DNA of 64,000 nt from Malacoraja senta (GCA_038087875.1 CM075989.1:6262001-6326000), one strand, 5' to 3'. Positions 1 through 64,000 are shown, counted from the first letter of the stretch. The notes: generated by a model not told the origin, from the sequence alone. A program made the numbers and translations.

Positions 1-318
1 CTGTGCTGTATCTCTAAAGTAAAGTCTAAAGTCCATCCATTAGTTTTCTGTAACATCTGCATGAATTATAGCCATCGTCCTTTCTCAACCAAACGTGAAT
101 TGTCTCTTAATGTGTAGGAAGGAACTGCAGATGCTGGTTTACACCGAAGATAGACACAAAAGGCTGGAGTAACTCAGCGGGACAGACAGCATCTTTTTAG
201 AGTTTTAGAGTTTAGAGATACTGCTCGGAAACAGGCCCTTCGGCCCACCGGGTCCGTGCCGACCAACGATCCCCGCATATTAACACAATCCTTCACCCAC
301 TAGGGACAATCTCAGGAG

Positions 319-695
319 TAAATAATAATAATACATTTATTTGTATAGCACATTTAAAAACAACTCACGTTGACCAAAGTGCTTCACATCAGTGCAGGTA
401 CTAATTTGATACATACAACGGTAGACAGACCTAACAATACATACAGAAACTGTTTACAGCGCCCCTCACAGGGGCTCAAAAATGCTAGGGAGTAGAAATA
501 GGTTTTGAGTCGTGATTTAAAGGAGTCGATGGAGGGGGCAGTTCTGATGTGGAGCGGGATTCTGTTCCACAGTTTAGGTGCTGCAACCGCAAAAGCGCGG
601 TCGCCCCTGAGCTTAAACCTAGACCGCGGGATAGTCAGTAGCCCCAAGTCGGCCGACCTGAGGGACCTGGAGGTAGAATGGTGGGTTGGAAGATT
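319..695 (-). mobile_element. L2-clade LINE 3' fragment
   Basis: ORF 384..647 contains GDRAFAVAAPKLWN...FKSRLKTYF, typical of L2 ORF2 C-termini, and an (ATT)n tail. Confidence 0.8.
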
Positions 696-1210
696 TTTGA
701 TATAGGAATAGGTGACGCTTCGGGTGGAGACCTGTCCTCAGACACAGACATGTTTCTCTATCGCTCCATCCACGTCTACATTGGCTGACATTCCCCGATA
801 GACCATCTGCACCAATGCCTGATGTTTGGTACATTGCAGTTACTGGCAACTTGCCCAAAGCCAGCTCTGCCCTGGTAATGGGAAGGTGACAGCCAGCCAG
901 CCAGAGATTCCCCAAACTGGTTTCTCCACCGCCAGTGTGGAAGCATATGGAAGACAGGAATGAAAATGAAGCTAGTGTGAAACGCCACTCCACTCCCCCT
1001 CCGTTCCCCTTCCACTATCCAGGGGAAAATAACACCACAAAAGAAAAGACAGGTCGGGCAAATCACTAGATAGGTGGCAATCATGCTATTTACCTTCTTC
1101 ACAGTGACAGCTGGCAACGATGACTTCGACTTTGTTACAGAGAAACCTTTCCCGACATTGAAACTTGGGTTTGTGAAACCCACCTGACACAGTCAGTCTT
1201 TAATAAGAAT

Positions 1211-1506
1211 GGGCGGCACAGTGGCACAGCGGTGGAGTTGCTGCTTTACAGCACCAGTGACCCTGGGTTTGATCCTGACTAAGGGTCCTGTCTATACGGA
1301 GTTTGTACGTTCTCCCTGTGACCGTGTGAATTTTCTCCAGGTGCTCCGGTTTCCCCCTCACACTCCGAAAAGTTACATGTTTGTAAGCCAATTGGCATTA
1401 ATAAATTATAAATTGTCCCTAGTGTGCAGGGTAAGCTAGTATATTGGGATCCCTGTTCGGCGCGGACTGGGTGGGCCGAAGGACTGTATCTCTAAAGTCT
1501 AAAGAC
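1211..1506 (+). mobile_element. HE1-type tRNA-derived V-SINE
   Basis: Pol III A/B boxes (tggcacagcgg, gtttgatcc), central gtggagtttg..gttctccc domain, and a CR1-like tail. Dozens of copies occur in the window. Confidence 0.85.
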
Positions 1507-1580
1507 TATATGACCGGAAAATATTTTTCACAAAGCCACTGGGAACAAGTCAGAATACTAAATACTGATATGACCTTTAA

Positions 1581-1820
1581 TAGAAGGTAGACAAAAATGC
1601 TGGAGAAACTCAGCGGGTGAGGCAGCATGTACGGAGCGAAGGAATAGGTGATGTTTCGGGTCGAGACCCTTCTTCCAAAACGTCACCTATTCCTTTGCTC
1701 CATAGAAGGGCCTCAACCCGAAACGTCACCTATTCCTCGCTCCATAGATGCTGCCTCACCCGCTGAGTTTCTCCAGCACCTTCGACTTTTCCAGCATACA
1801 CAGTTCTTTCTTAAACATTT
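1581..1820 (+). mobile_element. Short fold-back Penelope-derived insert
   Basis: Inverted arms gctggagaaactcagcggg and cccgctgagtttctccagc, flanked by the duplication tgacctttaa (1571-1580 and 1821-1830). Confidence 0.75.
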
Positions 1821-1851
1821 TGACCTTTAAAGCTGTCAATGCAATGAAGAC

Positions 1852-2475
1852 CAAGATTCAAGATTCAAGAGAATTTATTGTCATGTGTCCCTGATAGGAC
1901 AATGAAATTCTTGCTTTGCTTCAGCACAACAGAACACAGTAGGCATTGACTACAAAACAGATCAGTGTGTCCATATACCATTATATAAATATATACACAC
2001 ATGAATAAATAAACTGATCAAGTGCAAATAACAGATAATGGGCTATTAATGTTCATAGTTTTGTCCGAGCCAAGTTTAATAGCCTGATGGCCGTGAGGAA
2101 GTAGCTATTCCTGAACCTGGTCGTTGCAGTCTTCAGGCTCCTGTACCTTCTACCTGAAGGTAGCGGGGAGATGAGTGCGTGGCCAGGATGGTGTGGGTCC
2201 TTGATGATGCTGCCAGCCTTTTTGAGGCAGCAACTGTGATAGATCCCCTCGATGGAAGGGAGGTCAGAGCCAATGATGGACTGGGCAGTGTTTACTACTT
2301 TTTGTAATCTTTTCTTTTCCAGGGCGTTCAAGTTGCCGAACCAAACCACGATGCAACCGGTCAGCATGCTCTCTACTGTGCGCCTGTAGAAGTTAGAGAG
2401 AGTCCTCCTTGACAAACCGACTCTCCGTAATCTTCTCAGGAAGTAGAGGCGCTGATGTGCTTTCTTAATAATTGC
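1852..2475 (-). mobile_element. Rex1/Babar-type LINE 3' fragment
   Basis: ORF 2053..2526 contains KKAHQRLYFLRRLRR...ESMLTGCIVVWFGN...HPGH...LPSGRRYRS...AIRLLN, and a (tcttgaa)n tail. Confidence 0.85.
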
Positions 2476-5400
2476 ACCAAGTGCTATTAGATAATAAGTC
2501 TTGTACATAACAGAGTTTATATACATTTCTCAGACAGAAGAAAGCTGTCATACAGATTCTGGACAGAGCAAAGATTAATTCAGGGCAGTCACACTTTGGA
2601 GCACTTCAACTACTCATCCATGCCACTTTGAAATGATGTGATAACTGTGCGACATTATCTCTGTGGCTTTCATGAAACACATCAGTGGGAAGGGCCATAG
2701 ATCCCAGTGCTCATCTTCTCAGGGGTAACTGATGAAGGGCAATAAACCTTTTGTCTTTCCCACACACCCCACTTCCCAAAAGGGTGCCTCGTTTTGGTTT
2801 AATTCCGATACACAATCAGAGATCCGCTGTCAGACAGAGCAAGAGAATGGAAGGAAAATAAAAGATAAATAACTTACTTTGCACAGATAGAAGGATTGCT
2901 TGAAAGGCTGATAAGGAAAAATTCATTAGCAATTTTCGGAATGGAATCTGATATGAACATAGAACATAGAACAGTACAGAAGATAGACACAAAAAGCTGG
3001 AGTAACTCAGCGGGACAGGCAGCATCTCTGGAGAGAAGGAATGGGTGACGTTTCGGGTCGAGACGTCTGAAGAAGTCTCTCCAGGGATGCTGCCTGTCCC
3101 GCTGAGTTACTCCAGATTTTTGTGTCTATCTTCGGCTTACAACAGCATCTGCAGTTCCTTCCTACATAGAGCAGTACAGCACAGGAATGACTCAATGTTT
3201 GTGTCATACATGATCTCATCGGCCATACATGATCCATATCACTCTATTCCTTGCACTTCCAAGTACCTATCTAAAAGCCTCTTGAATGCCAGTATGATAT
3301 CTGCCTCCACCACCAGCCCTGGGCAATGCGTTCAAGCACCCCGCCATTCTCGATGGGCCGAATGGCCTACTCGTGCACCTATTGTCTATTGTCTAAACAC
3401 TTGCACCGCACATCTCCATTAAACTTTCCCCCTCTCACCGTATAGTTATGCCCTCTAGTTTTGGACGTTTCCACCTTCGGAAAAAAAGGTTTTGACTGTC
3501 TACCCTATCTATGCCTCATAAATATGGAAGTGGATTCCGAAAAGAGAGAGTTTAGTTTAGTTTAGTTTTAGAGATACAGCGAGAAAACAGGCCCTTCGGC
3601 CCACTGAGTCCGCGCCGCCCAGCGATCCCCGCGCACGAACACTATCCGACACACTAGGGACAATTTAAACTTATACCAAGCCAATGAGCCTACAAACCTG
3701 TACGTCTTTGGAGTGTGGAGAAAACCGAGCCCCAGAGAAAACGCAGGCGGTCACAGGGAGAGCATACAAACTCATAGAGACAGCACCCATAGAGAGGATC
3801 GAACCTGGGTCTCTACCGCTGCACCACCCTGCCGCCCCCTTTGTACCTTGGCAGGATTTGAGCAAGTGTCCAGGAATTAAACGGTGGTTCCTTCAGGGAA
3901 TGGCCCAGTCCGACACAATGGGATTGCATAATCCTATATACTCACTGCAATTAATAGAATTGCTACCAGGAACCGCATCCCCCCAGTGCCTCATAGTAGG
4001 CTGCCCCCTGCCAATGAGTCTGGCACTCCACAGGTCTACGCAACCTTTGTTCCAGTCGGGCGGCAGTAGTCTCTTGTTACTGATGGCAGTATTCACCAAC
4101 CCAGCTTCCGCATCTGCCCCTTGTGACAGATTGTGTAACAAAGGTCTCCAGAGGGGAGAGAGAGTTGTCACCTGCCCGCCTGCCTGTCCTTCGTCAATGT
4201 CTTTCTTGCAGTGGTCCAGGTTATTGTGGTCGAACACAGAGTCCAGCATTTTGTGCCTATCTAAAGGGAGTCTTGCTCTGTTGCTGGGCTTGACGTGGAG
4301 GTGTTAGACGTTGGGGTTTGTCCCATGTGAAAACAGGACATTCCATCCCTGATCCCTCCTGTCCTAAGGCTTCACAATGGTGCAGCGGGTATAGCCATAG
4401 GCCCTCACAGCGCAGGGACCCCGGTTCGATCCTGACCTCGGGTGCGGAGTTTCCACCTTTTCCCTGTGACCATGTAGGCTTCCTTCAGTTACTCTGGTTT
4501 CCTTTCATAGGTTAACTGACCACTGTAAACCTAGAGTGCCTGTGAGGAACGGGGTACTGATTGTAGATGATCAGCCATGATCACAGTGAATGGTGGTGCT
4601 GGCTCGAAGGGCCGAATGGCCTACTCCTGCACCTGCTGTCGATTGTCTATTGAGTGTAGAGTCTAAGGGGAGTTGGTGACAATGTGGAGAGATAAACTTA
4701 GATTAGATTAATGTAAATGGCAGGTTGATGGTCAGCATAGACCCGGTGGGCCGAAGGGCCTGTTCCTGTGCTGTATCTCTATGACTAATGACTCTGTTGT
4801 GATAAAAAACAAAGACACCAGTGTGCTGGACACAGCAGCATCTCTGGAGAATATCTCATTATTAAGGGCAGCGCAGTGGTGCAGCTGGTAGCGGAGACAG
4901 CAGCAGAGACAACCCAGAGACAGCCCTCACAGTTTCTGTCCTCAGGCACTGTCTGTGTGGAGTTTGCATGTCCTCCCTGTGACTACATGGGTTTCTTCTG
5001 GGTGCTCCAGCTTCCTCCTACATCGTAGACGTGTGGGCTTGTAGGTAAATTATGCCCGAGTAGATGCAAATGTGAGATAACATAGAATTCAGGTGAACGG
5101 GTGATACCTGTTTCCATACTGTATCTACCAATTGCAATTCAAAAACCATGGTGTGATAATGACTCCAGCAGAAATTTTCCATTCCAGGCAACAGAAGTCA
5201 TCTCTGGTCTGGTATGAGTTTATGTTATGGGGAAGAAAGCAGATGAATGATCTTTCACCAGAACGATTTATTTTAATGTTCATATTCATCATAGGATCAC
5301 AATTCGGCCATTCAGCCCATCAAGCCTTCCCCACCATTCCATCACGGCTGATCTATCTTTCCCTCTCAACCCCATTCTCCTGCCATTTCCCCATAACCTC

Positions 5401-5617
5401 TGACACCCGTATTACTCAAGAACCTATCAATCTCCACTTTAAAAACACCCAATGACTTGACCCTCCTCCACAGTCGTTTAGTTTAGTTTTGTTTAGAGAT
5501 ACTGCGCAGAAACAGGCCCTTTGGCCACCCAGTCTGCACTGACCAGCGATCACCCCGTACACTAACACTACTGCACAATTTACAATTATAATAAGTCAAT
5601 GAACAGCAGCCTCTTAA

Positions 5618-6035
5618 GTGTGCCGGCATCTTACACGCATCTGCACCAGCATCTTACACGCATGTGCACCAGCATCATACATGCATGTGCACCAGCATCC
5701 TACATGCATGTGCACCAGCATCTTACACACATGTGCACCAGCATCTTATTCGCATGTGCAACCAACATCTTACACGGATGTGCACCAGCATCTTACACGC
5801 ATGTGCACCAGCATCTTACACGCATGTGCACCTGCATCTTACACGCATGTGCACCAGCATCTTACACGCATGTGCACCAGCATCTTATTCGCATGTGCAC
5901 CAACATCTTACACGGATGTGCACCAGCATCTTACACGCATGTGCACCAGCATCTTACACGCATGTGCACCTGCATCTTACACGCATGTGCACCAGCATCT
6001 TACACGCATGTGCACCAGCATCTTACACGCATGCA
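5618..6035. repeat. 23-bp minisatellite (tgtgcaccagcatcttacacgca), about 18 copies
   Basis: Directly visible tandem array. It yields a 23-aa periodic translation in all three + frames. Confidence 0.95.
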
Positions 6036-6726
6036 CGCTGGCATCTACCAACCAGGAACATCACGGACACACGTGAGCGCGGTAGATTGGGTACGCGGGA
6101 CTTGTGTGGGACTCGGCCGGGGCAGAGTTTGTAAGGCTGCAGCCATTTTATGTTAGTCATCATCATTATCATCGTTGATAACATCAGCGGGCACGGTGCC
6201 TGTGTTCGACAGTGATCGCAACTTCTACTGAAGTGTGGATGGCCGTTGGCTCGCTCGAAGCTCATCCACCCTTTGACAGGTCTTGTTTTTGCTCCTGCTG
6301 GGGGTCCACAGCCCCTTCCTCACCTGGCAAACCAGGTTTAGTCGCCGACTATCCGACCATGGAGCAGGTAGCACGGGATTACATGGTACCCGTGGTGGGT
6401 GGAACTCCCCCGACCTGACCCGTTTATGTTAGTGAGGGTGATGTACCATGTTTTAAGTTAATTAGTCAATTCCTGTTTAATTACTTACACCATTGATGTT
6501 ATTGTTTCCGTGCATTACTTGTCAGGATTTATAGCATTAGTTAGCTGAGAGCACCTAGCATGTTGCTGGCAGGTGTGAATGTTTGGGACCAGGCCAATGT
6601 TGGTCTTTGGCCCATGATGAATCTACCACTCTATGATTTCCGATCCATTTTTGGGATAAGTATAAGGTGGGGCTTGGAGACGTAACTAAGCCAGCGTCTA
6701 TTGCAGACCATTGCACGGTTTCCTAC

Positions 6727-7030
6727 TTTAGTTTAGGTTAGAGATACAGCACGGAAACAGGCCCTTCGGCCCACCGATTCCGCACCTACCAGTGATCCCC
6801 ACACACTAACACTAGCCACACTGGGGACAATTTTACATTTTGTACCAACCTACAAACCAGTACGTCTTTGGAGTGTGGGAGGAAACCGAAGTTCGCAGAA
6901 AAAACCCACGGAAGTCACGGGGAGAACGTGCAGACTCCACACAGACAAGCACACGCAGCCAGGGTCGCCAAACCCCATGCAGACACGCACCCGCTGCTGT
7001 AAGGCAAGAAACTCCACCACTGCACCACTG
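6727..7030 (-). mobile_element. HE1-type V-SINE
   Basis: Reverse-complement copy with a (ctaaa)n tail. Confidence 0.8.
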
Positions 7031-9502
7031 TGGGACCTAATGGGAAGAACCATCATTCAGAATGCCTCCCTGAGGAACAACTTGTTCTGGGGGGGGGGGG
7101 GGGGAGTTCCATAACCCAGAGAGACAGGTGCGTATTTAATAGTGAGAAACAGATGGAGAAAGCAGTGTCAGGAAATGGGCTCTGCAGTATCCTCTTGGAA
7201 TTGTGGTTATGAGTTGGCCTTCACTTCTGAGACCTGAAACCACAGCGAACCCAGATGGATGAGAGAAAAGAGTCCGCAAGGGTTTTATATGAAATTGGTT
7301 CAAGCAAGCTCAGTCTAGTTCCTCTAGCCACAGCGATTATTAACTGCTCCAAGTACAGTTGTAATTGCAAATCCACACTGAGGAGATCTTAATTGAAGAT
7401 TAGCGATGGAGGCTGTGGAGGCCAAGTCAATGGGTATTTTTAAGGCAGAGATAGATAGATAGATTCTTGGTTAGAACGGGTTGTCAGCAGTTATGGGGAG
7501 AAGACAGGATATCAAGATAGATCAGCCATCATTGAATGGCGGAGTAACAATGGGCCAAATGGCCTAAATCTGCTGCTCTATCACTTATGACATATGAAGC
7601 AATGTAGGAACTATTTGCCACATCTAGCTGTGCTCTATCAACCCTTGGAACATTTGGTTGGGCAGAACGTACTCATGGAGTCACAGAGACATGCAGCGTG
7701 GATACAGGCTCTTCAGCCCAATTTGCCCATGCCAACCAACATGCATTGATACTGGACCCACCGGCTAGTGTTTGACCCACATCCCTCTAAACCTCCAAAC
7801 CCATCCTATCCATGGACCAGTCTAAACGTTGCATAAGCATTCTGATAGTACCTGCCTCAACCACTCCTCCAGCAACTCGTTCCATACGCCCACCACCCAC
7901 AAAGTTGCCCCTCAGGTTCCTATCAAAGCTTTCTTCCCTCTCATACAAAAGGGCGGCATGGTGGCACAGCGGTAGAGTTGCTGACCCACATCCCTCTAAA
8001 CCCAAGTGGGACATGCCTTAACACCAGATAGCGGCACAACCAGATGCCATCTACGCAAGGCAGCAATAATAATAGATAGCAATAGTTAGTAAAACATTGG
8101 TCAGTTACCAAAGTTAATCAATAGTTAGCAAAAATACTGGTCAGTAACCAACGTTAGATAGTTACCACACAGTTAGCTCCAACCCTTGGTAAAAGTAACA
8201 CTAATGGACACTAACATCAGAAAGAGAATGACAACAATATGCTGCAGACATGACAGAAATCAGCCTCTAGCAGTCACTAGCTGGACACAAAATACTGGAG
8301 TAACTCAGCGGGTGAGGCAGCATCTCTAGAGAACATGGATAGAGGATGTTTTGGATTAGGACCTTTCTTCCCATCCCAAACCTCAGATGTTCCTGATCCA
8401 CGAGTTACTCCAGCATTTTGTGTTGGGTGGGGTGGGGGGGGGGGGGTTGTAAACCAGCATCTGCAGATCTTTGATTCGACACAGTCCATCCAGTGTAAGG
8501 TCCCTTCTAGTACTGCCTGCTGCTTAACAAAGGTCGTAGACACAAGGGATTGCAGATAAAATGTGGAGGAAGGAACTTCAGACGCTGGTTTACACTGAAG
8601 ATAGACACGAAATGCTGGAGTAACTCAGCGGGTCTGGCAGCATCTCTGGAGAACGTGGATAGGTGACATACAGGCAGCTCCTGTGGAGAACATGGACAGG
8701 TGATGTTTCGGGTCAGGGCCCTTCTTCAGGGTGATTGTGGTTGGATGGAGAAAGCTGGAAGGGTTCGTGTTTATAGAAGTGGCTGCTGGACAACAATGTG
8801 TAAGGAAGAACTGCAGATGCTGGCTAAAATCGAAGGTAGATACAAAATGCTGGAGTAACTCAGCGGGACAGGCAGCATCTCTGGGTAGGTGATGTCCAGA
8901 AGTCTGCAACGCCACCCATCCCTTCTCTCCAGAGACGCTGCCTGTCCCGCTGAGTTACTCCAGCATTTTGCGCCTATCTTCGGGGGGGTAAGCAGCCTCT
9001 CTGCAGTTCCTTCCTCCAGCCTGGAGCTCACGGCAGCCGTGTGCCTTGAAGTGTCTCCAGGCAGCGGCTCCTCTAGGTGGGGAAACGCTGCTAGCTTCTC
9101 TCTGTCTCTCTCTGTCTGTCTCTCTCTCTGCCGCCGCTCGCCAGCACCTCCCCGACCACCGACCCTCCTCAACGCTGACATGTGCGGCACAAGTCACCAC
9201 CTTCTGCGCAAACCCCGCCAACCCCAGTGACAAGCGGTACTTATTGCATTGTGAGAAGGCATTAGCCGGCGCGAACCTTCTTCGCTCACACAAGCTGGGC
9301 GCCGGTGCCAGCGTTTTCATGGTGATCATTCTGCCCCGGGTTAACTCCAGTGGTTCAGTTTCCCACCTCCCTCACTCACACCCAACACTGTCCACAAATC
9401 CTCCCCTAATGTTTAGATCCGTCTCCCCCCCACTCTCTCTCTCTCTCTCTCCCGACAGTGCAGAGCCGAGAATGCATCCTCTGGTCCACATCGCCCCTTT
9501 GA

Positions 9503-9505
<3 letters not shown>

Positions 9506-9532
<27 letters not shown>
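9506..9532. repeat. (CAG)9 trinucleotide repeat
   Basis: Directly visible. Confidence 0.95.
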
Positions 9533-9534
<2 letters not shown>

Positions 9535-9646
9535 CAACGTTGCAATTCAATGGTTCTCTTGCCCGGTGTGTTACTGGGGCTGCGACTTCCCACGTCCCAT
9601 CCTTCTCAGTTGATGAGACATTCCGTGGTGTTGGATCGCATTCCCA

Positions 9647-9701
9647 GTGTGTGTGTGTGTGTGTGTGTGAGAGAGTGAGAGAGCCGTTCTCTCTCTCTCT
9701 C

Positions 9702-9770
<69 letters not shown>
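9647..9770. repeat. (GT)n followed by (CT)n microsatellites
   Basis: Directly visible. Confidence 0.95.
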
Positions 9771-10166
9771 TACACACCCCCCCCCCGCTCTCTGCATTTT
9801 AACGAACCTCTTAACACGTGGATATTGTTGAAACTCTCTCTCTCTCTCCATTTCACTGCCGTTTCCATGTCACAGGCAGTGTCTAAAAACAACCCCCTCC
9901 CAAAAGCATCCAATACCGGGACCCTGATGGACCCTACATTGACCAGATAAGGGACGCACTTGTGTGTGAGTGTGTGTGTGTGTGTGAGTGTGAGTGTGTG
10001 TGTGTGTGAGTGTGTGTAGAAGCCTTCTGATAGATACACGGCCAGGAAGAGGAGAGGAAAGAGGGGGACCACAAGAAGAGATAATCTCATTAAGACCAGC
10101 TTGTTTTGCCTCAACCCAAGTGTCTGGGCCATCCATTACCAGATCCTACCCGGGCTACAGATTTAC

Positions 10167-10180
10167 ATGCCGCAGCCAAG
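10167..10180 (+). CDS. RGMA: RGMA coding exon 1 (MPQP-R, 14 nt, phase-2 donor)
   Basis: ATGCCGCAGCCAAG is followed by a strong donor GTAAGC at 10181. It resembles the 14-nt MQPPR first coding exon of mammalian RGMA as I recall it. The phase joins exon 2 in frame, and it lies in a TE-free region. Confidence 0.82.
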
Positions 10181-11061
10181 GTAAGCAAAAACCAGAGAAG
10201 CGCCGCATGTTCACTGCCACCTGAAGCCAAACGCGGCAGAATGAATGTCTACACGCGATTGCAGTGGGGTGATTGCAACTGTAAATTGCTATTGCGATGG
10301 TAAAAACCGAAGTGCTTCTTTCTAATCGCCGCCTGCGCTCACAGACAAGATAGATTTCGATATCTTTGCGTGAATTTCGCTGGAACTGCCAATCACTTTT
10401 AGTGTGTATATAATTAGGTCCAGACTTTTCAGTCGCGATTTCTGCTTTAATCTTTAGCGTGTGTTAGTGGTTTTTTTTAAATCTTGTGTGTGTGGCATTA
10501 AGTTTTTTTCCCCCATCCCCTTATTTGTATTTGTTTGCATTCTCTCTCCTACCGCGGCGAAGTTGCATCTTGGCAGGAAAACTCCTCGGTGCAAGTAAAC
10601 GATTGCACCCTTTAATACCTTTAGTTACAGTCACGGAAAGATGCGATTTGGTTTTTTTTTTAATGGTTTAAGTAAGTAAACGACCCGGCGGTTACAGATG
10701 CAAAAACTGCAATTTAAAAAAACAAGTGTCGTTGCATAATTTCGCCGACTTGGTTAAATCCTCATTGGATTTCAATCTATTAATACAATTACAAGCTGCA
10801 GCGAGACTTTTGGACACATCACACGTACGAAACTTTGATCTCAATGTAAATTAGCGCAGATGAAATTTGTAAATCGCCCGAAGGCTCTGCCTGCGATTAT
10901 TATCTCCAGAATAGGATAATCAGGCTGTTTAGTGTTTGTAGTAGAATGCATTTTTTGTGGTTTGCAGGCTGCATATTAAGGGGGTGGCGATGTTTTGATT
11001 ACTGCCTGAATCTTATAATTGCTGCAGTGATCATATTAGGCTGGCTCTCCGGATAGACTCT

Positions 11062-11100
<39 letters not shown>

Positions 11101-11286
11101 CCTCCCTCCCTCCCCACCCACCATTCCTTGTAGCAATGTAACCAGGATAGATTGACATACGGTGTGGGGAGGGAGAGAGTGTGGTCGAAGCAGTCAGTTA
11201 TTTACGCCGCTCTCGGAGACTAACAGCGACACCTTACGGGAGACGGGATAGAACGAGGGGAGATAGACACAGAGTAGCTGGAGTAA

Positions 11287-11605
11287 AGGGCCTGTCCCAC
11301 TTTCGCGACCTTTACAGGCGACTGCCGGCACCCGTGATAGGTCGACATGTTGAAAATTCAGCGGCGACCAGAAAGACGCTACGACCCTTTGGAGACCTCT
11401 CACGACCATAGGGGAGACCTCTCCCCACCATAGGGGAGACCTGTCACGACCATACAGGCGCCCCCTGGCGACACGTCGCAGGTGACCTCTCACGACCATA
11501 GGAGACCTCTCACGACCATGAGAGGTCTCCAAAGAGTCGTAGCGTCTTTCTGGTCGCCGGGTACAGGCAGTCGCCTGTAAAGGTCGCGTAAGTGGGACAG
11601 GCCCT
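11287..11605. mobile_element. PIF/Harbinger-like MITE
   Basis: TIR AGGGCCTGTCCCACTT...AAGTGGGACAGGCCCT, TAA on both sides, palindromic interior. Confidence 0.85.
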
Positions 11606-13829
11606 TAACTCAACGGGTCGGGCAGCATTTCTGGAGAAAAAGGGTGGCTGGCGTTTCGTGTCGGAACCCTTCCTCGGACTGAAAGTAAAGGGGAGGGAAC
11701 TGGAGGAACGAAAATGCCTGAACACCAATACCCATCCTTTTTCTCCAGAGATGCTGCCTGACTCGTTGAGTAACTCCAGCACTTTGTGTCTATCTTCGGT
11801 ATAAACCACCATCTGCACTTCCTTCCTACACACTGGAACGAGAGGGCTGGGATTCACTCTGCCCTGAGAAATGTTGGCAGCCAGAAACGAGGGAACTGCA
11901 GGTGCTGGAGTCCTGAGCAAAACACAAAGTGCCGGAGGAATTCAGCGGATGGTAGCATCTGCGTCGGGAAGACAGACACAAAATGCTGGAGTAACTAAGC
12001 GAGACAGGCAGCATCTCTGGAGAGAAGGAATGGGTGAGGTTTCAGGTCGAGACCCTTCTTCTGAGATGCTGCCTGTCCCGCTGAGTTACTCCAGCATTTT
12101 GTGTCTTTTTTCGGTTTAAACCAGCATCTGCAGTTCCTTCCTACACACAGCACCTGTGTAGGGAATGGACAGATGATGTTTTGGGTCAGGACCCTTCTTC
12201 AGGCTCAGTATAGGGAGTGAACCACTTGATCCCTCCAGCCATTGAGTCCTAGAGTCATACAGCATGGAAACAGGCCGCTCGGCCCAACTTGCCCATGCCG
12301 ACCAAGCTGCCCCTTCTAAACTAGTTCCACATGCCCACGTTTAACCCATACCCCTCTAAAAGGCTCCTATCCATGTGCCAGACAAGAAGTCTTTCAATTG
12401 TTTAGATAGGAACTGCAGATGCTGATATATACTGAAGATAGACACAAAGTGCTGGAGTAACTCAGCGGGTCAGGCAGCATCTCTGGAGAAAAAGGATGGG
12501 TCCCGATTCAGGACCTGATCCGAAACCATCACCCATCCTTTTTTGAATTGGAGTTACTCCAGTGCTTTGTGTCTATCTTCTTTTAATTGTTGTTATAGTG
12601 CCAGCCTTAAATGCCTCCTCTGGCAGCAGGTTCCATATACCCACCACCCTCTGTGTGAAGCAGCGGCCCCTGAGGTTCCTCTTACATTTTCCCCTCTCAC
12701 CTATCTCCTCTGGTTCTTGATTCCCATTCATCACAGCTGATCTTCTACCTCAGCACCATTTTCCAGCTCTATCCCTCCCCACACATATCACTACCTTCCC
12801 TTCAGATGCAGAAACCTATTATACTGTAATACCGTCTTTTGAGTGTTAGAACCTCTTCCAGAACCGCTTCCCATTGCCGTTCCAATTGTCCTCTTCTTAT
12901 TCCGAGATTATAGACAATAGGTGCAGAAGTAAGCCATTCGGCCCTTCGAGCCAGCATCACCATTCAATGTGATCATGGCTGATCATTTTCAATCAGTACC
13001 CCATTCCTGCCTTCTCCCCATATCCCCTGACTCCGCTATCTTTAAGAGCCCTATCTAGTGTTCTCTTATGACCTCTGGTTCTAGATTATTGGTCATGGGA
13101 AGAATCCTCACTCTCTCTGGCCAAGAAACAGGCCCTTCGGCCCACCGAGTCAATGCCAACCATCGATCATATGTTCACACTAGTTCTACCATCCCAGGTT
13201 CACATTCGCTGCCGACACACTAGGGGCAATTTGCAATGGCCCAATTAGCCCACAAACACATGCATCTCCGGGACGTGGGTGCAAACCCACATGGTCACTG
13301 GGATAAATGTGCAAACTCCACACGGACAGCGCCCGAGGTTGGGATCGAACCCTGGTCTCTGGTGCAGTCAGGCTGCGGCTCTACCAGCTGTGCCACTGTA
13401 CGTCCTGCCCCCCTACCCCTCCCCCTCGATGTTCCATGAGGTTTATTCTTGTCAGTCTAACCACGCTTAGCTTTGCCTAGGCAACAGCTGGGAATGAATT
13501 CCGTGCTGTTTTCTGCGCTGTTTCTGACACATGATAAAACTCAATCGAAATCCAAAAGATCATTTCAGGTTTCGCATTATGTGCTTGTTGTTCCCACCCT
13601 GGGTGACTGGGGCATAATTAGGGGAATATATGTGTCATATTGATGCAGACCGTTTAATCAAATATTCACCCATTAACCAAATGCATTGTGAATGAACAGA
13701 AGCAGAAATATTTAAACGGTGGACTTGAGGCAATTGAACAGTCTAGAACATTGTGGGACAAACTTGGGACCTTGTGATATTGCATTCTTGTCTGCTTTTA
13801 GGTAAATCTATAAAGTTAAAACTGCTTTA

Positions 13830-14370
13830 TGGAGTCATAGACCTATACAGCACGGAAACAGGCCCTTCAGCCCACCCTGTCCATGTCGACCAAGTAGCCA
13901 TACTGGGCTAGCACCATTTACCTGTGTTTGGTCCATAAACCCCTCCTACCCATATATGTATATGTCCAAATGTCTTTTAAAAGTCCTAATCGCATCCTCG
14001 TCCTCTGGCAGCTCATTCCAGATACAGAATAGCCTCTGTGTGAAACAGTTACCCTTGAGGTCCCTATTAAATATCTTCCCTCTCAGATACAGCCTTTGCC
14101 CTTTATTCTTAGAAGCCTCTACCCTACGACGAAAACTGTGAGCATTACCCATACCCCTTGTCATCATATAGACATCAATAAGGTCACCCCTCAGTCTCCG
14201 ATGCTCCAAAGAAAGTAGGCCCAGCCTATCTAAACCCTCTCTATAGCTCAACCCGCAAGGCCAGGTATTAACCCGTGAATCTCCTCTGCACACTTACCAA
14301 CTTAACAACATCCTTCCTATAGCTGGGTGTACGGGATTGCATAGCAGACTCCAAGTGTGGTCTCATCAAT
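13830..14370 (-). mobile_element. CR1-clade LINE 3' fragment
   Basis: LSYREGLDRLGLLSLEHRRLRGDLI...FTQR...WNELP...FKRHLD, typical of CR1 ORF2 C-termini. Confidence 0.85.
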
Positions 14371-14799
14371 GACTTGTCACCCACGCCTCAGCCAACAATG
14401 GACCATTGTGGGCTCCACCTTTCCTTGATCATCGTAGCTTTCTGCATATCTTTCATTCTATAATTATTCTATATCACCGTCTCTATCTCTCGTTTCCCTT
14501 TTCCCCCGGCTCTCAGTCCGAATAAGGGTCTCGATCCGTAATGTCAACTATTCCTTTTCTCCAGAGATGCTGCTTGACTCGCTGAGTTCCTCCAGCTTTT
14601 TGTTGTTGTCTATCTTTGGTTTAAACCTGCATCTGCGGTTTCTTCCTACACAGTGACTTGTGCAGCTGCATGGTAATGTGACAACTGTCATACTCAGTAC
14701 TCTTTGCGACAGAGGCAAGGCTACAGTGCCAAATGCCTCATTTCCACATTGTCCACCTGCCTCAACCCTTTTTATGGAAGCCATGCACCTGTTCTCCCT

Positions 14800-14985
14800 A
14801 GGTAGACAAAATTGCTGGAGAAACTCAGCGGGTGCGGCAGCATCTATGGAGCGAAGGAACCCTTGGGTTTCGGCCCGAAACGTTGCCTCTTTCCTTCGCT
14901 CCATAGATGCTGCCGCACCCGCTGAGTTTCTCCAGCAATTTTGTCTACCTTCGATTCTCCAGCATCTGCAGTTCCTTCTTGAACA
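14800..14985 (+). mobile_element. Short fold-back Penelope-derived insert
   Basis: About 60-bp perfect inverted arms and a 14-bp target duplication cacctgttctccct (14786-14799 and 14986-14999). Confidence 0.85.
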
Positions 14986-15916
14986 CACCTGTTCTCCCTG
15001 TTCTGTAACACTCTCCAGGACTCTACCATTTACTGTGTATGTCCTGCCATGGTTTGACATACCAAAAGCACAACACCTCACACTAGACACAGAGTACTGG
15101 AGTAACTCAGCGGGTCAGGCAGCAGCTCTGGAGATAAAGGATGGGTGACGTTTCATGTCGGGACCCTTCTTCACTTGTCAGAGTTACATTCCATTTGACA
15201 TTCCATGCTTGACGTTTTTAAACAGGTTTTCTGAATGGGATGTAAACCAAGAGAGAAATTGGATCATTAAAATGTAATCTGAAAATTATATTAATCATAA
15301 TTGCTTATTATTTCATGATTGCACCGATACGCTTCCCCACACACAAAGTCACACGGCAAGTACATACACATAGAGAATATATGCTGCATCGGGTGTAATT
15401 TTGAAGTGAAGAGTAGAGACCTCCAGGTAAGGTTCCCCGGGGGTAACACTGCATTCCCTCACTGTCGAACTAGTATTGACATTGTATTTATTTTTTATGT
15501 TTTCCAATTATCTTATTGAGGAGGTTGGTGGATGTAATGGATACCTGGATTTATTGAGAAAACAGTCTTTATAATGTTCAAAGCCTTTTTTAAACAGTTG
15601 TCATGGATATAAGATCACCATTAAACTCAGTAGGGAGTACATAGGCAACAGCTTTAGCCCAAGAACGGTTGTAATGTGGAATTTACTACTCCTGGGACTA
15701 AGTGAGACGTATTGCATGGATCTTCTTCTTCTTCCGTATGGCGTACACAGCCTAAAGTTGTAGGACAACTTGTTCTATTTGATCTTACTTGATTGTGCAC
15801 GCCACGTTGATTGCATTCGTCGAAATGGGTGGGGAGAGAGGGGGGCCGATGCAGATTTCATTGAAAATTATGAGCTCCCGAGACAGTGAAAATCGAGATG
15901 GGAACTTTGTCACTTA

Positions 15917-16433
15917 AGGACCTGTCCCACCAGCATGTGATTGCATGCGTCTAGTGCGACCAAACGTGGTGGCTTGAGGCGTACGGCCTTGCGGGGCCGG
16001 TCCCAATTCAAACCGCGGAGGCGTATGGAGTTGTGCGGGGCTGGTCCCGACATCATACTCACCAATCAGCTGGGCAGGAGGCGGGCCGACTGAATTTGGA
16101 CGTTGCACGGCGTCGGGTGGTGACGTCATCACGCAACGGCACGCGCTAGGCGTACGCCGTCAAGACGCTGCGTACGATGTCGAGACGCTGCGTTCGCCCG
16201 TCGAGGCGCTGCGTACGGCCCCAATGCGGCTGCGGGCTGACAGGCCGTTGTCGCACGGGATTTTTGGACAGTGCAAGATTTTTGGAGCCCCGTGCGAGGT
16301 CGGGACCAGTCCCGCACAACTCCATACGCCTCTGCCGATCGAAGTGGGACCGGCCCCGCGAGGCCGTACGCCTCAAGCGACCACGTTTGGTCGCGCTAGA
16401 CGCATGCAAACGCATGGTGGTGGGACAGGCCCT
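15917..16433. mobile_element. PIF/Harbinger-like MITE (GC/CpG-rich palindrome)
   Basis: TIR AGGACCTGTCCCACCA / TGGTGGGACAGGCCCT, TTA on both sides, inverted arms longer than 100 bp. Confidence 0.85.
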
Positions 16434-16952
16434 TTAGCGAATGGGTCAAAAACCATGAGGCATGAATTTGAAGGTAGACAAAAATGCTGGAGAAACTCAG
16501 CGAGTGAGGCAGCATCTATGGAGCCGAAACCCTTCTTCAGACTGGAAACCCTTCTTCAGACATGAATTTGAAGTACGGCTGCAAGGATTAAAAGGTGTGA
16601 TGGGGAAATACTTTTTTCTCACAGACGATGTTGGATGTCTGTAATTCACTGCCAGATAGACTGGTAAAGGCTGGTCACTACTCCAGCGGACTCTTGTTCA
16701 ACTAGAGACAGACTCAAAAAACTGGAGTAACACAGCGGAACATGAAGAAAAGTCTCGACCCAAAACGTCACCCATTCCTTCTCTCCAGAGATGCTGCCCT
16801 GCCCGCTGAATTACTCCAGCTTTTTGTGTCTATCATCGGTTTAAACCAGCACCTGCAGTTCCTTCATACACATCTTGTTCACCTAGCGTGCATATCATTG
16901 GCTGAAGGGCTTGCTTCTCTGGTGTAAATTTTACTTTATTCCATAATTCTAA

Positions 16953-17168
16953 AGGGCCTGTCCCGCTTTCACGACCTAATTCACGACCTTTTTTACTCGT
17001 GGACATTTTTCATCAGGCTAGAAAAACGCCCCGACCTACTTGACGCCACGAGTACCTACGACTAGCATCACGGCCTGTTACGACCTCATGACGACCATGC
17101 TGCGAGTATGAGTCAAGGGCAAACTCGGCAGAGGTCGTGAATTAGGTCGTGAAAGTGGGACAGGCCCT
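16953..17168. mobile_element. PIF/Harbinger-like MITE
   Basis: Same TIR family with TAA duplication. Near-identical inverted copy at 45907-46124. Confidence 0.85.
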
Positions 17169-17344
17169 TAAGGCGTCAGCCGTCAAGACACTGATGGTGA
17201 CAAAGTTCCCATCTCGATTTTCACTGTCTCAGGAGCTCATAATTTTCAATGAAATCTGAAATCAAAGAAGAAAACACTTCTACTTTTTTTTAATTATCAT
17301 TCCTTGGCAACGTATCACCATCTTGATCTTTCTCTATGACTAAC

Positions 17345-17665
17345 TTTCCCCCTGACCCCCTCCCCCTTCCCCCCTATTCCCCTTGCCCCCACCCCTCCCC
17401 CCATCCACTTTGTTTCCCGTTCCCCTCCCCCCTCCATCTTCCTCCCCCATCCCTCTCCCATTCCCCCACATCTTCCTGCTCCACTTTCCCCGCTCCCCTT
17501 CATTCCATTCCCCTTTCCCCCCCCTCCCTCCACGCCTCTCCCCTTCCCCCCCTTCACCCATCTCCCCTCCCCCTGCCCTCTCCTTCCTCCCCTCGCCCCC
17601 TCTCCCCCCTCCTCTCTAACCCTCCTCTCCCACGCTCTTCCCCCCCTTCCACCCCACACCCCAAC
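17345..17665. repeat. C-rich polypyrimidine low-complexity tract
   Basis: Directly visible. Confidence 0.9.
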
Positions 17666-19155
17666 TCTTGTCACTTTGTCACCAGCAAGAAGTCCTGATG
17701 AGAATACGCGATTGGGACGAACACCTCCGCTCTTTGCATTATAATTATCGTTAAAGTGTTGTCAAGGCGATAGGATATACTTTGTACTTGTCTTTCATTT
17801 TCTCCAGCTTTTGCTTTAATACTAAACTGAAGATAATTGGGAAAGGCAAGAGGATTTTTCATACAGCGCTTCTTTGACTAGAATTGTAGTGACTGAAAGG
17901 GTGGTGGCGGAAAAAGATTGAATAGGGACTTTCAGAAAGGAATGGGAAATGTAAATGAAAGGAAAGATCTGCAGTTAAAGCAAAAGAGCAGAGTAGAGGG
18001 GCTAATTGAACTCTTTCATGGAGCTGGCACGGGTACAATGAGATGAATGGCTACTTCCTATCTTTTTGCTTCAATTGTATGAACATTGAGAGGGGCTGGT
18101 GGGATATTGAATCCGTGACTGTGAAGAGCTGGCAAAGGTAACACAGATGGCTGCACAAGAGACCGCAGATGCTGGAGTCTTGTGCAAGAAAGGAACTGCT
18201 GGAGGAACTCAGTCGGGGCAAACAAAATAAAATGAAAAGAATGACTGTCATAAACGCCATGCCTTTCGCAAAGGTAAAAAGAATCATTGGTGTTGTAAGC
18301 GTAAACGCATTATATGTGGAGGAAGGAACTGCAGATGCTGGTTTGCACCAAAGATAGTCACAAAATGCTGGAGTAACTCAGCGGGACGGGCAGCATCTCT
18401 GGAGAGAAGAAGGGTCTCGACCCGTTCCTTCCATCCAGAGATGCTGCCTGTCCCGCTGAGTTACTCCAGCATTTTGTGTCTTTCTAGTATGCATTATATG
18501 ACTAGCGACCCTTCTTCAGACTGGAATTTTATTCTTGAGTCTGAAGAAGGGTCCCGACCCGAAACATCACCTACCCATATTCTCCAGAGATGCTGCCTGA
18601 TCCGCTTGAGTTTGGACTTTTATTTTTAGACCTTAGAGGTTCAGCACGGAAACAGGCCCTTCGGCTGACCAAGTCCACACCGACCAGCAATACACCAGCA
18701 CAATCCTACACACTAGGGACAACTTACAATTTTTTACCAAAGCCAATTAACCTAAACCGGAGCACCTGGAGAAAACCCACTTGGTCACAGCGAGAACGTA
18801 CTAATTCCGTAGAGACAGCACCCATAGTCAGGATCGAACCCAGGTATCTGGAGCTGTAAAGCAATAACTCTACCGCTGCACCACTATGCTGTCCAAACGT
18901 TACTCCAGCACTTTGAATCTTTTTTTGTTGTAAACCAGCATCTGCAGTTCCTGCATCTGCCCTACATTACTGTTTTGTTTTGTTCCTCTTTTGATAAAGT
19001 GTCCATTTGGTATCAAGGAGGGATGTAGGGGAGAGGTGAGGGAGAGAGGTGCAGGATAATACCAGTGTAGAGAATGACGTTCTATTTGTTAACCTGTTCC
19101 CTAGCAAAAACGCTCCTTAAATATTAATGCTATTGAAGAAACTCTCACCTCACCT

Positions 19156-19440
19156 GGGCGGCACGGTGGTGCAGCGGTAGAGTTGCTGCCTTACACCGCC
19201 AGAGACCCGAGTTCGATCCTGACCACGGGTGCTGTCTGTGCGGAGTTTGTATGTTTTCCCTGTGACCGTGTGGGTTTTCTCTGGGTGCTGTTTGTACGTT
19301 AATTGGCTTGGTATATATGTAAAATATCCCTAGTGTGTGTAGGATTGTGTTAATGTGCGGGGATCACTGGTCGGTGTGGTCTCGGTGGGCCGAAGGGCCT
19401 GTTTCCGTGCTGTATCTGTAAACTAAACTAAACTAAAACT
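19156..19440 (+). mobile_element. HE1-type V-SINE
   Basis: gggcggcacggtggtgcagcggtagag...gagttcgatcc...(aaact)n. Confidence 0.88.
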
Positions 19441-22400
19441 ACTGAGTTCCTCCAGCAGGTTTTTTTCTTTGATCTAACACTAAAATATATGTTTCCAAGC
19501 AAAATGCAGGGAAATGTGTGACATATGCATGATTTGATGGCTCCATCTTTGTCACATTGGAAAACAAATGTGGCTGTTCTGTGGTTCAATGATTACAGGC
19601 ACAATAACTGGATCTAAGTTATGAAGTGACCATGGACAAAGAATAAAGTGGGTAATTTAAGCAGGTAACATCTGATAATCATTTAATTTAAAGAATAGCA
19701 GTCACTGTTGGTTGATACCTCCAGTTTCCCTCTCCCCTGAAGAACAGTCTCGACCCAAAACGTCACCCATTCCTTCTCTCCAGAGATGCTGCCTGTCCCG
19801 CTGAGTTACTCCAGCATTTTGTGTCTATCTTCGGTGTAAACCAGCATCTGCATTTGCTGAAGGCTCCACTAATGAATTGGCAAAGCAATGAATATTTGTC
19901 ATTGTCAATGGCAAGCTTTAACGTACAGGGATGCTGTGAAAGGCGTTATCTAATGGCTACTAGTTTTCTTTCCTTTCCTTACCGCGAGACCGACCTTTTA
20001 GCAACACACAGCTCCATGTAAATCTGGTCCTGAGATCTATGAACTGACCCAGTCGACCCAATTCAATGTCCATTCCACTGTTACATTCCCAGCATTATAA
20101 TTGCGAAGCGTCCAGACCCGACACGTCACCTGTCCTTGTTCTCCAGAGATGCTGTCTGACCCGCAGAGTTACACCAGCTCTTTATGTCTTTTTCTTTAAA
20201 TGGTTAAGATTCAGTTTTGCCATTGATTGATTGAAAGATGCAGCTTGGAAACAGGCCCTTCGGCCCATCGAGTCCACGCCAACCCTCGATCACCCGTTCA
20301 CACTAGTTCTTTGTTTATCCCGCTTTCTTACACGCTAGTACAATTTCACAGAGGGCCAATTAACCCACACACCAGCATGCCTTTGGGATGTGGGTCGGAA
20401 ACCAGAGCAGGTGGAAGAAACCCACCAGGTCACAGGAAGAACGTTGAAACTCCACACAGGCAGCACCCGGGGGTCAGGATCGAACCCGGGTCTCTGGCGC
20501 TGTGAGGTGGCAGCTCTACCAGCTGCCACAATGTCACTGAGTGGAGGACAGACTCAAGGGGCTGAAAGGCCTCCTCTATCTCTGCCTTCTCACGTGGAAC
20601 ATGGAAAGCACCTTCTGGGGCATTGTTTGTGTTGCCTCGAGCTCTCCTCTTCACCATGGTACATTTTGTAGTCACTCCAATTGGCATTGTGAGTGTCTTC
20701 AATAGCATTCGTGTTTCATGCAAGATTTTGTTAGAGAACAGGTTTAAAAACAGAACATCAGTTCCCACAATGGTGTTCTCGTTTTGCCATACATCCCACC
20801 CCCCCCCCCCCCTCCCGCCCACCCCCAGTTCTGCTGGATTCCTCCTTGTTAATAGATGGAAGCTTTAACAAAAAGAGAAAGAAATAATAATAATAAACAG
20901 TAAAATAATGCATACTCGCTGACAACACCGATCACCCCCTCTGCCTTTGTGATCGGCACAGAGTTTATGTTAGAAGTTCTTTTCACTTTGTTCCTATTCA
21001 GGAAGCTTTTCTTCCCTTTTGTCTCGCTTCCCAGGCTGAAATAACGTTTTAAAAAATCAGCCTTTTGGATGCGAAGATAGACACAAAATGCTGGAGTAGC
21101 TCAGCGGGTCAGGCAGCACCTCTGGAGAGAAGGAACGGGCGACGTTTCGGGTCGAGACCCTTCTTCAGACGGAAAGTCACAGGAAAGGGAAACGAGAGAT
21201 ATAGACGATGATGAGGAGAGATCTAGAGAACAAATGAGTGAAAAAACATAACGATGATAAAGGATGCAAAAAAGTTACAGCGATAAAAATTATGCAAAAA
21301 AAGTTTTTCTGACTATCTTTGGTTTAAACCAGCATCTGCAGTTCCTTCCTAAACCTTTCGGATGCTTCAGGTGGACTCCCCAATTTAATATGCAATATCT
21401 TGGTAAATGTTTCCAGAGAGTCACTGAGTTTGAATAACCCACCATTCCTTTGATCTCCCCAGTCCCACCACCCATGTCCCCTCGAGCATCCCTGGATTCA
21501 ATGACATCATCGTTGCCCTCAACATCCAACACTCTTCCCCTCTGGAATTCTATTCTGAAATCTCTCTGCTTCTCCTACGTTTTTGTGTCTTTCCGTAAAA
21601 TCGACCTCATCTGAACTTATAGATGCATACGGCATAGAAACAGGTCCTTTACCCTAACTCATCCATGCCGACCAAAATACCCCATCTACGCTAGTCCCAC
21701 CTGCTTGCATTTGGCCCATATCTATTTAGCCCACTACTATTGTCTGTTTATGTGTCTTTTTTTTAGTTTAGAGATACAGGCCCTTTCGCCCTACCGGGTC
21801 CGCGCCGACCAGCGATCCCCGCACATTAACACTATCCTGTACCAACTAGGGACAATTTTTACATTTACCAAGCCAATATACCTATACGTCTTTGCAGTGT
21901 GGGAGGAAACGGAAGCTGTGGACCTGTCCAAATCTGTGATGCCCCATTGTAAGCAGCTTCCCTCTATCCTACAATAAGCAAGTCATGATCTTGCATCAAC
22001 TTTCTTAGCTGTTGTGTTGACTGCAAATGACTTGGAATTTGACGAAGTCTGAACAGACTTTGCTGCAGAGCAAAAACATCAACACACTATGATCCATTGC
22101 AAAGCAGAGGTCTCAGTTTTGCAGATTGCCAAAATACACAGAGATTGACGGGCTCACCATAATTCACATCTGCAGAGTTCAATCCCAGCGTTGTTCCTCC
22201 AAGTGAGGGAATTGGTCAAGTGCCTTTAGTGGGACAGTCTGGGAGGTCTAAGGAGCTTCCCGCTACGTGCAGTGATGTTACAATGAGCTGGAGAACTTGC
22301 CCCTTGTAAACATAAAACACCACGGCACTGAATGTCTTTAGTTTAGTTGAAAGATACAGCATGAAAACAGGCCCTTCAGCCCACCGAGTCTGTGCCGACC

Positions 22401-23629
22401 AGCGATCCCCGCACACTAACACAATCCTACACACACTAGGGACAATTTACAATTTACAAACGTACACACTCCGTACAGATAGCACCCATAGTCAGGATCG
22501 AACTCGGATCTCTGGCACTGTAATGCAGTAAGTCTACCACTGCGCCACTGCGTCAGAGATAATTCATTTGTTGTAATCGACCTTGGGACATCAAGACCCA
22601 AGAGTGTTTAACCGTCAAGGAAAAATTTTGCGCCAACTAACAATTGATTGAAAGATACAGTGTGGAAACAGGCCCTTCGGCCCACTGAGTCCAGGTTGAC
22701 CATCAATCACCCATTCACACTAGTTCCTGGCTATCCCACTTTTCCATCCACTCCTGACACATTCGGGGCGATTTACAGAGGACCCGTTAGCCTACAACAT
22801 CTTTGAGATGTGGGAGGGAACCGCAGCACCCAGAGTCTGCAGAATTAGTGAGAACGTGCAAACTCCACACAGGCAGCGTGTGAGGTCAGGATCGGTCCTG
22901 CGTCTCTGGCACTGTTGGACAGCAACTGCGCCGCTCCATCACGTGCATCAGGAAGGCAGGTTTCCTTCTTGAAAAGATATGGGCGAACTGTGAGGCAGCA
23001 GCGCAACCCGCTGCGCCACTGTGCCGCCCCTGTTGTGTCAACGCTGTACTAAACTGAATGTTCAATGCATACTAAGGAGGGGCAATGCATACAACCCCTA
23101 ACACTGCAAAGAATCACCCCCACCCCCCCCCCCTCACCACCTCCCCAACCCGTCCCCAACTCTACCCCCCTCCACCACCACACCTTCTCCTCGTTGTCAA
23201 TCCACCGGGACAAATAGATCTGGCATTTCCCAAACAGCTGAGCCATGAAGAACTCTGATACCAGTATTGACACAGTGCAAACGGATGCCTGGCATGGTGC
23301 CAGCACCGACTGTTTGATCTCTCCTTGATCTTGTGCCACCTTTATTTATGCTCCACACCTTCACCAGTGGGTTTATCAGATTGCAGGGCTGCAATGGTGT
23401 CGACGCTGTAACGTCAGCTCAGCCTTTCAAGGCAGGCAAAGCCGCCCAGAACACCTCTCCCTCCTTCCCCAAGCCCGGCTGCAAGACCCGCAGTCCTGCA
23501 TCTAGTTTAGTTTAGAGACAAAGGGCCGAGGCAGGCCCTTCGGCCCACCAAGCCCGCATCCTGTACGCGAGCACCACCCAACACACACTAGGGGCAATTT
23601 GCAACTTTACCAGTTAGCCTACAAACCTG

Positions 23630-23858
23630 GGTGGACAAAAGTGCTGGAGAAACTCAGCAGGTGCAGCAGCGTCTATGGAGCGAAGGAAGTGGAAGTGTTC
23701 CCGCCCCCCCCCCTCCCCCCACATCAGCCTGAAGAAGGGTTTCAGCCCGAAACGTTGCCTGTTTCCTTCGCTCCATAGATGCTGCTGCACCCGCTGAGTT
23801 TCTCCAGCATTTTCGTCTATCTTCAATTTTCCAGCATCTGCAGTTCCTTCTTAAACAT
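23630..23858 (+). mobile_element. Fold-back Penelope-derived insert nested in a SINE
   Basis: 16-bp target duplication ttagcctacaaacctg (23614-23629 and 23859-23874) and a hammerhead motif starting at 23729. Confidence 0.85.
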
Positions 23859-24550
23859 TTAGCCTACAAACCTGTACGTCTTTGGAGTGCGTGAGGAAAC
23901 CGGAGCACCCGGGGAAAACCCTCGCGGTCACGGGGAGAACGTACAAACTCCGTACAGACAGCACCTGTAGTCAGGATCGAACCCGGGTTTCCAGCGCTGC
24001 AAGGCAGCAACTCTACCGCGGCGCCGCCGTGCCGCCCAATACCGTGTCGATAGTGGAGCCACAAGGAACTGCAGATGCTGAGATCTGGTGTAAATTCTGT
24101 CACCACAGCCAGTTATTCAATGAAATGTGCAGGAAGGAACTGCAGATGCTGGTTTAAATCAAAGATAGACACAAAATGCTGGAGTAACTCGGCGGGACAG
24201 GCAGCATCTCTGACGTTTCGGGTCGAGACCCTTCTTCAGCCATTCAATTAAATGCACGTTTGTACGTTCTCCCTGTGACCGCGTAGGTTTTCTCCGGGCG
24301 CTCCAGTTCCCTCCCACATTCCAAAGACGTACATTTAAGAGGGTTGTAGGCTAATTGGTTTTGTTAATGTATGTCTGTCATTTAAAAAAAAAAAAAAAAT
24401 GCTAGTATAACTCAATAGGTCAGGCAGCAAGTGCAGAAGAAATAGACTTGAACCAGAACATTGCTTGTTCATTCGTTCTACAGATTCTGCCTGACCCATT
24501 GAGTTACCCCAACACAATTTATTTTACCTGTGAGTGTTCTCACTTTGTGT

Positions 24551-24826
24551 CGGCACGGTGGCGCAGCGCTACAGTTGCTGCCTCACAGCGCCAGAGACCC
24601 AGGTTCAATCCTGACTGCAGGTGCTGTCTGTACGGAGTTTGTACGCTCCCCCTGTGACCGCGTGGGTTGTCCTTCTGCTTCCCACAGATGTACAGGTTTG
24701 TAGGTTAATTGGCTTTTTCTGTAAAAAATGAGTGGAATAGAACTGGTGTACGGGTGGTCATTGGTCGGTACGGACTCAGTGGGCCGAAGGGCCTGTTACC
24801 ACACTGTATCTCTAAACTAAACTAAA
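24551..24826 (+). mobile_element. HE1-type V-SINE
   Basis: A/B boxes, V-domain and (ctaaa)n tail. Confidence 0.85.
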
Positions 24827-27013
24827 GTAACACAGCAGGTTAATTCCTTCTTTCCGCATATTCTGTCTGACCCATTGAGTAATGGTGTAACTTTTTGTTT
24901 CATCTGAGCATAGCATTGTGTTGAAGTCAGTGATTTAAGCCTCGTGTGATCAGTTCCCAGTTCTCTGGGACAACTGGGTCAAACCTTGATGCTCCAATGC
25001 TGGAGTTGCCTCTTGACAGGCGGGAATAGACACAAAATGCTGGAGTAACTCAGCGGGTTAGGGAGCATCTCTGGAGAAAATTAATAGGTGACGTTACGGG
25101 TTCTGACCCAAAACATCACCTATTCCTTTTCTCCAGAGATGATGTCTGACCTGCTGAGTTACTCCAGCATTTTGTGTCAATCTTTGGCATAATGTAGCAG
25201 CTGCAGTTCCTTCCTGGACATCTTGACAGGCGGGACTTGTGCCTGATCAATGTGCACTTTTGACTTTCGAGATATGGCGCAGAAACAGGCCCTTCGGCCC
25301 ATCCAAGTCTGTGTCGATCACCCCATGCACTAGCACCATCCTCCACACCACGAACAATTTACAATCTTACCAAAGCCAATTAACAGACAAACCCGTACGT
25401 CTTCGGAGTGCGTGAGGAAACCGGGGCACCCGGAGAAAACCCATGCGGTCACGGGGAGAACGTGCAAACTCCATACAGACAGCACCTGTAGTCAGGATGG
25501 AACCCGGTCTCTGGCGCTGTAAGGCAGCAACTCCACCACTAGTCACAGCCCCTTGGGCCTACAACTTGGAGGCTTCTTGACTGGGTGAGAACCTTCAGAA
25601 AGAGAGGAACAAAGCATTGGAGGACTTTGCAAACTATAAATGGTATATTTTCATATTTAATCTTCCACTTGAGCAGCTAAATGCTTGCTAGAAAAATAAA
25701 TAAACGTAGCTCTATCCCGACGGAACGCCACACCAATCCTTCGAAGAATTTTGTGGGAGAGCTACTCTTATGACTCAGGGAGTTGTCACGTCCTCTTAAA
25801 ATATTCATGGCCACATTTCCAATTTTATTTCATCTGGTTTGGAACCACATTAAATATATCCAGAGCACATATCAATATGTGAGGTTACTGGAAAAAATCT
25901 TGGGGAAATGCTCGTGCATTCTGCAACGCAGTGTGGAAATATACCACACTGCAATGTTATATGTTTCAAAACAGATAAGGGATTGTGAGATTAAATGCTT
26001 CGAGGTTGCTTCCCTTGAAATGAGTCTAGAACTAAGGGACAGCCTTAACTAAAAAGGGTTTTGGAGTGAAACAAGGGGGATGTTCTATACAGGAGCTGCA
26101 GACGCTGGTTTGCAGCGAAGATAGACACAAAACTCTGGAGTAACTTAGCGAGTCAAGCAGCATCTCTGGAGAGAAGGAATGGGTGACATTTCAGGGCGAG
26201 ACACTTCCGCAGACTCACATTCAGATTCATGATGTTCTGTACTCACGGTGGCGCAGCGGTAGAGTTGCGGTCTTGCGGCGTCAGAGACACGGGTTCGATC
26301 CTGTACGGAGTTTGTACCTTTCCCTGCGACCGCGTGGGTTTCCTCCGGGAGCTCTGGTTTCTTTCTTTCCTTTCTTTTAAAATCTTTTTAAAAGAAAGAA
26401 AAGACAAAAATAAAACATAAAAAACAGAGCAAAAAGAATAGTGATAAACAGAACAATGGTATTGATACATAGGGATCAGGATTACATTAATAACAGGTAT
26501 AACCTAATATGAGACCAGTGTCAAAATACACAATGAATATAGACCTCTATGTAAATATAGTTACATCTTTAAAAGGAAACTTATGTTTTTTAAAAAAGCA
26601 AAGATAAAAAGACAAAAAGAAAAAGAAAAAACAAAAGCCCCCTAAACTAAAAAAAAAAAAAAAAAATTGATCATAAAATAAGAATAAAAATAAAATAAAT
26701 AAATAAAACAAAACAAAGCAAAACCGAATCTGAACTGAGAAATTCAGCTCTGGTTTCTTCCCACATTCCAGAGACGTACAGGTTTTGCAGGTTAATTGGC
26801 ATCTGCAAATTGTTCCTAGTGTGTAGGATAGAACTCGTGTGTGGTTGCTCACTGGTCAATGTGGACTCGGTGGGCTGAAGGGCTTGTGTCCTCGCTATGT
26901 CTCTTAAGTAAACTAAACTAAACCTGGGTTCGATCCTGATCTCAGGTGCTGTCTGTATGGAGTTTGTACGTTCTCCCTGGGACCGTGGTGGTTTTCTCCG
27001 GGTGCGCCGGTTT

Positions 27014-27394
27014 CAATAGACAATAGGTGCAGGAGTCGGAGTTCTGCCCTTCGAGCCCTGTGATCATGGCTGATCATCCCCAATCAGTATCCTGTTCCTG
27101 CCTTCTCCCCATATCCCCTGACTCCGCTATTTTTAAGAGCCCTATCTAGCTCTCTCTTGAAAGCATCCAGAGAACCTGCCTTCACCGCCCTCTGAGGCAG
27201 AGAATTCCACAGACTCACCACTCTCTGTGAGAAAAAGTGTTTCCTTGTCTCCGTTCTAAATGGCTTACTCCTTATTCTTAAACGGTGGCCCCTGGTTCTG
27301 GACTCCCCCAACATCGGGAACATATTTCCTGCCTCTAGCGTGTCCAAACCCTTAACAATCTTATATGTTTCAATGAGATTCCCTCTCATCCTTC
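27014..27394 (-). mobile_element. CR1/HER1-like LINE 3' fragment inserted in a SINE
   Basis: RRMRGNLIETYKI...TRGH...FFSQRVVSLWNSLP...FKRELD and a (ctattgt)n tail. Confidence 0.88.
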
Positions 27395-28367
27395 TGGGAT
27401 GTTTCCTCCCACATCCCAGAGACATGCAGGTTTGCCAGATAATTGGCATGAAAATTGTTCCTCAGGGGTTGGGGACGGATAAGAAAGTGGGATAACATAG
27501 AAGTATTGCCAAGGGGTGGTCGATGGTTGGGATGAACCCAGTGGGCCAGAGGACCCATTTCCATGCTGCACCTTGCAAGTCATTAACTCTACAGGCGGAA
27601 GGCTTGGAGAAACTTGCGCTAAAATGGAGAGCTGGCAACACTGAAGTGGATGAAATGGTTTATAGTTGAAAATATAAAACATTGTGGCTGCAGTCATTCT
27701 GAAATAGAAACAAGGCATGTTACAGATATCCAGCCGGTCAGGCAGCATCTGCGGAGAGAAAAAGAGTTTCCAATATTCTCTGTTTTTATTAAATGACTCC
27801 GCTCGAGTGTTGGAGTTTGGTATGATATTGATCGTGGCTACAATTAGCTGTTGAACACTGCATTTGTTGTTTGGAAGAGGCTTTATTACAACTTATCAAC
27901 CTGATGGGACAGTGGCAAGGTTTAAAGTAGCCTGACAACGGATTCGAACCAGCTCGAAAACCATTGGCGCTTCACTTTCAAGTCAAGAGTCTTTAAATGT
28001 CATTATTATCGACAATGGAACAATGAAATCCTTAAGGGCCTGTCCCACATGGTCGCGTAATTTGCGTGCCAAGTACACGTAAGTGGGACAGGAGCTTTAC
28101 TTGCAGCAGCATGACTGGCCTGTAAACACAGTGGTCATAGATAACATGATCAACCAAATAAAGACGACAAATCAAAAACACGAATATTAGTGTAAAAAGT
28201 CCACGGTCCTTAGTGCAACCAACACAGTCCATCCGCAGAAACAAACAACTGTAGATGCTGGTTTATACCAAAGATAGACACAAAGTGCTGGAGTAATTCA
28301 GCGGGTCAGGCAGCATCTCTAGAGAAAAGGGATTGGGTAACGTTTTGGACCAGGATCTTCCTTCAGT

Positions 28368-28395
28368 CTGAAGAAGGGTCCCGACCCGAAACGTC
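28368..28395 (+). ncRNA. Minimal hammerhead ribozyme motif (PLE-derived)
   Basis: CTGAAGAAGGGTCCCGACCCGAAACGTC, core boxes intact. Confidence 0.65.
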
Positions 28396-28571
28396 ACCTA
28401 TTCCTTCGCTCCATAGATGCTGCCTCACCCACTCAGTTACTCCAGCACTTTGTGTCCATCAAGACAGTTCACATTTAGGTTTATTATTGTCACATGTACC
28501 GAGGTACCATGAAAAGCTTTGTTTTGCATGCTATGCAACCAGGCCAGATAGACCATACATTGATATAACAT

Positions 28572-28838
28572 GTTTAAGAAAGAACTGCAGATGCTGGAAA
28601 AATCTAAGGTAGACAAAAATGCTGGAGAAACTCAGCGGGTGAGGCAGCATCTATGGAGCGAAGGAATAGGTGACGTTTCGGGTCGAGACCCTTCTTCAGT
28701 TTGAAGGAACAGGTGACATTTCGGGTCGAGACCCTTCTTCTGTCTGAAGAAGGGTCTCGACCCGAAACGTCACCTATTCCTTCGCTCCATAGATGCTGCC
28801 TCACCCGCTGAGTTTCTCCAGCATTTTTGTCTACCTTA
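28572..28838 (-). mobile_element. Fold-back Penelope-derived insert
   Basis: Long inverted arms and the duplication gatataacat (28562-28571 and 28839-28848). Confidence 0.8.
28744..28771 (+). ncRNA. Minimal hammerhead ribozyme motif (PLE-derived)
   Basis: CTGAAGAAGGGTCTCGACCCGAAACGTC, core boxes intact. An antisense copy lies at 28672-28699 in the same insert. Confidence 0.65.
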
Positions 28839-28869
28839 GATATAACATAGTTAGTTAGTGTTTCTAGTG

Positions 28870-29137
28870 TTCAATAGGCTGATGTTTGCTAGGAAGTAGC
28901 TGTTCCTGAACCTGGAGGTCACGGTTTTCAGGCTCCTGTCCCTTCTTTCCGATGGCAGGAGTGAAATGATGGTGTGACCAGGGTGGTGTGGGTTTTTGAT
29001 GATGCTGGCTGCCTATTTGTGGCAGCGACCCCTGTAGATCCCTTCGATGGTGGGGAGGTCAGTATCTGTGATGGACCAGACTGTGTCCACCACTTTTTGT
29101 ATTCTCCTTCCTTCCTGGGCATTCGAGTTGCCGAACC
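28870..29137 (-). mobile_element. Rex1/Babar-type LINE fragment
   Basis: Nucleotide similarity to 2075-2345. Confidence 0.7.
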
Positions 29138-29753
29138 GTTTAATTTTTTTTAAATCAAAAATTGCTGGAAATCTGAATTAATAGCCCAAAACACTGTATC
29201 TATTCAGCAGCTCAGGCAGCTGTGATAGCAACCAGCAGTAACAGTCGAGGATAATCGACCAGTGTCTCCATATTTGTGTAAGGAGGAACTGTGGTTAGAC
29301 CGAAGATAGACACAAAATGCAGGAGTAACTCAGCGGGTCAGACAGCATCTCTAGAGGAAAGGAATAGGTGACGTTTCTGATCGAGACCCTTCACACCCAT
29401 CAGACCAATGCTGCCTGACCCGCTGAGTTTCTCCTGCATTTAGTGTCTCTATATTCCTCTGTTTTAGCGTCTACTGTAGATGTTTAAGTTCCGCTTTGGA
29501 ATCGAGTCCTGGGAGTTACAAGGTGACTATTACCCATTCACTCCTGGCTGGAACTCCTCACACAGACCGTTTGCTGAGAAGCACTGTGGAATATTATTTA
29601 AACAGCATTTTATGTTAAAATTGGGGGTGAATCATCGCAATTAAAGTCACGAGGGCCAGCATTGCATGACACAAGTATTCTTTCCAAAATCAGGGGGTTT
29701 AGTTTACAAAGAGGCAATTCTTTTTTGGTAACATTTTTCTTTGAGGGTATCTC

Positions 29754-29790
<37 letters not shown>

Positions 29791-30166
29791 GAAGGCCGTG
29801 GGGGCAAGTCAATGCATATTTTTTAAGGCAGAGATTGACAGATTAGTACAGGTGTCTGGGGTTATGGGGAGAAGGCGGGAGAATGGGTTTGAGAGGGAAA
29901 GATAGATCAGCCAAGATTGAATGGCGGAGTGGACTTGATGGGCCGAATGGCCTAATTCTGTTCCTATGTGAACTGATGAATTTAGCGAAGTATTTTGCTC
30001 TCTCCTTCTTTGGGGCTTTCCTCCTTAGATCTCAATCTGTGGGCGCTCCACCAACTTTTATTTGCAGTTTTCTGTTTTACTTTCTCGTTGGCTGTGTTTC
30101 TGTTTCTCTCGCTGTAGAAATAATCTGGCTGTTTCACAGAGAGGCTGGATATGTTCTACGTTTCTG

Positions 30167-30491
30167 GCTCCCTCCCTCTCCCTCATTCCCCCCTTCCCTC
30201 CCTCCCTCTCTCTCGCACTCCCTCTCCCTTCCTCCCCCTCTCTCTCTCCCCTCCCTCTCTCCCCTTCTCACTCTCTCCCCCCTCCCTCTCTCCCCTTCCC
30301 TCTCTCCCCTTCTCACTCTCTCCCCCCTCCCTCTCTCCCCTTCCCTCTCTCCCCCTCCCTCTCTCTCCCTCCCTCTCTCCCCCCTCCCTCCATCCCTCTC
30401 CCCCTCCCTCTCTTTCCCCCCTCTCTTTCCCCTCCCTCTCTCTCCCCTCTCTCCCCTCCCTCCCCCTCCCTCTCCCCCCCCCCCCCCCCCC
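30167..30491. repeat. C/T polypyrimidine tract ending in a poly-C run
   Basis: Directly visible, about 230 bp upstream of exon 2. Confidence 0.9.
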
Positions 30492-30720
30492 GGCCTGGCG
30501 GTGGTTCAGTGCCGGCAGTGAGTGCTGTGATTCAGGGTGGAGCGAGCATCGTGACTCCCCCTCTGCCCCATTCGCCCAGCGAGGAGGAAGGAGGGAGCTT
30601 TCCCCGAGACACATGATTGATGGAGCTGCGGACTTGTCGGCGGTTTCTTTCTCCTTGGCGTGTGTGGTTCTGATCTTTTTTTATTTTTATTCCCCCCCCC
30701 CCCCTACATCTCTCACTCAG

Positions 30721-30854
30721 GGTGAGCAGAGTCGGAGACTTGGCTTTGTGTGCGACCCCAGGCTGGGCTGGATGGATGGGAATGGGGAGAAGGGACGACC
30801 CATCCGGCCACCGAATCCTGCAGATCCTCACCATCGTCCTCTGCCTCCCAGCAG
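30721..30854 (+). CDS. RGMA: RGMA coding exon 2 (signal-peptide region ...AGWMGMGRR...ILTIVLCLPA)
   Basis: Polypyrimidine tract plus CAG ending at 30720 and donor GTAAAA at 30855. It carries the RGM-typical WMGMGR motif followed by a hydrophobic stretch. The phase-1 end matches exon 3. Confidence 0.88.
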
Positions 30855-32094
30855 GTAAAACAAAAACCAAGCAAAGACATTCATTCCATCGCACAAAGAA
30901 AAGTTGGAAAGTCAGTGACTAGTTTTGCTCTCTGTCTCTGAGTTGGAGTTGCGTGGGTTGAAGTGCGGAGCGTTTGGATGTAGCAAAACAACATTGAGCC
31001 AGCTTACTTACTTACTGGAGCCCAGCTCACTCACAGCGTTATATAGCAATGGCATTTGCAACTTGTTTGTCTGATCAATTCTCTCCCTTAAAGTAGACGT
31101 CAAGTCACACTCACGGGAACAGTGTGGAAAACAGGGGAAGGGGGGGGGAGAGAAGAAAAAGTTTTAGAAAGTTTTTGTATTTGAAAGTTCTGCTGCGGTG
31201 GGATAAGTTTGTCTTTAAGACTTTGAGTTTGTTGGGGGAACTTTTTGTCCTGTGATCGAGACGAGAGACGAGAAGAAACCAAGCCCAGAGCGTTGGACTT
31301 TGAGTAAACTGGCGATGTATTTGTACAAGTCTTTCTCCCCATTTCATGTGTGAACTTAAAATGCCTCTCTTTGTTTTTTTTAAGACGTTGAGTACAAATG
31401 AGCCAGCCTGCTGTTGTTGTTGTTCTCGCCTTTTGCCCAACCAAGTGCTTTGAGGGTCTTACAAAGATCCCCCGCAGAATCGGTCTGTTTTCATTGGGGG
31501 GATGGGCGGCGCTTGGCAACTTAAGCACAACTTTTTTTTTACCACTTTGTGAAACACTTCTTGAAAATAAAATCTGGCGCAATCTGTTAAGGAACAAAAA
31601 TACTTTGTGCATACATATTGTTCTCCCGTGTTTGACTTGCATTTGCAACGCAGTACAAACCCTTCACTGCAGTTTAACCCTAATCTTGATCCATTTTTGG
31701 AGAATATCTACACCTCCTTGATTTAATCACTTAAAGAGTCAAAATGCAGTAACAATCTTTAATTGTGCCAAACACCCATAGGATTTACATAAACAGGTAT
31801 CTGACTAATTAGTCTTTAGGTTGGCGGAGAGAGACTTTGTCGTGTTTCATCAACTCTCTTCCCAGAAGCATAAAAATCAAAAATAACACATCGTCGTTTT
31901 GCAAATCTGCTTGCACAGAACAAAACCAATCCTCCCACGAACTGTTTCCCAATAAACCAGTTTAATTGCAGATTCCATTTGGCAATAAGCACTGGAGTGG
32001 ATAAACATATTGATTACACTGCACGTTTGATTGAGATTAAGCCTGATATAGGAAACGCGATGGTAACGAGTGAGATTAGGATTGAGGATCAATG

Positions 32095-32515
32095 TTGTGT
32101 GTCTCTGTGTGTGTGTCTCTCTGTGTGTGTGTCTCTCTGTGTGTGTGTCTGTGTCTCTGTGTGTGTGTCTGTGTCTCTGTGTGTGTGTCTGTGTCTCTGT
32201 GTGTGTGTCTCTGTCTCTGTGTGTGTGTCTCTGTCTCTGTGTGTGTGTCTCTGTCTCTGTGTGTGTGTCTCTGTCTCTGTGTGTGTGTCTCTGTCTCTGT
32301 GTGTGTGTCTCTGTCTCTGTGTGTGTGTCTCTGTCTCTGTGTGTGTGTCTGTGCGAGCGCCTCTGTGTGACTGTTTGTGTCTGTGTGTCTCTGTTTGTGA
32401 GTGTGTGCCTCTCTGTGTGTCTCTGGGTGTGCGATCCTCTATGTGTCTCTGTATGTGTCTGTGTGTCTCTGTTTTGTGACTGTCTATGTGTGTGTGTGTC
32501 TGTATGCGTGTGAGA
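32095..32515. repeat. Compound GT/CT microsatellite with 20-bp unit gtgtgtgtctctgtctctgt
   Basis: Directly visible. Confidence 0.95.
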
Positions 32516-32746
32516 GAGTACTGGCAATATATTTCTGAATACCTTAATTGTGTTTATTCACAGTTCTGACCTTTTTTCGTTTTTAAATTCATGCTTATTT
32601 TCCTTGTCAGACCCCCCCCCCCTCCCCTCCTCCCCTCCTCCCCCTCCCCCTCCTTTCATGCCCTTTCTTTCTCTTGAAGTCCCTTCTGAGTTACCTATGT
32701 GGGAAAATCGAGCTGAGCTCCATTGAAGGCATTGTAATGCAAATTA

Positions 32747-34363
32747 CAGTGCCCTCCATACTGTTTGGGCCAAAGACCCATCATTTATTTATTTGCCTCT
32801 GTGCTCCACAATTTGAGATTTGTAATAGAAAAAAATCGCATGTGGTTAAAGTGCACATTGTCAGATTTTAATAAAGGCTATTTTTATACATTTTGGTTTC
32901 ACCATGTAGAAATTACAGCAGTGTTTATACATAGTCCCCCCATTTCAGGGCAAAATAATGTTTGGGACACAGCAATGTCATGTAAATTAAAGTAGTCATG
33001 TTTAGTATTTTATTGCATATCCTTTGCATGCAATGACTGCTTGAAGTCCGCGATTCATGGACATCACCAGTTGCTGGGTGTCTTCTCTGGTGATGCTCTG
33101 CCAGGCCTGTATTGCAGCCATCTTTAGCTTATGCTTGTTTTGGGGGGTAGTCCCCTTCAGTTTTCTCTTCAGCGTATAAAAGTCATGCTCGATTGGGTTC
33201 AGATCGGGTGATTGACTTGGCCACTCAAGAATTGACCATTTTTTAGCTTGGAAAAACTCCTTTGTTGCTTTAGCAGTATGTTTGGGATCATTGTCTTGCT
33301 GTAGAATGAACCGTCGGCCAATGAGTTTTGGGGCATTTGTTTGAACTTGAGCAGATAGGATGTGTCTATATTATGCTACTACCATCAGCAGTTGTATCAT
33401 CAATGAAGATAAGTGAGCCAGTACCTTCAGCAGCCATACATGCCCAGGCCATAACACCCCCACCACCGTGTTTCACAGATGAGGTGGTAGGCTTTGGATC
33501 TTGGGCAGTTCCTTCTCTCCTTCATACTTTGCTCTTGCCATCACTCTGATATAAGTTAATCTACATCTCATCTGTCCACAAGACCTTTTTCCAGAACTGT
33601 GGTTGCTCTTTTAAGTACTTCTTGGCAAACTGTAACCTGGCCATCCTATTTTTGCAGCTAACCAATAGTTTGCATCTTGCAGTGTAGCCTCTGTATTTCT
33701 GTTCATGAAGTCTTCTGCGGACAGTGGTCATTGACAAATCCACACCTGACTCCTGAAGAGTGTTTCTGATCTGTCGGACAGGTGTTTGGGGATTTTTCTT
33801 TATTTTGGAGAGAATTCTTCTGTCATCAGCTGTGGAGGTCTTCCTTGGCCTGCCAGTCCCTTTGCGATTAGGAAGCTCACCAGTGCTCTCTTTCTTCTTC
33901 ATGATGTTCCAAACAGTTGATTTTGGTAAACCTAAGGTTTGGCTGATGTCTCTAACAGTTTTATTCTTGTTTCTCAGTCTCATAATGGCTTCTTTGACTT
34001 TCATTGGCACAACTTTGGTCCTCATGTTGATAAACAGCAATAAAAGTTTCCAAAGATGGAAAGACTGGATGAAAGACTAGGTGTTGAGAGCTCTCTTATA
34101 CCTGCATTAAGGAGGCAATTAAACACACCTGTGAAGCCATGTGTCCCAAACATTATGGTGCCCTGAAATGGGGGACTATGTATAAACACAGCTGTAATTT
34201 CTACATGGTGAAACCAAAATGTATAAAAATGGCCTTTATTAAAATCTGACAATGTGCACTTTAACCACATGTGATTTTTTTCTATTACAAATCTCAAATT
34301 GTGGAGTACAGAGGCAAATAAATAAATGATAGGTCTTTGTCCCAGACATTATGGAGGGCACTG
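32747..34363 (-). mobile_element. Full-length Tc1-like DNA transposon (1617 bp) with long terminal inverted repeats
   Basis: TA target duplication at 32745-32746 and 34364-34365. Terminal inverted repeats of about 220 bp begin CAGTGCCCTCCATA. Internal transposase remnant. Confidence 0.96.
33002..34025 (-). pseudogene. Disabled Tc1 transposase (DD34E)
   Basis: HTH region, GRPRKT, WTDE, VKHGGG, QQDNDPKH, WPSQSPDLNPIE with 34 residues between the second D and E, ending GYAIKY*. Premature stops at 33561-33563 and about 33523, and a frameshifting deletion near 33371. Confidence 0.93.
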
Positions 34364-34919
34364 TAGATGATCAGCCCAGTCCATATTGCCTATTCTTTCT
34401 GTGTCAAATGGAAGGTAGTGACTTATTTGCATGTTATTATAAATATTTATTTCGAACAGTTAGTTTAATATTGTGCTCAGTGTATAGAGCAAGCTATTTT
34501 AAAGTCACAAGCCCCAGTCTCTGATTGAAACAAGTTATTTTTATATAAGATCCGTGGTGATATATACCTTTTTAAATGTGCATCTTTTCATTGAAGCAAG
34601 ATTGCAATTGTTCATTCAGTGAAAGCTGCTTTAGAATCGAATGGACGCTGTTTCGAAAGCAACTTGCATTCTTTGATTTTTAAATATGCAGTGTAATTGT
34701 ATAATGTGCAGGAAGGAATTGCAGAAGCTGGTTTACACCGAAGATAGACACAAAATGCTGGAGTAACTCAGCGGGACAGGCAGCATCTCTGGGTAGAAGG
34801 AATGGGTGACTTTTCAGGTTGAGACCCTTGTTCAGACTGAGAGTCAGGGGGGAGAGAGAGACACGGAGATAAGGAAGTGTGAGGTGTGAAAACAAGACAT
34901 CAAAGGGGATGTGGCTCAG

Positions 34920-35082
34920 GACATGTCGCGGGGTGACGCCTGTATGGTCGTGAGTAGTCGCTCAAAGAGTCCGACCTTGTTCTGGTCGCCACTGGATTTT
35001 CAACATCTTGAAAATTTTCGGAGACCTGCTGTGACTATGACGGGTAAGTGGCCGAAAACATCGCGCAAGTGGGACAGACCCT
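34920..35082. mobile_element. Truncated Harbinger-like MITE (one TIR), related to 11287-11605
   Basis: Ends aagtgggacagaccct and shares the ctggtcgcc and ttgaaaatt motifs with the 11.3-kb copy. Confidence 0.6.
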
Positions 35083-38000
35083 TGACCCTTAATTGTTTCA
35101 TTCGATTGCCCTTCCTGTGGGACAAAGACCAGTGTCCCATCTTTTACTCCTAATCCATGCCAATACAAGGAGATGATCTAAACTCCACAGTTGATGCCTC
35201 TGGGATGGTAAGGTGAGCATAGTGGCGATCTACTCAGGGCAGTGTTTTTCAAGATAGACACAAAGTGCTGGAGTAACTCAGTGGGTCAGGCAGCATCTCT
35301 GGAGAAAAAGGCTGGCTGACGTTACCTGGACTCACTTTTAGTTTGATGATGAAGGGACCCAACCTGAAACATCACCCATTCTTTTATTGCAGAGATGCTG
35401 CCTGACCCGCTGAATTACTCCAGCACTTTGTGTCTATCTTTGGTATAAATCAGCATCTGCAGTTCCTTTCTACGCACAGTGTTAAGACTGACAGGATTTA
35501 GACTAAAACGCACAAAATGCTGGAATAACTCAGCGGATCAGCAGCATCTCTGGAAGACGTGGATAGGCAACGTTTTGGGTTGGGGCCTTTCTTCAGATTC
35601 TGAAACATCAATTGTCCATGTCCTCCAGAGATGCTGCCTGACCCACTGAGTTATTTTTGTGTTTTAGTTCAAGATGCTCCTGATTCCAGCAACTGCAGTT
35701 CCTTGTGTCCAGAAGACCATAACACATCGGAGCAGAATTAGGCCATTCAGCCCATTCGAGTCTGCTCCTGTAGGATTTAGTGTAGAAAGGAACTGCAGAT
35801 ACTAGTTTCTACCGAAGATAGACACAAAGTGCTGGAGTAACTCAGCGGGTCAGACAGCATCTCTGGCGAAAAAGGATGGGTGATGTTTAGGGTCGGGACT
35901 CTTCAGAGGCACTTTCAGTCTGAAGAAGGGCCCCAGCCCGAAATGCCACCCATCCTTTGTCTCCAGAGATGCTGCCTGACCCTTTGAGTTACTCCAGCAC
36001 TTTGTGGCTATCCTCTAGGATTTAGGCTACGTTGTATGGCCATTGCAGCCAAATAGCCGCACTCACCATCCAAGCTCTACATTTGAACAAGATGCAAGAA
36101 TGCACTTGTTCTCCATGGAACAGGACTCTGTGAGAGGCAGTGGTTCGGGGAAGGGACAATAATTGGGAAAAGAACTGCCAAAGTAAATTCAGGATAGTCC
36201 TCAATTTCTGAAACGTGACTCTCTGTAAAGATATTGGGCTGGGATCAAGGTGATTCACACCAAATTGTGCACTTCACTGGTGAGTTAAATTAATCATTTA
36301 CTTAGTTTAATAGCGTATCTACTCAAAGATTTGTATCATATTAAAGATAACTGCAATTAAACAAGCATCAGTTGGTTTTATAATTCTGACTAACCGATCT
36401 AATTTAAGAAATTAATTATGAAGCAATTATCTACACACTGTGTCTCAGTGTATATCATTATTAAATTAAGAAATGGTAACCCGTGCACTGAGAGATTTAT
36501 AGCAGACACAAGGAACTGCAGATGCTGGAATATTGAGCAAAAAAAGACACAAGTGCTGGAGTAACTCAGCAGATGAGGCAGCAGAGTGCTGGAGTAACTC
36601 AGCAGGTCAGGCTGCATCCATTCCGTGGAGAACATGGATAAGGGGAAGTTTCGGGTCGGTGCCCTTCTTCAGACTGCAGGGTCCCGACCCGAATAGTCAC
36701 CCATCCTTTTTCTCCACAGACGCTGACTGACCTGCTGGGTTACTCCAGCACTTTGTGTCTATCTGTTAGGATTTCGGCTAGGGTTGTATAGATGAGATTT
36801 ATAGCTCGTGCCTGAAACCAAGAACAACAAAGTACGTCGGTGTTTCAGCAGCTGGTTGCCGTGTTTGCCCCAGTGCATTTTTTTGGAGTGGAGTTACAGC
36901 TGCCGTGTGAGGTGCAATACAGGGCAGCACAGCCCCAACCCTGGCTGTGGGACTATAATTGCAGGGGGAGGTGGGTACATCTGCCTGGGCTCCCAATCCA
37001 TTTTGTCTGCCCCATCCCACACTGGGAGGTGATTGAATGACACGGGCGAAAAGCAGAGGGGATTTGCCTTGGCTATGTTGGCCTCCATGGGTCAAAGATA
37101 CCGTCACCGCTCGCAGTGCCAGCAGTTCTTTAGGGCAGTATCCAATGGACAGTGCCTCAGTAAAAGGCATTGCATTCAATGCAAGAGCGTTGGAACTGAC
37201 AGGAAAAGCTATATTACAAGCAACGTCCGTCATCTCTCATAGAGTCGTGCAGTGTGGAAACAGGCCCTTCAGTCCAATTTGTCCATAGCAACCAAGGTGC
37301 CCCCATCTGCACTAGTCCCACCTGCCTGCGTTTGGCCCATATCCCTCTCAACTTACCCTGTCCATGTACCTGGATAGGTGATGTTTCGGGTCAGGATCTT
37401 TCTTCAGACTGATCATAGAAGATGATGGGTGGGGGGGTGGGGGGGGAAGACCCAGAGAAGAGATGGGGTGGGACAAAGCAAGTGATAGGTGGATTCAGGG
37501 GAGGGTATAGATTGGCAGGTGGATGCAGTAAGTGCCAAAGGCTAGAGGTGAACAGGAAGCAAGGAGTCTTGGATAAAGAGAGGAGAGGATATAGGTGGAA
37601 GGGGTTCAGGTTGTGTGGGGGAGGGGAGGAGGATGGGCTCATGGGAGAACTGATGGAGGGGCAGAGAAGGGGAGAAAAAAGAGTGGTGGGGGTTACTTAA
37701 AATTGAAGAACAGCGTTCATTCCTAAGATAGACACAAAGAGCTGGTGTAACTCAGCGGGACAGGCAGCATCGCGTTGGGTTGTACGCTACCCAATTGGAA
37801 TATGAGTTGCTTTTCCTCTAGTTTGTGTGTGGCCTTTCTCTGGCAATGGAGGAGGCCCCAGGCAGAAAGGTCAGGAAGAGGATGGAAAGGGAGTCAAAAG
37901 GTTGAGCAATACTTTGGCTGTTTTATGCCATGTATCATTGCTGGTCCCGATGGCCCAATGGGTTGTGACCTGGTGTGTCAGTTGCATGTGTTTTCCAGTC

Positions 38001-38851
38001 TAAATTGGCACAGACATGGTGGGCCGAAGGGCCTGTTCCTGTGCTGTACTATTCTAAGTTCTATTTTCACGCTGTTGAGCAAACAGTGAGGTCGATTAGC
38101 GTGGGTGTCAGGGGTTATGGGGAGAAGGGGGGGGGGAGTGGGGTTGAGAGGGAAAGATAGATCAGCCATGAATGAATGGTGGAGTACACGTGGGTAGACA
38201 CAAAAAGCTGGAGCGGATCAGGCAGAGAAGGAAAATGGGCGACGTTTACAGGTCGAGACCCTTCTTCAGACTAGTGTATACTTGATGGGCCGAATGGCCG
38301 AATTCTGCTCCTGGTACCTACGACCTTGCCTCAGAGTGATAGGGGTGTGAGTTAGATTCACTCTGGAGATGAAACTGCAGAAATCTAGGCTGGAACTCCA
38401 GTGTTGAGAGGGGCAAGGTTTAAAGGAGATGTGCGGGGCAGGTTTTATTTACACAGAGGGTGGTGAGTGCCTGGGACGTGCTGCCGGGGGGTGGTGGTCG
38501 AAGCAGATACGACAGTGGCATTTAAAATACTTTTGGATAGGTATATGGATAAGGAGGGAAATGGGTTATGTGTAGGTAGATAAGTGATGGGCTCGGCATC
38601 ACGTTGAGCATAGACATTGTGGGATGAAGGGCCTGTTGTTGTACTCTACCATTCTATGTACCAGGAGAAGGATGCACGGTTAGAGGTGCAGTCTTTTGGA
38701 TGAGCTGAAACTGGAATATCTGGGGTATTATGGACTTTTTGCCTGCGCTCATTACTACTGCACTTGTCTGGGTTTAGGTTTGTTATCGTCATGTGTACTG
38801 AGGTACAGTGAAAAGGTTTGTTGCATGCTATCCAAACAGGTCAGATAATCC

Positions 38852-39251
38852 ACTGATCTCCCGGTGGCTCAGCACTTCAACTCCCCCTCCCATTCCGAAT
38901 CCGACCTTTCTGTCCTGGGCCTCCTCCACGGCCAGAGTGAGGACCACCGGAGATTGGAGGAGCAGCACCTCATATTCCGCTTGGGCAGTTTGTACCCCAG
39001 CGGTATGAACATTGACTTCTCTATTTTCATGTAGTCCCTACTATCTCCTCCCCTTCTCAGCTCTCCCTCAGCCCTCTGGCTCTTCCTCTACCTTTCTTCT
39101 TCCCACCCCCACCCTCACATCAGTCTGAAGAAGGGTCTCGACCCGAAACGTTGCCTATTTCCTTCGCTCCATAGATGCTGCTGCACCCGCTGAGTTTCTC
39201 CAGCATTTTTGTCTACCTTCGATTTTCCAGCATCTGCAGTTCCTTCTTAAA
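38852..39251 (+). mobile_element. Penelope-like retroelement 3' fragment (GIY-YIG endonuclease C-terminus, 3' UTR and hammerhead motif)
   Basis: Translates DLPVAQHFNSPSHSESDLSVLGLLHGQSEDHRRLEEQHLIFRLGSLYPSGMNIDFS, typical of PLE endonuclease C-termini. Flanked by the duplication cagataatcc (38842-38851 and 39252-39261). Confidence 0.85.
39125..39152 (+). ncRNA. Minimal hammerhead ribozyme motif in Penelope-like 3' end
   Basis: CTGAAGA-A-GGGTCtcGACCC-GAAA-CG-TT corresponds to the CUGANGA box, stem II, the GAAA box, a palindromic ACGU in place of stem III, and the UH site. Confidence 0.7.
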
Positions 39252-39261
39252 CAGATAATCC

Positions 39262-39825
39262 TTTACACTCATACAATCAAAGAAAACTCGAGTGCAATAG
39301 GTAGAGCAAAGGCAAAAATGCAGAGTGCAGAATATGGTTCTCAGCATTGTAACGCATCCGTTCCACAGACAAAGTCCAATGTCCGCAGTGGGTCAGAGGT
39401 GAGTTGGACAGTCCCCCACCTTACGCAAGGACTGTTCAGAATGCTGATGATAGCAGGGAAGAAGCTGTCCCTGAGTCTGGTGGTGTGGGCTATCAAGCTT
39501 CTGTGCCTTCTGTCGGATGGCAGCAGGGAGAAGCAGGAATGGCCGGGGTGGGACAAGTCTTTGACTATGTTGGCTGCTTTTCTGATGGAGTCGATGGTGG
39601 GGAGTCTGGTCTGGGTGATGGACTGGGCTCCATCTACAACTCTGCAATGTCCGGTGGTTTTGGCCAGAGCTGTTCTCAAACCAAGCTGAGGTGCAACCCA
39701 ACAGTAGGCTTTCTATGGTGCATCTGTAGATGTTTGTACGGGTCATTGGAGACATGCCCAGTTTTCTCAGTCTCCTGAGTGAGTAGAGGCGTTGGCGTGC
39801 CTTGTTGGCTGCCGTAGCAACGTGG
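39262..39825 (-). mobile_element. Rex1/Babar-type LINE 3' fragment (degenerate)
   Basis: KARQRLYSLRRLRK...ESLLLGC and SHPGHSCFSLLPS...RLRDSFFP occur in shifted frames. Confidence 0.8.
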
Positions 39826-40439
39826 CGAGAAGCTGTTCCTTTCGACTGTCCATGCTCGTGGCACATCATTTAACACTGAGATCCACCACGAGACCCTGAA
39901 CCACTTCTGTGTCGCAGGACCCCCATCTTGATGATGACACTGGCCATTGCATGAACTCCCCGCCAGCACGGACTTTGACCGACCAGGGAGGAAAGGCACA
40001 AAAACACTGCAGTAACTCAGCGGGTCAGGCAGCATCTCTGGAGAGAAGGAATGGGTGACGTTTCGGGTCGAGACCCTTCTTCAGACATTGAGGTCTTTCT
40101 TCCAGCCAGTCAGCTCAGTCTGAAGAAGGGTCTCGACCCGAAACATCGCCTATTCCTTCTCTCCGGAGATGCTCCCTCACCCGCTGAGTTATTCCAGCTT
40201 TTTGTGTCTACCTTCAGCTCAGTTGGACTTTGTTCACATTCCCAACACCAGACGTCTAAACACTCTATTCTGAGCTCTGTTCCTTGAGGAGATGACCAGG
40301 CAGATAGAGGCAGAGCGTTGAGGATATGCTCGACACCTCCCTGTGGGTGAAAATGCGAGTTTTGTGTATTATTTTATTTTATTCTTCATTATTAATAAAT
40401 TATTAATTATAAATATTATTTATGAGTTATTATTGTGTG

Positions 40440-40900
40440 CAGAGTTGAGTTTGAGCTTAGTTTGTTGTCACGTGTACCGAGGTACAGTGAAAAGCTGTTG
40501 TTGCGTGCTAACCAGTCAGCGGAAAGACAATACATGATTACAATCGAGCCGTCCACAGTGTGTAGATACATGATGAAGGGAATAACACGGATAAAGTTTA
40601 GTACAAGATAAAGTCCACTAATGTCCGATCAAAAATAGTTTGAGGGTCTCCAATGAGGTAGAGAGCAGCTCAGGACTGCTCTCTAGTTGTTGGTAGGATG
40701 CAGGCGGGAAGAAACTGTTTGTGAATCTGGAGGTGTGCGTTTTCACACTTCGGTACCGCTTGCCTGATGGGAGAAGGGGAGAAGAGTGAGTGGCCGGAGT
40801 GCGACTCGTCCTTGATTGTGTCCTTGCCGAGGCAGCGTGAGGTGTAGATGGAGTCAGTGGAAGGGAGGTTGGTTTGTGTGCTGGTCTGGGCTGCGTATAG
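40440..40900 (-). mobile_element. Rex1/Babar-type LINE 3' end
   Basis: LLPSGKRYRSVKTHTSRFTNSFFP. The same tail recurs at about 48810-49190 and about 60280-60480. Confidence 0.7.
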
Positions 40901-42720
40901 ATGGAGGTGTAAATGCAATGCCTCCACTGGCTGCTGGGAGTCTCTGGCCCACAGCTACTGGGAGAGGAGATGGAGCCTATAGAACGGTGTGGAGAACCAC
41001 TAGGGTGGCACAGTGGTCGAGCTGCTGCCTCACAGCACCGGAGATCCCGGTTCGATCCCGACCTCGGATTATGTCGGTGCTGAGTTTGCAAGTTCTCCCT
41101 GAAACCTGCACGGGTTCCTCCGTGTGCTCTGGTTTCCTCCCACATCCCAAAGACCTGCAAGTTTGTAAGTTAATTGGCCTCTAAATTTCCCCTAGCATGG
41201 AAACAGGTCAGCGTAGACTGGGTGGGCCAAAGGACCTGTTTCCATGCTGTATCTCTAAACTAAAGTGAACCTCGAGTCCCTGGATCAGAAGGGGAGGGTG
41301 GGGGCTCACTTTGCTTGCAAGCTACCGAGCCCCAGCCAGCACTTGCCTCCTCTGGGGAAGTGTCTGCGGTTCCCACCTTGGTCTCATCGTTCATCTCGGG
41401 TTCAATGGACCTGGAGTGGAAGCAGTAATTATTGTGGGCAGAGACTGGTGGACTCAGGCAGCATAGTCGGACCAAAGGAGACTGAAGGAAGTGCAGGAGA
41501 GTGGGGACAACACGCAATGTCCCAGAGACTACGATGTGACCTGGTGGTGGAGTTGCTAGCACCACTCACTCACAGCACCAGCGACGGGGGGGGGGGGGGG
41601 GGGTCAATCCTGATGTCTGCTGCTGTCTGTGTGGAGTTTGCATGTTCTTCCTGTAACCACATGGGTTTCTGCTGAGTCTGTCCCAAAATATGGTGGTTGG
41701 TAGAGTAATTGGCTGCAGTCAATTGTGCCAAATGTGGGGTGGTGGAGGGGGGGGTGGGGGGCAGAATTGGGTTTGGGGAGGAGGGTGCAGTGGATGGGGA
41801 TGCAAGAGGAAACAATAGTATTAGTGTACACGGGTGCTTGATGGTCAGCACAGACCCGATGGGCCGAAGGGCCTGTTTCCACGCTGTCGGAATCTATAAA
41901 ATTAAGAGAGTCCTTGACAGAGAGAAGAGAAAGGGTTGTCTTCCCTCAGAGAAGAAATTCATACCAAGGAGTACAGATTTAAATCAACTGGGAAAGAGGA
42001 TTTTAATATTTTTTTTAATTGTCAGAAAGATGGTAGGATTTGTTTAGTATTTTTGCACTATATTGGCATCATGTTCGATGAAGGGCCATTTATTATTTAT
42101 TGAACATTTATTAGACTGTGTGTTGTGTGCTGTGTTTGCAAATCTAATGGGCTGCTGCAGCAAGTGAAAATGTCATGGTTCCGTTTTGGTACATGCGGCA
42201 ATAAAACACTCGTGAGTTTTGGGCCTGTAACGGGTTGGATCTGGAACTCCAAAGCTGCTCGAAAGCAGGTTGTAGGGAACAAAACTCCCAATGTGTGTAG
42301 AAGGCTTCCTGCCTGAACACGGACACGGAGATATAAATGTTCTACATGGCTCTGTTCATAATTTATCGGAGCAGAATTAGGCCATTCGGCCCATCAAGTC
42401 TACTCCGTCATGCAATCATGGCTGATCTATCTTTCCCTCTCAACCCCATTCTCCTGCCTTCTCCCCATAACCTCTGACACTAAAAATATCCATTGACTTT
42501 GCCTCCACAGCCTTCTATGGCAGTGAATTCCACAGATTCACCACCCTCTGACAAAAGAAATTCCTCCTCATCTCCTTCCCAAAGGAATGTCCTTTAATTC
42601 TGAAGCTATGACCTCTGGTCCTAGACTTTCCCACTGGTGGAAACATCCTCTCCACATCCTCTCTATCCAGTGTTTGTGGGCAACACTGAGATAATGACTT
42701 AACTGCCCCCTGGCGAGCTT

Positions 42721-43023
42721 TTAGTCTAGATTAGAGATACAGTGAGGAAACAGGCCGTTCAGCCCACCGAGTCCGTGCCGACCAGCGATCCCCGCACACT
42801 AATACGGCCCCACACAATTTTATATTTGTACCTCGCCAATTGACCTACAAACCTGGACGGCTTTGGAGTGTGGGAAGAAACCAAAGATCTCGGAGAAAAC
42901 CCAGGCGGTCACGGGGAGAACGTACAAACTCCGTACAGACGGCACCCGTGGTCGGGATCGAATCCTGATCTCACCTGGGGTCTCTGGCGCTGTAAGGCAG
43001 CGACTCTGCCACGGTGCTGCCCC
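42721..43023 (-). mobile_element. HE1-type V-SINE
   Basis: Near full-length reverse copy. Confidence 0.85.
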
Positions 43024-45303
43024 AATTACTGGCCTGATTCTGTGCTGGCGAGGGAACGCCATGTGAATGGCTTATTCGCAGAATTACCAAGGGCAGAAAA
43101 TGGCTTTTACATCTAAGGAATACAATTTGCAATCGCACAAACCTTGTAGATGTTCCCCGATTTATGGCATTAAACCGATTACGTGCCGTAATAAGGGTTG
43201 TCATCTCCTGATCATTCCTTGATACACCGTTCCATAATCACTTCACCCGCTAATCCAGCTGTTCGTACGACAGCTAAAGAACTCCATCCCCAGAATCGCA
43301 TGACAATTACGCGATGGGGATGCTTTGTGCTGTCATTTCTAATGTCGTCTGAATCCCGCAAATTAGATTGTCGTCTCTGAATCACTGCCTGGTATCCACT
43401 TTCATCGAGATATAGCTCACTGATTGAGGAATTGGTTCAAAGTGCCGTGAGGCTTGGAAAGAGTACAACAACATCACAGCATAGGAGGAGGCCATTTGGC
43501 TCTTCTTACTAGTGCTAGTTCTTTGAACGTGATCTCCAAATCCATAGGCCGACAGTTTCTCTTTCTTAAAGAGCAGATAGACACAAACGGCTGGGGTAAC
43601 TCAGCGGGTCAGACCAAGGGTCTCCACCCGAAATGTCACCTGTTCCTTTTCTCCAGAGATGCTGTCTGACCCGCTGAGTTACGTCACGCAGAGGATGTTT
43701 CCACTAGTGGGAGAGTCTAGGACTAGAGGTCTCGGCCTCAGAATAAAAAGACGTTTCTGTTAGGAAGGGGATGAGGAGGAATTTCTTTAGTCAGAGGGTG
43801 GTGAATCGTTGGAATTCTTTACGGGTGTCAGAGGTTATGGGGAGAAGGCAGGAGAATGGGGTTCGGAGGGAGAGATAGATCAGCCATGATTGAATGGTGG
43901 AGTAGACTTGATCCAGCTTTTTTGTGTCTACCTGCAGTTCCTTCCTGCACATTTTCTTTTTTTCTTTTTAGGTATATCATACATTAAAAGTATAAAACTT
44001 TGATTATGTCACATTTGGAGTACTCTGTCTGTCTAGTTCTGGTTGACCCTCTACACGAAAGATGGAGAGGGTGCAGAAGAGGTTCACCAGGATTCTGCCT
44101 GGGTTAGAGAGTATTACCTAGAGGGAGTGATTAAAATGTGCTGGAACAATTTAGCAGGCCAGAGAGCACCTCTGGAAAACATAGACAAGTGACGTTTCGG
44201 GTTGGGACAATTCTCCAGACACGTTGCCTGTCCCTTTGAGTTACTGCTGCACTTTGTGTCCTTTTATGTAAACCAGCATCTGCAGTTCCTCTTGCATATC
44301 CTTAAAGGATAAAGGAGAGGTTGGGCCAACGTGGGTGGGTTGTTTTCTCCAGAGCGTCGGAAATTGAGGAGAGACTCGACAGAAGTTTATCAAGTTCTGA
44401 GAGACGGAGACGGGATGGACCGTCGAGGTGTTCTTCCACAAGGTGGAAATGTAAAAACCAGGGGGCACAGGTCTCGGGCAAGAGAAGGCATGTTTTATTT
44501 CCCCCCCCCCCACCCCCCCCACACGGAGTGGTAAGTGTCTGGAACACACAGCAGGGGAGGTGGTGGAAGTTGACAGGATATTAGCATTTAAGAGCATTTG
44601 GCCAGGCACGGAATGGAGGGATATGGAGCTTGTGTTCACCCGCTCCGTGACGCACTGGTCAACCCGAGGAGCACCTTCAGCAACAGGCTGGTTGCAGTAC
44701 AGAATGCCACAGGAGATCCCTGTGGCTATCAAACTGTACAACTCCTCCCCTTCCGTCATGGAGAAGACTGACTCCCCGCCCCCCCCCCTCCCCAATCTTT
44801 GCACATCCCCAATCCTTCCCACTGTGTCACTTTAATGTCATGTTTCGTGTGTATTTTATGTTTTATGACATGTTGCCAGATCAATTTCCCTCCTGGAATA
44901 AATAAAGTTGTATCGTAGAAGTGCCGTTGAAATTGGCATAATGTTTGGGGCTGACACCGTGTGCCGCAGAGTCATTTCCTGCCTCGCACTGTTAAAGGTT
45001 ATGGGGAGAAGGCAGGAGAACGGGGTTGAGAGGGAGAGATAGATCAGCCATGATTGAATGGCAGAGTAGACCCCAAGGGCAGAGTGGCCTCATTTTGCTC
45101 TTATGACTTGGGAAGTTCCCTTGTCAAGATTGTTTTTCATATGCCCCAAACAGAACAATGACATTCTTACTTGCAGCAGCTCAACAGAAAATGCAAACAT
45201 TGTACACTGTAAACAATATAATAAATGGGCAGGGGGGGGGGGGGTTGCATTATGTATATGTGTGTGTGCATGAGTTTGTGTGCGAGTGTGTGTATCTAGG
45301 TAC

Positions 45304-45339
<36 letters not shown>

Positions 45340-45373
45340 ATTTTGTTTTTTCTGCAAACACACATGATATGAA

Positions 45374-46642
45374 TCTATCTATCTATCTCTAAAACTCTGT
45401 GTCTGCCTGACTTGTGTCTGCCTGACTTGTGTCCGCCTGACTTTCACCAAATCCCCTTTGATACCGCCCCTGGCCCACACAGCGCGCGGAAAGGCCCATA
45501 TTTTTTCCCATTTCCAAAGAGATTACATTTATCTTTACGAATAGCCACTCCTGATTAAATTCGGTCCTGTTTATGTACACGTTTTAAAAATAAAATCCAT
45601 CCCCCACCCACCCCCACGCGATTTTCTCCGAATGTCTCCGATTTTCTCCAACAATGACGCCATCTTTTTTCCGCCGATTTTTTTTTCCGAAAACGACGCC
45701 ATCTTTTTTTCGCACATTTTCACCCCGGGGTCTGAAGCACCTTCGGGAACAACACCCCGGGTGTGAAGCGCTTTCAGGGACCAGATCGAACGGGTCTGCA
45801 CTTGTATACCTATAAAAGTCTCATCGTGTGTATGTATGTTTTGTATCTTCCTCAAAACGCTATGCGCTAGCGCTGAAATTTTTACATATTCCGATTCACA
45901 TTTTTAAGGGCCTGTCCCACTTTCACGACCTAATTCACGACCTCTGCCGAGTTTGCCCTTGACTCATGCTCGCAGCATGGTCGTCACGAGGTCGTAGGTA
46001 GGTCGTGATGCTAGTCGTAGGTACTCCTGGCATCAAGTAGGTCGGGGCGTTTTTTCTAGCCTGGTGAAAAATGTCCACGAGTAAAAAAGGTCGTGAATTA
46101 GTTCGTGAAAGTGGGACAGGCCCTTAACCCTCCACACCGTAATCAGGTTCTCTTCAGATTTTGTGCTATATTTCACGTTATTGATGATTAAATCTTTAAA
46201 AAAGCCAAATTTAACATGATTTTTACTGTTATAATCCTTTCTGCCGGCTTCCAACACACTTCGATTCAAAGTTGCAAGACAGGAACACTCTGAACTTTTC
46301 ACCTCAATGGGATATCACAGCAAGTGCTTCAACAGGAGGGGAAGGACCAATTGGTATTGCAATTGCGGAAGTGCAATTGGAATTTTGTTTTTATAGTCCA
46401 GTGCTGGGGGAGGTAGGGGAGTGCTGGAATCTTGCGCTTGGCAACAGGTTAAGTTGGGGACCACGCCTACCGTGGGGGCTACGGGTTAGTGGTGCAACAT
46501 TGCATTGGGGAACGGCTGGCGTTGGGGGAACGGGTGAGTGGTGGAATATTGCATTGGGGGAATGGGTGAGTGGTGGAATATTGCATTGGGGGAATGGGTG
46601 AGTGGTGGAATATTGCGTTGGGGGAGTCTGCACTTGATCTAG
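45374..46642 (+). mobile_element. Probable non-autonomous Helitron-like element (two tandem units) with internal 32-bp minisatellite
   Basis: Starts A|TC and ends CTAG|T with no TSD. The subterminal motif gtctgcacttg occurs at about 45794 and about 46626. Minisatellite ttgcattgggggaatgggtgagtggtggaata at about 46500-46625. Confidence 0.5.
45907..46124. mobile_element. PIF/Harbinger-like MITE
   Basis: TIR AGGGCCTGTCCCACTTTCACGA with TTA/TAA flanks. Reverse complement of 16953-17168. Confidence 0.85.
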
Positions 46643-47050
46643 TATAAAATAAACCTATATAATATAAACCCGTATAACATAATGATATATAATATAATTC
46701 TGAATTATACATAAATAATTAGACACACACACACAGACACACATGCAGTTTAAATTGGCATATTTAATCCATTAAACTGGCTGCCAATTCTATGTAAGTG
46801 AGTGTTTAAGAAGGAACTGCAGATGCTGGAAAATCGACGGTAGACAAAAATGCTGGAGAAACTCAGCGGGTGCAGCAGCATCTATGGAGCGAAGGAAATA
46901 GGCAACGTTTCGGGCCGAAATGTTGCCTATTCCCTTCGCTCCATAGATGCTGCTGCACCCACTGAGTTTCTCCAGCACTTTTGTCCACCGTCTATGTAGT
47001 TGAGCGTTTATGTGGAGGGTTATTTGACCGCACTCTGCTTGTCTCCACAG

Positions 47051-47559
47051 TTAGCTGCCAGTGCAGGATACTGAAGTGCAACTCTGAGTACCTGTCGGCC
47101 ACGTCTGGGCTTCACCAGGGCGGTGAGGAGTCGGTGGAGTTCTGCGTGGCGCTGCGTGCCTACTCGCAGTGCACGCGGCGGACAGCGCGGGCGTGCCGCG
47201 GGGACCTGGCCTACCACTCGGCCGTGCACGGCATCGAGGACCTGATGAGCCAGCACAACTGCTCCAAGGTGGGCCCCACGCATGGGCCCGCACCAGCGCA
47301 GCCCACCTCGCCGGACACAATGGTGCACTCCGACGCCCCCGAGACCTGCAACTACGAGAAGAGCCTGGCACAGCAGGGGAGGCAGGCCAACTACACGCAC
47401 TGCGGGCTCTTCGGGGACCCTCACCTGCGCACCTTCTCCGACGACTTCCAGACCTGCAAGGTGCGGGGGGCCTGGCCCCTCATCGACAACAGCTACCTGT
47501 TCGTTCAGGTCACCAACGTGGCCGTGGTCCACTCCTCCAGTGCTACTGCAGCCAGCAAG
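47051..47559 (+). CDS. RGMA: RGMA coding exon 3 (N-terminal RGM domain, RGD, GDPH autocleavage site)
   Basis: Acceptor ctccacag ends at 47050 and donor GTAGGT starts at 47560. Translation CRILKCNSE...[25 protein letters not shown]...[13 protein letters not shown]...[11 protein letters not shown] at 47197-47205, GDPH at 47413-47424. Confidence 0.97.
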
Positions 47560-47991
47560 GTAGGTCCGAGCCTCGACCACTCCGCCCGGGGCTGGCAGGA
47601 GAGGGCCGAGCGGCCACCCGCCCTCCACTGTTCAACCAGTGGTGAACGGAGGTGGAGCAGCTGGTAGAGCCGCTGCCTGTAAGGACGCCAGTTCGATCCT
47701 GACCTCCCGCGTGACCTCCAAGTGCTCCGGTTTGCTGCTACATGCCAAAGACGTGCGGGCTTGTAGTTTGGTGCTCATGGAGGCAGAGGGCATGCAAGAA
47801 GGCCCTTTGGCCCATCATGTTCACGCTGTCCCTCAACTGATCCCACACTTGCCCCATTTTATTCCCCTCAAATTTCCATGGACTTCCCCACATCCTACAA
47901 CTCACCTACACAGCAGGGCCAGTTTACGGAGGCCAACACTGAATGGCTTCGTGTAGATGTCTGACCTGCCGCAAAGCTGTTCGCAGAACAG

Positions 47992-48270
47992 GGGCGGCAC
48001 GGTGGCGCAGCGGTAGAGCTCCTGCCTTTCAGCGCCAGAGACCCGGGTTCAACCCTGACTACGGCTGCTGTCCGTACGGAGATTGTACGTTCTCCCAGTG
48101 ACCTGCGTGGGTTTTCTCCGGGTGCTCCGGTTATCTCCCACACACCAAAGACCTGCAGGTTTTCAGGCTAATTAGCCTTGGTAAAATTGTATATTGTCCC
48201 TACTGTGAGTGTGCAGGGATCGCCAGTCGGCGCGGACCCGGTGGGCCAAAGGCCCTGTTTTCGCACTGGC
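47992..48270 (+). mobile_element. HE1-type V-SINE
   Basis: gggcggcacggtggcgcagcggtagag...gggttcaaccc, near full length. Confidence 0.85.
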
Positions 48271-51200
48271 CTATCCAAGCCAGTGGATATGTTTAAGGCA
48301 GAGACAGATCGATTCTGGATTAGTAATGGCCTCAGAGACAGGGAGAAGGCGGGAGAATGTGGTAAGGAGGGAGAGATAGATCAGCCATGATTGCATGGCG
48401 GAGTAGACTTGATGGGCCGAATGGCCTAATTCTGCTCCTACCACTTATGACCGTATGACATGATAACGGAATAATGTTCAGTGCAAGGTAAAGTCCGATC
48501 AAGGATAGTCCAGGGGGTTGCCAATGAGGTAGATAGTAGTTCAGGACTGCTCTCTGGTTGTGCTAGGCTGGTTCAGTTGCCTGAGCATGAGAGTGAGGTT
48601 TAGGGTGAAGGGGAATGGATTTAGAAGGGTTTTGAGGAAGAGCTTTTCACCCACAGAGTGGTTGGAATCTGGAACACACAGGCTGAGTGGGTGGTGAGGA
48701 AGAGGGCTTCTGAACATTTAAGAAGTATGTCAATGAGCAGTTAACTCAACTAGGGACTAGCAGTGGACTATCGACCAAAACACCGTGAATTGAATTAGTG
48801 AAGTTATGTTTGTTGTCATGTGTACTGAGGTACAGTGAAAATCTTTTTGTTGCGTTCTAACCAGTCAGCGGAAAGACTATACAGGATTACAATCGAGCCA
48901 TCCACAGTGTACAGATACGTGATGAAGGGAATACCGTTTAGCGCAAGATAAAGTCTGATCAAAGGTAGTCTGAGGGTCTCCAATGAGGTAGATAGTAGCT
49001 CGGGACAGCTCTCTAGTTGTTGGTAGGGTGGTTCAGTTGCCTGATAACAGATGGGAAGAAACTGTCCCTGAATCTGGAGGTGTGCGTTTTCACGCTTGTG
49101 TACCTTTTGCTAGAGGGGAGAAGGGAGAAAAAGGAGTGACCGGGGTGAGACTCGTCCTTGATGATGCTGCTGGCCTTGCCGAGGCAGCGTGAAGCAACCA
49201 GGGGCCACAGTCTTAGAATAAAGGGGAGGCCATTTAAGACTGAGGTGAGAAAAAAACGTTTTCACCCAGAGAGTTGTGAATTTGTGGAATTCCCTGCCAC
49301 AGTGGAGGCCAAGTCACTGGATGGATTTAAGAGCGAGTGGATAGAGCTCTGGGGGCTAGTGGAATCAAGGGATAGGGGGAGAAGGCAGGCACGGGTTTTT
49401 GATTGGGGACGATCAGCCATGATCACAATGAATGGCGGTGCTGGCTCGAAGGGCCGAATGGCCTCCTCCGGCACATATTTTCTATGTTTCTATGTAGTCG
49501 GAGTCAATGGAAAAGAGCGTGTGAGAAGGAACTACAAATGCTGGTTCAAACCGAAGATAGACACAAAATGCTGGAGTAACTCAGCAGGATAGGCAGCATC
49601 TCTGGAGAGAAGCAATGGGTGACATTTCGTGTGGAGACCCTTCTTCAGACTGGGTGTCGAGTCTCGACCCGAAACGTCACCCATTCCTTCTCTCCAGAGA
49701 TGCTGCCTGTCCCGCTGAGTTACTCCAGCATGTTGTGTCTATCTTGGGTTTGTAGATTAATTGGCCCTCTGTGTGTACGGAGTGAATCAGAGAGTGGGAC
49801 AACATGGAACTAGTGTGGACGGTGGTCGATGGTCATCGTGGGCTGAAGGGCCTGTTTCTATGCTGTAACTTTCAATCAGTCAATGAATAAATCTTCACTG
49901 ATTGTGAAGCAGACAGACACAGAGTGAATTAGCCGAATACTGACCAACGTTCTCCCGTACATTGCCATGCCTGTCTGCCTCCACCAGCCGCCACCCTCAG
50001 CCACTCTTGCATCCTCCGGGCTCCCAACGAGTCCTGCCACAGATCCAGGCCGGTTTGCTTCCAGCACTGTGCCACGTTTCGTCAGTGCTGCACCCTAAAG
50101 ACCCAGATTTTTGAGCCGCTGCCAGAAGTGATTAGACAGAGGACACGGTGACTGAACCTGCCTGTGCTTTCATGTCCGATGAAGGATGAGATCCGTTCAC
50201 GAGCTGACAGTCGCGAGAATGCTCCATGTTGCATTCTTGTTGTTGAAAGGCTCCAACTCATCCAAAAGTAGACAACCTGTTAATGGATTTTAGCAGATAA
50301 GGGTTCCTTTCCCCCCCCCCCCCACCACCCACCCCCCACCCCCTCCCCTCTCCGCGCCCCACCCTCCCCCCCCCCCCATATAAGATTATTAAAGGATTGG
50401 ACACGCTAGAGGCAGGAAACATGTTCCCGATGTTGGGGGAGTCCAGAACCAGGAGGCCCTCGTTTAATATTAAGGGGTAGTCCATTTAGAACTGAGATGA
50501 GGAAAAACGTTTCCGCCTATAGAGTTGTGAATCTGAGGAATTCTCTGGATGCTTTCAAGAGAGAGTTTGGGTAGAGCTCTTAAAGGTAGCGGAGTCAAGG
50601 GATATGGGGAGAAGGCAGGAATGGGGTACTGATTGTGGATGCTCAGCCATGATCACAGTGCTGGCTCGAGGGGCCGAATGGCCTACTCTTGCACCTATTG
50701 TCAAACCAGTCAGCGGAATGACAATACATGATTGCAATCAATCCACTTACAGTGTGTCGATACATGATAAGGGAATAACGTTTAGTACAAGGAAAAGCCA
50801 CCAAAGTCCGGTCAAGGATAGTCCGAGGGAAATCAGAGGTAGATAGTAGTTCAGCACTGCTCTCTGGTTGTGGTTGGCTATCCATTCCCTCCACAGATGC
50901 TGCCTGACCTGCTGAGTCCCACCAGCATAATTTTTTTTTACCGTATGTACCACATGGCTTAGATATAAAGTTTCCTGCATAGGTCATCAACGTGGATACA
51001 GCAGGATTTAGATTGGGTTGGTGAGTAAATTGTCCCTAAACACTTTCCCAGCTATATATCTGTCCAAATCGTTGACCAGCGATCACCCCATACACTAGCA
51101 CTATCCTACACAATAGGGACACTTTACAGAGGCCAATTTAACTTACAAACTTGCATGTCTTGAAGAAGGGTCTCGACCCGAAATGTCACCTATTCCTTCT

Positions 51201-51664
51201 CTCCAGAGATGTTGTTTGACCCGTTGAGTTACTCCATCATTAATGCAGCATCAGCGGTTCCTTCCTGAGTATGTCTTGGATCTCGCTCCTCGCGCCTTAA
51301 GCCCGTGAGCTGCCCTCCCCGGCTGACAGACCTTGAGCCCCCGTTATTGAGCGGTCATTGTTGCTTTGTTCACCTCGACCCACAATGCCCCGTCCTCTCC
51401 AGAGCACAGTGCCAACAATTGGACAACGCTGCCACCTGGCTGTCAGTCCTGGGACTGCCCAGTGGCGCAGCGGTAGAGTTGCCGCCATACAGCGCCAGAG
51501 AACCGGGTTCGATCCTGACTACGGGTGCTGTCTGTACGGAGTTTGTGCATTCTCCCTGTGACCACGTGGGCTTTCTCCTGGTACTCCGGATTCATCCCAC
51601 ACTCCAAAGACATGCAGGTCTGTAGGTTAATTGGCTTCGGTAAAAAAATTGTAAATTGTTCCTT

Positions 51665-52113
51665 ATAGACAATAGACAATGGACAATAGGTGCAGGAGTA
51701 GGCCATTCGGCCCTTCGAGCCAGCACCGCCATTCAATGTGATCATGGCTGTTCATCCCCAATCAGTACCCCGTTCCTGCCTTCTCCCCATATCCCCTGAC
51801 TCCGCTATCTTTAAGAGCCCTATCTAGCTCTCTCTTGAAAGTATCCAGAGAACCGAGATCCAGAGAACTGAGGCAGAGAAATTCCACACTCACCACTCTC
51901 TGTGAGAAAAAGTGTTTCCTCCTTTCCATTCTAAATGGCTTACCCCTTATTCTTAAACTGTGACCTCTGGTTCTGGACTCCCCCAACATCGGGAACATGT
52001 TTCCTGCCTCTAGCGTGTCCAAACCCTTAATAATCATATATGTTTCTATAAGATCCCCTCTCATCCTTCAAAACTCCAGAGTATACAAGCCCAGCCGCTC
52101 CATTCTCGCAGCG
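51665..52113 (-). mobile_element. CR1/HER1-like LINE 3' fragment inserted in a SINE
   Basis: ORF 51762..52064 is a CR1 C-terminus. It splits SINE 51460-52210. Confidence 0.88.
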
Positions 52114-54796
52114 TATGTGTGTAGGATAGTATTAGTGTACGGGGATCGCTGATTGGCACAGACTCGGTGGGCCGAAGGGTCTGTTTTCATGCTGTATCTC
52201 TAAAGTCTAAAGGCTGCCATGGTGTACTCTTTCCCGGTTGATTAGCCAGTATTTAACCGGGGATGTTTTACCACTATAACCTGATCCTGGCAGCGATAAT
52301 CTTAAAAGAAAAGAAAAAGTCATTAGAATTAAGATTGATCAGTATTTTTTTTAAATGCACAGTCTTGTCTATCTAGCGCACTTGAGCTGAGCTGGAAATG
52401 TGGCGGGACCTTTGCATCTCATCCCACAGCGACGCAGCGGGTAGAGCTGCTGCCTCACAGCGTCAGAGACCCAGGTTCAATCCTGACCTCGGCTGTTGAC
52501 TCTGTGGAGTTTGCACGTTCTCCTTGTGACTGCATGGGTTTCCTCCGGATGCTCCGGTTTCCTTCCCACCTCCCAAAGACCTGCGGGTTTGTGAGCGAAT
52601 TGGCCTCTGTAAATTCCCCTTTGTGTGTAGGGAGTGGATGAGAAAGTGGGACAGCGTAGAACTGGTGTACATGTGCGATCGATGATCAGTGTGGACTCAG
52701 CTTGGGGTGAAGGGGCTGTTTCCATGTTGCATCTTTCAATTCATCAATGGCTCCCAATTGGCAGTTGCCAGTCCATATAGGTTGCAGCATATACAGGTGC
52801 TTTATAAATGTATTTAGGGATGTCTCTAACAGGCTTTTGTACATGCAGCTGCTGAACCCTATGGAAAAGTATATCCTCGATGACCCTTTAATTCGTCAAC
52901 ACTTGGGTCAAATCAATAGCTTCTTGTTATCGACTTTGCTTGTTAACTCTGTGCACATCTCAAATTAATCTTCCTGCAGCTCCTCCGTTACAAAGGAAAC
53001 AACCTCTATCTGGCCAAACTCTTCATCACCACAAGACAGACACAAAACTGTGCTTGTTCAAAGAGAATTAAAATCCCTCAAATTGCCTCTGTGATTCTCT
53101 GAGATCGTGCCTGATCTCTCCTTTCATTCATTTTCATGTCCAATTGCTCGATCCCAAGTTATGGAACATATTGCAGCATCGGTATAGACACTTGGGCCAA
53201 CAATGCCTGTGCCGGACATGATGCCAAGCCCAACTAATCTCATGCCCCATATCCTGCCATTCTCTGCATTCCCATGAGCTCATCTAAAAGCCTCCAAATG
53301 CTGCTATCGTATCCACCACCACTACCACCACCACCTCCACCCATGTCCCAGACACCCACCACCCTCTGTAGAAGGTCATAAGTGATAGGAATAGAATTAG
53401 CCCATTCGGCCCATCAAAGTCTACTCCGCTGATCTATCTCTCCCTCCTAACCCCATTCTCCTGCCTTCTTTTCATAAACTTTGACATCCGTACTAATCAA
53501 CAATCTATCTATTATTGCCTTAAAAATATCCACTGACTGCCTCCACCGTCAGTGGCAAATACTTCCACAGATTCATCACCCTCTGGTTAAAGAAATTTCT
53601 CCTCATCTCCTTCCTAAAAGAACGTCCTTTAATTCTGAGGCTTTTTTTTATACCATTATGTGACAATAGACAATAGACAATAGCTGCAGGAGTAGGCCAT
53701 TTGGCCCTTCGAGCCAGCACCGCCATTCAATGTGATGATGGCTGATCATCCCCAATCAGTGCCCCGTTCCTGCCTTCTCCCCATATCCCCTGACTCCACT
53801 ATTTTTAAGAGCCCGATCTAGCTCTCTCTTGAAAGCATCCAGAGAACCTGCCTCCACCGCCCTCTGAGGTAGAGAATTCCACAGACTAGAGGTCTTACAC
53901 TCTTCCACTAGTGGAAACATCCTCTCCACATAATGGTGTAAAAAAAAAAACTTGCTCTGCACATCTCCTTTAAACTTTGCCCCAATTAGAACCTTCGGAT
54001 TCCCTCTGTAGCCAGGAATTTCTCAAGATCCAAGAGCATGCTCAACCAATAAGTCTCCATAGTCTCTGGTGTGGAAAATTCCATGGGTTTGTGCCTCTGT
54101 GAGTATCGAATATCCTGAATGTGAATCAGAGTCTGAAGAAAAGTCTCGACCCAAAACGTCACCTCGTCCTTTTGTCCAGAGATGCTGCCCGACCCGCTGA
54201 ATCACTCCAGCACTTTGTGTCTTATCTTTGGTGTAAACCAGCATCTGTGGTTCCTTCCTACCTCTTCACTACCACAACTCTCCTGCCCTGGTAACATCCT
54301 CTGCACCTTCCATTACTTCCTTGTACACGGGACTCCAGCTGAGTGTTGGTGTGAACCTCCTTACTCTTATACTTCACGGTCTTGGTCCATAAACGAGTAG
54401 CCTTTAAATTAATGTGTTCCTCACCAAGACCCTTCCAACATATTTTCTGTTTGCCCTGCGACCTTCAGTCGGTGAATTTCAGAGCGTGGCTGCCTGTGGT
54501 GGAGTAAATACCTTTGGAAATGATCAAATGGTTCGGAAGATCCGTTGAATCTATTCTAGTCCTTACATGCTCCCTTAACCCTGAAAACTTTAGACGTAGT
54601 TTAAATCGTGAGTCAGCGTAGAAGAGATTAGTTTAACTTGGCACCAAGTTTAGCGCAGGCCTTGTTTGATATTAGTTTATTGTCACTTGTACCGAGGTAC
54701 AGTGAAAAGCTTTTAGTTTAGTTTAGAGATACAACGCGGAAGCAGGCCCTTTGGCCCACCGAGCCTGCGCCGCCCAGCCATCACCCCGTACACTAA

Positions 54797-55438
54797 AGGG
54801 CCTGTCCCACTGTACGAGGTAATTCAAGAGTTCTCCCGAGTTTTCCCCTGATTCAATAGACAATAGGTGCAGGAGTAGGCCATTCGGCCCTTCGAGCCAG
54901 CACCGCCATTCAATGTGATCATGGCTGATCATCCCCAATCAGTACCCCATTCCTGCCTTCTCCCCATATCCTCTGACTCCGCTATCTTTAAGAGCCCTAT
55001 CTAGCTCTCTCTTGAAAGCATCCAGAGAACCTGCCTCCACCGCCCTCTGAGGCAGAGAATTCCACAGACTCACAACTCTCTGTGAGAAAAAGTGTTTCCT
55101 CGTCTCCGTTCTAAATGGCTTACTCCTTATTTTTAAACTGTGGCCCTCGGAACTCGGTAGTGGGTCTGTAGGAGTTCGTGGATGTCTCGTAACGGCTCGT
55201 AATGCTAACAGTAGGTACAAGGGTAATCCGGTAAACTCGTGACGTTTTTTTCAACACTTAAAAATGTCCACGAGTAAAAAAATACTCGTGATGAAATTTT
55301 TTTTATTTTTTATTACTCGTACAAGCCGCTACGAGACATCCACGAACTCCTACAGACCCGCTACGGACATTCTCCGAGTTCGAATCAGGGGAAAACTCGG
55401 GAGAACTCTTGAATTACCTCGTACAGTGGGACAGGCCC
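54797..55438. mobile_element. PIF/Harbinger-like MITE interrupted by a CR1 fragment
   Basis: TIR GGGCCTGTCCCACTGTACGAGGTAATTCAAGAGTTCTCCCGAG at both ends, with a CR1 3' end at about 54854-55147 inside. Confidence 0.82.
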
Positions 55439-56525
55439 ATTACACTATCCTACACACTAGGAACCATGCACAATTTTACCAAAGCCAATTTACCTACAAA
55501 CCCGTACGTCTTTGGCATGTGGGAGGATTCTGGAGAAAACCCACGTAGGTCTCGGGGAGAACGTACAAACTCCCTGCAGACAAACACCTGTAGTCTGGAT
55601 CGAACCTAGGTCTCTGGCGCTGTGGGGCAGCAACTCTACCACTGTGCCACCATGCAGACCTTTTGTTGCGTGCTAACTAGTCAACAGAAAGACAATACAT
55701 GGTTACAATTGAGCCATCCACAGTGTACAGATACATGATAAAGGGAATAACATTATGCACATTATTACCAATATCATGCATTTGTAGATTGTGGGTCAAT
55801 TGTACTATTCCCACTGAAGATAGACGCACAATGCCGGAGTAACTCAGCGGGACGGGCAGCATCTCTGGAGAGAAGGAATGGGTGATGTTTTAAGTCAAGA
55901 ATCTTCTTCACGGTCTCGACCCGTAACGTCACCCAGAGATGCTGCCTGTCCCGCTGAGTTACTCCAGCTTTTTACATACATACATCCATACAAAATAGGT
56001 GCAGGAGTAGGCCATTCGGCCCTTCGAGCCTGCACCGCCATTCAATATGATCATGGCTGATCATCCAACTCGGTATCCCGTACCTGCCTTCTCTCCATAC
56101 CCCCTAATCCCTTTAGCCACAAGGGCCACATCTAACTCCCTCTTAAATATAGCCAATGAACTGGCCTCAACTACCTTCTGTGGCAGAGAGTTCCAGAGAT
56201 TCACCACTCTCTGTGTCCATCTTTGATTTAAACCAGCATCTGCAGTTCTTTCCTACACATGGACTGTTCCTGCACTATGTTTCAGACGCTAGGAGCTTGT
56301 AGAAGTGGTATGAGAGGCTTTGTGCCCCATACTCCAGCTTTGTGGTCGTCCATTCTAAGTCTGCCTCTCATTGTTGAGATAATGTGTGATTGGTTTAGTT
56401 TGCTTTCGTTCAGAGATGCAACACGGAAACAGGCCCTTTGGCCCATCAAGGCCACGCCGACCATCGATCACCCATTCACACTCGTTCTAGGTTATCCCGC
56501 TTATCCCCACTCCTTACACACGTAA

Positions 56526-56831
56526 GCCCCTGTTCCACCATGCGAGTTTACCCAAGAGCTCTCCCGAGTTTAAAAAAGAATCAAACTCGTGGTACTTCAT
56601 CACGAGTATTTTTTTTCTCTTGGAACTTTTTCACACTGTTGAAAAAACTTTGAGTTTCACGAGCTTACCGCGTTTCCCGAGTACCTGCCGTTAGCATTTA
56701 CGAGCCACTACGAGACATCCACGAGCTCCGACGTACCCGCTACGTACATTCTACGTACTTACCATGAGTTTGATTTTTTTTTTTAAACTCGGGAGAGCTC
56801 TTGGGTAAACTCGCATCGTGGGACAGGGCCT
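56526..56831. mobile_element. PIF/Harbinger-like MITE inserted in a SINE
   Basis: Inverted arms (c)cctgt(t/c)ccac.atgcgagtttacccaagagctctcccgagtttaaaaa with TAA flanks. Confidence 0.8.
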
Positions 56832-57280
56832 TAAGGGCAATGTACAGAGGCCAAATAAACTACAAACCCACACATCTTTGGGATGTGGGAGGAAACCAGG
56901 ACACCTGAAGGAAGCCCACATGGTCCCAGGGTTGTCTTTGAACATCAGGCCACAAAGGGGAAGGCATTCTCTCTTAGCTGGTAACACTGAATATCTCTGT
57001 GCAAAGGTAAAATAGATGCACTCATCTCCCACACATAGGGACCGTTCTGTTCTATGTTCTACATCAGTTTGCTGATGGGTGAGTGGAACCTGTGGCGGAC
57101 AGCTTGGGAGTGGCGAAAAGACAACTTCCTTCTCCCTGCGTGTGACAAGTAGAGGAGGTAACACAGGAGGGAGAAGTTTCCTCGCGGCATGGTGAATCAT
57201 GTGGGATTTCAAATGGAATACAAGTACTGACACGAGTCATTTGGCCTCACCCATCCGTGCATTCCTGTTTCACTCTGATC

Positions 57281-57686
57281 TCATAGTCACAGGGTGATAT
57301 AGCGTGGAAACAGGCCCTTCGGCCCAACTCGCCCACACCGACCAACATGTCCCAGCTACACTGGTCCCACCTGCCCACGCCCATACCCCTCCAACCCTGT
57401 TCTATCCATGTACCTGTCTAATTGCTTTTTAAACATTCCAATAGTTCCTGCCTCAACTACCTCCTTTGGCAGCTTGTCCCATACACCCGCCACTCTTTCT
57501 TTGTGGAAAAAGTTACCCCCTCAGATTCATATAAAATCTTTCCCCCTTCAGCATAAACCTATGACCTCTGGTCCTCAATTCCCCTACTCTAGGCAAGAGA
57601 CTCTGTGCGTCAACCCAGTCTATTCCTCTTATGATTTTGTACACCTCTACAAGATCGCCCCTCATCCCCTGCGCTCCAAGGAATAG
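57281..57686 (-). mobile_element. CR1-clade LINE 3' fragment
   Basis: MRGDLVEVYKIIRGID...RTRGH, with a tail shared with the SINE 3' end (gggccgaagggcctgtttcc). Confidence 0.8.
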
Positions 57687-57739
57687 GCTGCTTGTTCCAG
57701 CTTCCTCAAGATCTCCCCTCATCTAAGTGACAGTTTTTG

Positions 57740-58035
57740 TTTTTAGAGATACAGCGCGGAAACAGGCCCTTCGGCCCACCGAGTCCGCGCCGACCAGCGA
57801 TCCCCGCACATTAACGCTATCTTACACGCACTAGGGACAATTCTACACATACACCAAGCCAATTAACCTACAAACCTGTACATCTTTGGAGTGTGGGAGG
57901 AAACCGAAGATCTTGGAGAAAACCCACGCAGGTCACGGGGAGAACGTACAAACTCCGTACGGACAGCACCCGTAGTCTGGATCGAACCCAGGTCTCCGGA
58001 CGCTGTACGGCAGCAACTCTACCGCTGTGTCGCCC
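57740..58035 (-). mobile_element. HE1-type V-SINE
   Basis: Near full-length reverse copy. Confidence 0.85.
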
Positions 58036-58758
58036 TGTACAGTGATGCATCTGTGGCGTTGCTGCCTCTCGGTTCCAGCGACCCAGGTTCATCCTGACCT
58101 CGTGTTCTCTCTGCGTGGAGTTTGCACGTTCTTCCATGACTTGGGTTAATAGCGCACTATAAATTGCTCCATGTACATCGTTGAGTGGTGGAATCTTTGG
58201 GGAGAGGAATTGCTGGGGATGAGGGGAAAATAAAATAAGATTAAATTACGACATTTAAACAATGGATACACTGTGGTCACTGCAGACCTGACGGGCTGAA
58301 GGGCCTGCATTCATTATATAGTCCCATCTAAAGATATCAGCATAAGGTTTTGTGTAAGGAAAGAACAGCAGATGCTGGTTTAAATGATTAAATGAAAGTG
58401 GACACAAAATGCTGGAGTAACTCAGCGTTAACAGGCAGCATCTCTGGAGAGAAGGAATGGGTGACGTTTCGGGTCGGTCTGATGAAGGGTCACCCATTCC
58501 TTCTCTCCAGAGATGCTGCCTGTCCCGCTGAGTTACTCCAGCATTTTGTCTGCATCTCCTCGATTCCCTCTTGCTTTAAGTCAGCCAGGGATTTTCGGAG
58601 TCACTTTTGTTTTTGGAGTCACGTTAGTGGGTCTGGGTTTGTGGTTTTGGTCTTGTAACTGGCTGGAGACCTGCTGTGGTAAATTGGCTGGAACGCTAAT
58701 GTCTCTCTTCCTCTTTCTCTCTCTCTCTCCCTCCCTCCCCCCTTCCATGTCCCGCCAG

Positions 58759-59415
58759 ATTACGATCATCTTCAAGAACTTCCAGGACTGCGTCGAGCAG
58801 AAGGTCTACCAGGCGGAGACGGACGACCTGCCCGCGGCCTTCGTGGACGGCTCGCGGAACGGCGGCGACAGGCACGGGGCCAACAGCCTGTGGGTGGCGG
58901 AGAAGTCGGGCGGGCAGCACATCGAGATCCAGGCCCGGTACATCGGCACCACGGTGGTGGTGAGGCAGGCGGGCCGCTACCTCACCTTCGCCATCCGCAT
59001 GCCGGAGGAGATCATGAACTCTTTCGAGGAGAACCAGGGGCTGCAGCTGTGCCTGCGCGGCTGCCCCACCAACGAGCGCATGGACTGGGCGCTGTTGCAG
59101 GGCCGCGGCCACCAGGACGTGCCGGCGCACCGGTCTGCAGCCGCCGCCGCCAAGTGCAAGGACAAGCTGCCGGTGGAGGACCTGTACTTCTGGTCGTGTG
59201 TGTTCGATCTCCTCACCACCGGTGACATGAACTTCACCCTGGCCGCCTACTACGCCCTGGAGGACGTCAAGAGCTTGCACTCCAACAAGGACAAGTTCCA
59301 CATTTACCACAGGACAGCTGACTTGCCGCCAGGGAACTCTTGCCCCGAGGCCACTCTCCCCTTCGGACTCCTGCTGCTGCTCTGCTGGCTCTGCTGCTCC
59401 CTGCCGCACCTATAG
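58759..59415 (+). CDS. RGMA: RGMA coding exon 4 (C-terminal RGM/vWD-like domain and GPI-anchor signal)
   Basis: Long pyrimidine tract plus cgccag ending at 58758. Translation [20 protein letters not shown]...[10 protein letters not shown]...[23 protein letters not shown], then hydrophobic tail [12 protein letters not shown] and TAG at 59413-59415. Spliced total is 437 aa. Confidence 0.97.
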
Positions 59416-59588
59416 CCGGCCACCATCACCGCTCACACTCACCCCCATCCCCCGCACCCTCCTCCCCCCCTCACTTTGTACCCCCGCTCCTTCCCCTCCT
59501 CCTGCCTCCCACCCTTTACCCCCCTCCCTACCTCCACCACTCCTCCCCTCCGCTGGCTCGTATCTTATTTAAGATGCCCGCGTGCACG

Positions 59589-59676
59589 CACGCACACACA
59601 CGACTGCGCGCACGCACACACACGACTGCGCGCACGCACACACACGACTGCGCGCACGCACACACACGACTGCGCG
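59589..59676. repeat. 22-bp tandem repeat x4 (cacgcacacacacgactgcgcg) in proximal 3' UTR
   Basis: Four perfect units. Confidence 0.95.
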
Positions 59677-62600
59677 CATCTCTCTCCATTCGCGCTGTCG
59701 GCATCGCTACCTGTCCGCGTTGGGCTTCCCGTTGGTTTTGTGGTTATGTGTTTGTGATGATCCGTGGGGCGTTTGGCGCGGTGCGCGGGATTTGCACCAG
59801 GACGTGCCGTTGGGGGGAAACCGAGGCCAGGACCGGGCGTCACTGATCACCCCCCTCCCATCCCTGCCCATCCCAATCTCAGCCCCGACTCCCCGTTGGG
59901 ATTCCAGGTCTTGCCTCCCCCCCCCCCCCCTCAGTCCCAGCCCCCTCTGACCACCCCCACCCCTCCACTCAGTCCCAAACCCCCACCCACTCCCCCCTCC
60001 CTCTGCCCACCCCCACCCTTCTCTCTCTGTGGAACAGAAGAGGTAGTCAGTGTGAGGTTGCAGATTTGTCTTGTTGCACTTTACTGCACCATCCCCCCCC
60101 CCCCAGGAAGAGCAGTGGTACAACACTGCCCCCCCCCCTCCCAGCCACCGTCAGCCCCTGCAGAAGGGCGAGAGTCTCTTGCAGAATCTTTCAGAGTCAA
60201 TGGCCGCGATCATATTGTGACTGGATCGGTACGTGTGCCTGCGTCTGGATTATGCCGCAGTCCAACTGATCCGTGGGTTCAGTTGAGTTTATTGTCACAT
60301 GTACCGAGGTACAGTGCAAAGCTTTGTTGCGTGCTAACCAGTCAGTGGGAAGACAATACATGATTACAATCGAGCCGTCCACAGTGTCCAGATACATGCT
60401 GTGGGAATAACGTTTAGTGCAAGGTAAAGCCAGTAAAGTCTGATCAAAGATAGCCCGAGGGTCACCGATGAGGTAGATAGTAGATAGTATGTCTAAACTA
60501 AACTAACTAAACCAGGATTACACTGAAAATGCTGGAGTAACTCAGCGGGTCAGGCAGAATCTCTGGACAAGAAGAATAGGTGACGTTTCGGGTTGAGACC
60601 CTTCATGGGAAGAATGGAGATGAATTTAAAGAATTACAAACTCTGTAACTGTGATATAAACTATTTATTAAGCAAATGTCATAGAAAATATGTGCAAGAA
60701 GAGGCCATTCGGCCCTTCGAGCCAGCACCCCCATTGTGATCATGGCTGATCGGCCCCAATCAATAACCCGTGCCTGCCTTCTCCCCATATCCCTTGACTC
60801 CACTAGCCCCCAGAGCTCTATCTAACTCTCTCTTAAATCCATCCAGTGATTTGGCCTCCACTGCCCTCTGTGGCAGGGAATTCCACAAATGTGTTTAAAT
60901 GTCCCAGGTGAAGGTTGCTGGTTACTGGCTCCATGGAGGACCGTGACACGGTGTGTGAGGTCCACTTACTGCGTGAACCTTCATGTTGGTGTTGGCAAGA
61001 CCCCCATCTTGAGAGCGGTGGTTTGAAATGGTGAATGTGACAGACCCATGATATTGCACCTGGATTTGGTGTGTCAGATATCCCCACCAACACCTCCTCG
61101 CTACCGGAGGTTAGAATGAGCTGGGCCAAGATTTAGAAGCCGTCAAAATGCGTACGAAGGAACTGTAGATGCTGATTTACACCGAAGATAGACACTAAAT
61201 GCCGGAGTAACTCAACGGGGAATGGGAATAGATGACATTTTGGGTTGAGACCATTCTTCAGCGAGAAGCAGCCAATGGCCTTGAGTTCTCTGGACCTGGA
61301 TCCTGATGTGAACCCCGCTCGTTCCCAGGTGGGGAGATTGATGCCACTGGAGTCGGGGTGCACTGTCATGGGCACAAGTATGGAAGGTACAGGGGCAATT
61401 AAAACCTTGCTTACAGCTGTATCACAGTAACAGACTCAGTGAAAAGGAAATGATTACCAGACACAATGCTCGTGCAAGAACACAGTTGGGAACATGGTGG
61501 TGCAAGACATGGTCCGGAATGTTCCATTGCTGAAATAGATTTAGGTTTGTGTCAGGATCAAGTTGGTTGGGTGACGCAGCGGTAGAGTTGCTGCCTCACA
61601 GCGCCATGAGACCCGGGTTAGATCCTGACTACGGGTTTGTACATTCTTCCCGTGACTTGTGTGGATTTTCCCCGAGATCTATGGTTTCCTCCCACTCTCC
61701 AAAGACAGACAAGTCTGTAGGTACACAAAAATGCTGGAGCAACTCAGCGGGTGCAGCAGCATCTATGGAGCGAAGGAAATAGGCAACGTTTCGGGCCGAA
61801 ACCCTTCTTCAGACCTTGACATCAGACCCACAGACATCTTTTCCAGCATCTGCAGTTCCTTCTTTAACACAGACAAGTTTGTAGATTGATTGGCTTGGTA
61901 TAATTGTAAATTGTCCCTAATGTGTGCAGGGTAGCGTTATTGCGTGGGGATCGCTGGTCGGTGTGGACTCGACGGGCCGAAGGTCCTGTTCCTGTGCTGT
62001 ATCTCTAAACTAAACGAAAGCTGACAGGGTTAGGGGCAATACCATGGGGCTGCACCTTTCACCTTCATTTCAAACTAATGCTCCCAAAATGGGCATCATC
62101 TCACGACCAATATGACAGTAACTGTTTCTGAACCTGGTGGTGTGTGACTGCAGGCTAAGATCATTAGACATAGAAGCAGAATTAGGCCGTTCGGCCTAAG
62201 GAGCCTCCTCTGCCAATTGATCATGGCTGATCCATTTTTCCCCTCTCAACCGCATTTTCCTGCCTTCTCGTCACCTCGGACGCCCTTACCGTTTAAGAAC
62301 CTATCAAACTCCATTTTTAAAAACACACAGCGACTTGTCCTCCGCAACCATCTGTGGCGGTGAATTCCACAGATTCACCACCCTCTGGCTAAAGAAATCC
62401 CTCATCTCCATTCGAATGGCACATCCTCGACTCTCCCACCACTGGCTTCTGCTCATCCTGCCCGATGGTAGCAGCAAAAAAAAAAGAGTGCGGAAATGTG
62501 AAGTGTCTCTGGTGTCTCGGTGACAACAACGCAAGGGCCTGTCAGACTTTATTCCCTCTGCCCCTTCTCTTCTGCTTCCCCTTATCCCACTCTCCCGAGG

Positions 62601-63402
62601 CCCAGAGGCACTTTATGTGGCCAGCGGTGTGTACTGGTGTGAAACGGGGCTCTTGGTGTGCAGATCGCTGCATGCTATGGTGACAGAACCACTGTAAATG
62701 CAGCGTTTTATAGGGTTAGGTGTGATTTATATTTGTTAATATAATATATGGAGACTTTTGGTGAACATTTGTGACTGTACATATGGAGTAATGTAATATT
62801 TCTTTAAATATTAACGTCTGGACTTCTAGCAAAACCTGTTGATGTGCTTTTACTTGCTTTACTTTTGACGTCTAAGAGGAAAAGGGTTTGCAAAAACGCG
62901 GGCCTTTTTAAAAAAAAAGATTTCATTTGAGATTTAAAGGGGATTTGTCGGCATCTCTGTGTAGTTGTGGTCGTTGCCGTGAAGGTCTCCATCCAATCGT
63001 GCAGAGTATGTCCACAGCAAAGCACGTCACTGTGCCAAGCTCGGGCAAGCTCGTGCCTGCTGCCCCTTTGCCCTTATTATCCCTGCGCCCACAGCACCCC
63101 TTTAAGAGAGTTGGGTTTTTTATTTAGAGGAATGGCACTTTATTTCAATGGTGATGTGATGATTTTAACAGTGACTGTAGTTCCGCTTTGTTTGAATTGT
63201 TACGATGAGTAGGCGGGCACATTGGTGCCCAAGGATGGCGTGGCATGGTACTTGATGTTGTCCATGGTCAAAATACATGGGGGGGAGGGGGAGGGAATGG
63301 CTGGGGAGGGGGATAAGGAACAGCTCAATTTTCTATGTATAAATCCAGTGGGAGTTCCCTGCTTGTACATACTGTAAATTATTTATTATTGAGAAAACTA
63401 TG

Positions 63403-63408
63403 AGTAAA
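63403..63408 (+). terminator. Candidate non-canonical polyadenylation signal AGTAAA
   Basis: Upstream TGTA motifs (63364, 63373) and a downstream U/GU-rich element tttgtcgcttgcttttttgctgttgttgtcgtg at about 63443-63475. Confidence 0.5.
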
Positions 63409-64000
63409 GTTTTTTTTTTGACTAAGAATTTCAACAATTTCATTTGTCGCTTGCTTTTTTGCTGTTGTTGTCGTGCCTTTTTACGGCGGGGAATCTTGGC
63501 GCCAAGCGGTCGAATACGCTGTCACTCGCACGAGGCCGGTGTCGACCAATCACTGCTTTGATGCAGCATGGAGGTGCAAGAAACTGCAGGCGCTGGAATC
63601 CTGCGGCAAAAAGACCCCAACCCAAAGTGCTGGAGGAACTCGACGGGACAGGCAGCATATGTCGAGGGAATGGACAGACGACGTTTCGGGTTGTGATTGT
63701 CTTCCAAAAAGGATTCTGAATGGGAAAATGTCATCTGTCCATTCCTTCCGCAGCTGCTGCCTGGCTCGCCGAGTTCCTCCAGCACAGTCACACAGTGCAG
63801 AAACACGCCCCTTGGCACAACTTTGGAGAGGTGTATGGGCAGGAAAGGTTTAGAGGGATGTGGGCCAAACCTGGGCATGTGGGACTAATATAGATGGGAC
63901 GTCATGGTTGCCATGGGCAAGTTGGGCCGAAGGGCCTATTCCCATGTTGTATGACTCTATAACTCATCCACGTTGACCAAGATGTCCCATCTAAGCTAGT

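Follow-up and report, generated by a model that had tools for sequence, protein, structure and literature searches.

Hammerhead motifs in the RGMA introns of a skate are probably non-cleaving ends of an abundant Penelope-like retrotransposon

Introduction

The ultraconserved intronic hammerheads of amniotes are single-copy, conserved and canonical. Minimal hammerheads (min-HHRs) are known from the pseudo-LTRs (pLTRs) of metazoan Penelope-like elements (PLEs), as described by Cervera and de la Pena (2014, PMC4209133), and for non-LTR retrozymes a recent preprint reports that eight of nine tested dimers did not cleave (Li, Clavereau, Pollet 2026, 10.64898/2026.07.22.740005). So far, internal two-strand priming on uncleaved RNA has been described for a single lizard element, in vitro (Frangieh et al. 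2024, PMC11167929).

Here we analyse a 64,000-nucleotide stretch of the Malacoraja senta genome (GCA_038087875.1 CM075989.1:6262001-6326000; the window), for which an earlier note had proposed that hammerhead motifs could act on the RGMA pre-mRNA. We consider it highly probable that these motifs come from a very abundant Penelope-like retrotransposon, whose hammerhead-bearing ends lie in both orientations in the RGMA introns and decay neutrally, and that they likely never cleave the pre-mRNA. A ribozyme controlling RGMA would matter, but the evidence points against one; the copies do provide a large natural record of PLE insertion.

The RGMA locus and its motifs

The RGM gene on the + strand of the window is intact, with four exons encoding 437 aa (Table 1). 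For its N-terminal domain the highest score is to RGMA (122.8 bits), ahead of HJV (103.4) and of comparable RGMB fragments (at most 99.1).

All 13 motif positions given in the earlier note carry the sequence described there, and the core pattern has 13 matches in the window and none in any of 30 approximate dinucleotide shuffles. Copies were graded with a minimal-hammerhead descriptor comprising the core, the G10.1-C11.1 pair, a stem II of at least 4 bp, palindromic 15.2-16.2 and UH. The four sense and four antisense copies called intact all pass it, although the antisense copies at 24239 and 28699 lack stem I, and each of the five sense copies called decayed has a change in core or palindrome. 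As an inventory the list is an undercount: a search with nhmmer recovers 86 pieces of this repeat from the window (37 on the + strand, 49 on the -), and one more exact antisense copy is found past the RGMA stop codon, at 61785-61812. The covariance-model search suggested earlier, run on the window with Rfam/cmscan, returned no hammerhead family among its 39 matches at E<=10. The miRNA-type matches from the same search correspond to palindromes and simple repeats.

Table 1. Coordinates of RGMA and of the hammerhead-bearing insertions in the window
Feature	Position	Strand	Remarks
RGMA coding exon 1 (MPQP-R)	10167..10180	+	donor GTAAGC; joined four-exon frame open, 437 aa
RGMA intron 1	10181-30720		
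RGMA exon 2	30721..30854	+	
RGMA intron 2	30855-47050		
RGMA exon 3	47051..47559	+	RGM_N and start of RGM_C
RGMA exon 4, coding part	58759..59415	+	RGM_C
Sense minimal hammerhead motif (C3 to H17), intron 1	23729..23756	+	downstream arm of head-to-head insertion; 16-bp target duplication at 23614 and 23859
Sense minimal hammerhead motif, intron 1	28368..28395	+	downstream arm of palindrome ~28241-28453
Sense minimal hammerhead motif, intron 1	28744..28771	+	downstream arm of insertion 28572-28838
Single head-to-head insertion	28572..28838		antisense arm with long tail, short antisense filler, sense arm with short tail; hairpin perfect over 98/98 bp; target duplication of 10 bp (28562, 28839)
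5'-truncated Penelope-like copy, intron 2	38852..39251	+	GIY-YIG C-terminus (38855-39034), pLTR, hammerhead (39125-39152), long tail; target duplication of 10 bp (38842, 39252)
Antisense motif	21141..21168	-	intact core, stem I 2 bp
Antisense motif	24212..24239	-	intact core, deletion directly after cut site, no stem I
Antisense motif	28672..28699	-	partner arm of 28744, no stem I
Antisense motif	40057..40084	-	upstream arm of head-to-head pair with 40120
Decayed sense copy	18541..18568	+	palindrome G16.2 to A
Decayed sense copy	35920..35947	+	C15.2 to T, U16.1 to C
Decayed sense copy	40120..40147	+	G16.2 to A
Decayed sense copy, intron 3	51160..51187	+	C3 to T
Decayed sense copy, intron 3	54133..54160	+	G12 to A, stem II broken

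The parent element

Judged by sequence, the motifs are minimal hammerheads from the pLTR of a Penelope-like element, and the description of them as Penelope-derived, with ACGU as the palindrome and 2 bp in stem I, is borne out. Tandem pLTR hammerheads are found in two full elements, L063 and L064. In the full-length tandem parent L063, located elsewhere in the genome, the two hammerheads lie 3918 nt apart in repeats that are 99% identical, with a 1224-aa frame for reverse transcriptase (RT) plus GIY-YIG endonuclease (EN) between the hammerheads. Pfam matches to this frame are weak (RVT_1, E 6e-4; GIY-YIG, E 1.4e-3), both falling below curated cut-offs, and an NCBIfam search gave no match; YIDD and YIGET-type motifs are visible in the long frames, and young frames of more than 1000 aa are present in the genome. 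The GIY-YIG C-terminus reported ahead of 39125 is real (59 aa, identical at 45 of 58 positions to the C-terminus of a full-length element); this copy sits in intron 2, not intron 1.

A CX4CxxC motif ahead of the EN in L063-L072 matches the Neptune linker definition, CX2-5CxxC between RT and EN, and by this linker motif alone the element likely belongs to the Neptune clade. The working label 'Poseidon-like' was dropped because of the same motif. Features of EN+ PLEs are also present, namely partial tandem and inverted pLTRs, a one-sided tail of 30-40 bp and short target duplications. Within the pLTR, an acceptor-like pyrimidine tract and CAG precede many cores, and a candidate splice donor is missing in the youngest subfamily; the single junction pattern searched for a spliced pLTR that might give a different stem I had 0 copies. 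The first ATG of the long frame lies 163 nt after C3, past the tail.

Abundance and orientation of the copies

The 28-nt core has 43,537 exact copies genome-wide (21,973 on the + strand and 21,564 on the -), against 0 for a reversed-pattern control. With a background of ~22 exact cores per Mb, ~1.4 would be expected in the window, which holds 7. Counted as events per 100 kb, RGMA has 79, its flanks 61 and other sampled regions 0-75. These densities put RGMA at the top of the sampled range and speak against a reading as plain background. Because the core occurs so many times across the genome, RGMA is densely hit but not special, and a special role for the motifs at this locus is not supported. 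Hammerhead-pattern matches in cartilaginous-fish introns should be read with caution, as repeat background. Cross-species comparison of the stretch was dominated by paralogous copies, with no listed piece spanning it.

Orientation was scored in 1.397 Mb inside other oriented genes, 34 of 521 events being dropped as duplicated modules. The remaining 487 events include 343 solo copies and 112 head-to-head pairs. Sense and antisense counts were 138 and 132 for solos, 147 and 142 for hammerhead-spanning copies and 26 and 16 for intact copies (4 and 4 within RGMA). The sense depletion that the earlier note had looked to as a genome-wide test was not seen in these 1.397 Mb, where a depletion of under ~20% would be below detection. 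A nominal antisense excess in introns, present in the first 0.8 Mb before de-duplication and enlargement of the sample (78/106, p=0.046; 74/101, p=0.049), reflected a single insertion repeated in duplicated complement-regulator modules and disappeared after both steps.

The hammerhead fold and its decay

The conserved core CUGAnGA...GAAA...UH is present. Across the aligned copies, the extra nucleotide between 9 and 10.1 is A in 95%, the 10.1-11.1 pair is most commonly G-C (207/314) and the 15.2-16.2 palindrome is CG in 161 of 314, the remainder being mostly CpG decay; there is no stable helix III. Stem I is 2 bp in both the consensus and the youngest element, and the typical helix I of 4-5 bp is absent. 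With two search patterns that differ by one fixed letter, 26,790 copies have C at position 1.3 and 433 have the pairing T. A longer-stem-I subfamily was rejected on these counts, which are consistent with C-to-T mutation. The 5-bp-stem-I variant, a form known from rays, had 0 copies genome-wide.

The catalytic G12, which lies in a CpG, is A in 24% of the 314 aligned copies, and transitions at seven other well-aligned CpG positions reach 12-22%. By this measure G12 is unprotected family-wide and decays like any CpG, although a single exapted copy may escape such a test. Stem covariation, whose absence was one of the two refuting conditions named in the earlier note, shows no excess over the control: the score is 0.199 against 0.198 in shuffles, 229 of 500 of which reach it (25 distinct rows from one family of shallow divergence). 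The changes that do keep pairs are one-sided, from U-A to U-G; of the 314 copies, 42 carry such a change at 10.4-11.4 and 62 at 2.1-1.1. Because of these changes, and because the core is identical across subfamilies whose upstream sequences differ, the master elements may still depend on the fold.

Prospects for cleavage of the RGMA pre-mRNA

Cleavage of the RGMA pre-mRNA is unlikely given the 2-bp stem I, the lack of two-sided covariation, the decay of G12, the lack of sense depletion and the pairing of motifs with antisense arms. The last of these bears directly on the earlier proposal that the sense copies 28368 and 28744 dimerise through ACGU and cut intron 1 during transcription. Both cores are intact and 376 nt apart, all dimer pairs are legal, and PLE hammerheads are described as having low dimer activity in vitro (PMC4209133). 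Transcription of each copy, however, follows that of its own upstream antisense arm, which is complementary in 98/98 bp for 28744 and in 77/98 columns for 28368. In the folding model the active dimer lies 62-82 kcal/mol above the free ensemble (+65 kcal/mol for the 28340-28800 construct suggested in the earlier note), and even when stripped down to 56-mers the copies favour an inactive duplex, by 13 kcal/mol. The probability of stems I and II for either copy in context is 0, and that of stem I in minimal constructs is at most 0.0004. With a stem I of 2 bp, covariation at shuffle level and G12 unprotected, we give dimer cleavage of intron 1 almost no chance of being correct. The folding model predicts the alternative already raised in the earlier note, in which the copies are silenced by their own antisense arms. 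In polyA reads from a relative, of which ~6% of the run was covered, molecule ends do not pile up at the cut sites; libraries of fragmented polyA RNA would not reveal such ends, and we give this result no weight.

Folding models argue against self-cleavage. Protein-dependent cleavage, as in the Anolis PLE, lies beyond what such models capture. Could the element protein, when expressed, bind the retained tail of solo sense copies such as 39125, fold the hammerhead and cut host pre-mRNAs? Intact sense copies are not depleted (26 versus 16), G12 is unprotected and copies do not begin at the cut site. The Anolis PAc hammerhead is described as cleaving only with PAc protein, yet the same source reports no in vivo RNA reads ending at the PAc site (PMC11167929). 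The tail region is kept in the skate copies and the long young frames noted above could supply a protein, but we think this route very unlikely.

A further suggestion is that some individual RGMA copies, cleaving or not, have taken on a regulatory role, for instance as dsRNA hairpins for editing or splicing control. The perfect 98-bp hairpin 2 kb upstream of exon 2, the high local density and the pyrimidine tract plus CAG ahead of many cores would suit such a role. A perfect hairpin is nevertheless expected from a recent single insertion with a target duplication, such pairs make up 112 of 487 sampled events and there is no sign of locus-specific constraint, so that co-option, too, has only a slim prospect of being right. 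The reading of the motifs as neutrally decaying retrotransposon ends is the one we retain.

Ends, pairs and the mechanism of insertion

Among solo copies, the 5' end lies within ~10 nt of C3, the 5' edge of the core, in 131 of 312, and at offsets 27-30, around the cut site, in only seven. Copies have two preferred 3' ends ~30 nt apart and target duplications of 10-16 bp. Head-to-head pairs combine a long-tail with a short-tail arm in 73 of 94 cases (50% expected, p=4e-8), their arms share subfamily letters (27/27, 35/36 and 17/20) and a flanking direct repeat of at least 7 bp is found in 43 of 111, versus 3.8% in shuffles. These pairs are single insertions, typically joining one long-tail and one short-tail arm. 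An excess of G, looked for as a cap-derived trace of a transcription start, occurs at 5' junctions at one position (16/28, p=0.001) and not at the other two. Junction fillers are often derived from the element or the host.

Since 5' ends lie at the core edge rather than at the cut site, and since pairs join long and short arms, the data suggest two-strand priming on uncleaved RNA. Reverse transcription would begin internally, ~100 or 130 nt past the core in the RNA, much as it does in vitro for the Anolis element, and would run through the uncleaved hammerhead; a start near the RNA 5' end would give stumps of 105-140 nt, and priming from both nicked target strands would be likely to yield palindromes. 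In a pre-mRNA each palindrome is predicted to fold into a long hairpin with the core buried, and solo copies are predicted to have no usable stem I.

Tentatively, and aware that it may well prove wrong, we put forward a broader reading. The PLE hammerhead in this lineage would be a catalytically disabled relic: the RNA would begin three bases ahead of the core, at the Inr-like TCAGT, which would keep stem I from forming, and internal priming near the RNA 5' end would flood the genome with several hundred thousand SINE-like stumps of 105-140 nt. Palindromes would arise by twin priming by a protein dimer, with one of the two RT start sites used per target strand. If true, this would explain both the PLE tail found at one end only and the inverted pLTR by one mechanism. 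From the genomic side, the long and short arms, target duplications and 5'-end pile-up themselves support internal priming on both strands from RNA that had not been cleaved. In the open literature searched we found no description of the skate family or of the long-plus-short arm statistic; the family may already be catalogued elsewhere.

Comparison with known systems

The skate motifs share with the min-HHRs described in PMC4209133 the type I core, the extra nucleotide 9/10.1, G10.1-C11.1, palindromic 15.2-16.2 and the lack of stem III, as well as a pLTR location and dispersal in thousands, both as single copies and as pairs on opposite strands. Here and in a D. virilis variant helix I has 2 bp, as against 4-5 bp in Schistosoma families, helix II is 4-5 bp against 7-8, and there is no two-sided covariation here. 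Copy number exceeds the 2,000-9,000 given for Schistosoma, coelacanth and Xenopus, with the proviso that counting methods differ (PMC4209133).

As described by Craig et al. (2021, PMC8557442), Neptune-clade EN+ PLEs have the same single frame with RT, C-terminal GIY-YIG and linker CX2-5CxxC, the same partial tandems and inverted 5'-truncated copies and the same 30-40 bp tail at one end; the skate element has a long, proline-rich N-terminal region (total length of the frame 1224 aa), and its clade is assigned by motif only. PAc, the Poseidon element of Anolis, similarly has two internal RT start sites bounding the tail, an unprocessed RNA template and nicking and extension of both target strands (PMC11167929). 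It belongs to another PLE clade, however, and its ORF begins at stem II, in contrast to the first ATG here. Penelope of A. vaga (Arkhipova et al. 2013, PMC3846280) shows the same head-to-head pLTRs, one-arm tail, 8-10 bp target duplications, junction palindromes and Inr-like motif in the pLTR. The model presented there is self-priming on an antisense template, whereas two independent primings would account no less well for the long-plus-short pairing with diverse junctions in the skate.

Non-LTR retrozymes, as reported in the preprint, are likewise non-autonomous pLTR derivatives with type I hammerheads, found in vertebrates including one chondrichthyan, but form head-to-tail tandem arrays, whereas the window copies are dispersed solos and inverted pairs (10.64898/2026.07.22.740005). 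The sampled events, mostly solos and head-to-head pairs, do not fit a retrozyme identity. The preprint's chondrichthyan tables may include the skate family. Finally, the ultraconserved intronic hammerheads of amniotes likewise have a hammerhead core inside an intron, according to a review (PMC6765202) that cites Lunse et al. (RNA Biol 14:1499). The skate copies differ from them in being repeats, with neutral CpG decay and a 2-bp stem I.

Repeat abundance and host gene

All 13 hammerhead motifs listed in the earlier note lie at its coordinates, and the core pattern matches the window 13 times against none in 30 approximate dinucleotide shuffles; a search of the window with Rfam gave 39 matches at E ≤ 10, none of them to a hammerhead family. 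Searching with a profile of 12 window copies recovered 86 pieces of one ~135-nt repeat (37 on the + strand, 49 on the − strand), making the listed motifs a subset. The 1.94-Gb genome contains 43,537 exact copies of the 28-nt core, split evenly between the strands (reversed control: 0); seven are in the window against ~1.4 expected, and 500 kb of other samples contain 12, near the genome mean. Insertion events number 79 per 100 kb in RGMA, 61 in its 100 kb flanks and 0–75 in other genes, placing RGMA at the top end of a continuum; density is higher in several GC-rich regions. Extrapolating roughly from 521 events in 1.56 Mb, there may be several hundred thousand insertions genome-wide. The repeat content resembles that of a cartilaginous fish. 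The motifs are real, their class is known and the insertions are ordinary.

The host gene is an intact four-exon RGM (437 aa, GT–AG introns) with Pfam RGM_N and RGM_C domains. Its N-terminal domain scores highest with RGMA among comparable solved fragments and its C-terminal part matches RGMB chains only, so that the paralogue call rests on the N-terminal score and on an exon-2 motif that we take to indicate RGMA. AATAAA is absent between the stop codon and the end of the window, and the 3′ end of the gene may lie beyond the window or use a variant signal. The frames matching Pfam ALKBH8_N probably belong to another LINE family, as fragments of its C-terminal part.

Features in the window and in Penelope-like element (PLE) loci from elsewhere in the genome (L063–L068, own coordinates)
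Feature	Position	Strand	Remarks
RGM exons	10167–10180, 30721–30854, 47051–47559, 58759–59415	+	joined open frame
Hammerhead copies	23729, 28368, 28744 (starts)	+	intron 1
Hammerhead copy	39125 (start)	+	intron 2
Pyrimidine tract and CAGT	39080–39124		example
Hairpin	28572–28838		one of several pairs
Region after stop codon	59416–64000	+	AATAAA absent
Tc1/mariner-type transposon	32745–34365		intron 2; inverted arms (196 nt) 96% alike
Its transposase	within 32745–34365	−	two frames, HTH_Tnp_Tc3_2 and DDE_3
ALKBH8_N-matching frames	2053–2529, 39393–39869	−	
Minisatellite	5574–6104		period 23 nt
Minisatellite	32020–32492		period ~20 nt
L063, PLE frame	3376–7050		near-intact
L064, PLE frame	3421–7023		near-intact
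L065, PLE frame			near-intact
L067, pol fragment	7535–9046		immediately after PLE copy
L068, PLE copy	215–2950		2.7-kb minisatellite

The parent element

The 39125 copy is a 400-bp, 5′-truncated insertion with a 10-bp target duplication. It opens with the GIY-YIG C-terminus that had been noticed ahead of the hammerhead: 59 codons, with 45 of 58 residues shared with the corresponding end of a full-length element. The best 40 scored of 2266 genomic candidates, the 39125 copy itself excluded, are 91–94% identical. Ten long-frame loci were chosen from 150 scored of 25,153 RT-thumb candidates. In L063 a 1224-aa frame lies between two hammerheads spaced by 3918 nt; the locus is a partial tandem with 99% identity between its repeats, and L064 is similarly organised. 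Near-intact frames of 1092–1224 aa, in which a long insert rich in proline occupies the N-terminal part, accompany such repeats; the family was recently active. Pfam matches to RVT_1 and GIY-YIG in the parent frame are weak and under the cut-off. In L068 the pseudo-LTR stretch between stop codon and hammerhead has grown into a minisatellite, whilst the fragment in L067 is, judging by motifs, presumably LTR-retrotransposon-like.

Probable origin of the stumps and head-to-head pairs

The 3′ ends cluster near profile positions 105 and 135. Among 312 solo copies, 131 have 5′ ends within ~10 nt of C3 (the 5′ edge of the core), 72 farther upstream and 95 inside the element across some 60 nt, with 14 unclassified; only seven of the 312 fall at offsets 27–30 around the cut site, suggesting that templates were mostly uncleaved at this hammerhead. 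The upstream TCAGT is retained to three bases in 22 copies and to four in nine, a drop suggestive of an Inr-like site as the 5′ end of the RNA; an internal promoter is described for D. virilis Penelope. A pyrimidine tract and CAGT, resembling an Inr as well as a 3′ splice site, end the differing upstream sequences of several subfamilies (15 sense and 23 antisense copies before de-duplication).

Head-to-head pairs, which make up 112 of 487 events, are single insertion events. They join a long to a short tail in 73 of 94 classifiable cases (p = 4e-8), their arms have common subfamily letters, their junctions vary (100 distinct in 112) and a direct repeat of at least 7 bp flanks 43 of 111, against 3.8% in shuffles. 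Twin priming from both nicked target strands could generate such pairs; self-priming is the alternative proposed in the literature (PMC3846280). One-sided tails and inverted pseudo-LTRs are described there and in PMC8557442, and the mechanism statistics are the sole part possibly new to specialists.

Hammerhead activity

The consensus of 314 aligned copies comprises CUGAAGA, an extra A, a stem II of 4–5 bp closed by G10.1–C11.1, GAAA, the ACGU palindrome and H17. The caution that stem I is only 2 bp holds: 2.3–1.3 and 2.4–1.4 are mismatched in these copies and in the youngest tandem element. Across the genome, 433 copies could form a third pair and 26,790 could not, and no copy of a five-pair variant occurs. 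Pair-keeping changes on one side are seen between subfamilies, but over 25 distinct rows the covariation score is the same as the mean of the shuffles. Catalytic G12 has become A in 24% of copies after insertion, comparable to other CpG positions; remaining core positions diverge by 3–8%, close to the least variable downstream positions, and a rank test reaches significance, though subfamily-diagnostic sites and the choice of copies that match at the 5′ end act as confounders.

The proposal that 28368 and 28744 form an active dimer fares poorly in the folding model, where forcing it costs 62–82 kcal/mol (37 °C), a penalty that rises when the temperature is set to 10 °C. Each is the downstream arm of its own head-to-head insertion, the preceding arms matching at 77 of 98 bases for 28368 and 98 of 98 for 28744 (the latter event flanked by a 10-bp duplication). 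The alternative suggestion, silencing by their own antisense arms, agrees with the model, which buries both cores in long hairpins. With arms removed, none of 16 ordered pairs of the four sense copies is predicted to favour the active form; active dimers fall 10–17 kcal/mol below the free dimer in preference, and two of the 16 lack a legal pair. Metazoan minimal hammerheads are reported to cleave weakly even as dimers (PMC4209133), eight of nine Xenopus dimers are described as lacking cleavage in a preprint (10.64898/2026.07.22.740005) and the Anolis hammerhead reportedly requires its protein (PMC11167929). The case against dimer cleavage draws on models and analogies. The RGMA gene span holds 19 multi-piece events; perfect or near-perfect intramolecular dsRNA hairpins of 80–100 bp in its pre-mRNA are likely ADAR substrates.

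Active cutters within introns would be expected to be depleted in sense orientation. We examined 1.397 Mb inside other genes, oriented by same-strand runs of Sushi or fn3 exons, with gene bounds inferred rather than annotated. A nominal antisense excess in the first 0.8 Mb arose because one insertion was repeated within duplicated modules; after 34 of 521 events were removed as duplicates, sense/antisense counts were 138/132 for solos and 147/142 for hammerhead-spanning pieces. Intact motifs stand at 26/16 (p = 0.16), and at 4/4 in RGMA. Within the sample's power such a depletion is not seen, which counts against active cutting. The family is also abundant in relatives, from which three runs of DNA and one of polyA RNA were aligned to 27900–29650; molecule ends do not pile up there, although fragmented polyA libraries cannot reveal cut ends.

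Comparison with known elements

The linker from RT to endonuclease carries CX4CxxC, in keeping with how Craig et al. (PMC8557442) define Neptune, and by this motif the element likely belongs to that clade. The two 3′-end clusters correspond to the PLE tail as already known; for the Anolis element that tail is described as marking two internal RT start sites (PMC11167929), and CUGAAGA, the extra A, G10.1–C11.1, GAAA and ACGU are features of the minimal hammerheads described by Cervera and de la Pena (PMC4209133).
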